Of a DNA stretch of 64,000 nt, positions 1 through 64,000 are shown piece after piece. Every line of letters begins with the position of its first letter. Position 1 is the first letter of the stretch. Origin of the DNA: Microgenomates group bacterium (GTDB taxonomy: Bacteria; Patescibacteriota; Microgenomatia; UBA12405). The stretch covers positions 135,494 through 199,493 of the forward strand of contig JBAQNJ010000001.1 of the NCBI GenBank assembly GCA_049303675.1, in the 5' to 3' direction. The position numbers were made by a program, and so were the translations under genes. Under the pieces are notes generated by a model, which did no database searches, was not told the origin of the DNA, and worked only from the letters and a program-made list of their open reading frames with translations.

Positions 1-594
1 AAAATTTTCCTTCACTATTGGTATGTTTCCAAAAAAGTATCCACCTAAGGTAAACAATGACACCCACACTAATCCTCCCCAAAAGTTAAACGAGATAAAT
101 TTCTTATAATCCATCTTTCCCACCCCCGCTACAAATGGTGCAAATGTTCGCACTATTGGTACAAATCGTGCCAACACTATCGCTTTTCCCCCATGTTTAT
201 CGTAAAACGCCTGTGCTTTATGCAAATACTCAGGCTTCAGTATTTTACTAATTTGTAATTCATAATTCATAATTCGTAATTTAAAATTGGGGTCAAATGC
301 TTTTGCCCCAATTTTAAAACCTATCCAATAGTTCACTGTGTCTCCCAAAAACGCCGCCGCCACCATCAATCCCCACAACAACCATATATTAAATGCATTC
401 AAAGAAGCACTCAATGCCCCAGCCGCAAAAAGTAGTGAATCTCCTGGCAAAAAAGGCATTATTACCAATCCAGTCTCCGCAAATATTACCAAAAATAGTA
501 GTCCATAGCTCCAACCACCCATGGTCACTATCACCGCCGCCAAATTTTTATCAATATGCAAAAATAAATTAACCAGATATCTCATTGTATTCAT
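1..594 (-). CDS. DedA/SNARE-associated family membrane protein (C-terminus runs off window start)
   Basis: Reverse translation from ATG at 592-594 gives MNTMRYLVNLFLHIDKNLAAVIVTMGGWSYGLLFLVIFAETGLVIMPFLPGDSLLFAAG..., matching the DedA PFLPGDSLLF signature. The frame stays open to position 1. An NYEL heptamer-repeat insertion sits at 250-287. Confidence 0.75.
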   Translation of the reverse strand, partial: MNTMRYLVNLFLHIDKNLAAVIVTMGGWSYGLLFLVIFAETGLVIMPFLPGDSLLFAAGALSASLNAFNIWLLWGLMVAAAFLGDTVNYWIGFKIGAKAFDPNFKLRIMNYELQISKILKPEYLHKAQAFYDKHGGKAIVLARFVPIVRTFAPFVAGVGKMDYKKFISFNFWGGLVWVSLFTLGGYFFGNIPIVKENF

Positions 595-818
595 ATTTTT
601 TCCCTATCTCTCTTTCCTATATCATTTGCCTGTTTTAGTAAATCTGCCACAATTCCGTCAATTGCCTCTCCTGAATTCAATAAATATTCGCTTCTCCTTT
701 TACCTCTATCTGGCAAAAATGAATACGTATTTGCCATTCTATCTCTTATCGCCACTACTCCCATTGCATTATTAATTAGTTCTTTTTGTTCATCTGATAG
801 TCTTGGTCTCTCTGCCAT
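591..818 (-). CDS. hypothetical small protein (75 aa), ATGA-coupled to the dedA-like gene
   Basis: ORF track. Stop/start overlap (ATGA) with the downstream DedA ORF. No recognisable motif. Confidence 0.35.
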   Translation of the reverse strand: MAERPRLSDEQKELINNAMGVVAIRDRMANTYSFLPDRGKRRSEYLLNSGEAIDGIVADLLKQANDIGKRDREKI

Positions 819-857
819 ATTTCTTATTTTATCAAGTCTCCCTTGTCAAAGGGAGAT

Positions 858-2045
858 TTAGAGGGATTGTAATTTTAAATTCGTAATTAAATCACTATTA
901 ATCCCTTCATATCCCAATGCCCAAAATCCAATCCCCCCAACTTTCGCATTTTTGGCCAATTCAACTTTTAATTTCAGGCTTCTCTCATCTTCAAAATATG
1001 CCTGATGCCACTCATTTACATAATAGTATTCAGTCGTTTTTACGATTCTCTTTCCTATTTTTTTACTTTTTACTTTTGATTTTTGTATTTTCTCCTCCCA
1101 CGCTACCCACGGTGTCATACTCAACTCATCAAACTTTGTACCAGTAAATCCAATACTTTCCGTAAAAAATACTGTCCTCCCATATCTCCCCGCTAGTTGA
1201 GCACTTCCCCAGCTCTCATCAACTGTCGCCCACTCATATCCATAGAGTGGATAAGCCATAATTATCTTCTCAGCCTTCATATTAATTATGGCCATTTTAT
1301 CCACTATTTCCCTCACATTCCTCTCTCCCACCTCCGATCCAATTGGTGCCACTGGACCAGCATAGTCAGCCCCTGGTCGGTGAAAATCATAGGCCATCAC
1401 CACAATCCAGTCCACTACCCCATTCAATGCCTCCAATCTTTCTTTGCTTCCCTTGATAATTGTATTGGCAAACACATCTACCCCTATTTCCCCCCAGCCT
1501 CCCTTCTTAGCATCAGCAAAAAATCTTACAAAGTCGTCAGCCAAGATTCTCTGATTATCACTCATATATTCAAAATCAATATTAACTCCATCATAACCAT
1601 TACTTATTACTACTTCTCGGACATTATTTATCAAATTCTTTTTTGCCACTTCGTCAGCCATAAATTCTTTCAAATCATTATCATCAAACATTTTAATCGA
1701 CAAAATATTTTTTCCACCTGCCTGTTTTACAGATTTCTTAATTTGCAGGTAACTTTCATTATTAATTTTTTTGCTCTGGATATCCCACACTAGGCTCCCA
1801 TCTGTATTTACCTCTATTCCCGAAAATATCAACTGATCAATTTCCTTACCATATATTTTTGTTTTACCAATCATCCAGCTCGGCAAAAACCCCACTGTCT
1901 CCATCTTTTTATCCTCTTTTCTCTGAAAAATATTTCCCAGTCCTAGTGGTGTCAACAGATCCCCACCATCATCTTTTTGCCACTGAAAGAATATCCCCCC
2001 AATTATCAATAATATTATTACCAATCCCCCGATAAATCTTTTCAT
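858..2045 (-). CDS. glycoside hydrolase family 18 (chitinase-like) with N-terminal TM anchor
   Basis: GH18 catalytic motif DGVNIDFEY (DxxDxDxE) and an N-terminal hydrophobic helix. The C-terminus and stop codon are supplied by a repeat element. Confidence 0.75.
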   Translation of the reverse strand: MKRFIGGLVIILLIIGGIFFQWQKDDGGDLLTPLGLGNIFQRKEDKKMETVGFLPSWMIGKTKIYGKEIDQLIFSGIEVNTDGSLVWDIQSKKINNESYLQIKKSVKQAGGKNILSIKMFDDNDLKEFMADEVAKKNLINNVREVVISNGYDGVNIDFEYMSDNQRILADDFVRFFADAKKGGWGEIGVDVFANTIIKGSKERLEALNGVVDWIVVMAYDFHRPGADYAGPVAPIGSEVGERNVREIVDKMAIINMKAEKIIMAYPLYGYEWATVDESWGSAQLAGRYGRTVFFTESIGFTGTKFDELSMTPWVAWEEKIQKSKVKSKKIGKRIVKTTEYYYVNEWHQAYFEDERSLKLKVELAKNAKVGGIGFWALGYEGINSDLITNLKLQSL

Positions 2046-2072
2046 CCCTCTATTCTACCAATATATCTTAGT

Positions 2073-2321
2073 TTACCTATTCGCATAGGCCCACAAGGCG
2101 GCTCTCAATTTATCTGCATATTGTTTACCCACTATAGTTGCTGGTTCACCTTCCGCCTCAATATACAAAGCTGTATCTGTAGAAAACCTTTTTTTAAGTA
2201 ATCTTGCCTCGACCAAAGACGCCTCTACTGTTTCCGCTTCAGCTCTTCTCGCCACTCGAACGTCAGTCACCCTAGCCGATCTTTTACCCACATCTTCCAT
2301 TATTCTTAATGTTTTTGACAT
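2073..2321 (-). CDS. hypothetical protein (82 aa)
   Basis: ORF only. Arg/Ala-rich with no motif recognised. Confidence 0.3.
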   Translation of the reverse strand: MSKTLRIMEDVGKRSARVTDVRVARRAEAETVEASLVEARLLKKRFSTDTALYIEAEGEPATIVGKQYADKLRAALWAYANR

Positions 2322-2350
2322 AAGTTATACAGTAAATATGTAAATCAGGG

Positions 2351-2424
2351 TGGGCAATGATAGACTCGAACTATCGACCCCCGTCTTATCAGGACGGTGC
2401 TCTAACCAACTGAGCTAATTGCCC
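2351..2424 (-). tRNA. tRNA-Ile (anticodon GAT)
   Basis: The reverse complement reads GGGCAATTAGCTCAGTTGGTTAGAGCACCGTCCTGATAAGACGGGGGTCGATAGTTCGAGTCTATCATTGCCCA. It has a 7-bp acceptor stem, GTTCGAGTC T-loop and anticodon loop CUGAUAA (GAU). CCA is not encoded. Confidence 0.85.
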
Positions 2425-2492
2425 TTATTCCTCACAGACTACTCCGATTATACCAAAGCATTTTAAAATTAATATATCGACTCTGCCCTTAA

Positions 2493-3443
2493 TTATTGTC
2501 CATCATCAATTTTCCACATTGTTGGTTTTGCCTTACTCACCGTCGGAGTACCCAGCAATCTTCTTGTTGGCGCTACAACTGTCGGAGTAGCCGTTGGCCC
2601 ACAAACACAGTTGACACTTCCAGTACAACTAGCATTTCGACAAACTCCATAGAAAGTGGGCAGCTTTATCGGTGATTTTCCATCGTATTTTTTTGGTAAT
2701 ATTTCTGCTACTTTTGGACAAATCCGAACCATCTCATTTATTGTTGTCCTGTCGATAGCCTGATTTGTCTCCAGTTTTTTGAGCATCTCCACCGGCAATT
2801 TGGACTCACAAGTCCACCATATCGGAGTACAAGTCATTCCTGCCCCACACCCCATAGCTGAATTTCCACACCGACTCCCACATCTACCTCCACCCACCGG
2901 TGGACCCATTGTTGGAGTAGGACTATTTCCACTTTTATAATAGCTTGTGTTATGTTTGGCAATATCCCATGTCGCCTTTTGTCCATTAATCATTAATGTT
3001 CCCCATCCCACTTTTATTTCCCCACTCTCACTATTCAACGGTCTAAAAGTTAACTTGACCAATTCCACCGCCCCCGCTTTTTCCTCATCTAAAGTCACCA
3101 TTCTAAACATTTTTGCCCCGTTTCCCTCACCACTCAGATCATCATTTAAAATCGAATATCCATTTTGAGGTGTTGCCCCTACAAATTCCAAATTTTTATA
3201 ATCATACCCTACCCAAAATTCTGCCCCTACCAATTTGTCATCACTTCTCCCCGTATCCGCCCAGACGTGCACTTCAAATTCCTTACCCACAGTAGTCAAC
3301 ATATTACTCGGCAATATTGACGAACTGGTCTCCGCCGCTGCCGCCCCTCTTTTTAGATTTTGATTTTTTTGCACCAGATATGCCCCACCCAGCAGAGCAG
3401 CCAGTAATATTACAATTGATAGTCCTCTGAAAAAACTTTTCAT
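2493..3443 (-). CDS. secreted Cys-rich protein (signal peptide, C-terminal cysteine cluster)
   Basis: N-terminal MKSFFRGLSIVILLAALLGGAYLV signal-like segment. The C-terminal third has more than 14 Cys (CGSRCGNSAMGCGAGMTC...CVCGP). Confidence 0.55.
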   Translation of the reverse strand: MKSFFRGLSIVILLAALLGGAYLVQKNQNLKRGAAAAETSSSILPSNMLTTVGKEFEVHVWADTGRSDDKLVGAEFWVGYDYKNLEFVGATPQNGYSILNDDLSGEGNGAKMFRMVTLDEEKAGAVELVKLTFRPLNSESGEIKVGWGTLMINGQKATWDIAKHNTSYYKSGNSPTPTMGPPVGGGRCGSRCGNSAMGCGAGMTCTPIWWTCESKLPVEMLKKLETNQAIDRTTINEMVRICPKVAEILPKKYDGKSPIKLPTFYGVCRNASCTGSVNCVCGPTATPTVVAPTRRLLGTPTVSKAKPTMWKIDDGQ

Positions 3444-4396
3444 CCTTGTTTACCCATTAAATAATATTTTTTCCAAATCGCAAAATCACTTAAGTCAATT
3501 CTCCTATCATGATTAAAATCAGCTACCCAAGGACCGTTGTATTCAAACGAAGTGATCGGTATCCCTATGAATTTCCAGTAATCTCTTTTCCAAATCGCAA
3601 AATCAACCAAGTCTACTTTCCCATCTCCATTAGCATCTCCATTTATAACAACTCCACTTCCACACACCATCATTCTTTGGGAATTTTGATGAGCTCCGTT
3701 ACAACATTTGTCACATGAAGTGGTCAATGGATCACCCTGACCACATACGTACCCATCATTAAAACAAGTGGTAGTTGGTGTCACCTCCAAAACATCTCTC
3801 ACCACACAACGATTATTTACTGCCACGCAACTTTTTCCCTCAGGTGGGGCTAGGTCAATACACGCCATATCCTTCGTTTTGTTCACACATGTTTCTCCAC
3901 ACCAACCACAATTCATCATCACTGGGGGTTTTTCTACTACCTTAATTGTTACCGTAAACGCCGCTCCACCCACATAATAACAATCAGGTGGGCTTACCGC
4001 GTTGTTGCAGGCCTTTCCATCAATATACAATTTCTCCACATAATTACCCACGTTTCTAGTTTTGGGTACTATTACTCGTACCCCTACATTTGGCCCTTCA
4101 CCCACTTCAAATTGTTGTTTAAACGTCGTCATTCTCTTCACATACACTCCACTCTCATTTGTATATTCCAACAACCCCCCAGATGTCCACATTTTAGTAT
4201 CATACAAGGTTCTGCCTGCCGCATTTTTAAAAATCACCGCCGAGCGAAAGCCACAATTAACTTCACCTTTAGTACATTCAATTACCGGTGGCACATTATA
4301 GTTATCAACTACATAGCTCACAGCCAACGCATTTTTTCCCGATATTACCCACAAACTCCCTACCAAAGTCCACATTCCAATAATTATTTTTCTCAC
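3440..4396 (-). CDS. secreted Cys-rich protein with C-terminal dockerin-type repeat pair
   Basis: Signal peptide MRKIIIGMWTLVGSLWVISG. Two Ca-binding dockerin-like repeats: DANGDGKVDLVDFAIWKRDYW and DFNHDRRIDLSDFAIWKKYY. Confidence 0.6.
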   Translation of the reverse strand: MRKIIIGMWTLVGSLWVISGKNALAVSYVVDNYNVPPVIECTKGEVNCGFRSAVIFKNAAGRTLYDTKMWTSGGLLEYTNESGVYVKRMTTFKQQFEVGEGPNVGVRVIVPKTRNVGNYVEKLYIDGKACNNAVSPPDCYYVGGAAFTVTIKVVEKPPVMMNCGWCGETCVNKTKDMACIDLAPPEGKSCVAVNNRCVVRDVLEVTPTTTCFNDGYVCGQGDPLTTSCDKCCNGAHQNSQRMMVCGSGVVINGDANGDGKVDLVDFAIWKRDYWKFIGIPITSFEYNGPWVADFNHDRRIDLSDFAIWKKYYLMGKQG

Positions 4397-4405
4397 ACTA
4401 TAAAT

Positions 4406-5314
4406 CTATGCCTTTTTCAAAAACATTTCAACCACTAGTTTGGCCACATTAATTTTGGTAGATTCTTCAAATCCCTTAAACTGACACTGTCTATTTACTT
4501 CCAAAATATAGCTCTTATCGCGCTCATCCTTCATAATGTCCACTCCACAATAATCCAGTCCACATACTTTAGCCACCTTTTCCGCCAACATTTTATCTGT
4601 CTCTGACAACTTGTATGTTTCCACTTCACCCCCTAGGCTATAATTACTTCTAAATTCCGCCCCTACTGCCGATCTTTTCATCCCTCCTATCGCTTTCCCA
4701 TCCAGCACAATCACCCGTATATCCCAACGTGTCGGTAAATACTTTTGCCACAGGAACATTCCTATATTCTTCTCATTTATTTTTTTGACAAACTTTTTTT
4801 CTGCCTCCCAGTTATCAAACTTTCGTACCGACTTACCCTGATACCCTTTTTCATGTTTGGCAATTATTGGCCATCCCCAAATATCTCCCCCCATATTGCC
4901 ATTTAATATTTGTTCTTTTGTATAAAAAATATTTGTGGGAACAATTGGTATGTTATTTTCAATAAACACTCCATGTTGGCTAATTTTCCCCATTCTGGTC
5001 CAGTTCAAATATCCCTCATGATTAGCACAAAATATTTCTTTTTGTAACAATCTTATCGCCAAATTTCTCCCCTCAGTATACTTTCCCGACACTGTCCCCG
5101 CCACTCGGAACCACATACCGATACTATTTTCCTTCGTTACCTCCACCCCTTTTACCAACACTCTTGGTTTTTCATTATTGAGATCAAATGTCATGTCTCG
5201 GTACAAGGCCCGATTCACCTCCACTCCCAACTTCTTGGCCTCCATCTCCAGCCTATCTACCTCAAACTGACTTTGTTTAAGCGACATGGTAAAAGTGACA
5301 ATTTTGCGATTCAT
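4406..5314 (-). CDS. RimK-family ATP-grasp ligase (alpha-L-glutamate ligase-like)
   Basis: ATP-grasp motifs: KHEKGYQGKSV, GGMKRSAVGAEFRSNYSLGGEVE, CGLDYCGVDIM...LEVNRQCQFKGF (RimK-like). Confidence 0.75.
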   Translation of the reverse strand: MNRKIVTFTMSLKQSQFEVDRLEMEAKKLGVEVNRALYRDMTFDLNNEKPRVLVKGVEVTKENSIGMWFRVAGTVSGKYTEGRNLAIRLLQKEIFCANHEGYLNWTRMGKISQHGVFIENNIPIVPTNIFYTKEQILNGNMGGDIWGWPIIAKHEKGYQGKSVRKFDNWEAEKKFVKKINEKNIGMFLWQKYLPTRWDIRVIVLDGKAIGGMKRSAVGAEFRSNYSLGGEVETYKLSETDKMLAEKVAKVCGLDYCGVDIMKDERDKSYILEVNRQCQFKGFEESTKINVAKLVVEMFLKKA

Positions 5315-5347
5315 ATATATAGTATATTTTTAAACTTTATAAACTTT

Positions 5348-6442
5348 TTAACTTTCAACTTTTAAACTCGAAAGAAATAATACTATTTCTTTTGGTACAT
5401 CGATTCCCGTCGCCTGCATAAATCCCTTAAACTGTGGCCCCTTATTTACTTCCCAAATTACCGGCTTGCTCCTATCAAAATCTCTAAATGCCACATCTAC
5501 CCCTGCCACCGCCAATCCACATACCCTTGCCGCCTTTACCGCCAATTGTTTTATCTCTTCTGGCAAATCGGCTACTTCCACCGCGCCACCAGCACTATAA
5601 TTATTTCTAAACTCACTCTTATTCTGTGACGATCTCTTCATTACTCCCAGTACTTTTTCTCCCAACACCAGCACTCGATAATCCCCATCATTAGGTATAT
5701 ATTCTTGCAACATATATCTTTTTCCTTCTTCCGTCTCCGACTTTCTCAGTTTTCTTACCAACTCTTCCATTTCCTCTAAATTATCCGCTTTATACACTCT
5801 CGTCCCTCTGTCCCCCCCACTACCTTTTACTATCACCGGAAAAATAATCGACTCGCAGTCAATAAATTTTTCGCGCGCAGTCACCTGCCCGTCCGGCAGG
5901 CGGGTCTGAGTGGCGTTCGTACGAAGGCGCGAGCACGAAAAATTTTGTTGACGAGAGTCGTCACTATTTTTCATCGTTTCATACAAATACCACAAGCTTC
6001 CATAAATCGTTTTAGGCACATCTATCCCCGCCTTCTTCAAGGCCAACATTTGATATGCCTTGCAAGCCATACTCGGCTTGCCGTTCAAAATAATCGGATC
6101 AACAATTATCGGTTTTTTCTTTAATTCGTAATTCGTAATTTTTAATTCGTAATTAATTAGATCCACCTCTTCCCAGTGTTTTCCGGTTGTTCTAAAAAAT
6201 AACACATCATAATCATTTATTTGCAGCCATCCCTCATTTTTAATTGTACGGGCGGTCCCTTGTGGCCGCCCTTCTAAATTTCCCCTAATTTTAACTCTCA
6301 GCTCAGTCGTATCAAAACACACCCGATTATATGACACCAAATCCAATCTCACTCCCAACTTTTTGGCCGCCTTTTTAATCAGCACCAAATGCTGACTAAT
6401 CTTCCCTCCAAAAAATAACGCTATTTTTGTTTGATTTTTCAT
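5348..6442 (-). CDS. RimK-family ATP-grasp ligase carrying two in-frame repeat insertions
   Basis: VIVKGSGGDRGTRVYK, EFRNNYSAGGAVE, CGLAVAGVDV...WEVNKGPQFKGF. Insertions encode INYELKITNYELKK (6121-6160) and a 95-nt GC-rich hairpin segment (5870-5965). Confidence 0.7.
   Translation of the reverse strand: MKNQTKIALFFGGKISQHLVLIKKAAKKLGVRLDLVSYNRVCFDTTELRVKIRGNLEGRPQGTARTIKNEGWLQINDYDVLFFRTTGKHWEEVDLINYELKITNYELKKKPIIVDPIILNGKPSMACKAYQMLALKKAGIDVPKTIYGSLWYLYETMKNSDDSRQQNFSCSRLRTNATQTRLPDGQVTAREKFIDCESIIFPVIVKGSGGDRGTRVYKADNLEEMEELVRKLRKSETEEGKRYMLQEYIPNDGDYRVLVLGEKVLGVMKRSSQNKSEFRNNYSAGGAVEVADLPEEIKQLAVKAARVCGLAVAGVDVAFRDFDRSKPVIWEVNKGPQFKGFMQATGIDVPKEIVLFLSSLKVES
5870..5965. repeat. 95-nt GC-rich multi-hairpin insertion inside the second ATP-grasp gene
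   Basis: cgcgcgcagtcaCCTGCCcgtccGGCAGGcgggtctgagtggcgTTCGTACGAAggcgcgagcacg. Strongly GC-skewed relative to flanks. Read in-frame as SRLRTNATQTRLPDGQVTAREKF. Confidence 0.65.
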
Positions 6443-6545
6443 AAAATATTAAAAAATATATCGAAGCCATCTTTTTCTAGCGACTTTGAACGTGGGCGAC
6501 CACATTCACCGGAGCAAGAAAAATGGTGGCGAGAATTATTTTTTA

Positions 6546-7958
6546 TCATATTTTTTTAGCACTAATCAAAAACCCCTCCAAATCTTTACGTCCCAATAAA
6601 AATTTTGTCCTCAATTTATTTCTATCCGCCACATTCACTGCTGTTGTCACCTTCTTCCCATTCAACCAAAATGTTGCCCCCACCACTGGCCTGTCCTTGT
6701 TTTTACCGAGACTCGATCGATAATGTCGATAATACAGTACTCGACTCCCTTCCATCAATCCCAACTTTTCCGCCAAAGTTCGATCAATTGAACTCCTAAA
6801 CGCCCCCGTATCAATTTTTGCCCTCACCTCTACTACCCTATGTTTTCCTAGTTTCAATATTGGACTCTTACTCATGTTTGGCCTAAACCCCTTAGGCACC
6901 TTTACTTTAATTATTTCAATTGGTTGAACTGTTTTAGTCCGCTCTTTTTGTTCTACCTTCTCGAAAAAGCTTTCTCCAAACAAATACTTGGACAATGTCA
7001 CAGCATGGTTAGTACTCCTTACGTCGATATCTTCCACTTTATCCATTCTAGCTTTCAGTCCGGCTTTATTACAAATTTGAATCGACAACCCAGGTCGTGA
7101 ATTTACTTCTAGTACCATTGGTCCCCGTTCTTTATCCAACACTACATCTACTCCCAAAAAGCCTAGGCTGGGTATCGCTTTCTGACTATTCACCGCCGTT
7201 TCCAAAATTTCTCGCCACAGCGGTACTTTTATTCCATTTACTTTTATCCATTTCTTTTTGCCATGATCATATAGTTTTTTTATTTCCTCGCCCTTACCCT
7301 CAATTCCAAAAGTAGTTATTCCTGTGGCCAGATCTACCCCTAGTCCCATCGCTCCCTGCTGCAAATTGGCTTTGCCGCCACTTTTCTCTGTTGGAATTCT
7401 AAACATCGCCATTACTGGCACCCGATTATAAACAATCACCCGAATATCTGGTGTCCCCGATTTGGTAATAGCCAAAAACATTGGATGAATCTTGATCCGC
7501 TCTTCTACCAACACCCCATCTCTCATCCCATGAAGACTATATTTACCCACCAATATATCTCGACAATGATCTTTTATTTCCTCCACCGTTACTGTCTTCC
7601 CATCCATCATCTGCCATTTCAGTTCTTCCGACTCAGTTTTAGTTTTTAAATTTGAAATTTTAAATTTTAAATTTTTTAATTGTCTTCTGACGATTAAAAT
7701 TCCCTCTCCCCCATATCCCGATATTGGCTTGATTACAAAATTTCCTTCCAGTTTTTCCCACTCAAATCTATCAACTCCTTTTTCACTTCTAATTCTTTTA
7801 ATCAATTTGGGCACACTTACCCCTGCCTCATTCAAAATATTCTTGGTTCTGTATTTACTATCAGCAATCGACCGACCCTCCGAACTATTCTTCCTTAGGT
7901 ATACCTTATTTCTCTCATTCTTGGTCAAAAATTGCTTATATTGTTTTAAATTAAACAT
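6546..7958 (-). CDS. ATP-grasp ligase (RimK-like) fused to C-terminal retropepsin-like domain (PF05618/DUF785-like)
   Basis: N-terminal ATP-grasp (VIKPISGYGGEGILIV, QQGAMGLGVDLATG, VLEVNSRPGLS). The C-terminus VVEVRAKIDTGAFRSSIDRTLAEKLGL...ATFWLNGKK resembles the RimK-associated aspartyl-protease-like fold. An AATTTGA-repeat insertion encodes KNLKFKISNLKTK. Confidence 0.65.
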   Translation of the reverse strand: MFNLKQYKQFLTKNERNKVYLRKNSSEGRSIADSKYRTKNILNEAGVSVPKLIKRIRSEKGVDRFEWEKLEGNFVIKPISGYGGEGILIVRRQLKNLKFKISNLKTKTESEELKWQMMDGKTVTVEEIKDHCRDILVGKYSLHGMRDGVLVEERIKIHPMFLAITKSGTPDIRVIVYNRVPVMAMFRIPTEKSGGKANLQQGAMGLGVDLATGITTFGIEGKGEEIKKLYDHGKKKWIKVNGIKVPLWREILETAVNSQKAIPSLGFLGVDVVLDKERGPMVLEVNSRPGLSIQICNKAGLKARMDKVEDIDVRSTNHAVTLSKYLFGESFFEKVEQKERTKTVQPIEIIKVKVPKGFRPNMSKSPILKLGKHRVVEVRAKIDTGAFRSSIDRTLAEKLGLMEGSRVLYYRHYRSSLGKNKDRPVVGATFWLNGKKVTTAVNVADRNKLRTKFLLGRKDLEGFLISAKKI

Positions 7959-7984
7959 TTTCTATACTTAATACCTAATACTTA

Positions 7985-8743
7985 CTACTTAATACCATTT
8001 CTTGTCCTAATCGCCTTTCTAAATCTCTTGATTTCCGACAACCGAATACCCGTATAATTACCCACTCCAAAATTGACAATTAGTCCCAGTAGCAGACACA
8101 ACTCAGGATATTTCAAAATTATTTCTTGAACACTTCCGATACTCATTACTCCTGCCCCCACAATCGCCAATATCAAAGTTCCCATTGTTAGTTTTTTGGC
8201 CTCATTTCGGCTTTTAGCTAGTTGCGTTCTGGCAAATTCTTCGGTCAGCAGAATCATAAATAATATTGGGAAAATCGATATTTTATTCATCTCCAATATT
8301 GGGATAAATGACAATCCCAATACCAACACCAATGTTCCGATTGAGATAAATACCAAATTAATAGCTCTCGATGGCCAAAAATGCAGCTTATATCTTCGCA
8401 ATCCCCAGTTGCATATTATCGACATTAGCAAAATCAAGGCAAACAACAGTAGACCACTCGCAATTCCAGTCGCCAAAAACGCCACTGCCATCATTGATGG
8501 CATAAATATTCCATATCCCGATACCCCCAGCACATAATGAAGTCCAGAAATTAGTGTCGCCAATAATGGTAACAATAATAGTAGTACTATCGTGTTTTCT
8601 GACACCCCTCTTTCAATCGCCATCTGAGACGCCACCTTTATACTGTTAATCCCGTTCCAAGTATCCACTTTACCTGCAGCCAATACCGGGTTCACTCCCA
8701 GCCACATTCCTGCCACTACCATCAGAATCCACATTTTTCTCAT
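7985..8743 (-). CDS. polytopic membrane protein (about 7 TM), function unknown
   Basis: Hydrophobic segments throughout. Lies immediately downstream of the ATP-grasp trio. Confidence 0.5.
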   Translation of the reverse strand: MRKMWILMVVAGMWLGVNPVLAAGKVDTWNGINSIKVASQMAIERGVSENTIVLLLLLPLLATLISGLHYVLGVSGYGIFMPSMMAVAFLATGIASGLLLFALILLMSIICNWGLRRYKLHFWPSRAINLVFISIGTLVLVLGLSFIPILEMNKISIFPILFMILLTEEFARTQLAKSRNEAKKLTMGTLILAIVGAGVMSIGSVQEIILKYPELCLLLGLIVNFGVGNYTGIRLSEIKRFRKAIRTRNGIK

Positions 8744-8842
8744 AAAGTGAGGGGAAAATTATTAACTTAATTGAGCGTATTATAGCATCATTTTACCACA
8801 GTCAACACCTCAAATTTTTACGGTAAACAAGGCATTATTATC

Positions 8843-8883
8843 GGTAATTCGTAATTCGTAATTTTTAATTCGTAATTTAATTG
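8843..8883. repeat. AATTCGT heptamer tandem array (family R1), promoter-proximal copy
   Basis: ggtaattcgtaattcgtaatttttaattcgtaatttaattg. Homologous arrays at 250-287, 869-888, 6121-6160, 16736-16772, 20513-20546, 21251-21286, 23193-23227, 27526-27557, 30520-30562, 32097-32136 and 47014-47047. Confidence 0.85.
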
Positions 8884-8889
8884 TATAAT
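8884..8889 (+). promoter_or_regulatory. extended -10 (TGTATAAT) only 5 nt before the first pilin ATG, inside an AATTCGT repeat array
   Basis: Sequence ttgtataatcagatATG. Implies a very short or leaderless 5' end. Confidence 0.35.
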
Positions 8890-8894
8890 CAGAT

Positions 8895-9221
8895 ATGAAT
8901 CGTCTCTTAGCTATTGCCATCGATCCCCCCACCGGCACCGGCAAAACAATCAGTCAAACTTTTCCCTCTCTCTCGTCCCTTGCCTCTGTCATTGTCAAAA
9001 ATTCCATTACCATCGCCGGAATTCTTTTACTTGCCCTTTTGATTTTTGGAGGTCTTACCTTTATAATTGGGGCAGGTTCAGCCGATGCCAAAAAGTCCGC
9101 TCAGGGCAAAGCCGCCATCACTGATGCCCTAATTGGATTTGTGGTTGTTCTCTTTGCCTACGCCATTGTCCAAATTGTCGAAGTTATTACTGGCATTAAA
9201 ATCTTAAATTCAGGATTATAA
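8895..9221 (+). CDS. T4SS pilin-like protein (VirB2/TrbC-like), paralog 1
   Basis: Two TM helices separated by the SADAKKSAQGKAAITDA loop. First of six tandem paralogs. Confidence 0.6.
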   Translation: MNRLLAIAIDPPTGTGKTISQTFPSLSSLASVIVKNSITIAGILLLALLIFGGLTFIIGAGSADAKKSAQGKAAITDALIGFVVVLFAYAIVQIVEVITGIKILNSGL

Positions 9222-9222
9222 A

Positions 9223-9621
9223 ATGAAACAAAAGTTTGTCACCATCTCACTCTTTCTTATACTTAATACTTTCTACTTAATACTCGCTACTCCTATTTTA
9301 GGACAAGGTGTCGTCGGCTCTATCACCAATCCTCTCTCCAAATATACCGGTACTCAGGGTCAGGGTTTGTTCAAATTTATTGGCAATGTCCTCAAATTTA
9401 CTGGTACTATCGGCGGTATTTACATGATAATTCAACTAATTACCGCTGGTTTTGCCTACATCTCTGCTTCTGGTGATCCAAAGCTTACCACGACCGCTTG
9501 GACCCAAATTTGGCAAAGTATCTTGGGTATGGTTATCATTGCCTCTGCCTTTGTCATCGCTGCCATAGTCGAGAGACTTACTGGTATTAAAATTTTATCC
9601 CCTGTCATTTATGGACCCTAG
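9223..9621 (+). CDS. T4SS pilin-like protein (VirB2/TrbC-like), paralog 2
   Basis: Signal peptide plus TM-ASGDPK-TM architecture. Confidence 0.65.
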   Translation: MKQKFVTISLFLILNTFYLILATPILGQGVVGSITNPLSKYTGTQGQGLFKFIGNVLKFTGTIGGIYMIIQLITAGFAYISASGDPKLTTTAWTQIWQSILGMVIIASAFVIAAIVERLTGIKILSPVIYGP

Positions 9622-9967
9622 ACAATTACTCGCCGATGTCAACATTCCTACCCTTACCGGTCCGGGTATCGATCCCAAAGGCAACGGTACTCTAGCCCTA
9701 GAAAAAATTATTGGCCAAGTTATTGGAGTTCTTACAATTGTTGGTATTATTTACTTTATCATTCAGGTCATCCTCGGTGGTTACGCTTTTCTCAGTTCTC
9801 AGGGTGATCCCAAAGCGATGGAGTCAGCCCGCAAGCGTCTTACTGATGGCGTTCTTGGTCTAACTATTATTATAGTGGCAGTCGGTCTCGGTTCCCTCAT
9901 TGCCACTTTAGCAGGAATCAACAATCCCCTAGATATTGGCGCATTATTTACCCAAATGGGCCTCTAA
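9611..9967 (+). CDS. T4SS pilin-like protein, paralog 3
   Basis: TM-SSQGDPKAMESARKRL-TM. Confidence 0.65.
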   Translation: MDPRQLLADVNIPTLTGPGIDPKGNGTLALEKIIGQVIGVLTIVGIIYFIIQVILGGYAFLSSQGDPKAMESARKRLTDGVLGLTIIIVAVGLGSLIATLAGINNPLDIGALFTQMGL

Positions 9968-9969
9968 TT

Positions 9970-10362
9970 ATGAAAAAATTATTCCTGACTCTCATACTTA
10001 CTACTTACTACTTACTACTTTCTACTTCTCCGGTACAGGCCATCATCTGCAATCCAGTCCTAAAGAATTGTGATTCCAGCACCGCCCCCAAAGCCTATTT
10101 CAACGGTGTCCTCTCTGCTGTTATTTCCATCTTTTTTATAGTCGGTATCATTTATTACATCTGGCACATCGTTTTTGCCGGCTATCACCTTATCTCCTCC
10201 GAGGGCGATCCCAAACGTTGGGAAACGGGTAAGAATGAAATCACTTATGCCACTATCGGTCTTTTTATAGTCTTCTCTATTTTTGCTATTCTCAAGTTTG
10301 TCGGTACTGTTCTCGGTATTCCTGGTCTTGGCAGTCTTACCATTATGTGGCCAACTCTTTAA
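9970..10362 (+). CDS. T4SS pilin-like protein, paralog 4
   Basis: Signal peptide, then TM-SSEGDPKRWETGK-TM. Confidence 0.65.
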   Translation: MKKLFLTLILTTYYLLLSTSPVQAIICNPVLKNCDSSTAPKAYFNGVLSAVISIFFIVGIIYYIWHIVFAGYHLISSEGDPKRWETGKNEITYATIGLFIVFSIFAILKFVGTVLGIPGLGSLTIMWPTL

Positions 10363-10395
10363 TAATTATTTATTTATTGTTATAATTTATTCAAT

Positions 10396-10773
10396 ATGAT
10401 CAAAAAATTCAAAGAACTCGTCCAATATGCAGCCATCGCCGCTCCTGTTATGGCCCAAGATATTAAATTAATTCCCAATGACAGCAATTGGAACAACCTT
10501 ACCAAATTAACCTTTGGTAGTATCGTTTCTGGTGCTATTTCTCTTGTCATGTTAGTTGTCGCCCTAGTTTTCTTCTTCATTCTCATCTGGGGTGGTCTCA
10601 AATGGGTTATGTCCGAAGGCGATCAAAAAGCCGTTGAAGCCGCCCGTGGTCAAATTACCAATGCTCTCATTGGTTTGGCTATCGTCTTTGCCGCTTTTGC
10701 CATCATGAAGCTTATCGAAACAATTTTCGGTATTCAGCTTCTCTCTGGCTTCAAAGTTCCTACCTTTCAATAA
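10396..10773 (+). CDS. T4SS pilin-like protein, paralog 5
   Basis: TM-SEGDQKAVEAARGQI-TM, followed by an intrinsic terminator. Confidence 0.65.
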   Translation: MIKKFKELVQYAAIAAPVMAQDIKLIPNDSNWNNLTKLTFGSIVSGAISLVMLVVALVFFFILIWGGLKWVMSEGDQKAVEAARGQITNALIGLAIVFAAFAIMKLIETIFGIQLLSGFKVPTFQ

Positions 10774-10792
10774 GGTATTTTCTTCAAACTCA

Positions 10793-10817
10793 AAACCCGT
10801 CGCAAGACGGGTTTTTT
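10793..10817 (+). terminator. rho-independent terminator after pilin paralog 5
   Basis: aaaaCCCGTCgcaaGACGGGtttttt: a GC stem followed by a T-run. Confidence 0.7.
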
Positions 10818-11217
10818 GCGGTATAATTCCCATATGAAAACTCGCATTTTATTTTTACTTTTTACTTTTAACTTTTTACTTTTTACTTTTGCGCCCCCAG
10901 CGCAAGCCCAATCCGCTTGGTCCGGCAAGTGTGTCACCAATACTGATGTGGCTACAGTTCAGGGGCTCGAATGTCTTTTTGGCAACATCCTCCAGGTCAT
11001 TGTCGGTCTGGCTGGCATCGCCTTTTTTGTTATGTTTATTAGCGGTGGCTTCCAATATCTCTTTAGTAGTAGTGATGCCAAAAAGGTGGCCGCTGCCTCT
11101 TCTACCCTCACCATGGCTATTCTTGGTCTGGTTGGCATCATCGCCTCTTTTCTGATTCTCCAATTCATCAAAAAAATCACCGGCGCCGATGTCACCAATT
11201 TTGTCATCCCCAGCTAA
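10816..11217 (+). CDS. T4SS pilin-like protein, paralog 6 (signal peptide, Cys pair)
   Basis: Signal peptide ...APPAQAQSAW, then TM-SSSDAKKVAAAS-TM. Confidence 0.6.
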   Translation: MRYNSHMKTRILFLLFTFNFLLFTFAPPAQAQSAWSGKCVTNTDVATVQGLECLFGNILQVIVGLAGIAFFVMFISGGFQYLFSSSDAKKVAAASSTLTMAILGLVGIIASFLILQFIKKITGADVTNFVIPS

Positions 11218-12563
11218 TGAAGAAACCTATTTTATTATGTCTTATTCTAGTTTCTAGTTTCCAGTTTCCAGTTTTCAATGCGCCTTTGGCGCACGCCATC
11301 AATCCCATTATTATCACCAATGCCGACAAAGGTGCTCCTCCCGCTACCAATCCCCTTTCCGAGGACTCAAATTATTACCCCAACGACGTTAGTCAAATTT
11401 GCAAAGATACATATACAATATCGCAAACTTTTGACCCCCAGATTAGTGGCACTACCACCGACGCCAACGGCAACACTGTCAACACCTATGTAACCCAAGA
11501 TATCAACAGAATCGAAAGTGCCCCTCCCGCCTTCAACTCTGGCTACTGGACCAATTCCGCTGCTTTCAATCAAGGTGCTTTCTCTGGTTCCAATTTCAAA
11601 GGCAATGCTTCCGATCCACTTTCTCGCAACGATGCCCTACTTTCCTACAATCCCTTTAGCGATATTGGTTCTCTGGGAGCCTCCACTCGGCTTATTCCCG
11701 ATGATATTCGTACTTGTTTGGTCGGTCAGCGCCTTGTTCGTGCCGTCAAATTAGCCAGTGGTAGCGGCGATGGTAGTCCTGTATCCAATCAGCAAGTTGC
11801 TTGGCAAAACGGTAGCAAAATTATTTCCACCGTCGACAGCACTGACCATTCCGATTGGCAAAAAGTCCAGCTCGATGATATTGCCATTACTCTCAAGGGC
11901 AATTCCAAATTATTCTTCGACCCGAGTGATGATTGTTATGCCACCGATCCCACACCCAAATCCGGTCCGCTTGGTAAATTTACTTCACCCACTAGTGATT
12001 CTTATCAAAAAATTAGTGAATCAGATGCCAATAGTTTATACCTAACTATAGGCACAATTGGCAATGGTCCCAGTCGCCGCGACGTCTGTGTTTACAACGA
12101 TGATCATGGCCAGCCAGTTGATCCAGAATGTAAGACCACCAATATGCCCCAAGGTGAATATCTCGCCTCTGCCAGCCCCAATTCCATCATCAATTATGAA
12201 GGTCAAAACATTCCACCAGTTCCAGTCTGTCAAAAATCCGGCACCACTCTGATTCAAGACAAACCCAATGGCCTCCTCTATGCCCTCAAGCAAGCCCTCG
12301 ATAATTTTGGCCAAGTAGTCGACCAGACACTTACTTTTTCTCGGTCAACTACTTACGAATATCATATCGATCCCAATTTACAAAAAAACATGAGTATCGA
12401 CGAAGTCGCCAATAAAAATTTGCTTCCCGACTATATCATCACCGAAAATGGTTTAGATAGTTCTAGCCGAGCTTTTTCTTCCACTGATGGTTATAGTATC
12501 GACCCCGGCAACAATGCCACTCGCCAGATTCTCACCCGTCAACTTTTACCAGAATCTTGGTAG
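11217..12563 (+). CDS. secreted protein, possibly pilus/T4SS surface component
   Basis: Signal peptide MKKPILLCLILVSSFQFPVFNAPLAHA (partly encoded by the GTTTCYA repeat). No TM segments. Position between pilins and VirB6-like gene. Confidence 0.45.
   Translation: MKKPILLCLILVSSFQFPVFNAPLAHAINPIIITNADKGAPPATNPLSEDSNYYPNDVSQICKDTYTISQTFDPQISGTTTDANGNTVNTYVTQDINRIESAPPAFNSGYWTNSAAFNQGAFSGSNFKGNASDPLSRNDALLSYNPFSDIGSLGASTRLIPDDIRTCLVGQRLVRAVKLASGSGDGSPVSNQQVAWQNGSKIISTVDSTDHSDWQKVQLDDIAITLKGNSKLFFDPSDDCYATDPTPKSGPLGKFTSPTSDSYQKISESDANSLYLTIGTIGNGPSRRDVCVYNDDHGQPVDPECKTTNMPQGEYLASASPNSIINYEGQNIPPVPVCQKSGTTLIQDKPNGLLYALKQALDNFGQVVDQTLTFSRSTTYEYHIDPNLQKNMSIDEVANKNLLPDYIITENGLDSSSRAFSSTDGYSIDPGNNATRQILTRQLLPESW
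11241..11279. repeat. GTTTCYA heptamer tandem array (family R5), shared CTTATTCT prefix
   Basis: cttattctagtttctagtttccagtttccagttttc. Related arrays at 12609-12652, 23349-23400, 46291-46329, 46644-46677 and 52541-52574. Confidence 0.8.
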
Positions 12564-12570
12564 TACTTAT

Positions 12571-14085
12571 ATGCTAAAATATTTCAACATGCGCCGTGCA
12601 ATTTTTTGTCTTATTCTGGTTTCCAGTTTCCTGTTTCTAGTTTCTAGTGTTGTTATCGCCCAAGACACTACTTATCAGAAAAAACGTGATGCTATCAAGA
12701 AGGGCAACAATCAAGAACGTTGGCTCAAAGAATCGTTTGATTCCAATGCCGTGGTTGCTCTCGAGGCCTTTACTGGTCCGATTCCTGATGATGTTCTCAA
12801 CGGTACTGCAGTTGGCTATATCCCCAGCGGCATGATTGGCTATGGTGCCAATATGATTGCCCAGCTCTCCGTCCCCGCCGCCTCCGGCGTCCAATATTTG
12901 GCCGATTTAAAGGACACTTTTCTCGGTGGCCATCCCGCCTATGCTCAAACTCCCAACGGTTTTGGCTTTACTGGCCTCCAGCCCATTTTGCCCATCTGGC
13001 GCGGTTTTCGTAACGTAGTTTATCTTCTCTCTTCTCTTATCTTTATCATCATCGGTGTCATGATTATGTTGCGGGTCAAAATTAGTCCTCAGGCGGTAAT
13101 TAATATCCAAAACGCCATTCCCCAGCTCGTCACCACTCTTATTTTAGTCACTTTTTCCTATGCTATCGCCGGATTACTTATCGATGTCATGACCTTTATT
13201 CAGGGACTAGTTATTGCTCTTCTCTTCCAAATCAATGGTACCGCTCTCGGATCCAATCTTTTACCAGGTATCAAAAATTATTCTTTTGATACTCTCACCA
13301 ACACTGGTATTGGTGACTATGCCAATCTGGCTATTCGTGCTCTACCCATGTCTGTCTTTATAGCGTGGGGCACTATCATTGGGGCAATTATTGGCGGATT
13401 TTTCCTCCCCTTTACGGCAGGCGCATCAATAGCTGCTGGTGGTGGAATTGGTGTTGTTATAGTTTTGTTAGTTGTTTCTATTGCAGTTATCGTCTGGATG
13501 TTCAAGTTTTATTTCGGCTGTCTTAAGGCTTATATTACTATCATTTTCAAAATTGTCGTCGCCCCCCTAGAATTAGCTATGGGTGCCTTCCCCAATTCCA
13601 AAATGGGTTTTAGTACTTGGATTTGGGATCTGATTGCCAATCTCGCCATTTTTCCCATCTCCACTATCTTTATGGTCATTGGCAACATGATTATTGATGC
13701 CTCGAAGAAGGGCTTATGGGCTCCCAGTGTTATTGCCAATCTCTCATTACCAGGCTCGCTTACCGCCCTGGGTACCCTAGGCCTCAACAATATTATTTCC
13801 ATTGGTATTGGTTTATCAGTTGTCGCACTTATGTCAAAATTACCCGAAATGATTCCCGAGTTTGTCTTTGCCATCAAGCCATCCCCATGGGGCAAGGCTA
13901 TCGGTGAGGGACTCACTTCCAAGGCTGCCCAAAATGCTTGGGGTCTTGGTAAGGCTACGGGTCAACAATGGGTACATGACAAATTATTAGACCAAGAAGG
14001 ACTGAGTCCAACAGGTGATCGGCTTGCTACACTTGGACGTGGTATGGAGGTTTTTGGCATAGCCAAAGAAAAGAGACATCCTTAA
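12571..14085 (+). CDS. VirB6/TrbL-like polytopic T4SS membrane protein
   Basis: Signal peptide followed by about 8 hydrophobic helices. Start chosen at ATG 12571 (MLKYFNMRRAIF...), since the track ORF starting at 12487 would overlap the upstream gene. Confidence 0.5.
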   Translation: MLKYFNMRRAIFCLILVSSFLFLVSSVVIAQDTTYQKKRDAIKKGNNQERWLKESFDSNAVVALEAFTGPIPDDVLNGTAVGYIPSGMIGYGANMIAQLSVPAASGVQYLADLKDTFLGGHPAYAQTPNGFGFTGLQPILPIWRGFRNVVYLLSSLIFIIIGVMIMLRVKISPQAVINIQNAIPQLVTTLILVTFSYAIAGLLIDVMTFIQGLVIALLFQINGTALGSNLLPGIKNYSFDTLTNTGIGDYANLAIRALPMSVFIAWGTIIGAIIGGFFLPFTAGASIAAGGGIGVVIVLLVVSIAVIVWMFKFYFGCLKAYITIIFKIVVAPLELAMGAFPNSKMGFSTWIWDLIANLAIFPISTIFMVIGNMIIDASKKGLWAPSVIANLSLPGSLTALGTLGLNNIISIGIGLSVVALMSKLPEMIPEFVFAIKPSPWGKAIGEGLTSKAAQNAWGLGKATGQQWVHDKLLDQEGLSPTGDRLATLGRGMEVFGIAKEKRHP

Positions 14086-14112
14086 AAAAACTTTTCGATA
14101 AAAAGATAGTAT

Positions 14113-16560
14113 TTATGTCTTAAGTATCGCGATATTTCTCAACGACTGCCTCTTTAGCTCTTCCCTTCTTTGAGACTGCTTTGTGCCCAATCTTCCTGAT
14201 AGACCGTCCTGGAAGAATATCGCCGACATTTTCGCTTCGCCCACACCTGTTATATTTGGTACTGACAATATGTCATATACCTTCTGTTTTTCGCTATCAT
14301 CTAATCCTGTTAATGAATCCACTATCTTGTGAACAGCCAGTACATCCGGTCCTCCTACATTTGGCAATAATGGAGTATCAACAAGCAACAACTCCTTATT
14401 CACCACATTCAAAATTCCCCCCACGATTGCATACGGATCTCTTAGCCATGGGTCCAATAAAAACTTTTTATCCTCATCTTTTGGCTTCTCACCACGACTA
14501 GCTTTCTCAGGATTAGCCAATTTCCATTTATATTCCCACCCGGGCACCTCTATCTTTCTTAGATCTTGCATCTTATTACTCCAGTCAGATAGGAAATCGC
14601 CCATTTCCCGGCTTGCATCTTTCATTGGTAACTTACCTTTAAAAGCCATTCCCCATAGCACCGTTGCTGGCCACCAATCTCGAATAAATGAACCGAAAAT
14701 ATGATCATCTCCACCTCTACCAAATACTATGGTATCAGGTCTCCCTACTTTTGCCTCTTCTCCGCCTCTCCTTCTAGGTGCAACATGTTCAACAGCCAAA
14801 TCTTCTTCATTAACAGTCAACAGAAATTCAGCGGGGGACATCGTCGCTTTCTCTGCCCGCATCATTAAACTACCATCCTCTTTGAATTGTCTTTTTCCAT
14901 CTTCATCAAGGTCTGGTACAGACAACATAACCGACATTTCCGACATCTCAGTCCATGATGCCCCAGTTCTCTCAGGAATGTACCTCCATTCGCCGCTCAG
15001 TAACTTTTTTGTAAAATCTCTTACCCCTTTCTTTCTATCAAGCTGTACCAATTTCTGAACCAGATCCCCCACCCTCCCTATCACGTTATAGTTCCATTTA
15101 TCACTAATCTCTACTCCAGCCCAAGTAAATCCTGCCTTCTGAATTACCTTCCATAGCGGATGTATTAAGACCCTGTCAGGATCGGGAGTTCTATTATTAT
15201 TTACTCTATCAATATCAGCTGAATCAATTGCCATAGATCCATCTATAAACACATGGCCAGCCATTGACACAAAAATTTTAGCCATATTCTCATCACACCA
15301 CCGATCTTTAACTAATCCTTTTACAATTCGGTCCATTGACGCCATGTACTCACCAGTGTCTATATCTCCATCCTTAAGTGCTTTAATAAAAAACCTTCCA
15401 TCCTGTGTATATTCCGAACGACGATTTCCTCCCGGAAAGTCACCTTCATCACGTTTAAATATTCCTCTGAACACCCTTCTCGCCGCCTCTCTAAAAGCCG
15501 GTTCTGTGCTCATCAATATTCCCAATTCATTTGTCTTAATTTTTTCTAGTTCAGAATTACCAATTCCTGGCATTTGCATCATCTCCTCAGGCTTTGCTCC
15601 GCCTCTTTTATATCTTGTGAAATTCATTCCTGCCAATGCAATTCTCAGTATACTCTTCCATCTTTTTATTCCATCCTCTGTCATATATTGTGTTTCCCCA
15701 ACCAGAGATGGATTGTCAAAAAACAGTTCACTTTCAAGCGATTGTCTCTCCCACGCGTTTTCCGACATTAAATCATCGACTAAGGTGTCAAAATCTTTTT
15801 TTGATATTTCTCTGGCCATTTCTCTTTGTCCCTCGGCACTCGCATCAGCAATATCCCTACCAAGTGTGCTTAGATCTCCCAGCCCTCCACCGCCATTGGT
15901 GCCCTCCAATGTCTCAGCAACTGAACCCAATAATGCTAAAACCATCTTTCTCTCGTCCGCCTGATTAGCAGGAACTTTTAATGCCATAACTCTATCTAAG
16001 GCACCGTCAACCTCAACCCCCATCATCTTCTTACCCTTAACTCCACCCACCAATAACGCTTCCCCTTGGTACGCATCCAGCTGTTGCAACTCTTTCATCA
16101 GATCGGCATTCTCAATAATATTATCCATTACTCTTTGTCCCAAACCTTTCATTGCAGTTGGCAGAGCCGCATCTACTGACGCCGGTGTATTTAGTGTCGC
16201 AACAAGACTAGTGTCACCGCCATGTCTCATTACAACAAAAGTTGATTTTGCCAGTACATCTAGTGCAACATCAGCCATCTGTTTTTCACTTGCGTTTGTA
16301 CCTGTATTCGCAGCACTGGCTCTACTCACAAGTACCGATACTTGATCAGCCCCTCCACCCAATCCAGCTATTGCACCAATTGCGATTCCATTAGCCTGTG
16401 AAATTTCTGTAGGTGTTACCGGATGAAGAACGTTTTTGTCAAACAAAATTTGGGCACAGGTATCTATTTTCTTCATCTTAGCAGCATCTCTCAATTCCAC
16501 ACCCAGAAACGCTGAACTCACCATGTCTTTTGGTACTCTGTCTACTGCCATATATCCCAA
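14113..16560 (-). CDS. large hypothetical soluble protein (815 aa), D/E/G/M-rich
   Basis: Long ORF with no TM and no Walker motif. The local motif SMAGHVFIDGSMAID resembles SLAGHEYAHSIDRAL of the 53659-54822 protein. Confidence 0.45.
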   Translation of the reverse strand: MGYMAVDRVPKDMVSSAFLGVELRDAAKMKKIDTCAQILFDKNVLHPVTPTEISQANGIAIGAIAGLGGGADQVSVLVSRASAANTGTNASEKQMADVALDVLAKSTFVVMRHGGDTSLVATLNTPASVDAALPTAMKGLGQRVMDNIIENADLMKELQQLDAYQGEALLVGGVKGKKMMGVEVDGALDRVMALKVPANQADERKMVLALLGSVAETLEGTNGGGGLGDLSTLGRDIADASAEGQREMAREISKKDFDTLVDDLMSENAWERQSLESELFFDNPSLVGETQYMTEDGIKRWKSILRIALAGMNFTRYKRGGAKPEEMMQMPGIGNSELEKIKTNELGILMSTEPAFREAARRVFRGIFKRDEGDFPGGNRRSEYTQDGRFFIKALKDGDIDTGEYMASMDRIVKGLVKDRWCDENMAKIFVSMAGHVFIDGSMAIDSADIDRVNNNRTPDPDRVLIHPLWKVIQKAGFTWAGVEISDKWNYNVIGRVGDLVQKLVQLDRKKGVRDFTKKLLSGEWRYIPERTGASWTEMSEMSVMLSVPDLDEDGKRQFKEDGSLMMRAEKATMSPAEFLLTVNEEDLAVEHVAPRRRGGEEAKVGRPDTIVFGRGGDDHIFGSFIRDWWPATVLWGMAFKGKLPMKDASREMGDFLSDWSNKMQDLRKIEVPGWEYKWKLANPEKASRGEKPKDEDKKFLLDPWLRDPYAIVGGILNVVNKELLLVDTPLLPNVGGPDVLAVHKIVDSLTGLDDSEKQKVYDILSVPNITGVGEAKMSAIFFQDGLSGRLGTKQSQRREELKRQSLRNIAILKT

Positions 16561-16772
16561 ATTATCACAGTTTCTATCCCAAAATGCAAGCCTCAGTTTA
16601 TCCTATAACTAATTCCACCCATTTTAGTAATTTACTATTTCTATTATTTTATATCCTTGTTTCTGTTAAATTTTTAAATTCTATTAAATTTTATCTTTTA
16701 TCCCTCATTCCTGTATAATCCATTCACCGACAACCATTCGTAATTCATAATTTTTAATTCGTAATTATTTTT

Positions 16773-18461
16773 ATGCCCTCATCCATCAACGACATCGACT
16801 TTCACGTCCGTTCCTACCGTAGTGCTCTCAAGAGTAATTTGGAAATCACCATCAATTCTCTGGCCAATCCTCACAATCGTCTCGGCTCTATTCTTCATCC
16901 TTTTGCCGATAACCCACAGATTATTGATTACTCTGCCCTTGTCTATTCCCTCCAGCGACTACCCCTAGAAATCGATAATCTAAACTTGATTATCATGGGC
17001 CAAAATCCCGATGTCTTTGCCCAGCATGGCTTTCCCCATATCATTAGTTGGGCCAAGGGTCCCACTCCAGCCCGTCGTCGTTCCAATTTTATCAATTTGA
17101 AGACTGGCACCGGTGCCACTCTTATTGGCTCGATTTCCGACGTCGACGACGTTATCAACAATCTGATTGCCTATCAAGTCGAGTGGAACAAGCTCCATCT
17201 AATTCTTATTGCCAAATATAAGACAGTCAAAGACCTCCATTCTGCCATCCTCTCCGGTAAAATTGTCACCGATCTCCAGGCCACCTCCGAGGATTGGTCT
17301 AACTTTATTGCCGCTCTTGGTAAGAGTTATTCAATCCGGCTTGAACATGTCTTTACCAAATTTCACGATCTTCGTGTTCGTCTTTTGGCTGGCTCTTGGA
17401 TTGATTACACCAAAACCGTCCAACGCTGGTGGAAAAATATTGCCTCCACCGTGTCAGTTTCCAAGAGTAAATTTCACATGTCCAAAAGTGATATCTATTT
17501 TGTCAGTAGCAACACTCACAGTCTTCTCAACCTTTTTACCGGCTTTCCTCTCAAAATGAAATCAACTATCATCAAAAATATCAAACGGGATTATCCCCAC
17601 CTCTATACTCAGTGGCTCCAAATCCAATCAGGCAATTCTTCTCTGCCCGAGCCAGATTTTCTCTTTTACTGTTCCAAATTTTATCAAAATGATCCTATTT
17701 TTCAGAAAAATTTGGCCGCCCTACAGAAAAAGTTAGGTATTATTTCCATTCCCTCTGCCCACCATCTCGATATCAATGTCCAAATCTATCCGCTTTCTAG
17801 TCTAGCCAAATCAAAATATCTGTCTCCTCAAATTAGTATTACTGATCGACACAAGCTCCAACGCTCCAAAGCTCTAATCTTCAACATTGACTATCCCCTC
17901 GGCTTTTCTGCCTATCACATTCTCAATGAAGTTTTGGAAAATGTCCAAGCTCTCAAAGGTGTCTATATTCTAGGCAAAGCCGCAGTGTTAAATTCCGAGT
18001 TAGGCGATGTCGAAATCCCCAAAGTTATTTTCGACGAACACACCCAAAACACCTATATGTTCACCAATTGTTTTAATTCATTTTTCCCCTTTCCCAACAA
18101 TCAAGGATCTATTTTGACCAATCAAAAAGCAGTTTCGGTTTTGGGTACTTTTTTGGAAAATGAAGCCCTTCTCCAAAAATATTTCGACAACAACCTCACT
18201 ATTATCGAGATGGAATCTGGCCCCTATCTCTCCGCTGTCTCCGAAGCCACCTATGATCAACAGTTTCCCCACAACTCAATCGTTGACCTCCATGACGCCC
18301 CTTTTGATATCGGCATAATTAATTACACTAGCGACACTCCCTATTCCAAGGCCAAAAACCTCGGTGCCGGTGCCCTTGCTTTGAACGGCGCCGAACCAGT
18401 GTATTTAGGAACATTGAGTATATTGCAGAGGATTATTAATATAGAAGAATCTCTAAAATAA
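16773..18461 (+). CDS. hypothetical protein with C-terminal nucleoside-phosphorylase-like (PNP_UDP_1-type) region
   Basis: The C-terminal segment ...YILGKAAVLNSELGDVEIP...IIEMESGPYLSAV resembles the MTAN/PNP EMES motif. The N-terminal 340 aa are unassigned. Confidence 0.4.
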   Translation: MPSSINDIDFHVRSYRSALKSNLEITINSLANPHNRLGSILHPFADNPQIIDYSALVYSLQRLPLEIDNLNLIIMGQNPDVFAQHGFPHIISWAKGPTPARRRSNFINLKTGTGATLIGSISDVDDVINNLIAYQVEWNKLHLILIAKYKTVKDLHSAILSGKIVTDLQATSEDWSNFIAALGKSYSIRLEHVFTKFHDLRVRLLAGSWIDYTKTVQRWWKNIASTVSVSKSKFHMSKSDIYFVSSNTHSLLNLFTGFPLKMKSTIIKNIKRDYPHLYTQWLQIQSGNSSLPEPDFLFYCSKFYQNDPIFQKNLAALQKKLGIISIPSAHHLDINVQIYPLSSLAKSKYLSPQISITDRHKLQRSKALIFNIDYPLGFSAYHILNEVLENVQALKGVYILGKAAVLNSELGDVEIPKVIFDEHTQNTYMFTNCFNSFFPFPNNQGSILTNQKAVSVLGTFLENEALLQKYFDNNLTIIEMESGPYLSAVSEATYDQQFPHNSIVDLHDAPFDIGIINYTSDTPYSKAKNLGAGALALNGAEPVYLGTLSILQRIINIEESLK

Positions 18462-18513
18462 CCTTTTTGTCCTTCTCCCTTTCTTGTCCACCGAAGCTTT
18501 AGCGTAGGAGGGT

Positions 18514-20487
18514 TCAAGGGGAGATTCGTCCGACTTTGTCGGACGAGAGGGGTTTTGAATTCATCACCTGCGCAAACTCCACATCATCCAAACTCTCTTT
18601 CTCCATTAGCACTTTTGCCAGTTCATCCATTTTTTTTCTTTCTTTTTTCAATATAGTTATCGCCCGTGCTAGTGCTGTATTAATTAGTTTTTTAATCTCA
18701 CCATCCACTTTTTCCTGCATTCCATCCGATATTTTTGCCGGCTCCATCCATGTTTTACCCATATCACTAATATCAATCTGCGGCCCCATAGCAATCGGTC
18801 CGAGTGGCGACATTCCCCACGATATCACCATGTTTCTAGCAATATTTGTCACGTGACTTATATCCGAGCTGGCTCCAGTCGTAATATCTCCAAATACTAT
18901 CTCTTCCGCCGCTCTCCCTCCCATTGCCATGGCCATTTGTTTAATTAGACGCGACTTTGTCTCGTGGACTCGGTCCATCTTCGGTGGAATTAGGGTAAAT
19001 CCTAGCGCCATCCCTCGTGAAACAATCGATATTCGGTGTACCGGATCAAGGTCCTCTACAAAATTTACTATTGCATGTCCCGCCTCATGGTATGCCGTCA
19101 TTAGTTTGTCATCATCGGTTTGATCTCTTCTTTTCTCAGATCCCAATTTTACTTTTAGCGCCGAGTCCTCTATATCCGCCATATTTATTTCAGTTTTATT
19201 TTCTCGAGCCGCTTTAATGGCCGACTCATTTAACATGTTTTCTAGGTCTGCTCCCGAAAATCCCACTGTCCTGCGCGCTATTGCCTCCCATCTGACATCT
19301 TTCCCAAATGGTTTTCCCTTAGCATGAATTTTAATGATGTCTTCTCTCGCCTTTAGATCGGGCATTTCCAGTATCACTCTTCGGTCAAATCGACCAGGGC
19401 GCAGTAATGCTGGGTCGAGCAAATCGCCTCGGTTTGTCGCCGCGAGTACTACCACTGCCGTATTCGCCTCAAATCCATCCATTTCTACCAGTATTTGATT
19501 TAGTGTTTGTTCTCTTTCCCCATGACCACCTTCTAGGCCTCCACGCATTCTGCCAATAGCATCAATTTCATCAATAAAAATAATTGCCTTACCGGCTTTT
19601 TTAGCTGTTCCAAACAAGTCCCGCACTCTACTCGCTCCTACACCGACCAACATTTCCATAAACTCCGATCCCGCCATAGCATAAAAAGGCACATTTGCCT
19701 CCCCTGCCACTGCCTTGGCTAGGAGTGTTTTACCTACCCCTGCTGGTCCCACCAGTAGTACTCCCTTGGGTGCTCTCGCCCCCATTTTTCGATATTTTTC
19801 CGGATGTTTCAAAAAATCGACCACTTCTTCCAAATCTTTTTTGGCTTCCTCGACACCCGCCACATCCTTAAACGACAAATTTTGTTTGCCTTTGATAAAT
19901 AGTTTAGCCGTCGATTTTCCAAATCCAAACATCCCTCCAGCACCACCTTGTTGTCGCCCGAAAAACCAAATAATAAATATAATTGGTAATCCAATACTTA
20001 GTAACGTTCCCAATATATCCATCATCGCCTTCCAACCACTTCTATTTTCTACACTAAATTTAACTGTGGCCACATCAATTCCTTCTCGTTGCAATAGTTC
20101 GGCCATCGAAGTACTCGGTTCTTTTGAAGAAACAATCACCTTATCAACCTCTTTTATTTTTACTAGAATTTCATTATCCATTACCGTCACACTCTCTGCA
20201 TTACCTTTTTTGATTACGTCCACTACCTGTGAGAGCGGCACTTTTTCCATTTCTTGTGGCAAAAATATATCCTTAATTATGGTCAAAGTCCAAAACACCA
20301 ATACTACATACAGCACTCCCTGAATTATTTGTCTTGGCCCTATCTCAATTTTTTTTATCTTGACTCCAGGAGGCAAGTTGTCCATTATTTCTTTTGGAAT
20401 ATCATCGTTTTTCTTTTTTATTGGCTTTGGCTTTACCGGAGTTGACTTTAATTTTAGGAATAATTTTTGCAGGAAATTCATATCCAA
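18514..20487 (-). CDS. ftsH: ATP-dependent zinc metalloprotease FtsH
   Basis: Walker [22 protein letters not shown] second region of homology, and zinc motif HEAGHAIV. Confidence 0.95.
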
Positions 20488-20586
20488 CCATTATATCATT
20501 TGAATCTGACCAAATTCGTAATTCGTAATTAATGATTAGTAATTAGTTTTTTACCGCATTTTTTCCTTTTTTATTCCGCAACGTAT

Positions 20587-20901
20587 TTACAGCCTTACCG
20601 CTTCTATATCCAATTTTCGCCCAGAAGCTCTTCTTAACAAGGCAAAAGTTTCAACATCCCCTATAACCGGTTCTCCTATCCTGCGTGCAGTTTCGTTGTA
20701 CAGATGTGCAGCCAAACTTATTGCATTTTCAACAATCAGTGCCTTTCCAGATTTTAGTCCTTCTCCCTTATTTGAACTACGCAAATGGACATCTTGATCA
20801 ATAATATATTGTTCAGTCCTATCCAACAAATATTTCGATGGACTATTGATCATTCCATATAACATGTTTATTTTAGAAGTCCCCATTTCATATCCTATCA
20901 C
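20587..20901 (-). CDS. hypothetical protein (104 aa)
   Basis: ORF only. Confidence 0.3.
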   Translation of the reverse strand: MIGYEMGTSKINMLYGMINSPSKYLLDRTEQYIIDQDVHLRSSNKGEGLKSGKALIVENAISLAAHLYNETARRIGEPVIGDVETFALLRRASGRKLDIEAVRL

Positions 20902-20902
20902 A

Positions 20903-21253
20903 CTACATCAATTCCATCAATTTTTCTCTATCATCACCCTTCCCTTCCCTGACCCTAAACTTATGCCTACACTTGGTACACTCGTATTTAATTTGAAATT
21001 CGAAATTTGAAATTCGAAATTCTGTCCCCACCGGTTCCATCATCCCCTGACAATCACTCTCTCTATCTCCGGGAATTATTCTATCCACGTGTTTAGCCCA
21101 CAAACATTTTGGGCAATGATCCGTATATCCATCCCCAATTACCTCATTTCCACAATTCCCACATATAAAATTTTCTATCTTTCTTAAAAAATTCCTCCTC
21201 CCCTCTTTCGTCAAAGAGGGGTTTGGGGGTGATTTTGTTCTAAAACTTTTCAT
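20903..21253 (-). CDS. RNHCP-domain zinc-ribbon protein
   Basis: CGNCGN...YTDHCPKCLWAKHVD matches the RNHCP signature. The N-terminus is encoded by a GC-rich hairpin element, and the body carries an AATTTGA repeat (ISNFEFQIKYE). Confidence 0.55.
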   Translation of the reverse strand: MKSFRTKSPPNPSLTKEGRRNFLRKIENFICGNCGNEVIGDGYTDHCPKCLWAKHVDRIIPGDRESDCQGMMEPVGTEFRISNFEFQIKYECTKCRHKFRVREGKGDDREKLMELM

Positions 21254-21280
21254 TCGTAATTCGTAATTATTAATTTGTAA

Positions 21281-24265
21281 TTATTTTGCTATCTCCACCC
21301 CCATCTTAATATCCTTCTCCAACTTTTGATTAAACAGCAGTTTATTGCCATTTAGTGTCGCTGCTGGTTCCACCTGATTCACCTGCCAATCAGTTGGCAC
21401 TGTTACCATACTCACGATTCCAGTATCTCCATACCCTGGCTGTCTTTGAATATAATTTAAATAAGAAAAGTTATCTTTATTGGTAATATCAACCGAATCA
21501 ACATATCGTAGCTCCACCGTTTTCTTCTTAGTCGGTGGCACTTCTATCAAGAACCCCACTTCTTTCTTCCCGTTTTTTATAGCTACGTCTAAGCTATCCC
21601 CCGAATAGATCGTTTTTACCCCATTTATTTCGTTACTAGTGACACTTACTTCCGCCAAATTAGCACTCTCTGGAATATAGACTCTAACATAATTCTTATA
21701 GCTTCCCCCCGGCCAGCTGTCATTTTTAGAGGTGTTTTCGTAGTTAATTTTTATTACTCGGCCAATTGTTTGTGTCCCTATATCTATTTGTTGATCAATA
21801 CTTCGGTAAAGAAAATAGTTCGCCTTGTTCACCCCCAAATTTGCTTCAACTATGTACAAGTAGTCTGCAAAACACCTATCCACTGCACATTTTCCCTCAT
21901 ATATCGCCCCATCCCATCCTAGTCCTGAGATTATCTTGGCCGCACCCGAGTTGTTAAATGACATTTGCACATCATTACTCTCCAACAAATCAATTAGCGC
22001 CAACACCATCCTCGCCCTCTCCTCCCCCTTTAGATTTTTTAATTCCTCAAACAACTGCCTTCCCAGTCCTCCCAAAAAACTCGCTTTTTGATTTGAGCCA
22101 GGGAAAAACTTGGTCTCCGCATAAAACTCAGCCTGTTCATAGATATTATTCTTATTTATTTTCTCCTTAAAGTCCGGCACATAAATCTCTCCGGTCACTC
22201 CCAAAATAGATCTGGCTACCGCCAAATCCACCCCAATTACTCCATCGACTTTTCGTCCAGTTTCCTTTTCCAAGAACCATTGTAAATCTCTGGCCGATTC
22301 TCCAAAATTCGCCTGCCAATTTGCATCCCTCATAAACCAATTAGCCTCACCTAAATATTTTTTTATTGCCACTGGCGGTTCTACATGACCTTTCAATTGC
22401 CCATCCGCCTCATAGATATCTCTAATCTCAAAGTTTAGTAATCTGCCGTTTTCAAAGCTGAGAATACCATAAGACCCTATGAATCCTCCATTTGGTCTTA
22501 GTTCACTTTCGTTTTGCAGTAGCACTAGATACTCCCTCCTCTTTCCGTCCGTTCCTATCATTTCTGGCATAAATTCCACTGTCTTAGTCATCTTTACCAC
22601 CACTTTATTTAACTCCTCTACCCTTGATCTTAGGTCACTATAATTTCCCCTCCATCTGGCTGGTATCCACGACCAGTCCCCCGCCAATCTCGCGCTCAAC
22701 ATTGCCAGTTCTGCCTCAATCTCCTCGCCATTTGCCTTTAGTTTTACCCACTCTTCGTCCCAGTTAACTGCTTTTTCTACAAAAATTGCCTCAGAAATAG
22801 TATCGGCTCTCTTCGCCAGACTCACCCCGCTAATTTCCAGCTTCAATCCCTGCTCTGCCACTTTCAATACTTCTTGGTAATGCCGGCCCCACTCAAATCT
22901 ATTCCACTGCCATGATTCCACCCTTCTCTGGTTCCTCAACACGGTTTTCATTGTCTTGTTGGCCAGCGTCACTGCCTCATCATATTTTCTGGCTTCAATC
23001 ATATTTCCCACACTTAGGACACTTTTGACTATTTTATAATTACCATATCCCAATCCCCAGATTATTGCCAACAATATCCCCAGCCCCACCGCCGCCCCAA
23101 TTCCCATCCACTTTCCTGATATATTTAATTTGTAGCTAAATCTAGGTTTTGTTTTTATTTCTCTTTCAGTATTTTTTTTTATTTCTTTTGGTATTTCGTA
23201 ATTCGTAATTTTAAATTCGTAATTATCTTTAATTCTCGCCATCCTACTATTCGAATTTTTGACCAGTATCGGCTTTATTTCAAAATCCTCTTCTCTCAAA
23301 GTTATTTTTTCTTCTACAGTCGATTTCTCCTCAGCTATTGGTTCCATTCCCGTTTCTAGTTTCACGTTTCTAGTTTCCTGTATTACGCTTCCCGTTTCCT
23401 CTTCCTCCTCCACCTCCACCTCAAATCTTCTTTTGTTTACCTTCTCCTCCTCAACTATCTTTTTAGGAATTAGGATTTCGATTTTAGGATTTTTTCTGTT
23501 CCGACTCTCTTCATCAGCCATTGCAAACAGGCTCTGCAACGCCCCAAACAGCGAGTTTTTCAAATCCAGCTCCGGCATCCATCTCAATCGACTCCACTCC
23601 TCCAGCACCTCTTTTTCCATGGGCATTGATGGTTGCTCCATCGTTTCTTGTACCTTTGTTCTTGTCATCTTTGCCTCCTCAATCAGCCAAGTAGCCAGAC
23701 TCATTGAATCAGTTTTGTCCCCCCAGATATCATATATGTTTCCCCTAGTTCCCGCCAAAAACGTTGCCTTCATAACCACCTCCACCAGAGATTCCTCACC
23801 CATCAATCTCAATACAGCCTTTCTTGGTGGCAAGTTCAGGTTCATATTTCTTACCGCCAGTTTCATTGCCCTAATCAGATATCCCACCTCGCCATTTTCC
23901 TCAGTGAAGCTCATTGCTCCTCCGACTACTCCATGGGCCCTGACAATTCGCCAATTATTGCTTCCCCCCAATTCATCTCCATTAACATCCGGCTCACCAT
24001 TTATCCTAATTATTGCCAATCGTATCTCTGGCCCCAATTTTTTCCATAGACCAATCTCATTTTTAAAATCAAATACATAGTCAATCTCTCCCAAGTCACT
24101 CGGGATATCGCTTCGCACAATTATTCTCGACTTACTAGCCAAACTGGCATCATAATCACCTACCGCAATTACCCTCATGTCGCTCTCACTTAGTTTTCTT
24201 ACCAAGCTAGCTCCACCCAATTTTTCCACCCCATTTACCAAAGCTATCGGCATCCCCTCTTTCAT
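21281..24265 (-). CDS. DUF4012-domain membrane protein (994 aa)
   Basis: LRPNGGFIGSYGI hallmark of DUF4012 and a central TM (GIGAAVGLGILLAIIWGLG). In-frame NYEF/NYEI and LETGN repeat insertions. Confidence 0.65.
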   Translation of the reverse strand: MKEGMPIALVNGVEKLGGASLVRKLSESDMRVIAVGDYDASLASKSRIIVRSDIPSDLGEIDYVFDFKNEIGLWKKLGPEIRLAIIRINGEPDVNGDELGGSNNWRIVRAHGVVGGAMSFTEENGEVGYLIRAMKLAVRNMNLNLPPRKAVLRLMGEESLVEVVMKATFLAGTRGNIYDIWGDKTDSMSLATWLIEEAKMTRTKVQETMEQPSMPMEKEVLEEWSRLRWMPELDLKNSLFGALQSLFAMADEESRNRKNPKIEILIPKKIVEEEKVNKRRFEVEVEEEEETGSVIQETRNVKLETGMEPIAEEKSTVEEKITLREEDFEIKPILVKNSNSRMARIKDNYEFKITNYEIPKEIKKNTEREIKTKPRFSYKLNISGKWMGIGAAVGLGILLAIIWGLGYGNYKIVKSVLSVGNMIEARKYDEAVTLANKTMKTVLRNQRRVESWQWNRFEWGRHYQEVLKVAEQGLKLEISGVSLAKRADTISEAIFVEKAVNWDEEWVKLKANGEEIEAELAMLSARLAGDWSWIPARWRGNYSDLRSRVEELNKVVVKMTKTVEFMPEMIGTDGKRREYLVLLQNESELRPNGGFIGSYGILSFENGRLLNFEIRDIYEADGQLKGHVEPPVAIKKYLGEANWFMRDANWQANFGESARDLQWFLEKETGRKVDGVIGVDLAVARSILGVTGEIYVPDFKEKINKNNIYEQAEFYAETKFFPGSNQKASFLGGLGRQLFEELKNLKGEERARMVLALIDLLESNDVQMSFNNSGAAKIISGLGWDGAIYEGKCAVDRCFADYLYIVEANLGVNKANYFLYRSIDQQIDIGTQTIGRVIKINYENTSKNDSWPGGSYKNYVRVYIPESANLAEVSVTSNEINGVKTIYSGDSLDVAIKNGKKEVGFLIEVPPTKKKTVELRYVDSVDITNKDNFSYLNYIQRQPGYGDTGIVSMVTVPTDWQVNQVEPAATLNGNKLLFNQKLEKDIKMGVEIAK

Positions 24266-24586
24266 ACATCAATATTAACCCAAAAACAGTCTACGGAGAA
24301 TAATCGGTTATTATGCGGTTTATGTCATAAAAATTTGTTATAACGGCTTTGGAACGTGAAAATAATGTCATAACAGTGATGTGAAACTACTATTAAAAAA
24401 TTGAACTTAGATCTTCCCCCTCTTTCTTCAAAGAGGGGGAAATGGGGGTGATTTTGTCTACAGAACTCACTATTTTTTATAAAAAAATCGTCATAACCCA
24501 AGGCATAGCTATATATCAATAACGTGAAAAAATGGCGCAAAAAAATCCCCAGCAGGGGATATCAGATATGGTCTTATACATAAAAT

Positions 24587-24943
24587 TTGACAATACCTCA
24601 TTTCTATGCGAATATATCGCCAAATATGATTAACTTAAACAAGAAAATAAATCTTATGGGTTCTCCCGCCATGAACAAAGAAGCAGAAGATATCATGGAG
24701 AAGCTAATCGAAGCTGCCAAAGTTAAAGGTGAGTGGACATCGATACCAATAGATGAAATACAACCTCTCGAAGCACTCAATCAGAATAAATCCTACCATC
24801 GGTTGGATCTACCAGCACTCGACGAAGGACTCCAAAAAATTCAATCATCTGGTATGGCTATTGTCGAATCAGGCGTTGACGGTAAAAAAATATTAACACC
24901 CACCATAGCTTTCCAAAATTTTGTCAAAAGTCGAATCAAATAA
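24587..24943 (+). CDS. hypothetical protein (118 aa)
   Basis: ORF only. A minus-strand terminator element flanks each side. Confidence 0.3.
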   Translation: MTIPHFYANISPNMINLNKKINLMGSPAMNKEAEDIMEKLIEAAKVKGEWTSIPIDEIQPLEALNQNKSYHRLDLPALDEGLQKIQSSGMAIVESGVDGKKILTPTIAFQNFVKSRIK

Positions 24944-24945
24944 AA

Positions 24946-24975
24946 AAATCCCCAGCAGGGGATTCGTGAAGGTCT
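24946..24975 (-). terminator. intrinsic terminator (ATCCCCTGCTGGGGAT + T7) for the flippase gene
   Basis: The minus strand reads atcccctgctggggatttttttt immediately 3' of the 25003..26229 CDS. A second copy lies at 24541-24568. Confidence 0.6.
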
Positions 24976-25025
24976 CCCTTTCTTCAAGGGGAGATGTCAG
25001 CTTTAGCTGACAGAGGGGTTTTGTC
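24973..25025. repeat. GC-rich composite hairpin element (family H): hairpin1 CTCCCTTT-loop-GGGAG, variable hairpin2, tail GAGGGGTTTTG
   Basis: tctccctttcttcaaggggaga-tgtcagctttagctgaca-gaggggttttgtc. Related copies at 837-869, 18472-18556, 21190-21240, 24413-24458, 29710-29745, 38598-38662, 48924-48970 and 49036-49085. Confidence 0.8.
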
Positions 25026-26229
25026 TTTTTATTTTATTCACCAAGAAGTACCCCATCATTAGGCAATCTATCATTTCTGTCACCACCGTTACCCCCGCCG
25101 CTGCCAAGATTCCATAGTGGGGGATTAGCCACATATTCAAGCCTAGATTAACTATCAACGCCACCATTCCCAGCTTTAGCATTTCCTTTTGGCCACCCTC
25201 TGATATTAGGGTAAATCCCACCAAGTGGCCCATATATGAAAACAAGGCTGCTACAACAAGTATTCTTAAAACCGCTATTGATGGCTCAAATGCCACGCCT
25301 CCCAATACTTGAATAATATACGGAGCCATAAAATATACCCCGATTATCAGCAGTATTGCCGACACACCCAAAATTATTACCGACTCCCCAAATAGCTTTC
25401 TTTTATTAGTTTCCTTCGCTCCCATTATCGGAAAAATACTGTTCACATAAAAATATGCCGGAGCCAGCAGTGCCCCATACACCTTATAAGCCAATCCATA
25501 CCACGCCACCTCGCTTGAGCCCAAATAGTTTTGAATCAGTAGCGAGTCAATTGCCCGATCATAGGTGGCAAACATAATTAAAAATACCCCCATTGGCCAG
25601 GTCATTTGCCACATCTTTTTTATTTCAGCCCCATCTATTTTCCCAATCGTCACGCTGGACAGTCCTGATACCAAATAATAACCAATCCATAGGCTTATTC
25701 CTCGAGCAATCAGATAAGCCATCATTACCATCAATAGACTTACTGATCCCTGCCACCACCACAACCACACCAAAAATGTTATCGGAAAACTCAGATCCAT
25801 TAACACCTTCAAGTCCATTCTTAGTTTCGATTGAAAAATTATCTCCCAAAATCCAGCCAGCGAGGTCAAAAATATCATTAATAGGGCTACTGTCGACTCA
25901 ATTCGAATTGTTTCTAGCCCCTTCCATGACCAGATTACCATTACTCCGACCACAAACGAAATAGTTGTCATCAGCATTCTCAAGGTAAAGACATGTTCCC
26001 CCACTTTTTCCCCATTTTCCTTACTTATTTCTCTCACCCCAATAGTTTTTGTCCCAAAATCAGCCAATGAATCCAAAAATACAAATAGTGACGAAATCAA
26101 TATAAAGTTTCCATAATTTTGCACCCCCAACTTTCGCGTCAACACCCCTGTCGTCAACAGGCTTATCCCCACCATTCCCGCTTTCCCTAAAATCTGTACT
26201 AGGGTATTTATAATCGGTTTTTTCAACAT
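25003..26229 (-). CDS. polysaccharide biosynthesis/Wzx-like MOP-superfamily flippase
   Basis: Polytopic membrane protein (12-14 TM) with a Wzx-like N-terminus (GKAGMVGISLLTTGVLTRKLG...YGNFIL). Confidence 0.65.
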   Translation of the reverse strand: MLKKPIINTLVQILGKAGMVGISLLTTGVLTRKLGVQNYGNFILISSLFVFLDSLADFGTKTIGVREISKENGEKVGEHVFTLRMLMTTISFVVGVMVIWSWKGLETIRIESTVALLMIFLTSLAGFWEIIFQSKLRMDLKVLMDLSFPITFLVWLWWWQGSVSLLMVMMAYLIARGISLWIGYYLVSGLSSVTIGKIDGAEIKKMWQMTWPMGVFLIMFATYDRAIDSLLIQNYLGSSEVAWYGLAYKVYGALLAPAYFYVNSIFPIMGAKETNKRKLFGESVIILGVSAILLIIGVYFMAPYIIQVLGGVAFEPSIAVLRILVVAALFSYMGHLVGFTLISEGGQKEMLKLGMVALIVNLGLNMWLIPHYGILAAAGVTVVTEMIDCLMMGYFLVNKIKRQNPSVS

Positions 26230-26291
26230 GTCATATTTTACCCCACCATCAGGAAATATATGTAGGGGCGGATCTCGTGTCCGCCCAATTT

Positions 26292-27572
26292 TTATATTAT
26301 CGCCATCATCACCACCATCAGCCAGCTATTTTGTGGCAATGTCAACCAGTAATGGTCTAGCATTGCTGTCACCACCACCGCTATTATCAACATTTTCCAC
26401 TTACTCCACATCCTTTTTCTCCACCACATTGCCCCCGCCCACACTACTCCTAGCACCCCCAGCATTCCTGTCTCACTCGCCCACAGTAAAAATATATTAT
26501 GTACTGGCTGCCACCAATAAAATGACAATCCTTTAATATATTCCGGCAACACGCTAGTAAAATTGCCCATACCTATCCCCAGTAAAAAATGCTCTTTCCA
26601 CATCTTCATTGCCAGCCAATTAAGAGTAATTCTTTTTAGAACACTATCCGAATCCCACCCACCCACAAAATCACCAATTCGATAATTTATCCCAATCATT
26701 CCCAAAACTATCAATACCATTCCCATCCCCACCAACCCCATTCCCAAATACTTCTTATAATTTGAAATTTGAAATTTGAAATTTGAAATTAATATTACTA
26801 TTGCCAGCCCTGCTGCCAATAACCACACCACTCTACTCCCCGATATTATTATCCCCACTACCCCCATCCACACCACCACCCACCACCACATTCCGCTAAA
26901 TTTGAAATTTGAAATTTGAAATTTGAAATTTTTTTGATTTCCTATCCAATATATTAAGGAAATCAACAGGAATCCTGCCAAACTATTCGGATGCGAAAAT
27001 GTCCCATACGCCCGTACCAATCCCTGTCCTAGTAGAGATATTTGAGCTACCCCAATACTTGCGTAGCTAAATCTCCGTTCACCTAGCCAATACCATATTC
27101 CCTGTAAACTTCCCCCTTTTACAATCTGGGCCATTCCCAACATAGTTTCTAAAATTATCCAGCAGGGGATTATCCATTCCAAATACTTTTCAACTTTATG
27201 AACTTTCAACTTTATAAACTTATAGCTCAACGCTAGTTGAGCTATTCTCACCCACCTATACACTGCCACCCATCTGTTTCCTGCTACCAATACATTCAAA
27301 ACTACAAATAGTCCCATCAAAATATTTTGGAAATTTAAAACTTTCCGCCAATTCGTAATTAGTCTAGTCCCCATCCACATTCCCCACACAATATCAACCA
27401 AATATAGGGTAGGGGACAAATAATCCACCCTCACCCCCATCACCATGCTCCATTCCGGCCAAAAATGCTTACCAAGTTGTATCGGTATCAATAGTAAAAA
27501 CAAAAACAACAAAATATTCTCCAAGCTCGTAATTCGTAATTCGTAATTTGTAATTTTCCCCAAACCCTTCAT
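26292..27572 (-). CDS. O-antigen ligase/polymerase-like membrane protein (Wzy_C-like)
   Basis: Polytopic membrane protein. Contains two NFKFQISNFKF insertions (AATTTGA repeats), one YKFIKLKVHKVEKY insertion (nonamer repeat) and an N-terminal ITNYELRI insertion. Confidence 0.45.
   Translation of the reverse strand: MKGLGKITNYELRITSLENILLFLFLLLIPIQLGKHFWPEWSMVMGVRVDYLSPTLYLVDIVWGMWMGTRLITNWRKVLNFQNILMGLFVVLNVLVAGNRWVAVYRWVRIAQLALSYKFIKLKVHKVEKYLEWIIPCWIILETMLGMAQIVKGGSLQGIWYWLGERRFSYASIGVAQISLLGQGLVRAYGTFSHPNSLAGFLLISLIYWIGNQKNFKFQISNFKFSGMWWWVVVWMGVVGIIISGSRVVWLLAAGLAIVILISNFKFQISNYKKYLGMGLVGMGMVLIVLGMIGINYRIGDFVGGWDSDSVLKRITLNWLAMKMWKEHFLLGIGMGNFTSVLPEYIKGLSFYWWQPVHNIFLLWASETGMLGVLGVVWAGAMWWRKRMWSKWKMLIIAVVVTAMLDHYWLTLPQNSWLMVVMMAII
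26758..26793. repeat. AATTTGA heptamer tandem array (family R2), intragenic in-frame copy
   Basis: taatttgaaatttgaaatttgaaatttgaaattaat. Related arrays at 7642-7682, 20985-21023, 26896-26935 and 43690-43740. Confidence 0.8.
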
Positions 27573-27585
27573 TAAGCCAATCTTA

Positions 27586-27864
27586 TCACAGATGGTATTT
27601 CTTCTTAATCAATTCCATTTCACGAGCAACTTCCCCTTCATCAACTTTCAGAGCAAAGTTCATTTGAACAGATAAATTAGCAGACCTCCGCAATATTTCA
27701 TCTACTTCCGCTCCAGACTGGCTAGACACTCTAATTGCAAACCTCTCCGCCAACCTCACAGCCTCACTCCACCCTCCCAATTTACCATCTTCTGTTTTCA
27801 TCGACCCTTTATCAGCATCTGCTCCTGCAATTTCAAGATCAGTTTCTTGACCAGACCAATTCAT
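27586..27864 (-). CDS. hypothetical protein (92 aa)
   Basis: ORF only. Confidence 0.3.
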   Translation of the reverse strand: MNWSGQETDLEIAGADADKGSMKTEDGKLGGWSEAVRLAERFAIRVSSQSGAEVDEILRRSANLSVQMNFALKVDEGEVAREMELIKKKYHL

Positions 27865-27869
27865 ATAAA

Positions 27870-28340
27870 TTAAGCCGTAGGTTTAATCACGATATGTCGA
27901 TCTTCTCCCTCTCCCTCCGAGTCCGATGTAATCCCTTCTATGTTGACCAGAGCCATATGACACAATCTTCTTTCATACGAGCTCATACTCGCCATTACCA
28001 CTTCCTTACCAGTAGCCTTTGCTTTTTCCGCCAAACTAACAGCCATATTTGTCAATCTTTCTTTTTGTTCTTCTCGATAATTGTTTATATCGAGCAGTAC
28101 TCTCACCCACTCACCTAATTTATTTTTGACAATCAGCGATAACACTAGTTGTAAGGCGGCTAGGTTTCTTCCTCTAAATCCAATCAAGCCAGCTGGATTT
28201 GGCACAGTTACTCCTACTAATACCTGATTCTCTTCCTCAGTTACATCCTCCACAAACGCCTTTTCCACCTCAAAATTCATTTTTCCGAGCATGTCACAAG
28301 TAATTTGGAGTATTGTTTGGTTTCTTTCTTTATTTTCCAT
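27870..28340 (-). CDS. jag: Jag/KhpB RNA-binding protein (KH + R3H)
   Basis: R3H motif SYERRLCHMAL. Conserved position downstream of yidC. Confidence 0.8.
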   Translation of the reverse strand: MENKERNQTILQITCDMLGKMNFEVEKAFVEDVTEEENQVLVGVTVPNPAGLIGFRGRNLAALQLVLSLIVKNKLGEWVRVLLDINNYREEQKERLTNMAVSLAEKAKATGKEVVMASMSSYERRLCHMALVNIEGITSDSEGEGEDRHIVIKPTA

Positions 28341-28414
28341 GCGCCTATTTTAACATTAAATTTATATATTAATGAATTAAAAATTAATTAAAAATTAAAA
28401 TTTCAAATTAAAAA

Positions 28415-29221
28415 TTATTTTTGATTTCTAGTTGCCAATTGTTGTACCAACATCACTCCACTATTTACAAACCAGTAGAGGAGCATTCCCAAGCTAAAAC
28501 TCCACCCAATAAATATTGTCATTAGTGGCATCATGTAGGTTGTCTGCATCCTCATCGCCTCCATCATGTCATCACTTTTTTCTGGTGTCGCTTTCACATA
28601 AGCCGATTGATCAATGGTGGTGGGCTTGCCAGTCCGTAGCTGCGTAGCAGCGGAGGATGGCATCATTAGTTTTGAACTAAAATATTGCATTACCCCTGCC
28701 CCTACCAGCAATATAAATGGCAACATCCAGTAAATACTCAGACCTTCTTTATATATTCCCGCCGGAGTATGGGACAAATCACTTCCCAAAAAACTAGTAT
28801 CAAATTTAAAACCTTCACCAATTCTAAAGCTTTGAATCAACTCCTTATTTACATTTTCCAAGCTACTTTTTCCCATAGTGTAATTCGTTACCAAATTAAA
28901 TGCCGAGAAAAACATTATTAGCACCGCCACCTGTAATAGCTGAGGCAAACATCCCGACAGGGGATTAATTCCCTCTTGTTTATACATATCCATCTGGGCT
29001 TTTGCCAGACCTTCTTTATCTTTGCCATATTTTTCCTGCAGTTTTTTTAGCCTCGGTTGCAATTCTGCCATTTTTTTGGCCGACTTCATACTCGGCAATA
29101 CTAAGGGGATCAAAGCGACCCGAATCAAAACCGTCACCGCCACTACCGACCACCCCAAATTACCTAATAGGTAATAAAAACCAAAAAGTGCGTTAACAAA
29201 TGGTGCAATAAATAGATTCAT
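28415..29221 (-). CDS. yidC: membrane protein insertase YidC/Oxa1
   Basis: Short-form YidC core (NPLSGCLPQLLQ...) within the rnpA-yidD-yidC-jag synteny. Confidence 0.85.
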   Translation of the reverse strand: MNLFIAPFVNALFGFYYLLGNLGWSVVAVTVLIRVALIPLVLPSMKSAKKMAELQPRLKKLQEKYGKDKEGLAKAQMDMYKQEGINPLSGCLPQLLQVAVLIMFFSAFNLVTNYTMGKSSLENVNKELIQSFRIGEGFKFDTSFLGSDLSHTPAGIYKEGLSIYWMLPFILLVGAGVMQYFSSKLMMPSSAATQLRTGKPTTIDQSAYVKATPEKSDDMMEAMRMQTTYMMPLMTIFIGWSFSLGMLLYWFVNSGVMLVQQLATRNQK

Positions 29222-29270
29222 TTATATTTTTATACTTAATTCTTAATACATAATACTTGATACAAGTTTA

Positions 29271-29480
29271 TTATTTTAACAGATCAATCCCACTTTTACC
29301 CCAAGGATGACACTTCGAGAGTCTTTTTACTCCCATCCATAATCCCTTAACTACTCCATATTTCTCTACTGCTTGATAGGTGTATTCACTACAAGTAGGG
29401 GAGAATCTACAGTAGTACCCCCTCGATATATATTTTTTATAAAACACCAATATTTTAAGTACCAATTTTTTGAAAAACAT
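29271..29480 (-). CDS. yidD: membrane protein insertion efficiency factor YidD
   Basis: FYKKYISRGYYCRFSPTCSEYTYQAVEKYG...CHPWGKSGID. Confidence 0.85.
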   Translation of the reverse strand: MFFKKLVLKILVFYKKYISRGYYCRFSPTCSEYTYQAVEKYGVVKGLWMGVKRLSKCHPWGKSGIDLLK

Positions 29481-29844
29481 ATTTTACTTGTGACTCAATT
29501 TCACCAATGTTTGCTTCTAACATTATTTTTTTAATCAAAAATACTATATTCATGGAATGAAGATTGTAGTTTGAAGATTGTTTTTTAATTGTCTCTGCCA
29601 GTCTTCGTCTTATTTTATTTCTATCCACCGCCCGTTTAGAAATCTTTTTCGAAATAATCCACGCAAATCTAGATTGTTTTATCTCCCTTGCCTGTGCCCG
29701 TTTGGGTATTAAAGGGAGGTCTCCACGAAGTGGAGGGAGGGATTGGTATCTCACTCCAAACAGGGGGGTCTGTATTGTTCTTCCTGTCTCCAAAATATTC
29801 TTGATCTCTTTAGAATTCAAACCTCGATTAATTTTCTTTAACAT
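29455..29844 (-). CDS. rnpA: RNase P protein component
   Basis: Basic, with RAVDRNKIRRRLAE. Conserved position between rpmH and yidD. Carries the in-frame GC-rich insertion SLPPLRGDLPLIP. Confidence 0.8.
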   Translation of the reverse strand: MLKKINRGLNSKEIKNILETGRTIQTPLFGVRYQSLPPLRGDLPLIPKRAQAREIKQSRFAWIISKKISKRAVDRNKIRRRLAETIKKQSSNYNLHSMNIVFLIKKIMLEANIGEIESQVKYVFQKIGT

Positions 29845-29957
29845 ACCCTATTTTACTGTACCCAAAAAAAATAAATTAGCGAAGTAACAATTTTTGAGCG
29901 ATTTCAACGTGCGTCGTACATTGACCAGAGTGGAAAAAATTTGTTACGAGCAAAAAT

Positions 29958-30110
29958 TTATTTTTCAGACGATACAGTTAGCTGTTTTCTACCCTTATTT
30001 CGCCGTCTTTTGATCACATTTCGTCCATCTTGGGTCAACATGCGCTTCAAAAAGCCATGGACTCTAACTCTTTTTTTTGATTTTGGTTGGTATGTGCCTT
30101 TTTCTTTCAT
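29958..30110 (-). CDS. rpmH: 50S ribosomal protein L34
   Basis: Manual translation gives [50 protein letters not shown]. It is absent from the ORF track because it is shorter than 60 aa. Confidence 0.9.
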
Positions 30111-30164
30111 AGTTCTTATTCTACCTTATTTTACTTGTTTTCCCAATAGTCAAAACAATTTCTC

Positions 30165-30389
30165 TTATTCCTCATCAAATAGTCTTTTTCTTTCCGCAAT
30201 TAATTTACGTGTTTTGTAAAACTGCACTCCTGCCTCAATACCCATTGCCACTACTACCGGTGCTGCCACTGGTCCTGCCACACACGAAGATGCCCCCACT
30301 ACTCCTGCCACGCCTGCCTTCTTTACTCTCATTTCAATTTCACGATCCAACGATGCTACTGTTCGCTTTTTTGTTGTTTCTTGTGACAT
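30165..30389 (-). CDS. hypothetical small protein (74 aa, Gly/Ala/Val-rich)
   Basis: ORF only, located between rpmH and dnaA. Confidence 0.3.
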   Translation of the reverse strand: MSQETTKKRTVASLDREIEMRVKKAGVAGVVGASSCVAGPVAAPVVVAMGIEAGVQFYKTRKLIAERKRLFDEE

Positions 30390-30426
30390 GAAAAATTATA
30401 TCATCCTTTTTTGACATCTTGTAAAA

Positions 30427-30458
30427 TGTGGATAACTCGTTTATAGTGATGTGAATAA
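30427..30458. promoter_or_regulatory. DnaA boxes upstream of dnaA (TGTGGATAA at 30427-30435; TGTGAATAA at 30450-30458)
   Basis: One perfect TTATCCACA (reverse orientation) and one 8/9 match. Confidence 0.6.
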
Positions 30459-30562
30459 CTCGAAATGTGCCCCCATCCTCGTAGTTGAAATTTTACGCAT
30501 CTATAGTATATTTTTATCTTTAATTCGTAATTATTAATTCGTAATTTGAAATTATATTTAAT

Positions 30563-31921
30563 ATGGATCTCGATCAACTTTGGAAAAATACCCAAGAAGA
30601 ATTGCATGTTGTTGTCGCCTCATCTGTCTACCAAACTTTTGTTGTCAAATCCCAGTTGATTGCCCTTCAAAACAATACCGCCACCATTGCCTGTCCCAAT
30701 GGTTATGTCACCGACATGAATCAAAAGCGCTACTACAACTTTTTCAAAACAGCCCTCGACAATCAAACCAAATCCAGTAACAATCTAGAATTCATTGTCC
30801 AAGAACAAATTAAGATTGAATCCATCCCTTCTACTGGCCCACTTTTTACCTACAACCCTTCCCCAGTTCAGTCCACTAATTCTTCCCGATCCAACCTCCA
30901 CCCTAAATACACCTTTGAAAACTTAATCGTTGGTAACAGTAATAACTTTGCCTATGCCGCCGCGCAGGGGATAGTCAAGAATCCGGGTCTCTCGTACAAT
31001 CCCTTTTTTATCTGGGGTGGGGTCGGCGTTGGCAAAACTCACCTAATGCAAGCTATCGGTCACGAACTTCTCAAAAATAATTCCTCTCTTCGCATCCGCT
31101 ATTTTCCTGCTGAGACCTTTGGCAACGAATTAATTGCCGCCCTCAAATCCAAGTCCATTAATGGCTTTAAAGATAAATATCGCAATCTCGACTGTATTTT
31201 AGTTGACGACATTCAATTTATCGCCGGCAAAGATTATACTCAGGAAGAGTTTTTTCATACCTTCAACGCCCTCCACATGGCTGGCAAGCAAGTTATTCTT
31301 ACCTCCGACCGTAAACCTTCCGACATCAAAGACCTCGAAGACCGTCTTGTCTCTCGTTTTATGGGGGGACTCACTGTTGATATCCAGCCTCCAGATTATG
31401 AAATGAGATCCGCCATTATTACTCAAAAAGCTCAGGAAAAGGGGATAGACATTACCCCCGACGCTGTTCAATACATGGCCGATCACATTGAGTCCAACAC
31501 TCGCGATATCGAAGGTAAAGTTCAGGAAATTGCCGTCAAATCTATTTCCCAAAAGTTTCACACCGTCACTCTCGAATTTGTCGAAAATTATTTTAATCCC
31601 CTAAATTCAGCTGCCAACTTTAACTCAAACAACCACTCTCTACTCAACCCCCGCCATATTATTTCTGTCTGTGCTAAACAATTTAACCTCAAAACCAGTG
31701 ATCTTTGTGGCAACAGCCGTCAAAAAGATTTAGTGACCGCCCGCCATATTACTGCTTATCTTCTTCTCAATGAAATTCATTTGCCCTTAAAAGAGGTTGG
31801 CCATCTTCTAGGTGGTCGGGATCATACTAGCATTATGCATGCTCGGGACAAGGTCGTTACCGACTTATCAACTAATCCACAATTAAGATCACTTATCAAC
31901 CAAATCAAAACCGCTTTCTGA
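30563..31921 (+). CDS. dnaA: chromosomal replication initiator DnaA
   Basis: Walker A GGVGVGKTHLMQAIGHE, the AAA+ sensor and a C-terminal DnaA-box-binding HTH (HTSIMHA). Confidence 0.95.
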   Translation: MDLDQLWKNTQEELHVVVASSVYQTFVVKSQLIALQNNTATIACPNGYVTDMNQKRYYNFFKTALDNQTKSSNNLEFIVQEQIKIESIPSTGPLFTYNPSPVQSTNSSRSNLHPKYTFENLIVGNSNNFAYAAAQGIVKNPGLSYNPFFIWGGVGVGKTHLMQAIGHELLKNNSSLRIRYFPAETFGNELIAALKSKSINGFKDKYRNLDCILVDDIQFIAGKDYTQEEFFHTFNALHMAGKQVILTSDRKPSDIKDLEDRLVSRFMGGLTVDIQPPDYEMRSAIITQKAQEKGIDITPDAVQYMADHIESNTRDIEGKVQEIAVKSISQKFHTVTLEFVENYFNPLNSAANFNSNNHSLLNPRHIISVCAKQFNLKTSDLCGNSRQKDLVTARHITAYLLLNEIHLPLKEVGHLLGGRDHTSIMHARDKVVTDLSTNPQLRSLINQIKTAF

Positions 31922-31933
31922 TTCTGTCTCTAG

Positions 31934-31962
31934 TTATCCACCTTCAGTCTCTACTTATCCAC
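31934..31962. promoter_or_regulatory. DnaA boxes in dnaA-dnaN spacer (TTATCCAC at 31934-31941 and 31955-31962); candidate oriC with repeat-rich AT tract 32040-32270
   Basis: Two direct TTATCCAC(C) boxes, followed by an AT-rich region containing AATTCGT and AACTTTATR arrays (a possible DNA-unwinding element). Confidence 0.5.
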
Positions 31963-32216
31963 CTACTTTTCCACATTCAAACTTGTTTTTATCCCCCGAA
32001 CTTTACCCTAACCCACCCTCGTTTTATAAGACAAAACAACAAAATCTATTACTACTATCCAACTTATCCTACTTTTAAACACTCTTATTCTTCAAATTTT
32101 CGTAATTTTTAATTCGTAATTCGTAATAATTAATTGTTGTTCACTAATTCACCGTCTCTACTAACACTACTACTGTTCTACCAAGAGACTTTTATAAAAT
32201 CGCACATTCTCCTTAT

Positions 32217-32266
32217 GTTTATAACTTTAATAACTTTATGAACTTTATAAACTTTATAAACTCAGA
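32217..32266. repeat. AACTTTATR nonamer tandem array (family R3)
   Basis: ataactttaataactttatgaactttataaactttataaactc. Related arrays at 5331-5370, 27185-27225, 42709-42753 and 47311-47353. Confidence 0.8.
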
Positions 32267-32278
32267 TAAACTTTTCAC

Positions 32279-33403
32279 ATGAAAGTCTCTCTTCTTCAGG
32301 AAAATCTCAATCCAGCTCTCTCCATGGTTTCCCGTTTTGTGGCTCTTCGCGCTCAATTACCTATTCTTAGCAGTATTTTGTTTTCCTCCGACAATGGTCG
32401 GATTCGTTTGTCTGCTACCAATTTAGAAATGGGTATTAATTATTGGATCGGCGGCAAAATCGATATCGATGGTTCGTTTGCCGTCCCCTCCAAAGAAATC
32501 ACTGAGTTTATTTCTTATCTTCCTGCTGGTAAGTTAGATCTCTCTCTCAACCCCCAATCTCTTCTAGAAGTTTCCTCCTCCAAAGCCACTTCAACTTTTA
32601 CCACTTCTTCTCCAACAGATTTTCCCCTCATTCCCTCCATCAATCCCGACACCTCTCTTCAAATTTCCTTCAAAACTTTTTCCTCTGCCATTTCCGAGGT
32701 CGCTTTTGCCGCCTCCACCGATGATTCCCGTCCTGTCTTAACCGCGGTTCTGTGTATTTTTACTTCTACTACTTTCAAGCTGGTGGCTACCGATGGTTTT
32801 AGGTTATCAGTCAAAGAGATTGCTCTCGACGAACCTATTTCCTTGCCTTCTGGTACCGAGAACCTTACTTTCTTAATTCCCTCTAAAAGTTTGTATGAAG
32901 TTGGCAAAATTACTAAAAACATCGACAAAATAAAATTTGGTCTTAGTTCAGACACTCACCAATTAGTTTTTGTTACCCCCGATATTGAACTTACTTCTCG
33001 CTTAATCGAAGGGGAGTTCCCTGACTACAATCGCATTATCCCCACCAGCTTTTCCACTGTCATTAATTTATCAAAAGAAGAGCTTTCTCAATCTATCAAA
33101 ATTGCCTCTGTTTTTGCCCGCGAATCAGCCAATGTTGTCAAGCTATCAATTAAAAACAACTCACTCGAAGTTTCTGCCAATGCTGTTCAGGTTGGTCAAA
33201 ACAAGGTTACCCTCGATGCCAAAACCGATGGTGAGCCATTAGAAATTGCCTTTAATTACAAATATATTTCCGATTTTCTCAGTGTTTGTCAGGGGGAGAA
33301 TATTACCATTAGTCTCAACGAAGCCCTTACTCCAGGTCTGTTTCAAGACTCTTCCAATCCTACCCTTACTCATATTATTATGCCGGTACGAATACAGGAT
33401 TAA
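32279..33403 (+). CDS. dnaN: DNA polymerase III beta sliding clamp
   Basis: Directly downstream of dnaA. Three-domain beta-clamp length, with an N-terminus (MKVSLLQENLNPALSMVSRFV) typical of DnaN. Confidence 0.85.
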   Translation: MKVSLLQENLNPALSMVSRFVALRAQLPILSSILFSSDNGRIRLSATNLEMGINYWIGGKIDIDGSFAVPSKEITEFISYLPAGKLDLSLNPQSLLEVSSSKATSTFTTSSPTDFPLIPSINPDTSLQISFKTFSSAISEVAFAASTDDSRPVLTAVLCIFTSTTFKLVATDGFRLSVKEIALDEPISLPSGTENLTFLIPSKSLYEVGKITKNIDKIKFGLSSDTHQLVFVTPDIELTSRLIEGEFPDYNRIIPTSFSTVINLSKEELSQSIKIASVFARESANVVKLSIKNNSLEVSANAVQVGQNKVTLDAKTDGEPLEIAFNYKYISDFLSVCQGENITISLNEALTPGLFQDSSNPTLTHIIMPVRIQD

Positions 33404-33466
33404 CTATTTCCAAATTATGTTTACCCGCCGTAGCCTTGGCGTAGGTGGGCCTGTTAGGATACAAGA

Positions 33467-33736
33467 TTAATTTGTAATAGCACTCTCTATTTTATCCACA
33501 TACAAAGTCGATCCGGAAAACATCCCTGTTACTCTAATCGGTTTTTTGAGGTAATTATCTAGATTTACCTTGTTACTAGTAATATTTACAATTCCCTCAT
33601 CTGTCACCAGTAAATATTCTTCGCCTGACTTTATCGATATAGTTCCCACCTTAGTCACTATGTTTTGTTCTAGTTTTTGACTCGTTGTCTGAGTTTTTGT
33701 TTGCAGTCCACATCCACTCAAAATTAATGTCGCCAA
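33467..33736 (-). CDS. lipoprotein (89 aa)
   Basis: Lipobox LILSGC followed by a short soluble domain. Confidence 0.55.
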   Translation of the reverse strand: MATLILSGCGLQTKTQTTSQKLEQNIVTKVGTISIKSGEEYLLVTDEGIVNITSNKVNLDNYLKKPIRVTGMFSGSTLYVDKIESAITN

Positions 33737-33798
33737 TATTATTCCCCATCCTATTTTTTTTATATAATTATTAATTATCTCTATTAACTATTAACTGA

Positions 33799-34155
33799 TC
33801 ACTGTTCACTGATAACTATTTTATGTACCCCTATCGCCTCACCAAATGAGTTAATCCACTTAGTAACTTCATTTGACGCTTCAGTCTCCGTCGCTCCATT
33901 TAAGATCATTTTTAGAGTCTTTGGTGCAGTGTATTTTTCCACCACAAATCCTTTACCATAATAAGGTAATTCTTTTTCCAGCGGATAATCATTATTTGGA
34001 ATCACAGTTGGAGTTATTTTTCTTTCTTTCTGTTCACTGTTAACTGTTAACTGTTCACTATCTTTATTTCCATATCTTATTTTAACTACTGCCATTATCA
34101 GAATTACCAATATCAAAATTACTATTACTTGATATTTTTCCATTTTCTTAATCAC
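33799..34155 (-). CDS. membrane-anchored hypothetical protein (T4SS-operon distal gene)
   Basis: N-terminal TM. Carries an in-frame TGTTMAC repeat insertion (SEQLTVNSEQKE). Confidence 0.4.
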   Translation of the reverse strand: MIKKMEKYQVIVILILVILIMAVVKIRYGNKDSEQLTVNSEQKERKITPTVIPNNDYPLEKELPYYGKGFVVEKYTAPKTLKMILNGATETEASNEVTKWINSFGEAIGVHKIVISEQ

Positions 34156-35084
34156 TATTTTATAGCTGAAACAATTAAAGTTATTTCTGCCTTACCTGTA
34201 GGCAAATCAGATTCACCCACTATAAAATAATATGGCCAGACTACATTTGTTTTAACATCATAAATATATTCCAATTCATAGCTGTTAACTTTTACCATAT
34301 CAATTACCGGATCTTCCCCACTTAGTTCCAATTTACTTCCACCCTCCACTCTCCAAATCTTATAATTATTTATTGGCAAATTTCTTAATTCACTTATAGT
34401 CAGGGTTTGTTTATCAATTGTTTTTTGCACCCTTTCAAAGGGTAAATGATTTTCTGTTTTAACCAACTTTCCGTTTCCAAAATAATCCGACTTAATCATA
34501 TATCCCTCAAAGGTCTTAATTGGGATATTTTCATAATAATAGTTTGCCAACACTTCTAGTGCATCATATTCTTTTTCATTTCCACTTATCCACCAGGGGC
34601 TCAAAAATTGTTTGTAGTTAACTTTTTCAACTTTATAATCAAAATTCAAGATGTTGCCCAAGTTCTTCATATTTTCCAAAAACATCGTTTTTATCTCACC
34701 CACTTGTTTGTCACCTCTTTCAATTTGGTTGGGGAATTTTATTGCGTTATCAAATTCAAAAATGTTTCTATTATCATCAAAATTAAATGTAATATTAGTG
34801 TTATAAATTTCCTTTGACAGGCTGTTTCTTATTTCAATCTTTTGGTTAATATCAATTTGTTTTGGTTCTACCACCAATACCTTGATGCTGTTATATTTTT
34901 TTTCAACCACACCACCCCAATCTATTATTTTAGGACTGTTCATGGCAAAATCGGCCACCGGTTCGACAATATTATTCAGCTGCAACTGAGTTTTATTGTT
35001 TATTGTTTTATTAGGCCAAAATATTAATGTCAAAAAAACAATTAGTAAGCCTCCCAATAATATCCAAAACTTTTTATCTCTCAT
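34155..35084 (-). CDS. bitopic membrane protein, possibly VirB8-like T4SS component
   Basis: Single N-terminal TM (FWILLGGLLIVFLTLIFW) plus a soluble domain. Immediately downstream of the T4SS hydrolase gene. Confidence 0.35.
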   Translation of the reverse strand: MRDKKFWILLGGLLIVFLTLIFWPNKTINNKTQLQLNNIVEPVADFAMNSPKIIDWGGVVEKKYNSIKVLVVEPKQIDINQKIEIRNSLSKEIYNTNITFNFDDNRNIFEFDNAIKFPNQIERGDKQVGEIKTMFLENMKNLGNILNFDYKVEKVNYKQFLSPWWISGNEKEYDALEVLANYYYENIPIKTFEGYMIKSDYFGNGKLVKTENHLPFERVQKTIDKQTLTISELRNLPINNYKIWRVEGGSKLELSGEDPVIDMVKVNSYELEYIYDVKTNVVWPYYFIVGESDLPTGKAEITLIVSAIK

Positions 35085-35092
35085 AATCTATT

Positions 35093-38000
35093 TTACTCAC
35101 AATTAATTCCATTTACTCCATTACAACAGCCAGTTAAGCTGTGTTTCAATCCTCCGATAGAATCAGAAATATCGGGCAATGACCCAGTAGCATTTCTAAA
35201 ATCATAATGCAGATGGGACCCAGTCGAGCTACCAGTATTATTTACCACTCCAATCAATTGATGATTAGTTACCACACTATTATTACTTACTTTTGGCCCA
35301 CCGTTAGGCATATGGGCATATCTTGTCGTAAAAGTTGTTCCATTGCACGTGCCAGTTACATCGACATAATTTCCATAAATAGAGTTGGATCCTACTCTGG
35401 CCACCCCCGCGTGAGTCGAATAAATTGGTGTCCCGTCTACCACTCCAAAATCAACCGCGTTAGGCATATTGGCATGAGAACACCCCTTAGCATACGGTCC
35501 CTGAGTAATATAGCCTCCACTCACCGGTCTACCCTTGGGACATCCTTCAGGTATTTTGATATTTGGGTCCAGTGTCGGTAGTGGCACTGTTCCCACCCAA
35601 CCCCCCGAATTTTCATCAGATATCTCACAGATTGACTGAGTTCCATCTCCATTATCAATCCCTATCAAGCTACTTCCACTGTTTCCTCCACTTCCACCAC
35701 TACTTTTAGTATGTATACTCGCCGGCATATTTCCAGGGACAATCCAGTGCCAAGTTGCTTCCATTTCCGCTTTATACGTTTTACCCGTAAAGCCGTCGAC
35801 CATTTTATTTGGATCACAGCCACCAGTCAAAAAATTAGTCGCAAAACTCAGCCAATAGTCATTTCCAATTCCCGGCTGACCTAGACACTTTGATGCCGGA
35901 TCAAGTTTCAAAAAGGCTACTATCTGAGCCACAAAATCATTTTTAGGTACATATATCACCCCAAAATCACTTACTGCTCCAAATCCCTTATAGTTGCTTG
36001 CCCCCGACTCGTGTAGCCACGTCCACAGAGCATAATCAGCATTTATCCCATTTGCATTAGCTCTCTTAACCACATCGTTAAAACATTTTCGGGCGTTTTC
36101 CCCGCCACCAGCTCTCCATTTTTCCGCCACGTTTACAAAATTTTCTTTATTCACCGTTACCCCTGGTTGATCAGGCACTGTCGGGTCGCAGTTAATATTT
36201 CCCGACGATCCCGCTACAATTGGTCCCGTATTTACGCAAATTCCACTTTCTTGGGGGATTCTCGGTGATACCAACGATGAAATTTGGGTCGAGGCTGTTT
36301 GAAAAATATTATAGCCAATTAGCGCTGCAAAAGTTATCATTATTATTGAAGCAATAATGGCAAAAGGTGCCCCCGCAATCATAGTTGGTATCGACAATAT
36401 TCCTGCCGCCAGTGCCCCCAATACCACCCCAGCTCCTTTTACCAAATTGCCCAATCCCTCTTTTAGATTATTGATATTTTTCGCCGATACAAATCCTGCC
36501 TTTTCCAACCAACCCACTACCTTATTACCAATCTTTTGAAAAATGTTTTTGGCCACCGACCATAAAATTTGTCCAGCTACGACCATCGCTGTCACCACCC
36601 ATCCTCCTGGCCCTGTCGCCACCCCAGCACCAACTAATACCGCATCTCCCGCCGCTGCCCCTGCTGCGGCGGTCGTTCCCGCAGTTACCGCTGTTACGGT
36701 TCCTGTAGTAAATATCTGTCCCAAAATATTTTTTATCCCTTGTTGTAGTCCAAATTGGGCAATGTGTGTCGCCATTGCCTCCACCCCCACCCCGTTCATC
36801 AGAGCCATTCCAAAATTTTCCATCCCCTTTATCTTCATTATTCTGCCTACTTGCAATATTGCTCCACCTCCGATTTTCTTCACCCCAAAATTTTCTTGGA
36901 ATTGACTAAACTTTCTGATCATTTCCATTGATTTCATTAGCCCTGGGCTTCTTTTTAGGACATCGGTGGTATCCACCAAAGCCTTCATATTTTTGTTCTT
37001 TGACAACTTGTCTCTGTTCTTATCTACAAAATCCACTGTTTTAAGCACTGACCTCTTTCCAACCAACATTTGCTTTAGGACAGTTGATTGTTCAGCTGAG
37101 TCAGCTCTATTGGTCGGGAAGTTTTGTTGTTCTAGTTTTGTTTTTGTCTGGTATTCAACTACCACATCTTTTTCGTTTCCAAATCTCATCTCAATCAACT
37201 CTTTTATTTCAGCCACACCAAAATCTCTGCTTTTTACCAGACCTTCCATTGTCTCTCCAATCTTTCTCTTGGCAGAGTTGGTGTTTACTTGTGCCAACTG
37301 AACTGTTTTCCCCCCAGCCAACTCCACTGCTGCCTCAATTATTTCTAGTTTGCCAGACGGTGGATTTGTCAATTTATCAAATATTCTCTGCGATAATTTA
37401 TCTCCATTCTTGGCTATCACTACCTCTATTTTTCCTCTACTGTCTGGCTTTATTACTAGTTCAGGGTCATCAACTTTGACAGTTGGGTCGTCAATTACTT
37501 TTTCCAACCTCTCTTTCACTATCTGACGGATTTCTTCTACATTCTTTGGCGTCAAGTGTATTTCATCTTCATTGGCCCCTCTAATATTCTCAATAGTCAC
37601 TTCCACTATTTCGTCCATTATTCTTTCTGTTTCAATTGTCGCCCGATTAATTTCCACCAGTTCCTCGAAAAAATCGTTACTTTCTTTTGGGAGGCTAGGT
37701 ATTTCTATCCATTCTCTCTTCTCTTCTGCTGCTTCTACTATCTCTTGCGCAATTTTAATCGTCTCTTCATCTACTTCACTTTTGTTTTCCGCGTTAACTA
37801 CAATCTGTTCAGTCCTGAGTATTCGGTCAGACAACATGTCTGCTTCTTCTGCTGATTTCCCTTCTGATCTTAATACATTCTCAATCCTGGCTTTTTCTCT
37901 CAGTTCTCTCAAGACATCACTCACCCTTACCTCTCTTAACAGTGGGTTTTTAGACAGTTTCTCCGCCTGTTGCTGTTCATTCGCAATGCTCTCATCGTGT

Positions 38001-38341
38001 TCTTCCAACAATATTTTCAAGTCTTCAGAATTCATTGCTCTCGAACCTGGTGGATTTTCTGGGGCCTTATCTTCAGCAGTCAACATATCTTCTAGGTCAG
38101 TATCTTGCCCTATCTCACTTTCTTCTGTTTCATGTTCTGGCATCGATTCCAGTATGTTTGCCATTTCTGCTGGATTATTTGGGTCAGGGTCAAAAGTATC
38201 TCCAAATCTCTCAAAAACAGTTTTGCATACCAACCAAAATTCCGGATCATTACTTATTGTCTCGTTCGCCCTCTCAAATTCTCGCAATACTGCCACCACA
38301 TCGGCAATAGTTTTTAGGGATTTTATCTCGATCTTGTTCAC
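35093..38341 (-). CDS. T4SS-associated peptidoglycan hydrolase (PrgK/CwlT-like) with C-terminal M23 peptidase domain
   Basis: Acidic coiled-coil N-terminus, a Gly/Ala-rich TM region, a lysozyme-like segment and an M23 HxH motif (GSHLHYDF) near the C-terminus. Confidence 0.6.
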   Translation of the reverse strand: MNKIEIKSLKTIADVVAVLREFERANETISNDPEFWLVCKTVFERFGDTFDPDPNNPAEMANILESMPEHETEESEIGQDTDLEDMLTAEDKAPENPPGSRAMNSEDLKILLEEHDESIANEQQQAEKLSKNPLLREVRVSDVLRELREKARIENVLRSEGKSAEEADMLSDRILRTEQIVVNAENKSEVDEETIKIAQEIVEAAEEKREWIEIPSLPKESNDFFEELVEINRATIETERIMDEIVEVTIENIRGANEDEIHLTPKNVEEIRQIVKERLEKVIDDPTVKVDDPELVIKPDSRGKIEVVIAKNGDKLSQRIFDKLTNPPSGKLEIIEAAVELAGGKTVQLAQVNTNSAKRKIGETMEGLVKSRDFGVAEIKELIEMRFGNEKDVVVEYQTKTKLEQQNFPTNRADSAEQSTVLKQMLVGKRSVLKTVDFVDKNRDKLSKNKNMKALVDTTDVLKRSPGLMKSMEMIRKFSQFQENFGVKKIGGGAILQVGRIMKIKGMENFGMALMNGVGVEAMATHIAQFGLQQGIKNILGQIFTTGTVTAVTAGTTAAAGAAAGDAVLVGAGVATGPGGWVVTAMVVAGQILWSVAKNIFQKIGNKVVGWLEKAGFVSAKNINNLKEGLGNLVKGAGVVLGALAAGILSIPTMIAGAPFAIIASIIMITFAALIGYNIFQTASTQISSLVSPRIPQESGICVNTGPIVAGSSGNINCDPTVPDQPGVTVNKENFVNVAEKWRAGGGENARKCFNDVVKRANANGINADYALWTWLHESGASNYKGFGAVSDFGVIYVPKNDFVAQIVAFLKLDPASKCLGQPGIGNDYWLSFATNFLTGGCDPNKMVDGFTGKTYKAEMEATWHWIVPGNMPASIHTKSSGGSGGNSGSSLIGIDNGDGTQSICEISDENSGGWVGTVPLPTLDPNIKIPEGCPKGRPVSGGYITQGPYAKGCSHANMPNAVDFGVVDGTPIYSTHAGVARVGSNSIYGNYVDVTGTCNGTTFTTRYAHMPNGGPKVSNNSVVTNHQLIGVVNNTGSSTGSHLHYDFRNATGSLPDISDSIGGLKHSLTGCCNGVNGINCE

Positions 38342-38349
38342 TTCCCAAA

Positions 38350-40959
38350 TTATACATTACCAAACAGCTTATCGTAATCCATATTTGGCGCATTATTCTG
38401 GTTACTTACTGGTTTATTGTTATTTGGTAATTGGTCATTGTTTGGAATACTTGGAACTTGGTCTATTGGTTTATTTTCAAACACAGGAGTTATTTTTTTG
38501 GCAAACTGTGGCGGTTGGGGTATTTTTACCTCTTCCTTTGGCAACGTTACAAAAGTGGGCTTATTACCTTGAGGTTGTACAACTTCAGTTTTAACATCTC
38601 CCTTGTCAAAGGCGTGTGGTCCCAGAAGTGGGAGAGAAGCCGCCGTAGGCGGAGAGGGATTGAATTTTGGTGCTTCAAACTTAGGTAGGGGAGGCCCTTG
38701 GCTCGCCGGAGCATTAAATTTTGGCAAAGGCGGCAGTGGTGGTAATTTATTTTTGTTGATAAACAAGTCTTGATATTTTGGTAGCGACCCAAATCCACCC
38801 AAAGTACCCTGCATTTTTTTCTTCTCATCCTCAGCTTTATTTTTTTCTGCCGTTTCTACTTCAACCTTTTGTTTATGTTCATCAACTTTTATCTTTTCCG
38901 CTGCTTCCATTTCTTCAATTCTTTTTTGCAAATCATTTTGTACCACCACTTCTACTTTTGGTGGAGCGACTATCTCAACTTTTGGTATTTCTACCACAAT
39001 TGGTTGGGCCACAGCTATCGGGATAGTTGGTTTATTAGTAGGTGGTATTTCCCCAATTGGCTTTTGAACAATATTTTTTACAATCTCACTTACCGAGGTT
39101 GTATTTATACTTTCAACCTTTGTTTTAACGTTTGTATTTTGAGTTTTGAATTTTTCCAGTTGTGCCTTCATCCTCATTACTTCCTCTGGATTTGAAGTAA
39201 TTAGTTTATGTTCTTCCTCCGAGGCCACTACCCTTATTGCCACATGATTTTGTCCGGCAAAAAATATTCCCTCCCCCTTGTCCGCCGACAGCAGTAGTTG
39301 TTTTTCCCCTTCACTTAGGTAAAAAACTTCTCCAATCTGATCTATGGCAGCGCTGTGTTGTTTCAGTAGTATTTGAATAGCACTGTTAGTCACTATCTCT
39401 TTTCCATAAGCTGTCTCCAAAAAGTCGTCCACATCTTGAGTAATTGTGGTCACACCGAGATAATACTTTCTGCCTCGCTTGACTATCCCACGGAGGAACG
39501 CTGCCGAGTCTGGATATTGCATCAAATACCATGCCTCATCCACCACCAATATCCTTCGTCTCATTTCTTTTTTCACTACCGTCCAGATATAGTCCAATAT
39601 AATATGCATGGCTACCGGCCGAAGTGAATCTTCCAAATTTTTTATACCAAACACCACAAATTCCGATTTTAGGTTTACAGTAGTCTTTTGGTTAAATATT
39701 CCTGCAAATGATCCCTTAATAAATTTTTCCAATCGGGCTGCCATCATCTGGGCTTGCTTATCCTCCATTCCAATTAGTGATTTATACAAATCCTCAATCA
39801 ATGGTGGCTCCTTAGTCTGAGTCTCTGGATCGGGGGTAATCCCCTTCATTTTATAAGCATCCATTACCGCTCGATCCAATATTGATTCCTCAATTGGATC
39901 CATCTCTCCCATCATTACTTTCAATAGCTTATGTATCCCCAATATTTTTGAATTTAGAGCGTTGTCGCCCTCATCCACCACCAGTGACAGGTCAAAGGGA
40001 TTTATTTTTGAGGCTTCCCCATATCCAAAGGCAATATATTGCCCTCCTACCGATTCGCACAAATCTTTGTACTCATTTTCTGGATCAATTACAATTATGT
40101 CTGTCCCCATCATCAGTGATCTCATTACTTCTAGCTTAATCATGTATGACTTACCGGCTCCTGCGGTAGCAAACACCACCGAGTTATAGTTCTGCATTGA
40201 AAACCTGTCAAAAATAACCAATGATCCATTGTGTTCATTAATGCCATACATTATTCCCTTATCATCCGACAAATCAGAAGATACAAAGGGGAACGTTGTC
40301 GCTAGGGAAGTTGTGTCCATATTTCTCGTTAGGTTTAGCCTGTCAGTCGCAATCGGCAGGGTAGTTATGAAGGCATTTTCCGAGTCATAGGTAGTTTTTT
40401 TGGTTAGCACCATTAGCGCCCCCATAGCTGCTTCCAAGTTTTTAGTCACTCGGTCCATTTCTTCTTTGGAGCTGGCACTCACCGTTATATACAATCCCAT
40501 TTGGAAAAATCTTTCCTCACCTTTTACTAGGTCTGCCTGCAAGTTGAGAGCATCCTCCAATTTTGCCTGTGTTGCCGGATTAACAATTCTACCTCTTTGA
40601 ATATCTGTCGTCAGCTCCGCCTCCATTTCTGTAATTTTTCGACGTAAATCATCTAGTATCTCTTTTCCATCAGAGGGATAAATGTACATCGCTACTGTCA
40701 ATGAGGCGTCAAAATTAATCAGAGTTGATAGCCAATTGATTTCCACAAACCGTCGATTAATGACCGTAAATAAGGTTCGATAATATTTGGTTCCAATTCT
40801 TATAAAATCCGTTTCCACTTCTAGCGCCCCTGGGGCGATAATATCTTTGGTCGACACTAGTCCATCCACAAAATTCCTCTCACTAGGTTTTTTTTGCTCC
40901 ACCACCGGCACCACCGGTTCAGTATTCTTTTTTTTATTTATAATATTAAAAATATTCAT
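38350..40959 (-). CDS. VirB4/TrsE-like T4SS ATPase with Pro-rich C-terminal tail
   Basis: Walker A FATAGAGKSYMIKLEVM and Walker B RRILVVDEAWYLM. The C-terminal tail of about 250 aa is low-complexity and Pro-rich, and contains a GC-rich hairpin insertion (38598-38662). Confidence 0.85.
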   Translation of the reverse strand: MNIFNIINKKKNTEPVVPVVEQKKPSERNFVDGLVSTKDIIAPGALEVETDFIRIGTKYYRTLFTVINRRFVEINWLSTLINFDASLTVAMYIYPSDGKEILDDLRRKITEMEAELTTDIQRGRIVNPATQAKLEDALNLQADLVKGEERFFQMGLYITVSASSKEEMDRVTKNLEAAMGALMVLTKKTTYDSENAFITTLPIATDRLNLTRNMDTTSLATTFPFVSSDLSDDKGIMYGINEHNGSLVIFDRFSMQNYNSVVFATAGAGKSYMIKLEVMRSLMMGTDIIVIDPENEYKDLCESVGGQYIAFGYGEASKINPFDLSLVVDEGDNALNSKILGIHKLLKVMMGEMDPIEESILDRAVMDAYKMKGITPDPETQTKEPPLIEDLYKSLIGMEDKQAQMMAARLEKFIKGSFAGIFNQKTTVNLKSEFVVFGIKNLEDSLRPVAMHIILDYIWTVVKKEMRRRILVVDEAWYLMQYPDSAAFLRGIVKRGRKYYLGVTTITQDVDDFLETAYGKEIVTNSAIQILLKQHSAAIDQIGEVFYLSEGEKQLLLSADKGEGIFFAGQNHVAIRVVASEEEHKLITSNPEEVMRMKAQLEKFKTQNTNVKTKVESINTTSVSEIVKNIVQKPIGEIPPTNKPTIPIAVAQPIVVEIPKVEIVAPPKVEVVVQNDLQKRIEEMEAAEKIKVDEHKQKVEVETAEKNKAEDEKKKMQGTLGGFGSLPKYQDLFINKNKLPPLPPLPKFNAPASQGPPLPKFEAPKFNPSPPTAASLPLLGPHAFDKGDVKTEVVQPQGNKPTFVTLPKEEVKIPQPPQFAKKITPVFENKPIDQVPSIPNNDQLPNNNKPVSNQNNAPNMDYDKLFGNV

Positions 40960-40987
40960 TTTGTTATTTACTGTTAACTGTTCACTG

Positions 40988-41704
40988 TTAACTGTTAACT
41001 GGCTTTGTACTCACCATTGGTGAATCATAATTTAATGAAGATAGTTTTTGGTTGGCCGCCGTGTCTTCGTTATAGATTTTATAAAATAGCTCAATTAACT
41101 CTCTCGTTGTCAGATCTCTTATTTCCAATCCGAGTCGGGAAAACAATCTACTTAAATGATTTTTCTTGGGCTCGAGGGCTGCCTTAGCTTTTTCCAAAAT
41201 ATATTTTTTATCAAAGGGGAGTTCTTTGGATTCTTTTTTAGTGAAATTTGGTATTCCCGAAAACATTTGGGTGGACATACTTTTTATTCCCAGCTCCAAT
41301 ATTGAAAATGGGATAACAATATAAAATGCCTTCGACAAGACGTCGTTTTTCTTTACCGTCTCCTCGATGAACTTTCGATAAGAGGCTATTCTTTCCTTCA
41401 ACAATAGATTGGTTTGTTTTTCTTGAGCGTTTTTTAAATTATTCAAATAAAAAGTTACATCCTTGGTGTTGGAATAAACCACTATTTGTATAGGAAAATT
41501 TAGTGAATTGAGTATTCCCCCATATGAAAAAATCAAGGCTCCCTGTTCTCTTTCTGATAGTAAGTCAAAGTTAACTGAGGATATCTGTAAGATACTCACA
41601 CAAGAACCGTCTTTTAGCAGCACCATTCCATCTACTATGTCTTCAATTGGTAGATGTTCCTGAGTACTGCCTCTTATTGCAATTTTTAATGGGTCAACTG
41701 CCAT
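40988..41704 (-). CDS. T4SS-operon hypothetical protein (238 aa)
   Basis: Lies between the PrgI-like and VirB4 genes. Its C-terminus and stop codon are encoded by a TGTTMAC repeat. Confidence 0.4.
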   Translation of the reverse strand: MAVDPLKIAIRGSTQEHLPIEDIVDGMVLLKDGSCVSILQISSVNFDLLSEREQGALIFSYGGILNSLNFPIQIVVYSNTKDVTFYLNNLKNAQEKQTNLLLKERIASYRKFIEETVKKNDVLSKAFYIVIPFSILELGIKSMSTQMFSGIPNFTKKESKELPFDKKYILEKAKAALEPKKNHLSRLFSRLGLEIRDLTTRELIELFYKIYNEDTAANQKLSSLNYDSPMVSTKPVNS

Positions 41705-41770
41705 AGTTTATTTAACCATATTTCTCTCTCTTTTATTTTTTTTATTTCTGTTAAATTATATTAAATTTTC

Positions 41771-42685
41771 TTAAACTATCGCCATAATCTTTATTGGTTC
41801 TATAGTCTTGCCCATTAGTTCAATTTCCACTTTATCAAATTTCAAGTTTTCCTTTTCAGTAATAATTAAATATTTGCCGTTGGCCAGAGGAGTAGTTGTC
41901 CTAAATTGACCGAGAGAGTTGGTTTTTAGTACCCGACTCGGGTTACCTTTACTATCTTGAATCTCCACAATTGCCCCTTCTACTATCTTACCCTCGGTAT
42001 TTGTCGCCATCCCTACCAGCGTATTAGCTGTCTCCGGTTTGTCAGGCATGGGAATTTCTCCAAACACTACCTTAGCGGTGGCCATGTCTTTTTCAGTTGC
42101 CAGACCCAAATCAGCTTTCTTATTACGCCAATCATCTATTACCACTTCGTTTATTTTTTCTCCAGTTTCTTCACTTTTATTTATTTTTTTGGTGTCCGTC
42201 GCCACCTCTTTTATTTCAGCTCTATTAATTTCCTCACTCTCATTAGCTTTTAATCCAATTTGGACAGTTGGCAGTGAGTCAATAAACTCCCTTACCTTGT
42301 CACGGTCTTTGACAGGTGTTTCTATTTCCTCTTCTGCCTCCAAACTGTGATCTCTCCCCGCCGTTTTACTGTTCATCAGCTCAATCCAGTTTTTATCCGG
42401 CATCTTTTTATAGGTATAAATCGTCGGTGAATATATTGATCTCAAAAATGCAATTAACCACGTTTCCATTGGCCTGTCTTCAAATGGTACAAAAGCCAAC
42501 AGCAACCCGCCTCCACCAAAAATCAACATTAATGGGTACTTTAAGAAAAAAATTAGCCCTGTCGCGTTTATCATTATGGCCAAGATAATTCCTGCCGCCG
42601 CTTTCAAAAATTGTTTTAGGGTCATGTCGCCCACCAGTTTGAATTCGTACGAGCTAATCTGCTGGGGTATCGGATGTTGTTCCAT
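41771..42685 (-). CDS. PrgI/VirB3-like T4SS membrane protein with C-terminal beta-rich domain
   Basis: The N-terminal ISSYEFKLVGDMTLKQFL followed by two TM helices fits the PrgI family. Lies upstream of VirB4. Confidence 0.55.
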   Translation of the reverse strand: MEQHPIPQQISSYEFKLVGDMTLKQFLKAAAGIILAIMINATGLIFFLKYPLMLIFGGGGLLLAFVPFEDRPMETWLIAFLRSIYSPTIYTYKKMPDKNWIELMNSKTAGRDHSLEAEEEIETPVKDRDKVREFIDSLPTVQIGLKANESEEINRAEIKEVATDTKKINKSEETGEKINEVVIDDWRNKKADLGLATEKDMATAKVVFGEIPMPDKPETANTLVGMATNTEGKIVEGAIVEIQDSKGNPSRVLKTNSLGQFRTTTPLANGKYLIITEKENLKFDKVEIELMGKTIEPIKIMAIV

Positions 42686-42738
42686 TACTAAAATTCTATC
42701 CTAATATTCATACTTTATAAACTTTTAACTTTACAAAC

Positions 42739-43692
42739 TTGATAAACTATCACATGTCTCATCTAGTCATCATCGATGGTCACGCTATTGCCCATCGTGC
42801 CTACCACTCTATCCCCCCGCTCTCTGTCAATGGTCAGCCGGTCAATGCCCTCTATGGTTTTTATTCCATGATTCTCAGTGCTCTTGACACTCTCCATCCC
42901 GACTACCTCATTGTTTGTCTTGATTCCGCTGGTCCCAATTTCCGCAATGATGAGTTTGTCGGTTATCGAGCCCAGCGTAAACCAGCGGATTTAGATCTCA
43001 AAACACAGTTACCTCTTCTACCCCAAACTCTTGACTCCGCTGGCATTACCAATTTTGCCATGGGTGGTTTTGAGGCCGATGACCTAATTGGTACCATCGC
43101 GGTTCGATCTCTACGCAAAATTAGAAATAAAGAAAAGTTTATATCTAGAGTTACCATCATCACCGGGGACAAAGACCTCATGCAACTCGTCAACGACAAA
43201 GTTAGTCTTTTTGTCCCAGTCCAAGGATTGTCAGTTACCAAATTGTATGGACCAGACGAAGTCAAAGAAAAGTTAGGTGTCAATCCGTCTCAGGTTGTCG
43301 ATCTCAAAGCCCTAATGGGGGATAGTTCCGACAATTACCCAGGGGTCGAGGGTATCGGCCCTGTCGCCGCCATCAATCTCTTATCCAGCTACCAACATTT
43401 AGATAATATCTATTCAAATTTAGATAAAATAAAACCTACAATTTCTCAAAGACTACTCAAAGATCGCGATAACGCCTATTTATCCCAAAAACTAGCCACT
43501 ATTGTCACCAACATCCCCCTCAAATTCAAGCTATCCACTTCTCGCCTCCGCCGTTCTACCTACTTATCACTTGAAAAATTATTTATAGAGTACAATTTCA
43601 AGTCCTTACTCACTCGTCTCCACTCCAAAAACCCAGACGTTTTCAAAAAAGCAGAGGTCAAGGTAAAATCTACCCAAGCATCTCTATTTTAA
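42739..43692 (+). CDS. 5'-3' exonuclease (stand-alone Pol I N-terminal/FEN-like domain)
   Basis: LVIIDGHAIAHRAYHS, GFEADDLIGT and the H3TH region (DNYPGVEGIGPVAA). Confidence 0.85.
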   Translation: MINYHMSHLVIIDGHAIAHRAYHSIPPLSVNGQPVNALYGFYSMILSALDTLHPDYLIVCLDSAGPNFRNDEFVGYRAQRKPADLDLKTQLPLLPQTLDSAGITNFAMGGFEADDLIGTIAVRSLRKIRNKEKFISRVTIITGDKDLMQLVNDKVSLFVPVQGLSVTKLYGPDEVKEKLGVNPSQVVDLKALMGDSSDNYPGVEGIGPVAAINLLSSYQHLDNIYSNLDKIKPTISQRLLKDRDNAYLSQKLATIVTNIPLKFKLSTSRLRRSTYLSLEKLFIEYNFKSLLTRLHSKNPDVFKKAEVKVKSTQASLF

Positions 43693-43819
43693 AATTTAAA
43701 ATTTAAAATTTATTAAAAATTTAAAATTAAAAATTAAAAATACACCAAAGATAGCTCTCGTTCACGACTATCTCAACGAATTTGGCGGTGCCGAAAGAGT
43801 TCTCTCCGCCCTGTCAGAT

Positions 43820-44845
43820 ATGTATCCGGATGCTCCTATCTATACTGCTTTTTACAAAAAGGGCTCCTCTGCCTACGAACACTTTAAGCATCACCAAATC
43901 ATTCCCTCATGGGTGCACTACATCCCCTTTTTTAGTAGCAAGCTCCACAGCCCCTTTCGCTTTCTTACCCCGCTTATTTGGGGTAGTTTTGACTTCTCAG
44001 AGTACGACATTATTATTGGTTCCGCCAGTTGGTACATTACCAAAGGTTTCAGAAAAGGACCCCAAACCAAGGAAATTTGTTATTGTCACACGCCCCCCCG
44101 TTGGCTTTATGGCTTCAAAACCTCAGTTGGATTTCAAAAATATTGGATAGTCAAGGTTTATGCCGCTATCGTCGGCCATTTTATGAGATTGTATGATTTT
44201 TCTCAAGCTCAAAAAGTCGATGTTTTTGTCGCCAATTCCCAAAACGTCGCTGCTCGTATTCGCAAATTTTATCGTCGCGATTCGGTCGTTATCTATCCAC
44301 CTGTTAGTTTACCTACTTACCCCAAGGTCTCTAGGGAAGACTACTACCTCATTACTTCCCGTATTGTCGGCGCCAAGGGATTGGATCTAGCCGTCAATGC
44401 CGCTCTCAAATTACATCTAAAACTAAAAATAATTGGTGAGCCTGCTGGATACTACACTGAGTATCAGCAACTAAAAAAAATTGCCGGCAACAAAATAGAA
44501 TTTTTGGGTCGCCTCTCCGATGACGACCGGAATCTTTGTTATGCCAAGGCCAAGGCCTTCATGGCACTATCAACCGACGAAGATTTTGGCATTACCCCAG
44601 TTGAAGCCATGCATTTTGGCACTCCGGTAATTGCCTTTCGTGGCGGTGGCTATCTTGAATCTGTAGTTGAAGACAAAACCGGAGTATTCTTTGATGAACC
44701 TACTGTCGATTCCTTAGTCGCTGCCATCAAACGATTTGAAAAACTCAAATTAAATCCTCTTAATTGTGTCAACCAAGCCAAAAAATTTAGCCAAGATATT
44801 TTTATTCAGAAAATCACCGCTCTCGTCAATTCCCAGACCAAATAA
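43820..44845 (+). CDS. GT4-family glycosyltransferase (N-terminus probably starts upstream, near 43745)
   Basis: The C-terminal GT4 region contains EDFGITPVEAMHFGTPVIAFRGGG. The conserved N-terminus KIALVHDYLNEFGGAERV lies in-frame upstream of the first ATG with no canonical start codon. Confidence 0.7.
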   Translation: MYPDAPIYTAFYKKGSSAYEHFKHHQIIPSWVHYIPFFSSKLHSPFRFLTPLIWGSFDFSEYDIIIGSASWYITKGFRKGPQTKEICYCHTPPRWLYGFKTSVGFQKYWIVKVYAAIVGHFMRLYDFSQAQKVDVFVANSQNVAARIRKFYRRDSVVIYPPVSLPTYPKVSREDYYLITSRIVGAKGLDLAVNAALKLHLKLKIIGEPAGYYTEYQQLKKIAGNKIEFLGRLSDDDRNLCYAKAKAFMALSTDEDFGITPVEAMHFGTPVIAFRGGGYLESVVEDKTGVFFDEPTVDSLVAAIKRFEKLKLNPLNCVNQAKKFSQDIFIQKITALVNSQTK

Positions 44846-44857
44846 CTTTGTTTAGTT

Positions 44858-45067
44858 TTATTCCAACGGATATCTTTGAGCAAACACAGCATGGATTGTT
44901 GGGTCTTTTGCTGCCTCTTCTCTTCTTGTTTCTATTTCCTTGGTCCACTCAACTTGTTTCTGTTCAGCACTTTTATCACCATTTGCCATCGCTAGTTCTG
45001 GCATCATTAGCCCACCAGTTAATTCATTTGCTTCAGGAAGTCGCATTGTTTTAAATGACATTATCAT
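44858..45067 (-). CDS. hypothetical small protein
   Basis: ORF only. Confidence 0.25.
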   Translation of the reverse strand: MIMSFKTMRLPEANELTGGLMMPELAMANGDKSAEQKQVEWTKEIETRREEAAKDPTIHAVFAQRYPLE

Positions 45068-45095
45068 ACTATATCACACTTTTTGTCACCCTCCT

Positions 45096-45533
45096 TCATT
45101 TGCTTAATCTTTTCCACACTTCATTCAAAGTCTTATCTAAGGTAATTAGTTCCATCTTGTTTTTTAAACAATAGTCAAGAAGTATTGCGTCAACCATTCC
45201 AATATTCGCGTACTTTTCAAAATATTTTTCTGACGATTCCGAGACCAACCCCATATTATTATCTGTCAAAAAATTCGACAGAATTGTTTTTTTTGATTCA
45301 ATTGCCAACTTCACACCACCTTTATATTTTAAAATACTCAAAGTTTCAATTAATACCAATGGATGAACATAAATGCCAAAACCCCCTTTCCCCAGCTTCC
45401 TAAATATCTCAAGCGCCTTATGTTCCAATCTGTCATCAGGTAAAAATACACCTACCAGCACATTACTATCTATCGCTTTTTGAGAATACTTTTCCATTTC
45501 TATCTGCTCCATATAAAATTCTATCAATTTCAT
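45096..45533 (-). CDS. PIN-domain toxin (VapC-like)
   Basis: IDSNVLV acidic N-terminal motif plus a later D. The real start is probably an internal Met, because the track ORF overlaps the antitoxin gene. Confidence 0.6.
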   Translation of the reverse strand: MKLIEFYMEQIEMEKYSQKAIDSNVLVGVFLPDDRLEHKALEIFRKLGKGGFGIYVHPLVLIETLSILKYKGGVKLAIESKKTILSNFLTDNNMGLVSESSEKYFEKYANIGMVDAILLDYCLKNKMELITLDKTLNEVWKRLSK

Positions 45534-45780
45534 TATTTAATTCCTCTCCAGTAGTTGCCCTAGTTCTAACTATCCCAATCCTCTCCTTAATCAATTTCAC
45601 ATCGGCTAAGAAATCAGCCACGCCATTCGCGCTTTTTTTCGTCAATGACTTTGGATGTTGTGAAAATCTAGCCAAATATTTACTGCCTTTTTTTATGTCA
45701 ATGGTGTGACCCATTTTCAATTTCCCCAAAAACATCGCCATGTTTTTCCTAAAATCTGATACCTGTACTGTAATAGTCAT
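45466..45780 (-). CDS. Phd/YefM-like antitoxin
   Basis: N-terminus TITVQVSDFRKNMAMFLGKL, immediately upstream of the PIN gene. Confidence 0.5.
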   Translation of the reverse strand: MTITVQVSDFRKNMAMFLGKLKMGHTIDIKKGSKYLARFSQHPKSLTKKSANGVADFLADVKLIKERIGIVRTRATTGEELNNEIDRILYGADRNGKVFSKSDR

Positions 45781-45798
45781 TTGTACAAAAATTCTAAA

Positions 45799-46293
45799 CT
45801 ATTTTGTACATTTTGTCAATATCTTTAAGAACTCATTTCTGTTCAGATTAATCAATCTCCCATCTCTGCCTACTTCAGTTTCGGTAATCTCTACTCCCGC
45901 CCATTCTGGAGGTACAAATTTTATGGAGTCTTCTTCATATTCAAACTCAAACTCAGCTCGAATCAGACCATCGTAGTCTCCACCATAAACTTTTATTGAT
46001 ATTTCCGGATATCGTTGCAATACATACGATTTTCTCACCAAACTCCTAATTGACTTAGCTTTTAATCTTTCAAATTCAATCTTTGTAATCTCTTTGATAG
46101 TTTTATTTGCTGCAAACAGCTCACTGCCTGACTTTTCTTCATAAATACATTTGCCACTTATTTTAGTTATTCTTTTCTCAATTTCACCCAGCTCCAAAAA
46201 ATATCTCTCTTGGTTTTCGACTTTTACACCAGTTAAGTCAGGCATCACTTTTACCAAATACTTCCTCTCAATTTCTTTTAAATTATGTTTCAT
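45799..46293 (-). CDS. CYTH-domain protein (triphosphatase / class IV adenylate cyclase-like)
   Basis: N-terminal EIERKYLV signature of CYTH. Confidence 0.7.
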   Translation of the reverse strand: MKHNLKEIERKYLVKVMPDLTGVKVENQERYFLELGEIEKRITKISGKCIYEEKSGSELFAANKTIKEITKIEFERLKAKSIRSLVRKSYVLQRYPEISIKVYGGDYDGLIRAEFEFEYEEDSIKFVPPEWAGVEITETEVGRDGRLINLNRNEFLKILTKCTK

Positions 46294-46322
46294 TCTAGTT
46301 TCTAGAATCCAGTTTCAAGTTT

Positions 46323-47303
46323 CTATTTTTCCCCTATCCACCTCTCGGCATCAATTCCAGCTCTACAGCCATCACCAGCGGCCGCAATCGCCTGTCGGTA
46401 GATATCATCGACATTATCTCCCGCGGCAAAAATTCCCTCAACTGATGTCATTGTCCGATATTTTTCATTTTTCCCCACTACTACATGTCCACTTTCTTTT
46501 AACTCCACCACATCTTTTACAAATCCCGTCGCCGGATCATGCCCCACCGCCACAAACAATCCATCCACCGCCATTATTTTCTCCTCCCCAGTCTTGTTAT
46601 TTTTTATCTTAATATTTTCCAGTTTCTCGCCTGTGCCCATTTGGGTATTTCTAGTTTCCAGTTTCGAATTTATTTCCACCACTTCCGAGTCCCACACTAT
46701 TTCCATCTTCGGATTCCCTTTTATTTTATTAGCCGTATCTTCTAGCATTCTAAATTTATCTCGCCGATGAATCACGTACACTTTTGTGGCAAATTTAGCC
46801 AAAAACAGTGCATCTTCTCCGGCCACATCTCCTCCACCCACTACGGCTACTATTTTATCTCGGAAAAACATCCCATCGCAGGTCGCACACGCCGACACTC
46901 CCTTACCGATTAGCTCTTTTTCGTTTGGTAATCCCAGCCACCTCGCCTTTGCTCCCGTGGCAATTATTACTGCCTTTGTTTTGAGCGTTTCCCCACTATC
47001 TAGTTCTACTTCAATAATTCGTAATTCGTAATTTTTAATTCGTAATTGTTTTACTATCCCATTTCTTATCTCTACCCCCAAATTCCTCACCTGTGCCTGC
47101 ATGTCCATCATTAGTTTAATTCCCCCTATTCCATTGGCAAATCCGGGGTAGTTGTCGACTACTGTGGTCAATGTCAGTTGACCCCCAGGCTGGTCCCCGC
47201 CCAGTACAATTGTTTTCAGATTAGCCCGTATGTTGTATATTGCCGCCGTCAACCCCGCAGGTCCCGACCCGATAATCACTGTGTCATAAACATTTTCATT
47301 CAT
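46323..47303 (-). CDS. trxB: thioredoxin reductase
   Basis: GSGPAGLTAAIY FAD site, redox CATCDG and NADPH GGGDVAGEDA. Carries in-frame insertions IKNYELRII and SKLETRNTQ. Confidence 0.9.
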   Translation of the reverse strand: MNENVYDTVIIGSGPAGLTAAIYNIRANLKTIVLGGDQPGGQLTLTTVVDNYPGFANGIGGIKLMMDMQAQVRNLGVEIRNGIVKQLRIKNYELRIIEVELDSGETLKTKAVIIATGAKARWLGLPNEKELIGKGVSACATCDGMFFRDKIVAVVGGGDVAGEDALFLAKFATKVYVIHRRDKFRMLEDTANKIKGNPKMEIVWDSEVVEINSKLETRNTQMGTGEKLENIKIKNNKTGEEKIMAVDGLFVAVGHDPATGFVKDVVELKESGHVVVGKNEKYRTMTSVEGIFAAGDNVDDIYRQAIAAAGDGCRAGIDAERWIGEK

Positions 47304-47354
47304 ATCTCTATTTTACTTTATAACTTTCTACTTTATAACTTGATAAACTTATTT

Positions 47355-48275
47355 ATGCAGCCTCGCACTCAAAAAGTTTTACTCTTTATTATCAAGATAA
47401 TTAAAAACAAGAGTGCTTTTTTCTTTTGGCTCTTTATCCGCTTTATCTCAGCCTTTCTCCCTTTAATTACCATTTTTCAGTTCTCGCAAGTCGTCAAATC
47501 TCTCGAACAAAAAAATAGTTTGGAAACAGTTTTTGTTTCTATATTTTGGTTATTTATTATCCGAATTCTCGACAATTACCTTCGCCTAATTTCTATTGCT
47601 CGTCTCGATCATGCCATTAGTGATATTGCTTTTGATATTCATAATTATCTTTTAGCCGATTTTAAATCAGAATCAAAGATAGAACGTCATCAGTCCATCC
47701 AAGCAGTTCGCAACTTTACCGATGCCTCCACCATGACCCTAAGTTTAATTAGACAACCAGGCATCGATAGCTTAGTCTCTCTTATCTTTATTCCTGTCGC
47801 CCTCTTTTTTCTTGACATTCGAGTCTTTATCCTCGCTCTCGCCTACAATCTCATTTATCTTTTTATTGATCATTACACTACTCAGCATTATGCCTATCTC
47901 AAGGACATTCTCAATACCAAAACCGAAAATTACTATGCCAAATTACAAGAAAGCAATGACTACGATCTCGAACAGTCTTCCTATTCTCGTCACTTCAATC
48001 GGCTCAGTCGTTGGGGCTTTGTCGAGTGGTTTACTCTCCAAAATACTGCCGTCATTTTTTATACCCTCATTTTGTTATTTCTCATTCCCGAGGTTATTGC
48101 CGGCCAGAGAGACCTATCCGGAGTTGTCCTTATCATGGGTTATGTTGCCCAGACCCAAGTTTTACTCAATTCAATTTCTAGTATCAAGGATAGTCTCACC
48201 GACATGCTGGTCGGTCTCGAGCATTTGGCCAAGAACCAATCCGTCGCTGCCATCAACTTTGACGATCTAGTTTAG
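47355..48275 (+). CDS. polytopic membrane protein (ABC-exporter TMD-like, no ATPase domain)
   Basis: Start placed at ATG 47355 (MQPRTQKVLLFIIKII...), just after an AACTTTATR repeat promoter region. The track ORF start at 47178 would overlap trxB. Confidence 0.5.
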   Translation: MQPRTQKVLLFIIKIIKNKSAFFFWLFIRFISAFLPLITIFQFSQVVKSLEQKNSLETVFVSIFWLFIIRILDNYLRLISIARLDHAISDIAFDIHNYLLADFKSESKIERHQSIQAVRNFTDASTMTLSLIRQPGIDSLVSLIFIPVALFFLDIRVFILALAYNLIYLFIDHYTTQHYAYLKDILNTKTENYYAKLQESNDYDLEQSSYSRHFNRLSRWGFVEWFTLQNTAVIFYTLILLFLIPEVIAGQRDLSGVVLIMGYVAQTQVLLNSISSIKDSLTDMLVGLEHLAKNQSVAAINFDDLV

Positions 48276-48555
48276 TAAAATCTCCTCTTCTCAAAAAAAT
48301 AAAACTCACTTCTGGTATCGAGTTGTCACTCATTAGAATTACCGTAGTCATATTTCCCTCTGCCCAATATCTTCTCTTAGGTATCATCACCTCTTGCTTG
48401 GCTCTACATATTACCGCCTGAATGTTTTCGCTTTCATCAATTAAGCTTACTCTCGCCCCCCACTCGTCATTACACTCCACCATCAAGTTAGGTACCATTT
48501 CCTTCGTTTTTAATTCCCCCTCGTCCTTTACCTCTCCCTTCGCATTCACCACCAT
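48253..48555 (-). CDS. hypothetical protein within a segment flanked by 19-bp direct repeats
   Basis: ORF only. The enclosing 48272-48601 segment is bracketed by TCAACTTTGACGATYTAGT. Confidence 0.3.
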   Translation of the reverse strand: MVVNAKGEVKDEGELKTKEMVPNLMVECNDEWGARVSLIDESENIQAVICRAKQEVMIPKRRYWAEGNMTTVILMSDNSIPEVSFIFLRRGDFTKLDRQS

Positions 48556-48635
48556 TTTTCTATACTGCCACTCTTCTGCCGTAGCCTAATATATCACAGC
48601 CTCAACTTTGACGATTTAGTATAATAAGTGTTGTC

Positions 48636-48693
48636 TGATAACTGTTCACTGTTCACTGTTCACTGTTAACTGTTAACTGTTAACTAACTAATG
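48636..48693. repeat. TGTTMAC heptamer tandem array (family R4) upstream of mutM
   Basis: ctgataactgttcactgttcactgttcactgttaactgttaactgttaactaactaATG. Related arrays at 33781-33820, 34030-34062 and 40967-41003. Confidence 0.8.
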
Positions 48694-49590
48694 CCCGAGC
48701 TCCCCGAAGTCGAAGTCGTCAAATTATTTTTAGAGGATAAATTACTTGGTCAAAAAATAACCAAAATTGATATCTTAAATTCCAAATCCTTCATTGGTAA
48801 TCCTGAGCAGGTCGTTGGACAGAAAATAATCAAGTTTTCCCGTATTGGCAAACAACTCTCAGTTCACCTTAGTAATGGCAAAATACTGCTAGTTCATCTC
48901 AAAATGACCGGCCAATTGATTCTAATCCCCCTTTCCTCAAAGGGGGTGCCCGAAGGGCAGGGGATTTTGATGGGACATCCAACTAAAATCGATTCTATGC
49001 CCAATAAATCCACCCGTCTAGTATTCCATTTTAGCCCCCCTTCCTCAAGGGGGGTCCCGCAGCCGCGGGAGGGGGTTTTATTTTTCAACGATCAACGCAA
49101 ATTCGGTTGGGTCCAAGTTTTTGACAAAAGTTCGCTAAATATGTTTCAGGAAGATCTAGGTCATGACATTTTTGACCCTCTCTTTACCCCCGAATATCTC
49201 TATACCCAGCTTCAGCGGTCAAGTCGTGCTGTCAAATTAATCCTCCTCGATCAACATTTTTTCGCTGGTATCGGTAACATCTATGCCAACGATGCCCTTT
49301 TCTTATCCAAAGTTCACCCCTCAACCCCAGCCCACAAAATCACCCCAACTCAATCTCACAGCATTCACAAAAATATGATTTTAATCATGCGTCAGTCAGT
49401 TCTAGCTGGTGGCTCGACCATGAAGGACAATCTCTATATCCGTCCTGATGGCTCCACTGGTGCCAATCAATTTCACTTTCAAGTTTATGGACGAGCAGGG
49501 GAGCCTTGCCTTGTCTGCCAAACCAAAATCAAACGTATTGTCATTGGTGGCCGCGGCACTTTTTTCTGCCCCCACTGTCAAACTCCATAA
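48691..49590 (+). CDS. mutM: formamidopyrimidine-DNA glycosylase (Fpg/MutM) with two in-frame GC-rich hairpin insertions
   Basis: N-terminal MPELPEVEVV and C-terminal zinc finger CLVCQTKIKRIVIGGRGTFFCPHCQ. Insertions at 48924-48970 and 49036-49085. Confidence 0.9.
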   Translation: MPELPEVEVVKLFLEDKLLGQKITKIDILNSKSFIGNPEQVVGQKIIKFSRIGKQLSVHLSNGKILLVHLKMTGQLILIPLSSKGVPEGQGILMGHPTKIDSMPNKSTRLVFHFSPPSSRGVPQPREGVLFFNDQRKFGWVQVFDKSSLNMFQEDLGHDIFDPLFTPEYLYTQLQRSSRAVKLILLDQHFFAGIGNIYANDALFLSKVHPSTPAHKITPTQSHSIHKNMILIMRQSVLAGGSTMKDNLYIRPDGSTGANQFHFQVYGRAGEPCLVCQTKIKRIVIGGRGTFFCPHCQTP

Positions 49591-49823
49591 CTTCTCCCCC
49601 GAACTCTCTTTTGATTATTTCATTGTCACTTTTTCTCACTTTCTTTTTCTGTTTCTTTCTCTTTCACTATTTTTTCTTTATTATCTTTTACCACAACCAC
49701 AGCGCGTAGCACTGGCTCTTTACCACCAGTTATAATATGTGAAGCATCTCTTACCGCAAAATGTTCTACCGGCTGTTTAGATTCCACCTTATCTCCCATG
49801 GTCAATTATACCACCACCCCATC

Positions 49824-49839
49824 TACTACTTGTGTAGTA
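49824..49839. promoter_or_regulatory. CopY-type operator TACTAC-TTGT-GTAGTA, 10 nt upstream of the copY start
   Basis: 16-bp palindrome of the same family as the sites at 52285, 56308, 60291 and 60919. Confidence 0.6.
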
Positions 49840-49848
49840 TAATCACTT

Positions 49849-50205
49849 ATGAACTGCGATTGTAACTGTAATGCTAAATGTAAAATGCTCGGTGGCCTCG
49901 AACAAAAAATTATGGAGTCCCTCTGGTCTAGTAACGGCCCCCAAAAGCCCTCCGATATCGTCAAACAGCTTGGTGATAGTCACGCCTATACCACTATCAC
50001 TACCGTACTCAAAAGAATGTCCGACAAGGGGATTGTCCGGCGTGTTCCCAAAGGTAATGTTTTTTATTATGCCCCAGTCTTAGATAAATCTACTTATGCC
50101 TGCGAATGTCTTGACGACCTCTTCCAGCGCCTTTTTGATACTTATGGTGCTGAGGTAGTTACTTCTTTTCGTCGTATCTCCAAAGACAAAAAATATTCTA
50201 TCTAA
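49849..50205 (+). CDS. copY: CopY/BlaI/MecI-family winged-helix repressor with C-terminal Cys motif
   Basis: Winged-helix core (SDIVKQLGDSHAYTTITTVLKRMSDKGIVRR) and C-terminal CxC (YACECLDDL) as in copper-responsive CopY. N-terminal CDCNCNAKCK cluster. Confidence 0.75.
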   Translation: MNCDCNCNAKCKMLGGLEQKIMESLWSSNGPQKPSDIVKQLGDSHAYTTITTVLKRMSDKGIVRRVPKGNVFYYAPVLDKSTYACECLDDLFQRLFDTYGAEVVTSFRRISKDKKYSI

Positions 50206-50866
50206 TCTTTTTATATTCTTCGACAAATTTATTTAGTTTTTCTCTTTTCTTCCAGCCGATTCCTCCTTCTGCCAGTGTCTCGATAAACATCTTTGTCAAA
50301 ATTGGCTGTTTTTCTCGCTCTCCGTTTTGATTTTGGGCATAGCAAAGCATTAAGCAATCAACCAGAGGGTGGATTATTTGATCTTTGCTCCATCCCTCCT
50401 CATCCACTCCATTTATTCCCATTTTTCGCAGGACATCAAAATAGGTTCTCTCCAAAAAATGGGCCGCACTCCCGACAAACAATGCCTCCGGACTCGCCTC
50501 CATAGTTGAAGCAATCAAAATCCCTCTTTTCCTTTTTTCCGGATCAGGCTCGTTTTGTCCCAGTATCATCGCTTCTCTACCTTCCCTCAGACCTGCCAAC
50601 ACGCTCCTTGCTGGCAACTCTCCAATTAGGGGTAACTTTATTTCACCCAAGAGCGTTTTTAGTCCTCGTGCTCCGTCCATTATTTCCAAGGCTGGATCAT
50701 CTATTTTTAATTTATTAAATTCACCAATCAGTTCGTTTAATCCCTCTACTACCAAGTATTCCAGTTCTGGTTGTTTTTCATCATAAATTTTCTCAGCCTC
50801 GGGTGTCCTCGCCAGTTCTCCGAGGCGTTTACCAAACGATTTTACTGGTAACAATCCTTCGGTCAT
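50198..50866 (-). CDS. hypothetical protein (222 aa)
   Basis: ORF only. Confidence 0.35.
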   Translation of the reverse strand: MTEGLLPVKSFGKRLGELARTPEAEKIYDEKQPELEYLVVEGLNELIGEFNKLKIDDPALEIMDGARGLKTLLGEIKLPLIGELPARSVLAGLREGREAMILGQNEPDPEKRKRGILIASTMEASPEALFVGSAAHFLERTYFDVLRKMGINGVDEEGWSKDQIIHPLVDCLMLCYAQNQNGEREKQPILTKMFIETLAEGGIGWKKREKLNKFVEEYKKIR

Positions 50867-51591
50867 TGGTATTCTGGATATTTATAACCCTTATTGGTTG
50901 TCTCTATATATTTTTCCGGATCAAAATCAATATTCCAAATTTTTTTCAAAATCACTTTAGCAATATAGGCATTACCTAATTGGTTTGGATGCCAAAAATC
51001 GAGATCGCCTTTTTTAATATTTTCCTCAACTATATCGCACTCAGAAACAAAAGTATAAATTTTTTCTTTTGGAAAATTATCCGACTCTTTATCCAAATCA
51101 ATGAAATTGTTTAAACCCAAATTTCGTTGTATCTCAACATAGGGCAAACACAATTCATTTGACCTATCATTCCACGCTTTGTTACATGTAGACAGCCATA
51201 TTTCTATATTATCCTTTTTCATTCGTTCTAATATATTTTCCAAATTATTTTTATACTCATCTTGACTCACTCCTTGAGTTGGGTCATTGGCTCCAATCAT
51301 CAATATCATTAGGTTTGGCTTAGCGCCACTTATATCATCCAATTTGTTCACTATATCTCTCGAGGTACTGCCATCGTATCCAAAATTAAAACAGCGTATT
51401 CCCCAGTTAGGTGTGCGAAAATTGGGAAATTCGTCATTCATTTCTTCTTTTAATACATATTCCACCATTTCTCGCCAGTTTGGGTGCACCCATTCGGTGC
51501 TAGTTATCGAGTCTCCCACAAACGCAATCCAATATTTTCCGCTTTCTGTCAACGCTTTTTTAATTTTATCCATAGCTGATTTTAACATCAC
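50863..51591 (-). CDS. SGNH/GDSL-family hydrolase
   Basis: Block I IAFVGDSITS and block V DFWHPNQLGNAYIA. Confidence 0.7.
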   Translation of the reverse strand: MMLKSAMDKIKKALTESGKYWIAFVGDSITSTEWVHPNWREMVEYVLKEEMNDEFPNFRTPNWGIRCFNFGYDGSTSRDIVNKLDDISGAKPNLMILMIGANDPTQGVSQDEYKNNLENILERMKKDNIEIWLSTCNKAWNDRSNELCLPYVEIQRNLGLNNFIDLDKESDNFPKEKIYTFVSECDIVEENIKKGDLDFWHPNQLGNAYIAKVILKKIWNIDFDPEKYIETTNKGYKYPEYQ

Positions 51592-51606
51592 AATTTACAC
51601 TAGATT

Positions 51607-51996
51607 TTGTCTGTAATATTATTATTTATAATCACAAAAACAGACTGGAAAATAATTTATTATCAATACCCCAACGGAAAAGAACCAATTTATGACTTTA
51701 TAGAGTCATTAAGTCCTGTCGCCCAAGCAAAAGTTTCCAATACCTTTGATTTGTTGCTACAGTTTGGAATTAGACTAGGACTACCACACGTCAAAAAAAT
51801 CTCCAATACTGATTTATGGGAGCTAAGGATTCTCGGCGGTGATAGCATTCGCATCATATATATTGCCACAACAGGTAAACAATTCTTATTACTTCACGGG
51901 TTTGTCAAGAAAACCCAAAAAACCGACAAGAGAGAACTTAAAATCGCCCAATCAAGACTAAAAGAATTTAATCATCACAATATCACAAAATTGTGA
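51607..51996 (+). CDS. HigB/Gp49-like (RelE superfamily) toxin
   Basis: WKIIYYQYPNGKEPIYDFIESL...ELRILGGDSIRIIY pattern of Gp49/HigB-like addiction-module killers. Confidence 0.6.
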   Translation: MSVILLFIITKTDWKIIYYQYPNGKEPIYDFIESLSPVAQAKVSNTFDLLLQFGIRLGLPHVKKISNTDLWELRILGGDSIRIIYIATTGKQFLLLHGFVKKTQKTDKRELKIAQSRLKEFNHHNITKL

Positions 51997-52008
51997 TATC
52001 ATATAGAC

Positions 52009-52278
52009 ATGGATTGGCAAACACACAAAAAACAGTTACTAAAAAATCCTGAATTCAAAAAGGCACTCGTTGAGTCAAGTATTGAGTTTCAAATTGTCAA
52101 ATCGGCCATCGAAGCCAGACTTAAAAGTGGTCTAACTCAAAAACAGTTAGCCAAAAAGATGAACACCAAACAATCCGTTATTTCTAGATTAGAAAATGTC
52201 AAAACTATTCCTTCAATTTCATTTTTGAAAAAATTTGCCATAGCCACCAACAGTAAACTAACCGTTGTCTTTCAATAA
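52009..52278 (+). CDS. XRE-family HTH antitoxin (HigA-like)
   Basis: HTH segment LTQKQLAKKMNTKQSVISRLEN, immediately downstream of the toxin gene. Confidence 0.65.
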   Translation: MDWQTHKKQLLKNPEFKKALVESSIEFQIVKSAIEARLKSGLTQKQLAKKMNTKQSVISRLENVKTIPSISFLKKFAIATNSKLTVVFQ

Positions 52279-52284
52279 TCAAAG

Positions 52285-52300
52285 TACTACACTCGTAGTA
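52285..52300. promoter_or_regulatory. CopY-type operator TACTAC-ACTC-GTAGTA abutting or overlapping the start codon at 52300
   Basis: Identical 16-mer to the site upstream of copA. Confidence 0.6.
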
Positions 52301-53655
52301 TGCTAAGCAAAGCGAAGTCCCGCAACGGCGGGATCATTAAGTCAATCACTTATGCCGTCTCCGGCACCCACTGCCACGCTTGCGAAATCTTAATCGAAAA
52401 AGAAATTCGGGACATGCATGGTATCAAATCAGTCGAGGCCTCAACCGCCGATTCTACTGTCAAAATCTCTGGCACCCACATTCCCGAAATATCCTTACTA
52501 AATAATATTTTCAAGGACTCTGGTTATATATTTTCAAAAAATCCAGTTTCCAGTTTCCAGTTACCAGTTACTTCTAACTCTCCCGACATCTTCACCTCCC
52601 TTCTTATTGTCTCTGGCATCTTGATTATCTTTTTCATCCTCAACAAAATGGGATTATTGTCCGCTTTTACCGTCAATTCTAGTTCCTATTATCCAGCATT
52701 TTTTATGTTTGGGCTTATTGCTGGCCTATCTACTTGTGCTGCCCTAATTGGCGGTATTGTCGTCGCCATTTCCCAGCGTGGATTCTCCTCAGTTCTTTCT
52801 TTTCTCACCGGTCGAGTAATTTTATTTGGAGTTTTTGGTGCCATTCTCGGCTACTTTGGCAGTTTTTTTAGACTATCCCTGACTGCAGGAGCCATTGTCA
52901 GCGCAATTGTATCTCTGGTTATGTTTATTGTGGGCATGCAAATGCTCAATATCGCTTGGTTCAAGCGTTTTTCTTTTGCTTTACCCAAAAATATTACCGG
53001 CCCCTTAGCCGATGACTCCACCTTTATTGGACGTTACTTGCCTTTTATTTTTGGGGGACTTACTTTTTTCCTCCCCTGTGGCTTTACCCTTACTGCCCAA
53101 ACACTCGCCCTAGCCTCAGGTGACATCATCAGTGGTGGATTAATTATGTTGTCCTTTGCTCTGGGTAGTTTTATACCCCTCTTGCTCATTGGCTACGGCA
53201 GTTCTTCATCACAGAAAAATCCTCGCACTGCCGCCTATTTTTCCCAAGTTGCTGGTATCCTCGTTGTCTTGTTTGCCATGTACAATTTGTATTCCCAATC
53301 CATTGTTCTCGGCATAAATCCAGTTTTCAAATCATCTGAGATCCGAGATCTGACATCTGATATCCAAATTATTAATGGCACTCAAATCCTGAAGATGACC
53401 GCCAGTGCCTCAGGTTATACTCCCAATAGTTTTACCATCAAGGCAGGACAGAAAACCCGCTGGGAAATTACTGACAAGGGGACTAGCGGCTGTACCAACG
53501 CTGTCATCTCAAAAGGCTTGTTGGGCAACGATATTATCAATCTCGTCGCTGGTACCACCTCAGTCAAGGAATTCACCGCCCCCACTGCCGCCGGCACCTA
53601 TCGCTTTTCCTGTTGGATGGGTATGATTAGTGGCACTATTGAAGTAGTTCAATAG
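52300..53655 (+). CDS. HMA-domain / DsbD_2 (CcdA-like) transmembrane / C-terminal cupredoxin-like metal-handling membrane protein
   Basis: N-terminal HMA (SGTHCHAC). TM region with paired Cys motifs (LSTCAAL, FLPCGF) as in the CcdA/DsbD_2 family. C-terminal beta domain ...GTYRFSCWMGMISGTIEVVQ. Confidence 0.6.
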   Translation: MLSKAKSRNGGIIKSITYAVSGTHCHACEILIEKEIRDMHGIKSVEASTADSTVKISGTHIPEISLLNNIFKDSGYIFSKNPVSSFQLPVTSNSPDIFTSLLIVSGILIIFFILNKMGLLSAFTVNSSSYYPAFFMFGLIAGLSTCAALIGGIVVAISQRGFSSVLSFLTGRVILFGVFGAILGYFGSFFRLSLTAGAIVSAIVSLVMFIVGMQMLNIAWFKRFSFALPKNITGPLADDSTFIGRYLPFIFGGLTFFLPCGFTLTAQTLALASGDIISGGLIMLSFALGSFIPLLLIGYGSSSSQKNPRTAAYFSQVAGILVVLFAMYNLYSQSIVLGINPVFKSSEIRDLTSDIQIINGTQILKMTASASGYTPNSFTIKAGQKTRWEITDKGTSGCTNAVISKGLLGNDIINLVAGTTSVKEFTAPTAAGTYRFSCWMGMISGTIEVVQ

Positions 53656-53658
53656 AAT

Positions 53659-54822
53659 TTATTGCCAAGCACTCTGCTTTTTAATTATTTTCTCGACTGA
53701 TTCCCTGATGAAATTATTATCATGTATTTTGTTATTTGATCCAGTCATTATCAGCTTAATTTGTTCTACCGAATACGGGGCACCATATCCTACACTTCCC
53801 CACAATGCGGGAATATGGGCACTGTCCAAACCCATATCTTTCAGTTTCATTCTCAAATCAATCGAGTAACCAAACAAATCATCTTGGTTCATTTCTAATA
53901 GATCAATTGTATCCGACAATTCAACCAAATCTCCATACCTAGACATCCTTATTGTCTCCACAATTTTATCAGCTGTATCTTCGCTTACACCGGTTATCAC
54001 GAGTCCATATTTTAACCCGACCATTTCAAATCCTGTTGCCAATCTCTCTCTGTGAATACTATCTACATCTCCGTCTCTATTGTCTAAATTCTTAAATATT
54101 GGAGTTGCCACCTTTTCAGCTTCCCTTGCCGTGATGTCGTGTCCAAAATTCATGATTCCTAGATTATTTTTTGATTTTTCCCCTAGTTCCAATGGTAGTT
54201 CCTCTGCTAGTTCGCAAAAACGTCTTTCCAGAGCTCGATCAATCGAGTGGGCGTATTCATGTCCAGCTAATGACGCCAATGCCGCATTCAACACTTGCTC
54301 AGAAGTCAAGTCTATATCATTTTTTGCTGCCGCTCTTTGTATAATGCCCAGCCGGTTTTCGATCCCACCAACTGATATGTATATTTCTGGTTTTGAGTCA
54401 CCATCACCTCTAATATTGATTCCACCACTCATATTTTCAACAATTTGTATATCTGCTCCTCTAGTTAGTTTTCCCGTAATCACCACCAAATCCTTTGGAA
54501 TTAATCCGTTTTTTGCTGCCATCGATATGAACCCATTAGTTAGCTGGCCCGACATAGCCTTTAACTGATCCAAGTTAACGGCTTCTTCACTGCCATATTT
54601 ACTAGTATCATATTGGGAAATTTCCTCTCTAATTATTTCCTCTACTCTTGATATATCTCTAAACCTGTCATTTTTCTCCCATATAAACCGACCATCATCT
54701 CCCCGATTTTTCCACAAGCCTTCCGTGTGAATCCTTTGCATTATCTTGTATCCAGCAGTGACAATTCCCTCTTTGTTTTCACTTCCGTGGACTGATTCGA
54801 TAGCATCTCGTTTTGACATCAA
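53659..54822 (-). CDS. hypothetical HExxH-motif protein (possible zincin-like metallopeptidase), D/E/G-rich
   Basis: LAGHEYAHSID motif. No TM. Confidence 0.4.
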   Translation of the reverse strand: MMSKRDAIESVHGSENKEGIVTAGYKIMQRIHTEGLWKNRGDDGRFIWEKNDRFRDISRVEEIIREEISQYDTSKYGSEEAVNLDQLKAMSGQLTNGFISMAAKNGLIPKDLVVITGKLTRGADIQIVENMSGGINIRGDGDSKPEIYISVGGIENRLGIIQRAAAKNDIDLTSEQVLNAALASLAGHEYAHSIDRALERRFCELAEELPLELGEKSKNNLGIMNFGHDITAREAEKVATPIFKNLDNRDGDVDSIHRERLATGFEMVGLKYGLVITGVSEDTADKIVETIRMSRYGDLVELSDTIDLLEMNQDDLFGYSIDLRMKLKDMGLDSAHIPALWGSVGYGAPYSVEQIKLIMTGSNNKIHDNNFIRESVEKIIKKQSAWQ

Positions 54823-54977
54823 TGTATTTTACTATTAATTCCAGCCACTCAACCAATCTTCCTATTTCAGTCTAATCAAACTACTCACACATTTTCCTGT
54901 AAACACTTACTGTCTAGAAAATATTTTTCTACTACCTATACAAAAATGGATAGTTTATAAGCTACTATTCAACTGCA

Positions 54978-55047
54978 TTTTTTCCGGCACATACCGTTTC
55001 TCCTGTTGGATGGGTATGATTTCCGGAACTATCGAAGTGGTGAATTA
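54978..55047 (+). pseudogene. remnant copy of the cupredoxin-like C-terminus of the 52300-53655 gene
   Basis: tccggcacataccgtttctcctgttggatgggtatgatttccggaactatcgaagtggtgaattag encodes ...GTYRFSCWMGMISGTIEVVN*, near-identical to 53590-53655. No upstream ORF. Confidence 0.6.
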
Positions 55048-55048
55048 G

Positions 55049-55327
55049 TTATTTTGCCGCGTATTCTCTCTTCACCGCCTCAGCCAACATTATTTTCATC
55101 AACGATTGATATGGTACATCCTTTTTGTTGGCTATCATCTTTAAATCGTACATTAATGTATTCGGCAATCTAATCGTAATTGGCTTTGCAGTTGGTTTTA
55201 ATTCAGACAAATCTAACTCAACCTTCATCGATTCATCAAAGAAATCAGTCGCATCATGTGTCGCCCAGAAATCTCTCTCCTGATCCTCGTTTTTAAATTT
55301 TGGTATTTGTTTTATTTTATTTCTCAT
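55049..55327 (-). CDS. BrnA-type antitoxin (N-terminal DFWATHD motif, C-terminal RHH)
   Basis: RDFWATHDATDFFDE plus ribbon-helix-helix ITIRLPNTLMYDLKMIANKKDVPYQSLMKIMLAEAV. Confidence 0.65.
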   Translation of the reverse strand: MRNKIKQIPKFKNEDQERDFWATHDATDFFDESMKVELDLSELKPTAKPITIRLPNTLMYDLKMIANKKDVPYQSLMKIMLAEAVKREYAAK

Positions 55328-55622
55328 ATAATTTTTTCTCCTTTTTACTCATATCTCGAGCAGAAATAACTCTAATTTTTTTATTTCTAATTGTAAAAAA
55401 TATAGACAACTTCCTCTTTTTTTCGGTAATTCCTAATGCCAACCATCGTTGTTCATTTATGGAATGCCTTTCGTCAAAAAATGTTTTTAAATTAGCTTTA
55501 TTAATTAAAAAAATTTGTTCGCACTCAGTATAATCTACTTCATGCTTTTGCCAGTTTTTAAGCTGGTTTCCTTCATCCCAATCAAAAACAATTGGTCTTG
55601 ATGGTAGGTTCTTTTTTGTCAC
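55317..55622 (-). CDS. BrnT-type toxin (DUF497 RNase)
   Basis: IVFDWDEGNQLKNWQKHEVDYTECEQIF matches the DUF497 N-terminus. Overlaps the brnA-like gene. Confidence 0.7.
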   Translation of the reverse strand: MTKKNLPSRPIVFDWDEGNQLKNWQKHEVDYTECEQIFLINKANLKTFFDERHSINEQRWLALGITEKKRKLSIFFTIRNKKIRVISARDMSKKEKKLYEK

Positions 55623-55656
55623 TGTACATGATGATACAATACATTTTATCTTCTTG

Positions 55657-56271
55657 TCAAGTCTTTCTCGCTACCAATCTAATTAATCCACTCACATTCT
55701 TTATTTCATCTTTTCGACTAACACCTAGGTTATCCAACAATATTATTTCAAATCCAGTTAACACTTTTTTCATCGATTCAATACTAAAAAATCTTTTACT
55801 AATACCACTTTCATCGACATAATAGTCTTTTTCAATTTCTTTATATTCACTAATCTCAGGATCATTGGTCGAATTTACTAATATTGCCAATATTCCACCA
55901 GTTTTTAATATATTTTTCATCTCCAAAAACAACTTTATTGTTCTTTCTTTATCAAAATAGTGAATGCCAAGGTGTGAATAAATCACCTCAAAACTTTCAC
56001 TTTCAAATGGCAATGGTATAGCCATGTCTACTAGTTTGAATTCAGTTGTTGCCACTTCTTGGCTATATTTCGAAAAATCCGTTGCCAGCACTTTGAATCC
56101 CTTTTCACTCAAATATTTACTATCCTGTCCCAATCCTACTCCTAATTCCAAAACAGAACAATTTTTCGGAAAATATTTTTCCACTTCTTGAACAAAAATT
56201 GTTGGACTTCTACTCCAATCAGCATCCGCATATTTTCCCAACTTTTTCCTCCAAAAATCTTGTAAGTTCAT
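55657..56271 (-). CDS. class I SAM-dependent methyltransferase
   Basis: Motif I VLELGVGLGQD, motif II KVLATDFS. Confidence 0.7.
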   Translation of the reverse strand: MNLQDFWRKKLGKYADADWSRSPTIFVQEVEKYFPKNCSVLELGVGLGQDSKYLSEKGFKVLATDFSKYSQEVATTEFKLVDMAIPLPFESESFEVIYSHLGIHYFDKERTIKLFLEMKNILKTGGILAILVNSTNDPEISEYKEIEKDYYVDESGISKRFFSIESMKKVLTGFEIILLDNLGVSRKDEIKNVSGLIRLVARKT

Positions 56272-56307
56272 ATTTGTATTATATCTCCTTGACTTTCCTG
56301 AACAAAC

Positions 56308-56323
56308 TACTACACTCGTAGTA
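56308..56323. promoter_or_regulatory. CopY-type operator TACTAC-ACTC-GTAGTA, 1 nt upstream of the copA ATG
   Basis: Perfect palindromic half-sites. Confidence 0.65.
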
Positions 56324-56324
56324 T

Positions 56325-58604
56325 ATGCGTAACAAAGTGGAGTCCGCCTCAGGCGGAAGCAATCAAACCGAAAGTTTCCATGTTTCTGGAATGCACTGTG
56401 CTTCTTGTGCCTCAGTCATCAAAGGCCAACTTGAGGATATTGATGGCATAAGATCTTGTACTGTCAACTACGCCACCGAAAAAGCCCAAATATCTTTTGA
56501 CCCCCAAAAAGTTGCTCTACCCCAAATGAATCTGGCTATCGACAAGCTTGGCTACTCCCTTCATTCTGGTCACGATATGTCACCTATTTCGACCGAAACT
56601 GCCGCCAAAGATCAAAAACAAAAAGATTTGGACAGCATGAGTCGTCAACTAAAAATCATTCTTCCTATGGTTGGTATCAGTATTTTTGTCATGATTTGGG
56701 AAATCGGTGCCAATCCTTTTAAGCTTTGGACGGAAATGCCCGATGTTTTAATGGAATTTTTCCACCACCTTCTACCTATCTTTGCCACCTATTCGCTATT
56801 TGTTGTCGGTCTACCCTATCTTTTAGGTATCTCCCGCTTCATCAAACACCGTGTTGCCAATATGGATACCCTCGTTGGTATTGGTACCCTAGTTGCTTAC
56901 TCTTATAGCTTTATTGTGACCGCTTTTGAAAAGGTGTTGGCCCCCTATCTAAATACTCAACAAAATTATTATGATGTGACGATTGTCGTTATTGGTTTTA
57001 TAACTCTGGGTAAATTTCTCGAATCCCGTTCCAAGTTAAAAACAGGCGAAGCCATCGAAAAACTTTTAGACCTGCAGGCCAAAAATGCTCTTATCCTTCG
57101 CGATGGTCAGGAGATCGAAATACCCGTCGATCAGGTAGTTCTTGGTGACATTATGTTAGTCAAACCAGGTACCAAAATCCCCTTAGACGGCATAATTATT
57201 GAGGGGAAATCATCCATCGATGAATCGATGATTACTGGCGAGCCAATTCCTGTCGACAAAGGGCCGAAGGATAGTGTTATCGGTTCGACCATCAATAAGC
57301 AGGGTTCACTCCAAATAAAAGTTTCCAAAATTGGTGCTGATACTATGCTCTCCCAAATTATAAAAATGGTGACCGAAGCCCAAGGTTCAAAAGCACCAAT
57401 TGAGCGGCTGGCCGATCAAGTATCAGCCATCTTTGTCCCAATTGTCCTTATTTTATCTGTCGTGACTCTTATTGCTTGGATGATTGCTGGTCAGTTTACT
57501 TTAGGTATTTTGTGTTTTGTGGGAATTTTAGTCATTGCCTGTCCTTGTGCTATGGGTTTGGCCACACCTACGGCCATTATTGTAGGGGTTGGTAAAGCCG
57601 CTCAAAATGGAATTTTAATCAAAAATGCCGAAAGCCTTGAAAAATTAAATGGTGTAAATTTTGTCGTTATGGACAAAACCGGTACTCTGACCAAGGGTTC
57701 GCCCCAAGTTACCGATATCGAAGTTGTCAGTACTCAGTCAAAAAATGAAGTGTTACGTCTGTTAGCCTCGCTCGAAAATCACTCCGAGCACCCAATAGCT
57801 CAAGCAGTCGTCACCCAAGCCAAAGACGAAAAACTCGATCTTTTTAAAGTCACCGATTTTGAAATAATCGAAGGTCAAGGTCTCAAGGGGCAAATAAAAA
57901 GTACCCAATATCTTGCTGGCAATCTCCGGCTTGCAGCTGATCTCAAGTTATCAGTCGATCAAAAAGTCATCGACAGGCTCGCCACTCAGGGCAAAACCCC
58001 CATAATTTTTATGACCCCAAAAGAGATTATTGGTTATGTCGGTATCTCTGACACCATTAAAGACGACGCCATAGAGACTGTCACCGCCCTTCATCGCCAA
58101 AATATCAAAGTCGCCATGCTGACTGGTGACAACCAGATCACTGCCGAGTACATTGCCAAGTTAGTTGGCATTGATCGAGTTATTGCTCAAGTTTTGCCAG
58201 GGGACAAAGCCAAAGAGATCCAAAAGCTTCAGGCCGAAGGCTACAAAGTTGCCATGGTTGGTGATGGAGTCAACGACGCCCCCGCTCTCGCTACTGCCGA
58301 TGTCGGTATAGCTATGGGAACTGGTACCGATGTTGCCATTGAATCGGCAGGTGTTACCATTTTAGGTGGGCATATCGGCAAAATTCCCACTGCCGTCAAG
58401 TTATCTCATGCCACCATGAGTATTATTAAACAAAATCTTTTTTGGGCTTTCTTTTACAATATAATTGGCATCCCAATTGCCGCTGGATTGTTATATCCAT
58501 ATTTCAAAATTCTTCTCAATCCCGCCATTGCTGGTGCCGCCATGGGGTTTAGCAGTGTCTCGGTTGTCACCAACTCCCTCCGTCTCAAAACCAAAAAGTT
58601 TTAG
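56325..58604 (+). CDS. copA: copper-translocating P1B-type ATPase
   Basis: HMA SGMHCASC, TM CPC motif (ACPCAMGLATP), DKTGTLT phosphorylation site and GDGVNDAPAL hinge. Confidence 0.95.
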   Translation: MRNKVESASGGSNQTESFHVSGMHCASCASVIKGQLEDIDGIRSCTVNYATEKAQISFDPQKVALPQMNLAIDKLGYSLHSGHDMSPISTETAAKDQKQKDLDSMSRQLKIILPMVGISIFVMIWEIGANPFKLWTEMPDVLMEFFHHLLPIFATYSLFVVGLPYLLGISRFIKHRVANMDTLVGIGTLVAYSYSFIVTAFEKVLAPYLNTQQNYYDVTIVVIGFITLGKFLESRSKLKTGEAIEKLLDLQAKNALILRDGQEIEIPVDQVVLGDIMLVKPGTKIPLDGIIIEGKSSIDESMITGEPIPVDKGPKDSVIGSTINKQGSLQIKVSKIGADTMLSQIIKMVTEAQGSKAPIERLADQVSAIFVPIVLILSVVTLIAWMIAGQFTLGILCFVGILVIACPCAMGLATPTAIIVGVGKAAQNGILIKNAESLEKLNGVNFVVMDKTGTLTKGSPQVTDIEVVSTQSKNEVLRLLASLENHSEHPIAQAVVTQAKDEKLDLFKVTDFEIIEGQGLKGQIKSTQYLAGNLRLAADLKLSVDQKVIDRLATQGKTPIIFMTPKEIIGYVGISDTIKDDAIETVTALHRQNIKVAMLTGDNQITAEYIAKLVGIDRVIAQVLPGDKAKEIQKLQAEGYKVAMVGDGVNDAPALATADVGIAMGTGTDVAIESAGVTILGGHIGKIPTAVKLSHATMSIIKQNLFWAFFYNIIGIPIAAGLLYPYFKILLNPAIAGAAMGFSSVSVVTNSLRLKTKKF

Positions 58605-58763
58605 TGTCTCCGTCACCCTCAATTCACTCCCACTAAATCTATTTCAATCAAAGTATTAATATTGAAAAGACCTGATTTAATAAAGTACACAAGTTTGACA
58701 GTAAATATCTCTAGTAGTACATTAACTCATCACTGAAAATAGTTTATTCTGTGATCATGCAAA

Positions 58764-59288
58764 ATGATAGAACTCATAAATGCAACCAGAACTGCAATAG
58801 TAGACCAAAATTATTATTTAACTCTCTTTATCTGTTTAACAATGCCAGATATCGCTGGAAAGATTGAGTATCCAAACATTGATGGTCGAAATCATTACAT
58901 CAAATGGTTCAATGAAAATGTTGCAGACAAATATATTATTAATAATAAAATTTCACTTACAGGAAATGATTGCTACGCATTAAGATGTTCAATGTTGCAC
59001 GAAGGTGTTACAAACACCGAGCCTCAGCCAAGCCATGAATTGTTTAAAAAGTTTGTCTTTGGAAATTTTGAATCTCATAAAAATTGTTTTTTTGATTGTA
59101 ATTTTAATGGTGTAATCTGGGACGCAGTGATACAGCTAAGTGTCAGGCAATTTTGTTTGGATATGTGTGATTCGGCACAAATTTGGTTAGAAAGAGCAAT
59201 TGTGGACGACGAAAAAAAACAAAAAATTGATGACTTGGTAATTATTTATCCAGCAGGGAATTCAATAAACGGAATGAGTTTCGGGTAG
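58764..59288 (+). CDS. hypothetical protein with a possible HEPN-like R-x4-H motif
   Basis: ALRCSMLHEG. A-rich codon usage unlike the core genes. Confidence 0.3.
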   Translation: MIELINATRTAIVDQNYYLTLFICLTMPDIAGKIEYPNIDGRNHYIKWFNENVADKYIINNKISLTGNDCYALRCSMLHEGVTNTEPQPSHELFKKFVFGNFESHKNCFFDCNFNGVIWDAVIQLSVRQFCLDMCDSAQIWLERAIVDDEKKQKIDDLVIIYPAGNSINGMSFG

Positions 59289-59310
59289 TTTCTGCTGATA
59301 ACATATATTT

Positions 59311-60027
59311 ATGTCTACCAACATCCTCTTCATCCATCACTCCACTGGCGGGTACCTATTGCAACAGGGGAAGGTGAGGGAATTGCTATTACAAAAAAAT
59401 AAACATCTTCAACTTTGGGATCATGGCTACAATCTTGACAAAAATCTCGTCAAATTTCCATTTTTAAGTTATCTCACTTTCAAAACTGGACTCAGTAATC
59501 CACTTGGTCTTATGACTGGCCGTGATTTTAATGTCAATATCAGCAATGATTCACCCGAGGGTTATGTCAAAACCTTTTCCCAAAAACCGACCGATTCTAC
59601 TTTATCCCAAATTCTAAAATTTGATATTATCATTTTCAAAAACTGCTATCCTACCACCAAAATAACCTCCGATGAACAACTAACCAAATATCAAAATTAT
59701 TATCAAACAATATTTAAATATCTAAAAAAATATCCTAATAAATTATTCATAGTTTTCACTTCACCACCGCTACGATCAGAGTTGACCAAACCTGAGTATG
59801 CTATCCGTGCCCGTAAATTATCTGATTGGGTCGTCGCTCACCAATCAAGAAACATCAAAACATTCGATTTCTTTGATTTATTATCTGATTCATCAAATAC
59901 CTTAAAACGCCAATATTGTCGGTTTCTTCCCTTCGACTCCCATCCCAATAAACTTGCCAATCAGACTATTGCCCCAATTTTAGTCAATGTCCTTGATTCC
60001 GTCTCCCAACAATTGGTTGTCAGTTAG
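59311..60027 (+). CDS. possible SGNH-like hydrolase
   Basis: Block-V-like FDSHPNKLANQTIA near the C-terminus. Weak block I (IHHSTGG). Confidence 0.35.
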   Translation: MSTNILFIHHSTGGYLLQQGKVRELLLQKNKHLQLWDHGYNLDKNLVKFPFLSYLTFKTGLSNPLGLMTGRDFNVNISNDSPEGYVKTFSQKPTDSTLSQILKFDIIIFKNCYPTTKITSDEQLTKYQNYYQTIFKYLKKYPNKLFIVFTSPPLRSELTKPEYAIRARKLSDWVVAHQSRNIKTFDFFDLLSDSSNTLKRQYCRFLPFDSHPNKLANQTIAPILVNVLDSVSQQLVVS

Positions 60028-60254
60028 AAGCGCACTCTCCCAATCACCACAATATTATTCTCACCTTTAAGTATTCCATCTTCTCCCAGCTCTGGCAACG
60101 TTTCGAGTATTTGAAATCCAGTATTACCTGTATCAATTCCACTTGGTCGAGCACCCTGCGCCCCACGTCTGGTCACCATCAACACTTTTTCGCCTTCTTT
60201 TAAGTGATACAACTGTTTGTCTCGAATTTCTTGTTTACGGGCGTCCATAGCCAA
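60024..60254 (-). CDS. hypothetical small protein (76 aa)
   Basis: ORF only. Confidence 0.3.
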   Translation of the reverse strand: MAMDARKQEIRDKQLYHLKEGEKVLMVTRRGAQGARPSGIDTGNTGFQILETLPELGEDGILKGENNIVVIGRVRF

Positions 60255-60290
60255 TTATATACCCACCGGTTTGACTTTAACCAACTCCAC

Positions 60291-60306
60291 AACTACACTT
60301 GTAGTA
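60291..60306. promoter_or_regulatory. CopY-type operator AACTAC-ACTT-GTAGTA, 1 nt upstream of the SHOCT gene
   Basis: One mismatch in the left half-site. The core TACActTGTA matches the classical cop box TACAnnTGTA. Confidence 0.55.
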
Positions 60307-60307
60307 T

Positions 60308-60544
60308 ATGATGAACTTTTATTATCCCTACGGCATGCATTACGGCTTCGGTTTCTTTTCTCTACTCTGGTACATCTTCATCTTTTGGTTGTTTCTCGCC
60401 ATTTTTCGCAAATTATTTCACCCTGATTCCACCACCAGCACCTCTTCCGCCAGCGAATCCGCTCTCGATATTCTTAAGCTCCGTTATGCTCGGGGCGAAA
60501 TCACCAAAAAAGAGTTTGATTCCATGAAAAAGGATATAAGCTAG
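60308..60544 (+). CDS. small membrane protein with C-terminal SHOCT domain
   Basis: Two hydrophobic helices followed by ALDILKLRYARGEITKKEFDSMKKDI (SHOCT). Confidence 0.6.
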   Translation: MMNFYYPYGMHYGFGFFSLLWYIFIFWLFLAIFRKLFHPDSTTSTSSASESALDILKLRYARGEITKKEFDSMKKDIS

Positions 60545-60810
60545 GTTCTTCTATATGGCATTATTACTTCTCCATACTTACTCCTTGCAATTGATTCTGC
60601 TGAACTTAGATGTCCGCTATTGATGTTTACGTTATTTCGCCTCAAAAAATTTAATGCTCCTACTATATCGTCTGTAATTGAATTATGTCTAGCTACAATA
60701 GCCCAAGCCTCCATCTGACCGACTCTAAAAGGTTTACCACCGTCGATTGAAATGTTTAGTTTCGCCGTATCTACCAACACATCTATTCTATCTATATAAA
60801 ATATTGTCAT
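60541..60810 (-). CDS. hypothetical protein (89 aa)
   Basis: ORF only. Confidence 0.3.
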   Translation of the reverse strand: MTIFYIDRIDVLVDTAKLNISIDGGKPFRVGQMEAWAIVARHNSITDDIVGALNFLRRNNVNINSGHLSSAESIARSKYGEVIMPYRRT

Positions 60811-60918
60811 ATTAGACCTGATTATATTAAAACAAATTTTGAAACTTTCAAAACAAGTTGCATTTTAATCTATCACGAGGTCCACTAATCCCTGCTTATT
60901 TGACATTGACTCTATATA

Positions 60919-60934
60919 TACTACAATTGTAGTA
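60919..60934. promoter_or_regulatory. CopY-type operator TACTAC-AATT-GTAGTA (contains perfect cop box TACAATTGTA)
   Basis: Perfect 16-bp palindrome, 17 nt upstream of the Cys-rich peptide ORF. Confidence 0.65.
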
Positions 60935-60951
60935 ACAATAATTTATTTTCT

Positions 60952-61047
60952 ATGATCAAAAAGAAGAAAGATGAAAAATTAAATTCCGAATTCACCTCCG
61001 AAGAATGTTGTGGTGGGCAGTGTACTTGCAATTGCGGTGATGAATAG
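60952..61047 (+). CDS. 31-aa Cys-rich peptide MIKKKKDEKLNSEFTSEECCGGQCTCNCGDE (putative copper-binding/metallothionein-like or RiPP-like precursor)
   Basis: Manual translation; the ORF is shorter than the track cut-off. A cop operator lies upstream and an intrinsic terminator downstream. Confidence 0.5.
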   Translation: MIKKKKDEKLNSEFTSEECCGGQCTCNCGDE

Positions 61048-61089
61048 ATCGTAGCAACAGAGTAGTCGAAAATCAGGTACTTGTAAATC

Positions 61090-61115
61090 AAACCCCCCCG
61101 AATTCCGGGGGTTTT
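61090..61115 (+). terminator. rho-independent terminator (ACCCCCCCGaattCCGGGGGTTTT)
   Basis: Perfect GC stem and a T-run, 43 nt after the peptide stop codon. Confidence 0.75.
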
Positions 61116-61237
61116 AGTTGGTAGCGGCTAAAATCAGCAGGGTCGGTGAAAGAGTGATAAACAAATATTTTTGGTTTTTGTATAATCAACTCGGATAATG
61201 AAAAACATTAAATATTGAAATTATCGACAAAAAACTT

Positions 61238-62506
61238 ATGATCATTTATTCGAGTACTACATTTAAATCAATAGAGCCATTCGGGGAAATCGAACTACCA
61301 GATTTTTGTGTGTTGACCGGTAGAAATGGTAGTGGCAAATCACACCTACTTACCGGAATAAAGGAAGGGAGTATTTTCGTCAGAGATACACCAGCAAAAA
61401 ATATTTTGTACTTAACCTTTTCAAATTTTGTCCAAAACTTTCAGGTTACAACAGATTATTCCCATAAGGTAAATGCTTGGAATAGATTTATAGATACGAA
61501 TAATCTCAACATACCCAACATATTAAGAAATTTAGAATCAAGGATAGAGCCTTACAAGGAAATAATTGAGAGTTCATCTAAGGATAAACACAAACCATAC
61601 CTTAAGTTAAATATATCTGACTTACCTCCAGAGAGCGGAGAGCTAGTTATCCGTGAACTCTCTAAATATAAAGATGAATTAATGGATATATTCAATCAGG
61701 ATAACTACAAAAATGACGAAATTTTACAGTCAATATTAGAGTCCGTAATATTTAAGTCAGAAATGTTTGCTTCATCAATAAAACACAACTACTTCTTTTT
61801 ACTTTTTCAAAAAACAGCGCTTGGTAGTAGTCAAATTTTGTCTGACTTAAGTACAATTTTTAACGAATATCACAGGAACATAAACCGCAACTTCTTAGTT
61901 TCAAAAAATGGGGGTTCAACTCTAGACAGTGATGAATTTGTTAATAAGTATGGAAAGCCACCCTGGGACCTAATTAGAAATATTTTTTCAGGATTCAACC
62001 TACCTTTCGATATTAATGATCCTTCAAGTGAGAATGTTGATCCTTTCGATGGTACTTTTCAAATAAAGTTTTTCAATACCGAGAGGAACAATAAAGAGAT
62101 TGTTTTTGGAGACCTTTCCTCAGGAGAACAAATCTTAATCACGCTAATAAACGCAATTTACACCGCTACAAGGAAGGACAATCTACCAAAGTTAATTTTA
62201 CTGGATGAAATTGATGGACCGTTAAACCCATCAATTATCCAAAAGTTTATAAACTATATCACTGAGAACTTTGTTGAAAATGGAATCAAAGTCATTGTTG
62301 CAACACATTCACCGTCCACAGTAGCGTTTAGCCAGAGTGATTCAATTTTTGCCGTTGATAGTACAAAAACACCTCCAATCACTCAAAAAGACCATTCACA
62401 AGCAATAAGCTTGTTATCAGATGGGTTTACTACTTTGTCAGATTTACTTGTTGTTAACACAGTATTAACAAATAGAATCGTTATATCTGAGGGGAAAAAT
62501 TATTAA
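61238..62506 (+). CDS. ABC-type ATPase of OLD/Gabija GajA/AAA_21 type (N-terminal part of a possible ATPase-Toprim nuclease)
   Basis: Walker A LTGRNGSGKSHLL, Walker B ILLDEIDGPLNP and H-loop VIVATHSPS. Ends ...VISEGKNY followed by a TAA stop, with the next ORF in the same frame. Confidence 0.7.
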   Translation: MIIYSSTTFKSIEPFGEIELPDFCVLTGRNGSGKSHLLTGIKEGSIFVRDTPAKNILYLTFSNFVQNFQVTTDYSHKVNAWNRFIDTNNLNIPNILRNLESRIEPYKEIIESSSKDKHKPYLKLNISDLPPESGELVIRELSKYKDELMDIFNQDNYKNDEILQSILESVIFKSEMFASSIKHNYFFLLFQKTALGSSQILSDLSTIFNEYHRNINRNFLVSKNGGSTLDSDEFVNKYGKPPWDLIRNIFSGFNLPFDINDPSSENVDPFDGTFQIKFFNTERNNKEIVFGDLSSGEQILITLINAIYTATRKDNLPKLILLDEIDGPLNPSIIQKFINYITENFVENGIKVIVATHSPSTVAFSQSDSIFAVDSTKTPPITQKDHSQAISLLSDGFTTLSDLLVVNTVLTNRIVISEGKNY

Positions 62507-62515
62507 CATCTTGAG

Positions 62516-62959
62516 TTGGCCTATTCTTTTTTTGGTAAAAACTTAGATTTGAGCATTTTAAATATCGCGAATCTTGGCAGTGGTGAGCTAAGAAACTTAT
62601 TTACATTTATAAACAGGTTTAACAGTACAAAAGAGTTTATATTTGTGTGGGACAACGATTACAGAATTAATGACAATGGCCAAGAGCGAGATTTGGTTGC
62701 TGTTCTGCGCCAATGCAGTAAGAACTCTAGGGTATATATTTTTGAAGAAAACTCAGCTGGGATCACAAAAAGGGGAATAGAAAACTTATTTAATCACGAA
62801 GTTTTGGATGGGTACGATGGTATTGTTGAACAAAATGGAGTAAAAAATAAAAATAGATTTTTCAACCATATTAGGAATCGAAATAATAGAAATGACTTCG
62901 ATAATTTTATGAAATTTTACGAATTTATCACAACTTCTAGTGTTTCGAATATAAAATAG
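62516..62959 (+). CDS. Toprim-like C-terminal segment (possible continuation of the OLD-family nuclease; TTG start in track)
   Basis: Same frame as the upstream ATPase, separated only by TAA plus 3 codons. FIFVWDNDYRIND provides a DxD-like acidic motif, downstream of the E in ISEGKNY. Confidence 0.4.
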   Translation: MAYSFFGKNLDLSILNIANLGSGELRNLFTFINRFNSTKEFIFVWDNDYRINDNGQERDLVAVLRQCSKNSRVYIFEENSAGITKRGIENLFNHEVLDGYDGIVEQNGVKNKNRFFNHIRNRNNRNDFDNFMKFYEFITTSSVSNIK

Positions 62960-63016
62960 ATTGTTAAAAACTTACTCGAGGCTGGTACTGGGATACCAGC
63001 CTCGTAAAATAAAAAA

Positions 63017-64000
63017 CTAATCGTCGTGATTCCATCTCCATATCCATAGAGCCACTATAATCAGCGCACTTGCTGATATTGCCCATACTTGAACAGGGGA
63101 GAACCACCAGGTCAGCATTCCGGACACCAAGAGTCCTATTGTTGCTCCAACCGTGCCTGCACTCGATCTCAACGAATTAACAGATGTTCTGACCTCATTG
63201 GCAATTCTCCGGTTGGTATAGGTCCACAAAACTGGTAGCCACATACTTCTACCCGCTTCATGTACCAAAAATGGGATCAAAATTAACCAGATCCAGCTTC
63301 CTTTAATTGGTGTAATCAACATCGGGATACCAATGCTCAACACAATTATTGCCAAGCCTTTTGAATTTATTTTCCATTTTTCTGCCAACTTACTCCCAAT
63401 AGCACTCGCCACTGCTATTCCTGTCCATATGCTCCCTAGCCATTCGCTATTGCCACTGGCAGTTTTAAATACCACTGGCCAAAACATGTTAAATGGCTGA
63501 AAACATCCAAACAATATTGCTGTCACTACAAATGTCCGTCTCATTACTGGATCTTTCCATGCATTTTTGGTTATTGTCCAAAGCCTCAAGTCACTATCAC
63601 TTAGAACGTGGGTAGTCGATTTTTCTGGATACTTTCTCAGCTCCCAAGAAATCATCAAGAGAGTTATCATTCCAGTTGAGCCGGCCAGCAACCAGGGCCA
63701 CTGCAATCCAAAACGGCTCCCCACAATTCCTCCCAAAATCGCGGTTGGGATAACGGCCAATTTTCCCCAAAAACCAGCTTGAGATAGTGCCCAATGAGTC
63801 TCTTCTTCCGTCGTGTGGTTTTTTACCCAACTTTCCAGCGCCTCTGAAATACAGGCATGGCCAATTGCCCCGATTGCTTCCGACAAGGCGCACATCCAAA
63901 ATCCTGTTGCCATCCAGTAGCTCAAGTGACTCAACGACCAAAAGAATAAACCTATCACGTAGATTCTTTTTTGACCAATCCGGTCACCTAGGTTTCCAGT
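63017..64000 (-). CDS. MFS transporter (N-terminus runs past window end)
   Basis: Polytopic membrane protein. The frame continues beyond the track Met and encodes TGNLGDRIGQKRIY (MFS motif A) at 63959-64000. Confidence 0.7.
   Translation of the reverse strand, partial: TGNLGDRIGQKRIYVIGLFFWSLSHLSYWMATGFWMCALSEAIGAIGHACISEALESWVKNHTTEEETHWALSQAGFWGKLAVIPTAILGGIVGSRFGLQWPWLLAGSTGMITLLMISWELRKYPEKSTTHVLSDSDLRLWTITKNAWKDPVMRRTFVVTAILFGCFQPFNMFWPVVFKTASGNSEWLGSIWTGIAVASAIGSKLAEKWKINSKGLAIIVLSIGIPMLITPIKGSWIWLILIPFLVHEAGRSMWLPVLWTYTNRRIANEVRTSVNSLRSSAGTVGATIGLLVSGMLTWWFSPVQVWAISASALIIVALWIWRWNHDD

Follow-up and report, generated by a model that had tools for sequence, protein, structure and literature searches.

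Short tandemly repeated repetitive (STRR) heptamers were reportedly described from heterocystous cyanobacteria by Mazel in 1990. Rickettsia palindromic elements (RPEs) are palindromes of about 100-150 bp with stable stem-loops, and the omega (RHH) repressor of plasmid pSM19035 binds contiguous 7-bp heptads of consensus WATCACW, one dimer per 7 bp. Mrazek 2007, as PMC4679880 cites it, gives heptamers as the commonest long simple repeats in bacteria; slippage is a mechanism proposed for such repeats (PMC4679880; PMC4692102). The class examined here, heptamer tandem repeats that adjoin start codons and lie reversed in ORFs, is already known from TAACTGA (PMC4679880). In marine Beggiatoaceae, cyanobacteria and Bacteroidetes, these 7-nt tandem direct repeats occur in sets of 2 to 6 (MacGregor 2015, PMC4679880), mostly precede start codons without SD sites and have reversed copies in ORFs at protein edges (PMC4679880). 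GGGAATC repeats of Xanthomonas and GGGGAYT repeats of Nostoc are intergenic and near gene starts or ends, as are some arrays here, and they turn over in length and sequence between close relatives at conserved positions, like the arrays here; however, they are G-rich, quadruplex-capable and present on both strands (PMC4692102), whereas our arrays are rich in AT and have essentially no structure. STRR/LSSR repeats share with our arrays a period of 7, many dispersed loci, several unit families per genome and a preference for heptamers (Mrazek 2007 via PMC4679880, PMC4692102), but, as relayed in those two papers, they are mainly intergenic and variable in length. In the literature we found no report of strand polarity, fixed module size or genome-wide unit replacement at orthologous sites for STRR/LSSR.

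The window analysed is a 64,000-nt stretch of a Microgenomates group bacterium (Microgenomates/Shapirobacteria group; GCA_049303675.1 JBAQNJ010000001.1:135494-199493), whose tiny genome is a CPR genome of roughly 1 Mb. Its AATTCGT arrays are an unusually orderly new case of the long-known, unexplained bacterial heptamer repeats and not an RPE-type element. The first-pass annotation had considered such a module undescribed in CPR-like genomes; the heptamer class is known and AATTCGT arrays occur in many phyla, but the strict strand polarity, the fixed module size, the genome-specific units at orthologous sites and the entry into CPR housekeeping enzymes are apparently new.

Abundance, polarity and architecture

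Exact matches to AATTCGTAATT number 23, spread over 13 loci of the 64-kb window, against 0.07 expected from dinucleotide shuffles, and the dispersed AATTCGT family claimed by the first-pass annotation is thus real; the heptamer alone has 31 matches against 10.4 expected. Period-7 arrays number 28, whereas every other period from 3 to 12 gives at most 4; in second-order Markov simulations period-7 arrays average 0.43 and never exceed 2. A genome of 40% GC, a window whose + strand is T-rich, and the location of some public-contig arrays at contig ends could suggest chance low complexity or an assembly artefact. These counts reject that reading, to which we give practically no credence; moreover, long ORFs stay open through the arrays, related arrays occupy orthologous sites of independently assembled genomes, and arrays are present in finished isolate genomes.

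All 23 matches lie on the + strand, so that the loci divide 13 to 0 whatever the gene direction, where base composition predicts roughly 55:45; the window and all related loci fall in one skew domain, which is the scope of this polarity. The consensus given earlier represents one type within a wider (AATTNNN)n family, whose AATT core recurs every 7 bases and whose arrays are usually 32 nt long; AATTTGA arrays at 20990, 26759, 26899 and 7649 also belong to it. Exactly 5 cores are found in 11 of about 17 AATT-phased arrays. An identical interrupted 32-mer stands at three loci (6123, 8846 and 47016), with near-identical copies at three more, and most coding arrays are interrupted (CGT, CGT, TTT, CGT).

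Several unrelated heptamer families coexist in the window, and each of the following three keeps a single strand orientation:

7964-7991 (+): ATACTTA/TACTTAC, intergenic, 5 nt from a start codon
9992-10028 (+): ATACTTA/TACTTAC, N-terminus of a pilin gene
29235-29256 (same orientation as the two above): ATACTTA/TACTTAC, further copy
34029-34061 (+): CTGTTAA/CTGTTCA array
40967-41002 (+): CTGTTAA/CTGTTCA, 7 nt before a minus-strand ATG at 40959
48635-48687 (+): CTGTTAA/CTGTTCA, 3 nt before the plus-strand Fpg ATG
11244-11279, 12626-12648 and 52540-52572 (+): TTCCAGT/TTCTAGT arrays
46292-46330 (+): TTCCAGT/TTCTAGT, abutting a minus-strand ATG at 46293
46648-46671 (+): TTCCAGT/TTCTAGT, TrxB loop 2, degenerate

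The CTGTTAA family equals TAACTGT, one mismatch from the published TAACTGA (PMC4679880).

The parallel with RPEs drawn earlier holds as an analogy only. Both are small repeats translated in-frame at surface positions of conserved proteins in a reduced genome, but the arrays here are 32-nt direct repeats with no hairpin and almost no folding energy. In the window they have no conserved flanks, inverted ends or target duplications, and no transposase, reverse transcriptase or HUH gene is found among the window genes by Pfam scan and source-record gene calls. Rfam gives no family match for the arrays. For four of the five AATTCGT leaders, folding energies run from -0.2 to -3.7 kcal/mol and z-scores from 0 to +1.9, and the other heptamer families have z-scores of -1.4 to +0.6, in what is a weak folding test.

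Copies inside genes and their orthologous sites

Seven of the 13 AATTCGT loci lie inside minus-strand genes. Pfam identifies GH18, RimK-like, DUF4012, Wzy_C, TrxB, RNHCP, DnaA and DnaN, and translation of the window's left end identifies DedA, all of which bears out the earlier gene assignments; the NYEL-type peptides quoted earlier are likewise correct on translation. The coding copies, with their AATTTGA sisters, are:

250..288 (+): array of 6 cores (AATTTGT/AATTCAT/AATTCGT) in a minus-strand DedA ORF running off the left end; encodes NFKLRIMNYELQISKI
871..888 (+): short array of 3 cores, C-terminal tail of GH18 protein 858-2045(-), aa 386-392 of 395, LITNLKL
6123..6154 (+): module AATTCGT AATTCGT AATTTTT AATTCGT AATT, 32 nt, RimK-like ligase 5348-6442(-), aa 97-107, NYELKITNYEL
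23193..23224 (+): 32-nt array, DUF4012 21281-24265(-), aa 348-358, NYEFKITNYEI
27350..27360 (+): single unit plus AATT core, Wzy aa 71-75, LITNW
27527..27555 (+): array, N-terminal tail of Wzy_C protein 26292-27572(-), aa 6-16, KITNYELRITS
47016..47047 (+): 32-nt module identical to the 6123 copy, TrxB 46323-47303(-), aa 86-96, QLRIKNYELRI
20990..21021 (+): sister array AATTTGA/AATTCGA, 32 nt, RNHCP aa 78-88, EFRISNFEFQI
26759-26790 and 26899-26930 (+): two identical perfect (AATTTGA)4 AATT arrays, 32 nt each, Wzy loops, each NFKFQISNFKF
7649..7673 (+): AATTTGA/AATTTTA array, ATP-grasp_ST protein 6546-7958(-), aa 96-104, NLKFKISNL

Orthologues of TrxB, RimK-like, DUF4012, Wzy and RNHCP, together with solved TrxR structures (PDB), were compared. 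As the first-pass annotation had supposed, the coding copies are additions specific to the lineage and stand at variable loops of conserved proteins, and the distant orthologues and solved TrxRs compared lack the segments. Mapped on TrxR structures, the TrxB segment is a beta-hairpin tip in the FAD domain, 4 aa longer than in solved TrxRs, and it models as a beta-hairpin with pLDDT 85-88. The RNHCP array replaces a hairpin with a gain of 2 aa over orthologues; in TrxB and RNHCP alike a hairpin is replaced with its length nearly kept (+4, 0 or +2 aa, by orthologue compared). The RimK-like site, after WEEVDLI, is a variable loop in which the shortest orthologues lack about 9 aa, and the DUF4012 site is a variable E/K-rich linker. 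In Wzy, the N-terminal array is a +9 aa insertion relative to the related loci L124 and L125, and the two (AATTTGA)4 arrays are insertions relative to four orthologues.

The consistent frame claimed for the intragenic copies is not observed, their offsets being 0, 1, 0, 2, 2 and 2, with all three frames used; since 3 x 7 nt make 7 codons, three units encode one rotated heptapeptide and NYEL turns up whatever the frame. Their consistent orientation stands, as all lie on one strand, but it is no evidence of targeted insertion: read from the sequence, the AATTCGT strand carries TAA in every frame, so that orientation inside genes is forced, and the coding strand of these copies is the stop-free AATTACG. 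Stop-free (AATTNNN)n arrays encode a 7-residue unit in which polar side chains alternate with hydrophobic ones (NYELRIT, NFKFQIS).

Gain or loss of 7 nt could switch genes by phase variation, especially the surface genes Wzy, DUF4012, pilins and GH18. Simple repeats in promoters and ORFs are a classic phase-variation device (PMC4679880), many host genes here are envelope or surface genes, and Wzy carries perfect uninterrupted (AATTTGA)4 twice besides its N-terminal array. We nevertheless judge such contingency loci very improbable: arrays also occupy TrxB, RimK-like, DedA, RNHCP and the dnaA leader, where frameshifts would be harmful, interruptions in most coding arrays suppress slippage, and the arrays are short (4.6 units).

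At orthologous sites of relatives the units differ. TrxB loops 1 and 2 carry AATTACG, AGTTACG, AAATTCT, CCAATAA and GAAACTG units across genomes, and the dnaA leader carries AATTCGT here and TTTTTAC or TTTCTAG at the same place in relatives. At the same position of the dnaA-dnaN spacer, AATTCGT is found here, (AATTAGT)n in L125 and (AACTATT)n in L124, with no array in L126 and L127. L125 has an AATTAGT/CATTGGT array at the orthologous DUF4012 site and a two-unit array (ITNYKLIITNWKK) at the site orthologous to Wzy 27350..27360, and in the GROS21 genome AATTACT/AATGACM occupies the RimK loop, DUF4012 linker and dnaA-dnaN spacer, where AATTACG/AATTAAA stands here. Different heptamers at orthologous sites are more in keeping with arrays that turn over in situ than with insertion of a discrete element. 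Five cores is the modal size here and in relatives; the GROS21 RimK array is also 32 nt, and L123 has two identical 32-mers. The array load is 11 per 21 kb here against 0 to 5 in relatives, an excess of 2 to 10 times that resembles a burst of spread.

Copies at start codons and in the dnaA-dnaN region

The remaining six of the 13 loci are non-coding, adjoining start codons or lying in the dnaA leader and dnaA-dnaN spacer, although only 11% of the window is non-coding (p = 0.0014):

8846..8877 (+): intergenic 32-nt module, identical to the 6123 copy; its end is 17 nt short of the first T4SS-pilin ATG (8895, +)
16736..16766 (+): array whose end is 6 nt short of a DUF6909 gene's ATG (16773, +)
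20513..20544 (+): two AATTCGT units followed by AATTAAT/GATTAGT/AATT; flanked by the FtsH start (20487, -) and the upstream minus-strand gene's stop (20587)
21251..21282 (+): array that bridges two minus-strand genes and overlaps the start codon of RNHCP (21253) and the stop codon of DUF4012 (21281)
30522..30553 (+): 32-nt array whose end is 9 nt short of the ATG of dnaA
32097..32135 (+): array between dnaA and dnaN, within the intergenic region's variable AT-rich spacer

The enrichment supports the earlier claim that six copies immediately precede start codons, except that the 32097 array, which follows three DnaA boxes, is 143 nt upstream of dnaN. Since the 30522 array lies downstream of two DnaA boxes and a conserved promoter-like block, it is probably inside the dnaA leader. 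A TATAAT box lies between the 8846 array and the pilin ATG, and the last unit of the 16736 array provides TAATTA, a -10-like hexamer. The listed starts have no evident SD motif upstream, and at many of them a TAnAAT box lies about 5 nt before the ATG. The sense is AAUUCGU before plus-strand genes and AAUUACG before minus-strand genes, and is thus not constant relative to the downstream gene.

As with TAACTGA repeats (PMC4679880), the units are 7-nt tandem direct repeats in sets of 2 to 6, copies lie a few nt before SD-less starts, the forward orientation has stops in three frames, reversed ORF copies sit at protein edges including a glycosyl hydrolase C-terminus (here GH18), and distribution among phyla is patchy. 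Unlike them, the units here are AATTCGT or otherwise AATT-phased, and their host is a CPR genome of roughly 1 Mb; coding copies make up about half and enter internal loops of housekeeping enzymes, not only termini; copies keep to one chromosome strand rather than being forward relative to the downstream gene; and the module is nearly fixed at 32 nt.

Such placement might also reflect operator-like arrays, by analogy with omega, in which a protein would occupy consecutive 7-bp heptads and control a regulon that takes in dnaA, FtsH, the pilin operon and the replication origin region; copies in coding sequence would be by-products. Omega operators likewise place several 7-bp units, readable in either orientation, in promoter regions, and one dimer per 7 bp is an established mode of binding; the six copies in promoter or leader regions include dnaA and the DnaA-box region, and the strict 7-bp AATT phase with 5 fixed cores spans about three helical turns. 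We consider this quite unlikely, however. The consensus differs (WATCACW versus AATTCGT), half of the copies are in coding sequence, orientation to the downstream gene varies, the downstream genes have no common functional theme, and the same promoters in relatives carry unrelated heptamers or none, leaving the sequence unconserved where a regulator would need it. A preprint on Nostoc (10.1101/2022.06.06.494920) reports that heptamer repeats affect promoter activity, which would favour an operator role.

Origin and spread of the arrays

A non-autonomous mobile module, comparable with RPEs or with elements that move as single-stranded DNA, would be a heptad cassette of about 32 nt that derives from a genome-specific master and is inserted or overwritten by a replication-coupled, strand-specific process. 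The repeated 32-mers, the modal 5 cores here and in relatives, the genome-specific units, the elevated load, the strict orientation and the hairpin replacement in TrxB and RNHCP with small length change all speak for it. We still regard it as unlikely: the arrays have no inverted ends, hairpin, target duplication or conserved flanks; no candidate mobilising enzyme is found in the 64-kb window or in the related loci examined; a fixed cassette of 32 nt, not a multiple of 3, is not in-frame without further change; and other genomes carry unrelated heptamers at orthologous sites. In other phyla, moreover, AATTCGT arrays occur in both orientations with 2 to 12 units. At least 3 perfect units are found at 48 of 119 loci, with GC up to 63%. 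AATTCGT arrays are common in Nostocales, and the unit also occurs in 57 stretches of viral contigs, where composition-matched permutations give 8-9.

On balance, and with moderate confidence, we take the arrays to be heptanucleotide simple-sequence arrays of the STRR/LSSR kind with an AATT core every 7 bp, not a discrete mobile element. We infer mechanism and function as follows. Arrays would arise and change in 7-nt steps through slipped-strand or template-switch events at replication; copying between arrays, with the shared phased AATT cores as microhomology, would keep those of one genome alike, and a tie of this copying to one replication strand would give the uniform chromosome orientation. 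Arrays would persist only where harm is small: in AT-rich stretches just upstream of start codons, in an organism without evident SD sites and with mostly leaderless-type promoters there; in the variable dnaA-dnaN spacer; and in proteins at surface loops, linkers or ends, provided that the coding strand carries the stop-free AATTACG; there the alternating 7-residue unit may extend beta-hairpins. If the arrays have a function, it is probably secondary and does not depend on orientation; the likeliest would be that of a leader or promoter spacer that is AU-rich and unstructured, or of a stretch near DnaA boxes that melts easily. Slippage by itself is opposed by the three identical interrupted 32-mers and the predominance of 5 cores; because independent slippage should yield broad lengths and differing interruptions, some inter-locus copying is required. 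The 13:0 polarity, which base composition does not account for, and the array load, much above that of relatives, also count against it.

Besides the heptamer arrays, the genome holds true palindromic elements translated in-frame, which are GC-rich, RPE-like and different in sequence.

Anatomy and placement of the AATTCGT arrays

A dispersed family of short tandem AATTCGT arrays, first noticed in a first-pass annotation made from the sequence alone, occurs in the window far above chance. There are 23 exact matches to the word AATTCGTAATT, spread over 13 loci and on the plus strand without exception, where dinucleotide shuffles expect 0.07. A simple period scan of the window counts 28 period-7 arrays versus at most four for any other period from 3 to 12, and in 60 second-order Markov simulations period-7 arrays averaged 0.43 and never exceeded 2. 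TRF and the period scan agree on head-to-tail 7-nt units with 3.7–4.9 copies per array. The annotated genes are correctly called (GH18, RimK-like ligase, DUF4012, Wzy_C, TrxB, RNHCP, DnaA and DnaN, with DedA at the left end), and the peptides quoted from them match our translations. The annotated consensus describes a real family but is too narrow, as AATTCGT is part of a broader (AATTNNN)n family, in which AATT cores are spaced exactly 7 nt apart. The repeat scan places AATTTGA/AATTCGA members of this wider family at four positions:

7649, AATTTGA/AATTCGA member of the (AATTNNN)n family
20990, AATTTGA/AATTCGA member of the (AATTNNN)n family
26759, AATTTGA/AATTCGA member of the (AATTNNN)n family
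26899, AATTTGA/AATTCGA member of the (AATTNNN)n family

Exactly five cores, i.e., 32 nt, are present in 11 of about 17 AATT-phased arrays, and one interrupted 32-mer, AATTCGTAATTCGTAATTTTTAATTCGTAATT, is identical at 6123, 8846 and 47016; perfect uninterrupted arrays, of interest for putative phase variation, are confined, within the window, to the Wzy gene. The window also contains further heptamer families that are unrelated to this one, namely ATACTTA/TACTTAC, CTGTTAA, TTCCAGT/TTCTAGT and TTTTTAC.

Six of the 13 loci are non-coding, though the window is 89% coding and 11% non-coding (p = 0.0014), and the seven coding loci make up a higher share than described for STRR/LSSR, the heptanucleotide simple-sequence repeat class. 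Six copies had been placed directly upstream of start codons. Four of them end 6, 9, 17 or 25 nt before a start codon and another overlaps both a start codon and the stop codon of the preceding gene, but the array at 32097–32135 lies 143 nt upstream of dnaN, in a spacer after three DnaA boxes. This spacer, a putative oriC unwinding element, is AT-rich and variable; the array is absent in two relatives, and GC skew shows no inversion there. None of the listed starts in the window has an evident Shine-Dalgarno motif upstream of it, and in many cases a TAnAAT box is found some 5 nt ahead of the ATG, pointing to widespread leaderless mRNAs. Several start codons in the window are TTG or GTG. The dnaA gene has two upstream DnaA boxes followed by a promoter-like block that at least one relative shares; because the array sits between this block and the ATG, it probably lies within a leader of about 45 nt.

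Coding copies as additions to protein loops

The coding copies are lineage-specific additions at surface loops, as the first-pass annotation had proposed; this is borne out by orthologue comparisons for TrxB, the RimK-like ligase, Wzy, RNHCP and DUF4012 and by solved TrxR structures. Among 36 TrxB orthologues (64–100% identity), only this protein and P0021 have the NYEL segment of loop 1, the site of the array (aa 86–96), apart from a decayed version in P0025. An NYEL segment in loop 2 is present in P0004, P0021, P0031 and P0073 and is missing from this genome, where the loop 2 unit is GAAACTG. Both loops are encoded by heptamer arrays in the DNA of three relatives, with units AGTTACG, AAATTCT and CCAATAA. 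Relative to the solved TrxR structures, loop 1 is longer by 4 aa and loop 2 by 11 aa; in an AlphaFold model of TrxB (pLDDT 83), residues 84–91 and 96–101 form a beta-hairpin with pLDDT 85–88, and loop 2 is disordered. In the RimK-like ligase, the site that follows WEEVDLI varies: NYEL-type peptides are restricted to the closest orthologues, and the shortest ones lack about 9 aa there. Wzy has three insertions of 9–12 aa relative to four orthologues, and the DUF4012 array lies within a variable linker. Several arrays substitute for an existing hairpin instead of simply adding residues, as in RNHCP, where the array takes the place of a hairpin and adds 2 aa relative to orthologues.

Read as AAT-TNN-NAA-TTN-NNA-ATT-NNN, the genetic code would give polar/hydrophobic alternation with a polar pair every seven residues, i.e., a strand-turn-strand pattern, consistent with the model. 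Heptamer arrays may be tolerated in proteins because the stop-free AATT-phased unit yields this pattern. A simple DNA repeat can remodel the loops of core enzymes time and again, with a unit that happens to extend beta-hairpins. As a separate observation, six tandem paralogues of the T4SS-pilin family (PF18895) occupy 8895–11217, and in two of them the N-terminal hydrophobic segments come from T-rich heptamer arrays, with TACTTAC encoding LILTTYYLLLSTS and TTTTTAC encoding ILFLLFTFNFLLFTFA.

The consistent orientation and frame of the coding copies, previously offered as evidence for insertion, do not carry that weight. Read along the AATTCGT strand, three units give AAT TCG TAA, and 21 nt cover all three frames, giving a stop in every frame, so the orientation of coding copies is forced. 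The AATTACG strand has no stop in any frame, and because its three frames encode rotations of one heptapeptide, NYELRIT, NYEL appears in whichever frame is read. All three frames are used, the offsets of the six scorable coding copies being 0, 1, 0, 2, 2 and 2.

Turnover, distribution and strand polarity

We compared orthologous sites at five loci of relatives, four around dnaA with shared synteny and one around RimK, the closest relatives of the source being Candidatus Shapirobacteria. The unit in the dnaA leader is AATTCGT here, TTTTTAC in L124 and TTTCTAG in L127; in the dnaA–dnaN spacer it is AATTCGT here, AATTAGT in L125 and AACTATT in L124, with no array in L126 and L127; in the DUF4012 linker it is AATTCGT here and AATTAGT/CATTGGT in L125. 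At three orthologous sites, the GROS21 relative (L125 and L128) has AATTACT/AATGACM versus AATTACG/AATTAAA here, and its RimK array is 32 nt long as well. Another related locus, L123, carries two identical 32-mers of its own variant. Array load is 11 per 21 kb here versus 0 to 5 in relatives, and turnover of both length and unit is seen between species. As the same sites carry differing, genome-specific units, array position is conserved and array sequence not, and the arrays of one genome appear to evolve together.

Beyond this clade, a 16-mer scan with one genome per species found at least 119 loci, and those listed belong to Nostocales, Bacteroidota, Ignavibacteria, Acidobacteriota, Chloroflexota, Planctomycetota, a few CPR and one archaeon. 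At least three perfect units are present at 48 of the listed loci (at least 119), in hosts of up to 63% GC, and the listed loci from other phyla contain 314 period-7 arrays versus 39–49 of periods 6, 8 or 9. Stretches of viral contigs with (AATTCGT)3 number 57, versus 9 and 8 for two composition-matched permutations and 107 for TAACTGA, a published heptamer repeat. Its occurrence in many phyla, together with viral counts above the permutations, makes AATTCGT one of the widespread "preferred" heptamers. In contrast to the single-strand arrangement in the CPR genome, the arrays of other phyla (L002–L120; e.g., L028, L029, L019, L044 and L101) often form close inverted pairs, AATTACG...AATTCGT, able to fold into long hairpins, and they often adjoin other heptamer arrays or GC-rich hairpins. 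Our literature search found no paper containing an AATTCGT repeat or describing such repeats in CPR.

In the window, non-coding copies share the chromosome orientation of the coding ones, before plus-strand and minus-strand genes alike, and each other orientable heptamer family likewise lies on one strand only; base composition predicts only about a 55:45 strand preference for AATTCGT. The plus strand is T-/C-rich throughout the window (T 33%, A 27%, C 25%, G 14.5%). Third-codon-position GC skew is −0.46 in plus-strand genes and +0.49 on the coding strand of minus-strand genes, i.e., about −0.49 in plus-strand coordinates, and since the sign is the same in both gene directions, the asymmetry belongs to the chromosome strand and not to transcription. 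The window and all nine same-clade loci (the source-contig copy and eight loci from relatives) lie within one skew domain. A polarity inherent in the repeat itself was rejected on the loci of other phyla, among whose listed matches (at least 119 loci) orientation and local skew compare as 22 versus 15 for GC skew and 29 versus 25 for AT skew, and 18 of which hold both orientations; with no link to skew and both orientations present elsewhere, strict polarity is a feature of this lineage and not of the repeat. Primase trinucleotides, Chi/KOPS-like polar signals and DnaA-trios were also discarded as its cause, the different heptamer families having no common motif.

The region 29850–33400 has a classical arrangement of dnaA (30563–31921), DnaA boxes (30427, 30450, 31934, 31955 and 31967) and dnaN (32279–33403). 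The GC skew, about −0.3 overall and about −0.5 at third positions, shows no inversion at dnaA/dnaN, either here or in four related genomes (L124–L127). Two readings follow: the skew switches at another place, where the active origin would then be as well, or something other than bidirectional replication from the dnaA site sets the skew.

Repeat class, possible origin and neighbouring repeats

Tandem repeats of heptamers have been on record in bacteria since 1990, and to our knowledge neither their origin nor their function is understood. No other long simple repeats are as abundant in prokaryotes, and one proposal for them is polymerase slippage (Mrazek 2007, as cited in PMC4679880 and PMC4692102). 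TAACTGA repeats precede start codons without SD sites by a few nucleotides; in forward orientation they contain stops in all frames, and reversed copies occur inside ORFs at protein edges (PMC4679880). Heptamer repeats near start codons in Nostoc alter reporter expression (10.1101/2022.06.06.494920). The arrays described here share with STRR/LSSR their tandem 7-nt units, period-7 excess, many loci, several families and non-coding enrichment, and they belong to this known class as a new, unusually regular variant in a CPR genome. The observation in the first-pass annotation is confirmed and its interpretation partly supported; the class of repeat was already known.

That annotation had likened the arrays to Rickettsia palindromic elements (RPE). 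The parallel holds in that both lie in-frame inside conserved protein genes and are absent from orthologues (TrxB, RimK-like ligase, Wzy, RNHCP and DUF4012), but fails in structure: RPE are palindromic, about 100–150 bp long and have conserved ends, whereas the arrays are direct repeats of about 32 nt without palindrome, stem-loop or conserved flanks. Alignment of the repeats and folding of the arrays revealed no hairpin, inverted ends, target-site duplication or conserved flanks, and Rfam at the gathering threshold gave no match at the arrays. No transposase, reverse transcriptase or HUH gene was found among the scanned ORFs of the window and the gene calls of the source record, nor any transposase or HUH domain in the related loci. 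An element of the MITE or REP-RAYT type was rejected, as the repeat alignment shows no terminal inverted repeats, REP hairpin or target duplication and the scanned genes include no cognate transposase. Heptad operators (omega/RHH) would fit the geometry, with contiguous 7-bp promoter units, but the array sequence is not conserved at orthologous promoters, and any cognate binder would be putative.

Any function we infer for the arrays stays conditional. In four of five cases, AATTCGT regions have folding energies of −0.2 to −3.7 kcal/mol and z-scores of 0 to +1.9, and these very low energies, together with orientation independence, would fit an unstructured AU-rich leader or spacer. This is suggestive only, as the AATTCGT trend is mild and leaders with other heptamer families show no trend toward being unusually unstructured.

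We regard the arrays as simple-sequence heptamer arrays that would arise and change in 7-nt steps by slippage. Those of different loci may be made alike by template switching or gene conversion through the phased AATT cores, with copying presumably tied to the replication strand. Arrays would survive only where tolerated, i.e., in promoter-proximal or leader DNA without SD sites, in the dnaA–dnaN spacer and, within proteins, in loops, linkers and termini in the stop-free orientation only. Identical interrupted 32-mers, the fixed five-core size, strict polarity and high load are not predicted by plain slippage, and the main rival is a cassette-copying mechanism. A more novel reading is a copying process that needs no transposase: coupled to replication, it would write a genome-specific heptad template of about 32 nt strand-specifically onto AATT-containing sequence already present, overwriting promoter-proximal spacers, the dnaA–dnaN spacer and protein hairpin tips and keeping the copies in step. 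We consider such copying improbable. If true, the enzyme behind the 35-year-old heptamer puzzle would be part of the core machinery and identifiable, because the genome is only about 1 Mb with a minimal replication and repair toolkit, which leaves few candidates. Any mechanism is constrained by features seen in this case: confinement to one strand, a module fixed at five cores, orthologous sites whose units are specific to each genome, and conserved position with sequence turnover.

Several other repeats are found in the window:

826–870, 21195–21240, 24410–24450 and 24965–25000, palindrome family CTCCCYTTNGTCAAAGRGGG(N)TTTRGRGGGTGATT
5326–5368, 27185–27221, 32218–32274, 42704–42748 and 47315–47346, promoter-region repeat of period 8–10, (A)ACTTTATAA(AC)
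5840–5974, GC-rich palindromic element of about 110 nt in a RimK-like gene (5348–6442, minus strand)
48905–49085, two GC-rich double-hairpin palindromes in the Fpg gene (48691–49590, plus strand)
53591–53655 and 54984–55048, 65-nt direct repeat

In-frame translation of the Fpg palindromes, CCCCCTTTCCTCAAAGGGGG-TGCCCGAAGGGCA-GGGG and its sister copy, gives PLSSKGVPEGQGI and SPPSSRGVPQPREGV. Both are present in the L122 orthologue and neither in L121, and the second site of L123 is occupied by another insert; it is these palindromes that are truly RPE-like in this genome. The RimK-like palindrome, contained in a 135-nt stretch that folds at −52 kcal/mol, is translated in-frame as QNFSCSRLRTNATQTRLPDGQVTAREKF (aa ~160–195), and orthologues either have the same element in other frames or lack about 40 aa there. 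The CTCCCYTTNGTCAAAGRGGG(N)TTTRGRGGGTGATT family has six loose matches, all on the plus strand, versus 0.55 expected, and reads NPSKSPFDKGD or SPPNPSLTKEG on the minus strand. One copy forms an 18-aa N-terminal insertion of RNHCP, two adjoin AATTCGT arrays, and the peptide recurs in two TrxB orthologues, P0028 and P0037, at loop 1, as well as in P0190 at the RimK loop. For annotation, NYEL/NFKF-type and palindrome-encoded segments should be read as repeat-derived; such segments inflate the apparent divergence of CPR proteins.

Genes with the (A)ACTTTATAA(AC) repeat upstream are dnaN, TrxB, the first RimK-like gene and a divergent pair; the repeat has C but never G on the plus strand, independent of gene direction. 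A cluster at 4406–8743 encodes two RimK-like ligases, a fusion of a sugar-transfer ATP-grasp with a putative zinc/aspartyl protease domain, and a 7TM_transglut membrane protein, and is conserved in the GROS21 relative (L128). The two copies of the 65-nt repeat are 80% identical; one encodes the C-terminal cupredoxin motif (FSCWMGMISGTIEVV) of a DsbD-like protein, and the position of the other, 1.4 kb downstream, suggests a gene fragment or paralogue remnant.

What the first reader, a model, noticed from the sequence alone, without database searches (positions are those of the whole stretch)
2493..8743. Cluster of three tandem RimK-type ATP-grasp ligases (one fused to a retropepsin-like domain) next to secreted Cys-rich/dockerin proteins and a 7-TM protein
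Three consecutive genes encode RimK-like ATP-grasp enzymes. The third carries a C-terminal domain resembling the RimK-associated aspartyl-protease-like fold (PF05618-type), as in rimABK-like operons where RimK poly-glutamylates ribosomal protein S6. Three paralogs in a reduced genome suggest distinct substrates. The co-directional neighbours are secreted, cysteine-rich proteins, one with dockerin repeats, and a polytopic membrane protein. This raises the possibility of C-terminal amino-acid ligation or poly-amino-acid tailing of secreted or surface proteins rather than ribosomal modification.
Basis: inference. Interest (0 to 1): 0.6.

Follow-up and report, generated by a model that had tools for sequence, protein, structure and literature searches.

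The report
Membrane-linked peptide ligase–protease gene cluster
A small-genome (CPR, Microgenomates) bacterium carries a conserved four-gene set: a seven-helix membrane protein, an amino-acid ligase fused to a retrovirus-type protease, and two further RimK-like ligases. It is a stripped-down relative of the Pseudomonas rlo stress-tolerance operon and most likely makes and trims an acidic peptide at the membrane, rather than modifying the ribosome or the neighbouring secreted proteins.

Summary
However, only two ligases (302 and 364 aa) are RimK-family paralogs. The third (470 aa) is a different ATP-grasp type (PF14397/TIGR02291, the ligase type of rloABC operons) fused to an intact retropepsin domain (DTGA). 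The 7-TM protein is PF14402, the membrane half of RloB without its transglutaminase domain.

In 59 of 59 testable metagenome loci, a 7TM gene sits directly upstream of a ligase–retropepsin fusion. It is followed by 0–3 extra ATP-grasp ligases. In other CPR lineages the fusion gains a MATCAP carboxypeptidase domain and the retropepsin domain erodes. The cohesin/dockerin Cys-rich genes are variable passengers: they follow the ligases in 5 of 14 related loci with readable downstream sequence, and none has an acidic C-terminus.

Best reading: this is a CPR variant of the Rlo system. Cytoplasmic ligases build an acidic (poly-α-glutamate-like) peptide, the fused protease cuts it, and the 7TM partner couples the process to the membrane. 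The product and the 7TM role are inferred, not shown.

Novelty: new variant of a known kind whose biochemistry is still unsolved. Interest is moderate.

The parts
7985..8743 (-). Membrane partner, 252 aa. It has a signal or anchor peptide, about 27 extracytoplasmic residues and 7 TM helices (PF14402 7TM_transglut). It corresponds to the C-terminal half of RloB and lacks the inactive transglutaminase domain.
   Evidence: PF14402 scores 80 bits. NF052267 RloB matches positions 312-506 of 508 only. It is 28% identical over 208 aa to residues 309-508 of a Legionella RloB-type protein (E 1e-17). Hydropathy and K/R distribution fit an N-out/C-in topology. The top 120 homologs are all 228-329 aa and carry PF14402 only. 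The most conserved motifs lie in predicted cytoplasmic loops and the tail.
6969..7958 (-). Ligase domain (residues 1 to about 330) of the 470-aa fusion. It is an ATP-grasp of the PF14397/TIGR02291 type, the 'alpha-L-glutamate ligase-like' RloC type. It is cytoplasmic.
   Evidence: PF14397 scores 196 bits and TIGR02291 scores 250 bits (cutoff 314). It is 37.7% identical to the TIGR02291 ligase of a Legionella rloABC-type operon. The AF2 model has pLDDT 81. Its best PDB folds are cyanophycin synthetase, RimK, ArgX and LysX. K77, D271, E284 and N286 are invariant in 55 homologs. There is no hydrophobic segment.
6546..6935 (-). Retropepsin (RimB/RloA-type, PF05618) domain, residues 342-470 of the fusion. 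The catalytic D383 lies in AKIDTGA (nt 6801-6821). The basic residues K381, R423, R446 and R457 are conserved.
   Evidence: PF05618 scores 35 bits. A profile of 17 domains hits PDB 9g59 (5e-10), 9g58 and 2pma, sharing K-x-DTGA, RPV and D/N-R motifs. These motifs are invariant or nearly invariant in 120 close homologs and in alignment A1. Coordinates were checked by translation.
5348..6442 (-). RimK-family ATP-grasp ligase A (364 aa). It is cytoplasmic and has an intact catalytic set.
   Evidence: PF08443 scores 102 bits. TIGR00768 scores 127 bits (cutoff 143). No equivalog is reached. The best PDB match is E. coli RimK, with only the C-terminal half aligned; the K, FRNNxxxGG and D/E/N Mg-site motifs are kept. 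It follows the fusion gene in every related genome locus long enough to show it.
4406..5314 (-). RimK-family ATP-grasp ligase B (302 aa). It is a paralog of ligase A with a divergent N-terminal (acceptor-side) half.
   Evidence: PF08443 scores 96 bits and TIGR00768 scores 123 bits. It is 44% identical to ligase A over 158 C-terminal residues, while the N-terminal halves are barely alignable. The best PDB match is Pseudomonas RimK.
3440..4396 (-). Secreted Cys-rich protein (318 aa, 16 Cys) with a C-terminal type I dockerin. It is a variable passenger, probably not part of the core system.
   Evidence: Dockerin_1 scores 30.5 bits. There is a 9-bp gap to ligase B and a 4-bp overlap with the next gene. 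Homologs follow the ligases in only 5 related loci. Its C-terminus is ...YYLMGKQG, which is not acidic.
2493..3443 (-). Membrane-anchored or secreted protein (316 aa, 10 Cys) with a weak cohesin-like N-terminal half. It is a variable passenger.
   Evidence: Cohesin scores 18.9 bits, below the cutoff of 24.1. It has an N-terminal hydrophobic anchor. It is variable among related loci.
2349..2424 (-). tRNA-Ile (GAT). It marks the probable downstream end of the transcription unit.
   Evidence: ARAGORN result.
858..2045 (-). Membrane-anchored GH18 family protein (395 aa). It is a frequent but not constant downstream neighbour.
   Evidence: PF00704 scores 111 bits. A GH18 gene lies 0.2-3.6 kb downstream of the ligases in 8 related genome loci (L004, L009, L012, L013, L017, L018, L020) and in metagenome locus L097.

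Best explanation
The core of the finding is a four-gene operon (7985-8743, 6546-7958, 5348-6442 and 4406-5314, minus strand). It is a CPR (Microgenomates) variant of the RloA/RloB/RloC system.

Proposed mechanism:
1. In the cytoplasm, the TIGR02291-type ATP-grasp ligase and the two RimK-family ligases use ATP to add amino acids, most likely L-glutamate, stepwise to a carboxylate. The result is an acidic alpha-linked oligo- or polypeptide. The different N-terminal halves of the two RimK paralogs suggest different acceptor steps, such as priming versus elongation.
2. The retropepsin domain fused to the first ligase dimerises and cuts the acidic chain. It thereby sets chain length or releases the chain and may stimulate the ligase, as RimB does for RimK.
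3. The 7-TM protein docks the ligase at the membrane through its conserved cytoplasmic loops and tail. It passes the product to, or across, the membrane.

What is shown: homology of all parts, intact catalytic motifs, cytoplasmic versus membrane location, and strict gene linkage.

What is inferred: glutamate as the monomer, division of labour among the ligases, and export by the 7TM protein.
For: Homology to Rlo parts:
- The 7TM protein matches PF14402 and the C-terminal half of RloB.
- The ligase domain's best family is TIGR02291. It is 37.7% identical to the ligase of a canonical Legionella operon whose three genes score as RloA-like, RloB (472 bits) and TIGR02291 (436 bits).
- The retropepsin domain matches the solved PF05618-family chains 9g59/9g58 and 2pma, which Lormand et al. 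call RloA-like (PMC12239564).

Linkage:
- A 7TM gene lies directly upstream of the ligase-retropepsin fusion in 59 of 59 testable metagenome loci and in all 17 related genome loci with upstream sequence.
- It is followed by 0, 1, 2 or 3 extra ATP-grasp genes in 9, 23, 12 and 2 of 46 testable loci.
- Distant CPR lineages keep the 7TM-ligase pair in otherwise unrelated neighbourhoods.

Activity:
- D-T-G-A is invariant or nearly so in the window's clade. So are K381, R423 and R446, the basic residues that by my alignment correspond to the polyGlu-binding K46/R114/R137 of RloA.
- The ATP- and Mg-binding residues of all three ligases are intact.
- The fusion is 70-83% identical across more than 100 Shapirobacteria and Woesebacteria clusters, which indicates strong selection.
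- The AF2 model's nearest folds are peptide-polymerising or C-terminus-extending ligases: cyanophycin synthetase, RimK and ArgX/LysX.

Published biochemistry of relatives:
- RimK makes poly-alpha-L-Glu. RimB cuts polyGlu and stimulates RimK fourfold by direct contact, and RimB-RimK hybrids exist (PMC11957791).
- RloA cuts runs of 8 or more Glu. Loss of rloB or rloC suppresses the defects of protease-null mutants (PMC12239564).
- Sequential RimK-family ligases (MyfA/MyfB) build a polyglutamate chain (PMC8141765).

Location: the three ligases have no hydrophobic segment. The 7TM protein has a signal or anchor peptide, 7 TM helices and basic cytoplasmic loops.
Against: - No product or substrate is identified for any Rlo-type system, including the Pseudomonas one, so glutamate and export are extrapolations.
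- The ligase domain scores below the TIGR02291 trusted cutoff (250 against 314). The RimK paralogs score below the TIGR00768 cutoff, so specificity may differ.
- Here the protease is cytoplasmic and fused, whereas RloA is secreted. The logic of the Pseudomonas genetics (a periplasmic product that must be cleaved) may therefore not transfer.
- The 7TM model is of low confidence (pLDDT 64.6) and has no fold match (best E 0.87), so nothing supports a transporter fold.
- Pfam names PF14397 'sugar-transfer associated'. Relatives are fused to YdjC or sit next to DegT, and GH18 is a frequent neighbour. The acceptor could therefore be a glycan rather than a free peptide.
Confidence: 0.5

Rival explanations
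1. The ligases add amino-acid or poly-amino-acid tails to the secreted Cys-rich, dockerin and cohesin proteins encoded just downstream, before or during their export.
For: The genes are co-directional and tightly packed, with a 9-bp gap and a 4-bp overlap. No minus-strand terminator-like site lies inside the cluster. Similar dockerin/cohesin-like pairs follow the ligases in five related loci, L001, L002, L004, L011 and L064.
Against: Nine other related loci with readable downstream sequence lack such genes: L009, L012, L013, L015, L017, L018, L020, L071 and L075. All more distant loci with the 7TM-ligase core also lack them. The C-termini (…LMGKQG, …KIDDGQ, …LVNIKK, …LLYQNN) are neither acidic nor conserved. 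Known RimK-type acceptors end in Glu.
Confidence: 0.07
2. Classical role. The two RimK-family paralogs glutamylate ribosomal protein S6 (or another cytoplasmic protein), and the fused retropepsin trims the tails as RimB does. On this reading the 7TM linkage is regulatory or incidental.
For: The best solved relatives of both paralogs are bona fide RimK from E. coli and Pseudomonas. The retropepsin is cytoplasmic like RimB. RimB-RimK hybrids are known (PMC11957791).
Against: Both paralogs are far below the S6-ligase equivalog score (55 and 71 bits against 331) and below the RimK-family cutoff. Their N-terminal acceptor-side halves do not align with RimK. In the related loci examined they lie downstream of the 7TM-ligase pair. 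The number and type of such ligases varies from 0 to 3, which fits accessory steps of one pathway rather than a housekeeping ribosome modification. The rpsF gene of this genome could not be inspected, so this rival is not excluded.
Confidence: 0.1
3. Glycan- or cell-wall-directed ligation. The ligases attach amino acids or a short peptide to a sugar carboxylate or a cell-wall precursor at the membrane, and the peptidase edits the side chain. The 7TM protein would be the membrane acceptor, carrier or flippase site.
For: PF14397 is described by Pfam as 'sugar-transfer associated'. One relative is fused to a YdjC-like sugar deacetylase domain (P0258). In L021 a DegT aminotransferase and five further ATP-grasp genes follow the pair. 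A GH18 gene is a frequent downstream neighbour. The Pseudomonas rlo mutants have cell-shape and beta-lactam phenotypes (PMC12239564).
Against: The constant partners are peptidases (retropepsin and MATCAP) and not glycosyltransferases. The basic residues that bind polyGlu in RloA are conserved. The GH18, YdjC and DegT links are each seen in a minority of loci.
Confidence: 0.15
4. No export. The system is a membrane-regulated cytoplasmic polyglutamate (osmolyte or charge buffer) synthase and degrader. The 7TM protein would be a sensor that switches the ligase-protease on or off.
For: The protease is on the same polypeptide as the ligase and is cytoplasmic. The extracytoplasmic domain of the 7TM partner varies between lineages: none, PKD or inactive transglutaminase. 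That pattern is typical of sensor modules. The most conserved residues face the cytoplasm. Lormand et al. discuss glutamate-polyglutamate homeostasis under osmotic stress.
Against: In Pseudomonas the proteases are periplasmic and their loss is toxic only if rloB and rloC are present. This implies that the product reaches the periplasm. A bare 7TM with about 27 external residues has little to sense with.
Confidence: 0.15

Closest known systems
rloABC operon of Pseudomonas aeruginosa (Lormand et al., mBio 2025, PMC12239564). RloA is a secreted retropepsin, RloB an inactive transglutaminase fused to 7TM, and RloC a cytoplasmic ATP-grasp.
   Same: All three protein types are homologous and operon-linked. 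The 7TM_transglut membrane domain, the TIGR02291-type ligase and the PF05618 retropepsin with DTG and basic substrate-channel residues are all present.
   Different: - The 7TM protein lacks the transglutaminase domain.
- The retropepsin has no signal peptide and is fused to the C-terminus of the ligase, so it is cytoplasmic.
- Two extra RimK-family ligases are present.
- The gene order is B-(C::A) rather than A-B-C.
- The host is a CPR bacterium, whereas the paper reports 96% of RloB hits in Proteobacteria.
RimABK / RimBK hybrid (Little et al., J Biol Chem 2025, PMC11957791; Grenga/Little et al. 2016, PMC4741518)
   Same: An ATP-grasp glutamate ligase works with a cytoplasmic retropepsin that cuts polyGlu. 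Fusion of protease and ligase in one polypeptide is known. The two extra ligases here are RimK-family.
   Different: In RimBK the protease is N-terminal to a true RimK. Here it is C-terminal to a TIGR02291-type ligase. There is no RimA. The system is linked to a 7TM protein. The RimK paralogs fall below the family and equivalog cutoffs.
Sequential RimK-family cofactor glutamyl ligases (MyfA/MyfB for methylofuran, PMC8141765; CofF and MptN)
   Same: Several RimK-family paralogs act one after another on one growing glutamate chain. This is a model for why two or three ligases sit in one operon.
   Different: Those enzymes modify cofactors that CPR bacteria are not known to make (my own knowledge). 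They have no peptidase or membrane partner. Equivalog scores are 55-86 bits against cutoffs of 300-350.
Cyanophycin synthetase CphA1 (PDB 7wae)
   Same: It is the top structural match of the ligase domain. It is an ATP-grasp polymerase that extends a peptide C-terminus.
   Different: CphA also has a Mur-ligase-like domain and a primer-binding N domain. Sequence scores here are 26-42 bits against a cutoff of 850.
Tubulin tyrosine ligase (TTL/TTLL) and MATCAP detyrosinase cycle of eukaryotes
   Same: In sister CPR lineages the same ligase is fused to a MATCAP-family (PF08014) carboxypeptidase. An ATP-grasp ligase and a MATCAP peptidase therefore act on one peptide tail.
   Different: The window's own protein has no MATCAP domain. 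No tubulin-like substrate is known. The resemblance is by domain family only.

Membership tests
Rlo system (RloA/RloB/RloC) | ATP-grasp ligase of the RloC/TIGR02291 type | tested here: inconclusive
   TIGR02291 is the best family (250 bits) but lies below its cutoff of 314. The domain is 37.7% identical (E 2e-53) to a Legionella member that scores 436 bits. It is a homolog but not within the curated equivalog.
Rlo system (RloA/RloB/RloC) | [quoted passage not shown] | tested here: not met
   Only the 7TM half is present. PF14402 scores 80 bits and the RloB model matches positions 312-506 of 508. All 120 listed homologs are 228-329 aa with PF14402 only.
Rlo system (RloA/RloB/RloC) | Secreted (signal-peptide-bearing) stand-alone retropepsin (RloA) | tested here: not met
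   The retropepsin domain forms residues 342-470 of a protein with no hydrophobic segment or signal peptide.
Rlo system (RloA/RloB/RloC) | Operon linkage of ligase, 7TM protein and retropepsin | tested here: met
   The 7TM gene lies directly upstream of the ligase-retropepsin fusion in 59 of 59 testable metagenome loci and in all 17 related genome loci with upstream sequence.
Rlo system (RloA/RloB/RloC) | Catalytic DTG and basic residues that bind polyglutamate (K46, R114 and R137 of RloA); cleavage of runs of 8 or more Glu | tested here: inconclusive
   The motifs K381-x-D383-T-G-A, R423-P and D-R446 are conserved and align with the same motifs in PDB 9g59, 9g58 and 2pma. The correspondence to RloA numbering is inferred from motif position. 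Activity cannot be tested here.
RimK (ribosomal protein S6 L-glutamate ligase) | Score above the RimK-family (TIGR00768, 143.4) and S6-ligase equivalog (NF007764, 331) cutoffs | tested here: not met
   302 aa: 122.8 and 55.5 bits. 364 aa: 126.8 and 70.6 bits. 470 aa: 47.7 and 17.0 bits.
RimK (ribosomal protein S6 L-glutamate ligase) | ATP-grasp catalytic set: ATP-binding Lys, FRSNxxxGG loop and D/E/N Mg site | tested here: met
   The set is present in both RimK-family paralogs in the alignments to E. coli and Pseudomonas RimK.
RimK (ribosomal protein S6 L-glutamate ligase) | An S6 (rpsF) protein ending in Glu-Glu as acceptor | not testable with these tools
   No S6 homolog was found in the window or in any fetched locus. 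The rest of the genome could not be read.
RimBK hybrid | RimB domain at the N-terminus of a RimK ligase | tested here: not met
   The domain order is reversed, with the ligase N-terminal and the retropepsin C-terminal. The ligase is PF14397/TIGR02291-type, not RimK.
LysX/ArgX amino-group carrier protein ligases | Equivalog score, and a small LysW-type carrier protein gene nearby | tested here: not met
   LysX scores are 82 and 94 bits against a cutoff of 276. No small carrier-like ORF lies in the three intergenic gaps checked, and the 82-aa ORF is not conserved.
Cyanophycin synthetase | ATP-grasp domain plus Mur-ligase-like domain, with score above the cutoff of 850 | tested here: not met
   Scores are 26-42 bits. 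The only similarity is fold-level, to the ATP-grasp part.

The most novel reading that the evidence does not exclude
The 7TM protein plus the ligase-peptidase fusion, with a variable set of extra ATP-grasp ligases, is a widespread CPR machine. It would assemble a non-ribosomal, possibly hetero-, acidic peptide step by step at the membrane and display or export it on the cell surface of these episymbiotic bacteria. The MATCAP-fused sister forms would make it a prokaryotic counterpart of the eukaryotic tubulin-tail ligase/detyrosinase cycle. In that case the streamlined CPR version could reveal the still unknown product of the Rlo systems of Pseudomonas and Vibrio.
Probability: 0.2. Interest if true: 0.75.

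Novelty: new variant of a known kind. Interest (0 to 1): 0.5.

Why it matters
The Rlo system was described only in 2025. It affects osmotic tolerance, biofilm formation, cell shape and antibiotic sensitivity in Pseudomonas, yet its product and the roles of RloB and RloC are unknown. That paper reported 96% of RloB hits in Proteobacteria.

This window shows that a reduced form is common and highly conserved in Microgenomates, with 70-83% identity of the ligase-protease fusion across many species. The form lacks the transglutaminase domain, has the protease fused to the ligase, and carries extra RimK-type ligases. The 7TM-ligase pair is the invariant core across CPR lineages.

The fusions (ligase::retropepsin, and ligase::retropepsin::MATCAP) independently support the idea that ligase and peptidase act on one peptide product. 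The four-gene cluster could be expressed in another host to identify that product. For CPR biology, it points to a conserved envelope-related peptide pathway in organisms that have very few biosynthetic genes.

Tried and rejected
- Direct PDB sequence search with the whole 470-aa protein found nothing. Only the isolated retropepsin domain and a profile of it gave hits.
- Promoter and terminator scans gave counts no different from shuffled sequence, so there is no operon-boundary evidence beyond gene spacing and the tRNA.
- I looked for a small carrier or precursor ORF in the gaps 6443-6545, 8744-8894 and 2046-2492. Only short unconserved ORFs and a tRNA were found.
- I looked for acidic C-termini or polyGlu runs in all window ORFs. 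None lies in the cluster.
There were no hits.
- The T4SS-pilin-like gene array next door was considered as a functional partner and rejected. The adjacency is confined to the window's own clade and is absent from the distant loci.
- Iyer et al. 2009 (PMC3268129), which first defined these Pfam families, is not held in the library. Its predictions are not cited as evidence.
- No paper was found on the CPR version or on MATCAP-ATP-grasp fusions.
Curated HMM scores were used instead.

Full report
**Observation**

The window is part of a 998-kb contig of a Microgenomates-group (CPR) MAG, GCA_049287145.1. Between 858 and 8743 all genes lie on the minus strand. In order of transcription they are:

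- a 252-aa membrane protein (7985-8743);
- a 470-aa protein (6546-7958);
- a 364-aa protein (5348-6442);
- a 302-aa protein (4406-5314);
- a 318-aa protein (3440-4396);
- a 316-aa protein (2493-3443);
- tRNA-Ile (2349-2424);
- an 82-aa ORF;
- a GH18 protein (858-2045).

The gaps inside the first six genes are 26, 103, 33, 9 and -4 bp.

Family assignments come:

| Protein | Family hits |
|---|---|
| 302 aa and 364 aa | PF08443 RimK (96 and 102 bits) |
| 470 aa | PF14397 (196 bits) plus a C-terminal PF05618 retropepsin domain (35 bits) |
| 252 aa | PF14402 7TM_transglut (80 bits) |
| 318 aa | Dockerin_1 (30.5 bits) |
| 316 aa | Cohesin, sub-threshold only (18.9 bits, cutoff 24.1) |

**What the three ligases are**

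The 364-aa and 302-aa proteins are paralogs. They are 44% identical over the C-terminal 158 residues, and their N-terminal halves are almost unalignable.

Their best solved relatives are E. coli and Pseudomonas RimK, again only over the ATP-binding half. The Lys, FRSNxxxGG and D/E/N Mg-site motifs are intact.

They score 123 and 127 bits on the RimK-family model (cutoff 143). They are far below every equivalog: RimK 55 and 71 of 331, LysX 82 and 94 of 276, MptN 85 of 350, and CofF 56 and 67 of 300. They are therefore RimK-family ligases of an unassigned subfamily.

The 470-aa protein is a different ATP-grasp. It has no significant BLASTP similarity to the other two, and its best family is TIGR02291, 'alpha-L-glutamate ligase-like' (250 bits, cutoff 314).

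**The link to the Rlo system**

NCBIfam matched the 252-aa protein to the C-terminal 7TM part (positions 312-506 of 508) of RloB. It matched the C-terminus of the 470-aa protein weakly to the RimB and RloA models.

Lormand et al. (PMC12239564) describe rloABC in P. aeruginosa:

- RloA is a secreted retropepsin that cleaves runs of 8 or more Glu.
- RloB is an inactive transglutaminase fused to 7 TM helices.
- RloC is a cytoplasmic ATP-grasp.
- Deleting rloB or rloC suppresses the defects of the triple-protease mutant.
- The product is unknown.

To get a canonical operon for direct comparison I searched plasmids. A Legionella adelaidensis plasmid carries three adjacent genes that score as RloA-like (about 99 bits), RloB (472 bits) and TIGR02291 (436 bits). 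The window proteins compare with them as follows:

- ligase domain: 37.7% identity, E 2e-53;
- 7TM protein: 28% identity over 208 aa to residues 309-508, E 1e-17;
- retropepsin domain: E 3e-5.

All three Rlo components are thus represented, but they are rearranged. The 7TM protein lacks the transglutaminase domain. The retropepsin is fused to the C-terminus of the ligase and has no signal peptide. Two RimK-family ligases are added.

**Is the retropepsin active, and on what?**

AKIDTGA lies at nt 6801-6821. In 120 close homologs, D-T-G-A, 'DRPV', 'NVADR' and 'LLGR' are invariant or nearly so. In a broader 17-sequence alignment, A380, D383, G385, A386, R423 and R446 are invariant, and K381 and R457 nearly so.

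The profile of that alignment hits PDB 9g59 (5e-10), 9g58 (1e-8) and 2pma (2e-5). The entry 2pma is called RloA-like by Lormand et al.. The same K-x-DTGA, RPV and D/N-R motifs align.

By position these are the residues that Lormand et al. show to coordinate polyglutamate: K46, R114 and R137. That correspondence is my inference from the motif alignment. It supports an acidic substrate but does not prove it.

**Structure and location**

The AF2 model of the 470-aa protein (55-sequence alignment, pLDDT 81) has two domains joined by a disordered linker at residues 330-341. Its nearest PDB folds are cyanophycin synthetase, RimK, ArgX and LysX (E about 2e-9). All of these extend a peptide or protein carboxyl end.

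None of the three ligases has a hydrophobic segment. The 7TM protein has a signal or anchor peptide, about 27 external residues and seven helices. Its K/R-rich loops (117-130, 172-186) and tail (227-252) are predicted to be cytoplasmic. Its most conserved motifs (HFWPxR, EEFxRT…, GNYTGxRxxEIxRF) lie in those cytoplasmic parts.

The 7TM structure model was poor (pLDDT 64.6) and gave no fold match. The role of the 7TM protein therefore remains inferred.

**Comparative genomics**

The fusion protein has more than 4000 homologs. The best 120 are 70-83% identical, and those that carry a source name are almost all Shapirobacteria or Woesebacteria. Nearly all carry both domains.

In 19 genome loci the order 7TM, fusion, ligase A, ligase B is kept wherever the contig extends. 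It is always divergent from six T4SS-pilin-like genes.

A search of 50%-identity representatives found 1981 relatives (E ≤ 0.001) with several architectures:

- two-domain fusions of 426-511 aa;
- stand-alone ligases of about 315 aa;
- ligase + retropepsin + MATCAP/DUF1704 fusions of about 800 aa;
- one ligase + retropepsin + second ATP-grasp;
- one ligase + retropepsin + YdjC.

The MATCAP fusions occur in Peregrinibacteria and other Patescibacteria. They are always preceded by a 7TM_transglut gene, here with N-terminal PKD domains or bare. They are followed by 0, 3 or 5 further ATP-grasp genes in otherwise unrelated neighbourhoods. Those extra ligases are not orthologs of the window's RimK paralogs (19-33 bits).

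A metagenome scan seeded with intermediate-distance fusions gave 80 loci. Annotation of those loci showed the following:

- A 7TM gene lies directly upstream in 59 of 59 testable loci.
- The number of extra ATP-grasp genes downstream is 0, 1, 2 or 3 in 9, 23, 12 and 2 of 46 testable loci.
- A stand-alone MATCAP gene is present in four loci (L035, L085, L094, L095).
- D[TS]GA is present in 69 of 78 fusions.

Where MATCAP is fused, the retropepsin erodes. D[TS]GA is kept in 6 of 98 MATCAP fusions against 8 of 14 two-domain proteins. The R446 equivalent is kept in 12 of 98 against 12 of 14.

The invariant core is therefore the 7TM protein plus the ligase with at least one peptidase. The RimK-type ligases are variable add-ons.

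**The secreted neighbours**

Dockerin/cohesin-like Cys-rich pairs follow the ligases in L001 (the window), L002, L004, L011 and L064. In nine other related loci the next genes are different: GH18 directly, a 153-aa membrane protein, or others.

No neighbour has an acidic C-terminus or a polyGlu run. They look like an independent cohesin-dockerin surface module that has landed in a variable slot. They do not look like the ligases' substrates.

**Mechanism proposed**

Three published findings are combined with the evidence above:

- RimK polymerises alpha-L-Glu, and RimB cleaves polyGlu and stimulates RimK by contact (PMC11957791).
- RloA cleaves polyGlu, and its loss is toxic only when RloB and RloC are present.
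- Paired RimK-family ligases (MyfA/MyfB) build one glutamate chain stepwise.

The most likely working is as follows. Three cytoplasmic ligases build an acidic alpha-peptide. The fused, dimerising retropepsin cuts or releases it. The 7TM partner tethers the enzyme at the membrane and hands the product to the envelope. I give this a confidence of 0.5.

The homology and the gene linkage are shown. The monomer, the order of ligase action and the export step are inferred.

Four rivals remain:

- glycan or cell-wall ligation (0.15; the PF14397 'sugar-transfer' label and the YdjC, DegT and GH18 links);
- a sensor-regulated cytoplasmic polyGlu cycle without export (0.15);

**Novelty**

The system type is known: the Pfam families were defined from Iyer et al. 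2009, which I could not read, and the genetics was published in 2025. The RimB-RimK hybrid is also known.

The following were not found in the searchable literature:

- the reduced 7TM protein;
- the reversed ligase::retropepsin fusion on a TIGR02291-type ligase;
- the added RimK paralogs;
- the MATCAP-fused sister forms;
- the wide, highly conserved CPR distribution.

I rate the finding a new variant of a known kind, of moderate interest.

Noticed in passing
window 1-64000: GC skew on the + strand is strongly negative throughout (-0.10 to -0.48 in 2-kb windows). This holds over + strand genes (8895-14085) and on both sides of dnaA/dnaN (30563-33403). There is no sign change at the presumed origin region.
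   Followed up: no
window 2349-2424 (-): A tRNA-Ile (GAT) gene lies between the 316-aa cohesin-like gene and the 82-aa ORF. It probably ends the ligase transcription unit. The 82-aa ORF (2073-2321) has no family hit and no homolog in related loci.
   Followed up: partly
window 8895-11217 (+): Six tandem small membrane proteins of the T4SS_pilin type (PF18895) are transcribed divergently from the 7TM gene across a 151-bp gap. The adjacency is kept in every locus of the window's own clade but not in more distant lineages. Large unannotated membrane or secreted proteins follow (11217-16560).
   Followed up: partly
L021, L022, L023, L024 (other CPR genomes); proteins P0246, P0394, P0420: These are triple fusions of about 800 aa: ATP-grasp (PF14397) + eroded retropepsin + MATCAP/DUF1704, the family of the eukaryotic tubulin detyrosinase. 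Each is preceded by a 7TM gene, with N-terminal PKD domains in L021, L022 and L024. Some are followed by 3-5 more ATP-grasp genes and a second MATCAP. No paper on this was found.
   Followed up: partly
window 2493-4396 (-); L002, L004, L011, L064: Recurrent pairs occur in Microgenomates. One member is a Cys-rich secreted protein ending in a dockerin. The other is a membrane-anchored protein with a conserved N-terminus (…LLAALxGAGxLVxKNQExR) and a weak cohesin-like region. Together they look like a small cohesin-dockerin surface display module.
   Followed up: partly
window 30165-30389 (-): A 74-aa ORF between rnpA and dnaA ends in …LFDEE. It is one of two ORFs in the window that end in two acidic residues. 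It has no Pfam hit, and its relevance to any glutamate ligase is unknown.
   Followed up: no
window 16773-24265: Other genes were noted: DUF6909 (562 aa, 513 bits), FtsH (18514-20487), an RNHCP-domain protein (20903-21253), and a 994-aa DUF4012 protein with an EEEEE run at residue 286.
   Followed up: no
L106 (Legionella adelaidensis plasmid 5, NZ_LR134414.1, 29382-32310): A canonical rloABC-type operon lies on a plasmid. The retropepsin gene is annotated there as 'RimK/LysX family protein', which looks like a misnomer. Two C1-family peptidase genes lie next to it.
   Followed up: partly

Follow-up and report, generated by a model that had tools for sequence, protein, structure and literature searches.

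Xanthomonas and Nostoc have an excess of heptameric simple-sequence repeats of about four units, whose function is unknown (PMC4692102). The arrays described here belong with the STRR and heptameric repeats of cyanobacteria and Xanthomonas, although the version in the window, the 64,000-nucleotide stretch of DNA analysed, is unusually dense and one-stranded. We put at about even odds (probability near 0.5) the reading that they are STRR-type heptameric simple-sequence arrays that a lineage-specific process tied to one DNA strand maintains and homogenises. The region examined covers 73 kb of a genome of ~1 Mb. The host genome (GCA_049287145.1) is that of a tiny, uncultured, Shapirobacteria-like member of the CPR/Patescibacteria.

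Census and placement of the arrays

The first 54 kb of the window contain ~40 tandem arrays with 7-nt units (39 called by TRF), a density of ~0.7 per kb (0.72 outside the 54–64 kb island). Their lengths are peaked rather than geometric in distribution, with a median of 32 nt, or ~4.6 units, and 26 of the 39 TRF arrays measuring 26–37 nt. Strict period-7 arrays numbered 13, compared with 0 in 20 order-3 Markov simulations, and the other periods from 4 to 12 gave only 0–1 each. Because single heptamers exceeded their shuffled counts only mildly (45 versus 33.5, 28 versus 17, 38 versus 22, and 8 versus 2.2) while strict arrays stood far above simulation, the significance lies in the tandem arrangement. 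The four micro-repeat families of the preliminary description, three with 7-nt units (AATTTGA, TGTTMAC, and GTTTCYA) and a related one with 8/9-nt units (AACTTTATR), are real but merely a subset: the window holds at least 10 unit families, and the four form part of one genome-wide population of short heptanucleotide arrays plus one 8/9-nt family.

Intragenic arrays make up 22 of the 39 and lie in coding regions of unrelated genes, and the tiny spacers are ~10-fold enriched for arrays; the permissive slots are protein loops, signal-peptide cores, gene termini, and intergenic spacers. This bears out the dual distribution first described, in which near-identical micro-repeats occur both in start-proximal spacers and in frame within genes. 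All ten quoted in-frame peptides were recovered, as were the copies preceding dnaN (ATG 32279), mutM (48691), the 5'-3' exonuclease (ATG 42753), and the 47355 ORF, and the repeats do encode the cores of signal peptides, peptides in loops, and C-terminal residues with stop codons. Within genes, the 7-nt unit is read through all three frames and gives a 7-residue peptide period; the T-rich reading in + strand genes yields hydrophobic signal-peptide or transmembrane cores, and the A-rich reading in − strand genes yields K/N/I/F/Q/E loop peptides. As all three frames are read, a unit with TAA, TAG, or TGA terminates any ORF entering the array, so the proposed donation of stop codons occurs but is a trivial consequence of unit length.

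Arrays of the AATTTGA and CTGTTMA families:
26759..26790, + strand: AATTTGA x4.6, perfect (TRF), in the Wzy-like gene 26292-27572 (−), peptide LISNFKFQISNY
26898..26931, + strand: AAATTTG x4.9, perfect (TRF), second Wzy loop, peptide KNFKFQISNFKF
20990..21022, + strand: alternating AATTTGA/AATTCGA, period 14, RNHCP-domain gene 20903-21253 (−), peptide EFRISNFEFQI
34030..34059, + strand: CTGTTCA/CTGTTAA x4.3, ORF 33799-34155 (−), peptide SEQLTVNSEQ
40970..41001, + strand: ACTGTTA x4.6, spacer plus last 4 codons and stop of ORF 40988-41704 (PVNS-stop)
48635..48685, + strand: CTGTTCA x3 and CTGTTAA x3, 7.3 units, filling the 50 bp immediately 5' of the mutM ATG at 48691

Arrays of the GTTTCYA family:
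11245..11274, + strand: TTCTAGT/TTCCAGT x4.3, hydrophobic signal-peptide core of ORF 11217-12563 (ILVSSFQFPVF)
12619..12648, + strand: GTTTCCA/GTTTCTA x4.3, signal-peptide core (CLILVSSFLFLVSS) of the ORF starting at 12589
23347..23377, + strand: GTTTCTA-type array, DUF4012 gene 21281-24265 (−), peptide ETRNVKLET
46293..46329, + strand: TTCTAGT x5.3, spacer between the start of ORF 45799-46293 and the trxB stop, overlapping the ends of both
46641..46667, + strand: decayed AGTTTCY array, trxB, peptide SKLETRNTQ
52542..52569, + strand: TCCAGTT x4.0, DsbD/HMA/cupredoxin gene 52300-53655 (+), peptide NPVSSFQLPV

In the 11245..11274 array, C variants occupy the positions where an in-frame TAG would occur, and an 11-nt left flank, TGTCTTATTCT, is common to this array and that at 12619. 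The conserved flank claimed for this family, CTTATTCTRGTTTC, is exact at 11241 and 12610, in the signal peptides of a pair of neighboring ORFs that are otherwise unrelated, but at 46291 the match shrinks to ATTCTAGTTTC. Likewise, SKLETRNTQ is encoded in trxB as described, though by a decayed array rather than a clean one. Compared with thioredoxin reductases of solved structure, this array corresponds to 11 inserted residues, and its loop is insert-prone in 120 TrxB orthologs, among which inserts are confined to the N and C termini and two internal loops.

Although the sequence comes from a metagenome-assembled genome, two independent Logan assemblies agree with the NCBI MAG base for base (100% identity over 7.1 kb and 3.3 kb, spanning six arrays), ORFs remain open across the arrays, and MAGs from unrelated studies carry arrays at orthologous sites. 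An assembly artefact from low-complexity reads is therefore rejected for practical purposes.

Because 7 is not a multiple of 3, a single unit gained or lost would shift the frame and could toggle surface proteins, making the arrays phase-variation (contingency) loci. Phase variation through heptanucleotide repeats is described for Haemophilus (PMC8262952, PMC2651432), and arrays do occur in T4SS-pilin-like genes, the Wzy-like gene, the DUF4012 gene, and those of other envelope proteins. However, this is highly unlikely, given that the arrays have just 4–5 units and are often interrupted, every ORF is intact, independent assemblies from different runs are identical, and housekeeping genes are equally affected (trxB, ATP-grasp, and the dnaA-dnaN spacer).

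Strand polarity and candidate functions

Each multi-copy family is confined to one DNA strand regardless of gene orientation (+:−, TAATTCG 10:0, AGTTTCY 6:0, CTGTTMA 4:0, ATACTTA 4:0, and AATTTGA 3:0), whereas single copies of these heptamers outside arrays show no polarity (25:16, 31:32, 25:36, and 69:159). The polarity continues 9 kb past the window and is mirrored at loci retrieved in the opposite orientation (L155-157, L159). The arrays lie on the C/T-rich strand of this genome, whose strand asymmetry is extreme: third-codon GC skew is −0.50 for + and − strand genes alike, and no skew flip was found at dnaA-dnaN in any Shapirobacteria locus examined. Related Microgenomates show whole-chromosome G/C strand disparity, for which unidirectional replication has been proposed (Kadnikov et al., PMC7143001).

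Arrays of the AACTTTATR family:
32218..32274, + strand: AACTTTATR nonamer x6.3, immediately 5' of dnaN and 3' of conserved DnaA boxes (31934, 31955)
42712..42748, + strand: ACTTTATAA x4.3, divergent spacer between ORF 41771-42685 (−) and the 5'-3' exonuclease (+)
47315..47346, + strand: ACTTTATA x4.1, divergent spacer between trxB (−) and the 47355 ORF (+)
27188..27221, + strand: AACTTTAT(G/A), imperfect, period 16, Wzy-like gene, peptide YKFIKLKVHKVEKY
5328..5368, + strand: TTTTAAAC/AACTTTATA repeat, last codons and stop of ATP-grasp gene 5348-6442 (SLKVES-stop), also covering the upstream region of gene 4406-5314 (−)

The preliminary description proposed a promoter or UP role, with arrays supplying AT-rich upstream elements or −35/−10 hexamers to genes that appear largely leaderless. 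Many genes carry TAnAAT 5–8 nt 5' of the ATG, so that any array within the upstream 50 bp falls in promoter space. Five spacers with promoters, of which two are divergent, carry AACTTTATR arrays; TTAACA, a 5/6 match to TTGACA, is present in the reverse complement of TGTTAAC; and one predicted promoter, that of the − strand ORF 41771-42685, takes its −35-like hexamer TTTATA from the 42712..42748 array. As a general function, however, this is very unlikely, because orientation is set by the DNA strand and not by the gene: one unit precedes + and − genes in opposite relative orientation and also occurs 3' of genes. Moreover, most arrays are intragenic, orthologous spacers hold unrelated units, a consensus promoter scan barely exceeded shuffles (68 versus 50.8 ± 6.7), and the intergenic spacers are so short that every array in them is near some start. 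What stands is the AACTTTATR tract upstream of dnaN, the sole array whose sequence is conserved across species (fully in L005 and L007, in part in L004), where a promoter or origin-unwinding role is plausible.

Strict orientation, the finding of one unit at many loci, and the position of AACTTTATR beside DnaA boxes, with its sequence conserved in three to four species, would also suit functional heptad arrays, either as binding tracks for a protein polymerising on consecutive 7-bp units or as polar chromosome signals that the replication or segregation machinery reads in a single direction. Heptad arrays are bound, for instance, by ribbon-helix-helix repressors such as pSM19035 omega. The heptad repeats of the ctx promoter are known to bind protein (bioRxiv 10.1101/2021.05.14.444153). 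An arrangement of five units, the middle one a variant (U U V U u), is conserved across loci and species, which favors such a function, and the middle-unit interruption recurs in other genomes with different variants. Yet at least 10 unit families per genome would demand many binding specificities, orthologous slots differ in unit, a sister species that shares the genes and the skew is wholly without arrays, and over half of the arrays lie in coding regions of unrelated genes, all of which makes a heptad function distinctly unlikely.

An identical module at unlinked loci

The claim of discrete mini-modules holds for at least one family, in which the 33-mer TAATTCGTAATTCGTAATTTTTAATTCGTAATT recurs without a mismatch at three unlinked loci, comprising two reading frames and one spacer with unrelated flanks.

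Arrays of the TAATTCG and ATACTTA families and a further array:
6122..6154, + strand: TAATTCG 33-nt module, exact copy 1, ATP-grasp gene 5348-6442 (−), peptide NYELKITNYEL
8845..8877, + strand: exact copy 2, intergenic, 17 nt 5' of the first T4SS-pilin-like gene (8895)
47015..47047, + strand: exact copy 3, trxB, other frame, peptide LRIKNYELRII
16734..16766, + strand: module with 3 mismatches, intergenic, 6 nt 5' of ORF 16773
256, 20513, 21250, 23192, 27527, 30521, and 32099, all + strand: more TAATTCG family members
7964..7995, + strand: ATACTTA x4.6
9259, 9995 (TACTTAC), and 29232: other ATACTTA family members
10847: TTTTACT x6.4, encoding the hydrophobic N-terminal segment of a T4SS-pilin-like protein

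Such identity raises the alternative of true mobile mini-modules, ~33-nt elements copied to new sites by a trans-acting enzyme, for example, a transposase or a primase-polymerase-like activity on single-stranded DNA, which would explain the replication polarity. Strict strand polarity is typical of elements that move via lagging-strand single-stranded DNA (IS200/IS605). Moreover, 33 nt equals 11 codons, exactly the insertion made by the decayed trxB array, and the 26898..26931 array adds 10 aa to Wzy compared with L004 and L005; the peaked lengths and the all-or-none presence in sister species point the same way. Nevertheless, the proliferation first suggested is not supported in the sense of transposition-like mobility. 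Neither terminal inverted repeats nor hairpins were found at the modules, whose single-strand folding energies range from −0.7 to −4.2 kcal/mol (five of the six fold no better than shuffles, and the sixth reaches just −0.7 kcal/mol); target-site duplications were not found, the array ends are ragged and fuzzy, and no candidate enzyme was identified within the window. In addition, slots in several species hold different units, which under random insertion would need saturated permissive sites. We consider mobile modules unlikely.

Differing array contents among relatives

Slots are common to related species but filled by different units. In the dnaA-dnaN spacer, the flanks are conserved while the unit is TAATTCG in the window, TTTAGAG in L007, AACTATT in L005, CCAATTA in L013, and none in L004; the array-free slot is just 9 nt shorter, which indicates replacement, not insertion. 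The slot of the 26759..26790 array holds ATTAGTA in L007 and ATTAGAA in L013, and these Wzy loop units (ATTTGAA, ATTAGTA, and ATTAGAA) keep the same register across species. Likewise, L007 has TTGAAGA at 26898..26931, L013 and L007 carry AACTTGATAAACTTTA x2.2 and TTGAAGT, respectively, in the 27188..27221 slot, and L005 has TTTTGAC x4.4 at 34030..34059. The spacer at 40970..41001 contains TGGATTT in L005, ATCTAAG in L013, and a clean gap in L004, and the L157 spacer orthologous to that between trxB and 47355 carries an AATTACG array instead. The 47015 slot of trxB holds related arrays in L155 and L156 (TrxB 64–69% identical) and the unrelated unit ACATCTG in L022, yet within its own genome the window copy matches two other loci at 100% identity. 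Different units at orthologous positions fit in-place turnover or inter-array copying better than fresh insertion.

The presence of arrays varies between sister species, which counts in favor of the preliminary interpretation. No heptamer arrays were found within 34 kb of L004, compared with 16 within 34 kb of its sister L005, despite ~80% nucleotide identity and the same genes and skew; at TrxB site 1, L004 retains the insert length but has lost the periodicity. Arrays are also absent from the 54–64 kb island (CopA, methyltransferase, AAA_21, and MFS), where ~7 per 10 kb would be expected at 0.72 per kb (Poisson P(0) ~7e-4) and skew is just −0.12. The island is probably acquired DNA, and its lack of arrays, taken as a residence-time effect, counts for STRR-type arrays under a lineage-specific process.

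Several points weigh against that reading. Copy-number polymorphism was not seen among near-clonal assemblies. Plain slippage leaves the restriction to period 7, the ~32-nt length peak, and the occurrence of one unit at 10 loci unexplained; the middle-unit interruption could be convergent, through CpG decay on the G-depleted strand or selection for array-stabilising interruptions; and a module architecture conserved across species could instead signal function. Under the STRR-type reading, the slots would be old and their contents continually rewritten, by slipped-strand events inside arrays and, we infer, by copying from one array to another (ectopic conversion or template switching) while one particular strand replicates. 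Such rewriting would homogenise the units into genome-specific families. The process would be lineage-specific and losable, after which arrays would decay to nonrepetitive sequence about as long as before. Peptide inserts and stop codons, like promoter-like hexamers and AT-rich tracts upstream of genes, would then be selection-filtered by-products of the arrays and not their cause, with the conserved AACTTTATR tract 5' of dnaN as a possible exception.

Period-7 arrays and their strand polarity

The window sequence (GC about 40%) is carried by assembly GCA_049287145.1, contig JBAQFH010000001.1 (998 kb), which NCBI labels as a Microgenomates-group MAG. Its DnaN is 81-82% identical to those of L004 and L005, the loci of two Candidatus Shapirobacteria MAGs that are sisters of each other, and 57-69% identical to those of further Shapirobacteria/Woesebacteria MAGs, with gene order conserved. 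A preliminary description had singled out three heptamer families (AATTTGA, TGTTMAC, and GTTTCYA) and the 8/9-nt family AACTTTATR. Each of them is backed by tandem arrays detected with TRF, and the ten peptides quoted there are all encoded where it had placed them.

Tandem arrays of the four families (position in the window, strand, unit; TRF)
26759, 26898, 20990, + strand: AATTTGA
34030, 40970, 48635, + strand: CTGTTMA (TGTTMAC in cyclic form)
11245, 12619, 23347, 46293, 52542, + strand: GTTTCYA
5328, 27188, 32218, 42712, 47315, + strand: AACTTTATR (8/9 nt)

As single motifs, the families showed a modest excess over shuffles. Strict period-7 arrays, however, numbered 13 in the window and 0 in 20 order-3 Markov simulations, and each of the other periods (4-6 and 8-12) gave 0-1 strict arrays. 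It is the tandem arrangement, rather than the single motifs, that is the genuine signal, and its specificity for period 7 is directly visible. At the sensitivity of TRF, 39 period-7 arrays in at least 10 unit families were detected, with unit matches of 72-100%; the four families first noted thus belong to one larger population, in which TAATTCG is the commonest unit (10-11 loci), followed by AGTTTCY (6) and CTGTTMA (4). Many hidden decayed arrays in the window were ruled out, as the lag-7 autocorrelation was gone once the detected arrays had been masked. The concern that the copies might be assembly artefacts did not hold, because three independent assemblies are identical over their common regions. 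The ORFs that stay open across arrays and the presence of arrays at orthologous positions in unrelated MAGs also count against it.

The arrays cluster tightly in length around a median of 32 nt, or about 4.6 units, and 26 of the 39 measure between 26 and 37 nt. Arrays of two to three units are very rare, although TRF can detect them. A simple birth-death process of slippage would not produce such a distribution.

All multi-copy families lie on the + strand regardless of the orientation of the surrounding gene (+ versus -: TAATTCG 10:0, AGTTTCY 6:0, CTGTTMA 4:0, ATACTTA 4:0, and AATTTGA 3:0), and no inverted pair was found among the 39 window arrays. Single heptamer copies outside arrays were unbiased or reversed (25:16, 31:32, 25:36, and 69:159); since these copies are non-polar, background oligomer skew was ruled out as the source of the polarity. 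The array polarity also holds over 9 kb of sequence to the left of the window and is mirrored in related loci that were retrieved in the opposite orientation.

The + strand is strongly C- and T-rich across the window, with a GC skew between -0.11 and -0.42. The asymmetry between the strands is extreme and does not depend on transcription: the third-codon GC skew is -0.50 in + and - strand genes alike. No change in the sign of the skew was found at rpmH-rnpA-yidD or dnaA-dnaN in the window or in any Shapirobacteria-like locus (L004-L016 and L022; 10 kb on either side of dnaN), the step at the dnaA-dnaN locus being only about +0.13. The more distant Woesebacteria (L017-L019) have a normal skew flip at dnaA-dnaN. 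Whole-chromosome G/C disparity is known from other Microgenomates, for which unidirectional replication was proposed (Kadnikov et al. 2020, PMC7143001). The Shapirobacteria skew matches and extends this disparity: one strand is likewise C-rich throughout, without a flip at dnaA, whereas that study described composition alone and left repeats unmentioned. The arrays are thus polar relative to the one axis by which the two strands of this genome are told apart.

The segment at 54-64 kb is free of arrays and has a skew of only -0.12. Its gene products are a P-type ATPase of the CopA type, a methyltransferase, an AAA_21/Abi-like ATPase, and an MFS transporter, and the segment is probably a recently acquired island. 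Its lack of arrays and weak skew are as expected if both features build up with residence time. A 13-nt palindromic box, CTACAYTYGTAGT (TACAnnTGTA), has 5 matches against 0.05 expected (52287-52299, 56310-56322, 60293-60305, and 60920-60933). The start codons of an HMA/DsbD/cupredoxin gene, the CopA-like ATPase gene, and a small ORF each directly follow a copy, which in the case of the ATPase lies in a divergent spacer. The box, which resembles the "cop box", probably serves a metal regulator of the CopY/BlaI type as its operator.

Array placement in genes and spacers

Arrays are intragenic in 22 of 39 cases, and about 17 are intergenic or overlap gene ends; their density per kb is about 10-fold higher in short spacers. 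As 7 is not divisible by 3, successive units of an array pass through all three reading frames, and the encoded peptide has a period of 7 residues. Hydrophobic segments result from the T-rich reading in + strand genes, and loop peptides of K/N/I/F/Q/E/Y, such as NYELKITNYEL, LRIKNYELRII, and NFKFQISNFKF, from the A-rich reading in - strand genes. Units with TAA, TAG, or TGA in any cyclic frame permit no sense read-through. TAATTCG arrays are confined to - strand genes or spacers because the unit contains a stop codon, and TTCTAGT arrays in + strand genes change to TTCCAGT exactly where an in-frame TAG would occur. ORFs that enter an array gain new C-terminal residues and a stop (PVNS-stop and SLKVES-stop). 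In the Wzy-like gene, a C-rich low-complexity tract of the CCACCAC type (26851-26890, read as WWWVVVWMGVVG) lies between two AATTTGA arrays and has no relation to the AT-rich heptamer families.

Six small paralogous genes are clustered at 8895-11217, four of which match PF18895 (T4SS_pilin). Among the secreted or pilin-like genes of 8895-14085, an array forms the N-terminal hydrophobic core in the small genes 9223, 9970, and 10816 and in the larger ORFs 11217 and 12589 (units ATACTTA, TACTTAC, TTTTACT, TTCYAGT, and GTTTCYA). The flank CTTATTCTRGTTTC, first described as shared by the GTTTCYA family, is exact at two loci and nowhere else. These two loci are the signal peptides of neighbouring proteins. 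Paralogy behind the shared CTTATTCT flank was ruled out, since the two proteins are unrelated outside the signal peptide, and the flank possibly arose through local copying of a signal-peptide segment.

The preliminary description had also proposed that intergenic copies serve as promoters or UP-like elements. The arrays either abut the ATG or lie up to 60 nt before it, and neither their position nor their orientation is fixed with respect to the -35/-10 hexamers of the downstream gene. As a general explanation, this role is contradicted, because array orientation is tied to the DNA strand and not to the downstream gene. A scan for consensus promoters and terminators was discarded as a discriminator, its results being barely above shuffles. 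A promoter role is plausible at one place, the AACTTTATR tract upstream of dnaN, whose sequence is conserved in L005 and in L007, another relative's locus, and which adjoins conserved DnaA boxes. With this conservation and these neighbours, the tract could be a promoter or an origin-unwinding element. Elsewhere AACTTTATR is like the other families: it occurs inside the Wzy gene, at a slot common to the related locus L013, and inside the 23S rRNA gene, and in the trxB spacer it is replaced in L157 by an AATTACG array.

The spacer between dnaA and dnaN resembles an oriC/incC region and is conserved in five species. Its conserved blocks are followed by one variable heptamer slot and then by the AACTTTATR nonamer tract abutting dnaN.

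Features of the dnaA-dnaN spacer
31922-32278: spacer resembling an oriC/incC region
31934 and 31955, plus degenerate copies: DnaA boxes TTATCCAC
Conserved blocks: TTATCCCCCGAA..TTACCC and CTCGTTTTATAAGACAAAAC

The 23S rRNA gene (L154 14202-17403), which lies some 3-7 kb to the left of position 1 of the window, is 3202 nt long against a model of 2925 nt, an insertion of about 280 nt. A nonamer array, (ACTTTATGA)x4.3 + (AAAGTTTTT)x3, lies inside the gene in window orientation, and a CTGTTAA array follows the 5S gene. At many genes a TAnAAT-type -10 box stands only 5-8 nt before the start codon and a Shine-Dalgarno sequence is not evident (for example 8895, 10396, 18514-20487, 25003-26229, 34155-35084, 46323-47303, 49849, and 55657-56271), which suggests that the transcripts of this host are leaderless as a rule.

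Shared slots, exact copies, and the question of mobility

Heptamer arrays are common in the syntenic Shapirobacteria/Woesebacteria loci L005, L007, L013, L022, L011, L008, and L009, and very often occupy the same positions as in the window with other units. This sharing of slots, permissive positions occupied in several species, together with the turnover of their units, can be read directly from the dnaA-dnaN spacer.

Units in the dnaA-dnaN slot, between conserved flanks
Window: TAATTCG
L007: TTTAGAG
L005: AACTATT
L013: CCAATTA

The same slot in L004 holds non-repetitive sequence and is merely 9 nt shorter. In the Wzy loop, the arrays of three genomes have equal register and units single steps apart (ATTTGAA, ATTAGAA, and ATTAGTA), and L007 and L013 have a G variant in the same unit in common. 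Among 120 TrxB orthologs (60-77% identity), internal length variation, besides that of the termini, occurs only in two surface loops, which carry diverse array-type peptides such as ITNYEL, KFKIQNSKFK, and SKSENLNSKLEN. One of these loops in the window TrxB contains a TAATTCG module and the other a decayed AGTTTCY array, which adds 11 residues compared with solved thioredoxin reductases. The trxB array slot of the window is common to the relatives L155 and L156, whose arrays are related to it and differ in the detail of the unit.

Presence or absence of arrays is lineage-specific even between sisters. While L005 contains 16 heptamer arrays, none was found in the 34 kb sampled of L004, and the two loci have about 80% nucleotide identity and equal skew. 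At TrxB site 1, L004 retains the length of the insert and lacks its periodicity. The conserved five-unit architecture would suit a protein-binding or polar chromosome signal. However, the units are many and differ at orthologous slots, and a sister species is array-free, so that we regard such a signal as very improbable. Other repeats are abundant in L004, with units of 6, 12, 18, 24, and 36 nt, all multiples of 3 nt (L004 16430-16529 and 17000-17065 and L158 367-1112, from the same genome: TGTTGG x11, a 24-mer x4.2, and 12-, 18-, and 36-mers). The 12-, 18-, and 36-mers encode T/P/N-rich tracts. The repeat spectrum of the array-free sister genome is the opposite of that of the window genome.

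Over 33 nt, its internal TAATTTT variant included, the window trxB array matches two other loci of its own genome at 100% identity, one read in a different frame and one in a spacer. The flanks of the copies are unrelated and the loci unlinked. Three further loci have 2-3 mismatches to this module, and none would be expected by chance. These identical 33-mers are what a true mobile module would leave, and the insertions of 10 and 11 residues, peaked size, polarity, and all-or-none distribution also speak for one. However, single-strand DNA folds of six modules revealed no hairpins or terminal inverted repeats (-0.7 to -4.2 kcal/mol; z-scores of -0.2 to -2.1 in five, and of -6.9 in the sixth, yet at only -0.7 kcal/mol), and these energies ruled out a hairpin or cruciform hypothesis. 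No target-site duplications were found at the window arrays, the array ends are ragged rather than defined, and the slots are re-used. When empty and filled sites are compared, some are clean gaps in L004, and elsewhere the array replaces sequence of similar length. Overall, we consider a mobile module unlikely. Phase variation is also unlikely, as the arrays have only 4-5 units and are interrupted, and the assemblies are identical: the source MAG showed no copy-number polymorphism against the near-clonal Logan assemblies, two or three in number, all being 100% identical as consensus sequences and in exact-protein look-ups.

A metagenome scan for (TAATTMG)3 returned >120 contigs with GC of 0.29-0.67 (L032-L151). 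Their TAATTCG/TAATTAG arrays have about 4.6 units and usually lie beside other heptamer arrays of equal size. Judged from contig GC, the TAATTCG unit and its size of about 4.6 copies are clearly widespread across many unrelated taxa. Two of the contigs (L070 and L094) have a TAATTCG-TAATTTT-TAATTCG composite identical to that of the window. In several contigs, arrays occur in both orientations, some as inverted pairs; where the absolute GC skew exceeds 0.2, the unit is on the C-rich strand in 6 of 6, which lends weak support to the polarity.

Relation to known repeats and origin of the arrays

The arrays are STRR-type heptameric arrays. Heptameric SSRs of Xanthomonas (GGGAATC) and Nostoc PCC 7120 (GGGGAYT), whose function is unknown, and STRR heptamers of Calothrix PCC 7601 (Mazel et al., as cited in PMC4692102) have been described, and heptamers are over-represented in many bacterial genomes (PMC4692102). 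The Xanthomonas and Nostoc heptamers are rich in G and form G-quadruplexes; about 90% of them are intergenic, and the two strands carry them equally often, frequently in convergent pairs. The array length in the window agrees with the "mostly four units" of Xanthomonas (PMC4692102). The window resembles all three in its dispersed tandem 7-nt arrays, the over-representation of heptamers alone among unit sizes, a modal size of about 4 units, hundreds of loci per genome, and arrays often ≤50 bp from ORF starts or across stop codons. It differs in its AT-rich units, at least 10 families, heavy in-frame coding use with over half of the arrays inside ORFs, and its host, a CPR bacterium of about 1 Mb. 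The intergenic share of about 90%, a descriptive trait of Xanthomonas and Nostoc rather than a strict criterion, is not seen here. The main difference is the complete polarity, 100% one-stranded and without inverted pairs. Long SSRs with units of 5-11 nt are said, after work by Mrazek et al. in 2007, to occur mainly in large genomes. Our search of the literature returned no report of heptamer or simple-sequence repeats in Patescibacteria.

The SDR families of Nostoc punctiforme (Elhai et al., 2008) are reportedly 21-27 nt long, the putatively mobile ones having hairpin potential and clear insertion footprints. They too are very short dispersed families of coding and non-coding DNA, for which mobility without an encoded enzyme was proposed; compared with these reported features, the window arrays have no hairpins or footprints and are internally periodic. 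Borg tandem repeats are likewise pervasive and fast-evolving, intergenic and coding, and give low-complexity peptides at permissive positions and disordered protein regions. Their in-gene units, however, are said to be multiples of 3 nt with variable length, whereas the window unit of 7 nt is read in three frames in arrays of a fixed size of about 32 nt. REP/REPIN sequences are also short, highly repeated, genome-specific families that evolve within the genome, but REPINs are palindromic, extragenic, and moved by RAYT transposases, whereas the window arrays are non-palindromic direct repeats and often intragenic (PMC3116915). Units of 7 bp also occur in the Haemophilus hmw1A promoter SSRs and the TTTTGAT heptads of the ctxAB promoter, where changes in copy number or occupancy alter transcription. 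Each of those systems is one locus with known regulators and a variable number of copies, whereas here dozens of loci have a fixed low copy number, with no polymorphism seen among near-clonal assemblies.

In our view, the most likely account is one of old slots whose content is rewritten during the replication of one strand. The slots would be permissive positions, and their arrays would be rewritten repeatedly by slippage within arrays and copying between them, giving rise to genome-specific unit families. This process could be lost in a lineage, whose arrays would then decay. Promoter-like hexamers, AT-rich tracts, peptide inserts, and stop codons would be consequences filtered by selection. 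The copying between arrays, the coupling to replication, and the lack of a dedicated function are what we infer. A weak point of this account is that it leaves the seven-base unit and the array size of about 32 nt unexplained. A mid-array interruption recurs in other genomes with other variants, and the shared interruption could be convergent, through CpG decay on the G-depleted strand or selection for interrupted stable arrays.

Quite unlikely, in our estimate, is that some Microgenomates lineages possess a dedicated activity, tied to one replication strand, that writes or rewrites modules about 33 nt long, each made up of five heptads with a variant in the middle, at permissive sites chromosome-wide. 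It could be a polymerase, a primase, a recombinase, or a transposase acting on single-stranded DNA, the chromosome may be replicated in one direction, and the activity would have been lost in sister lineages. Under such an activity, surface-protein loops, signal peptides, gene termini, and promoters would be remodelled all the time.

Tandem repeats of heptamers were recognised in cyanobacteria in 1990, and their over-representation in many bacteria was noted later, their origin and function not being understood. In this CPR lineage the case is unusually clean: the genome measures about 1 Mb, one strand is compositionally distinct throughout, and all multi-copy families are on that strand. Array-rich and array-free sister species with dozens of orthologous slots make the turnover traceable, so that two questions become directly testable by comparative genomics: whether the genesis of arrays is coupled to one-strand replication and whether a particular gene accompanies them. 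The low-complexity inserts with a 7-residue period in conserved proteins (TrxB, Wzy, and pilins) will confuse CPR alignments, domain calls, and structure predictions, and arrays fill the promoter regions of apparently leaderless genes. If a dedicated writing activity does exist, it would provide a mechanistic handle on the origin of the heptameric STRR repeats, unexplained since 1990.
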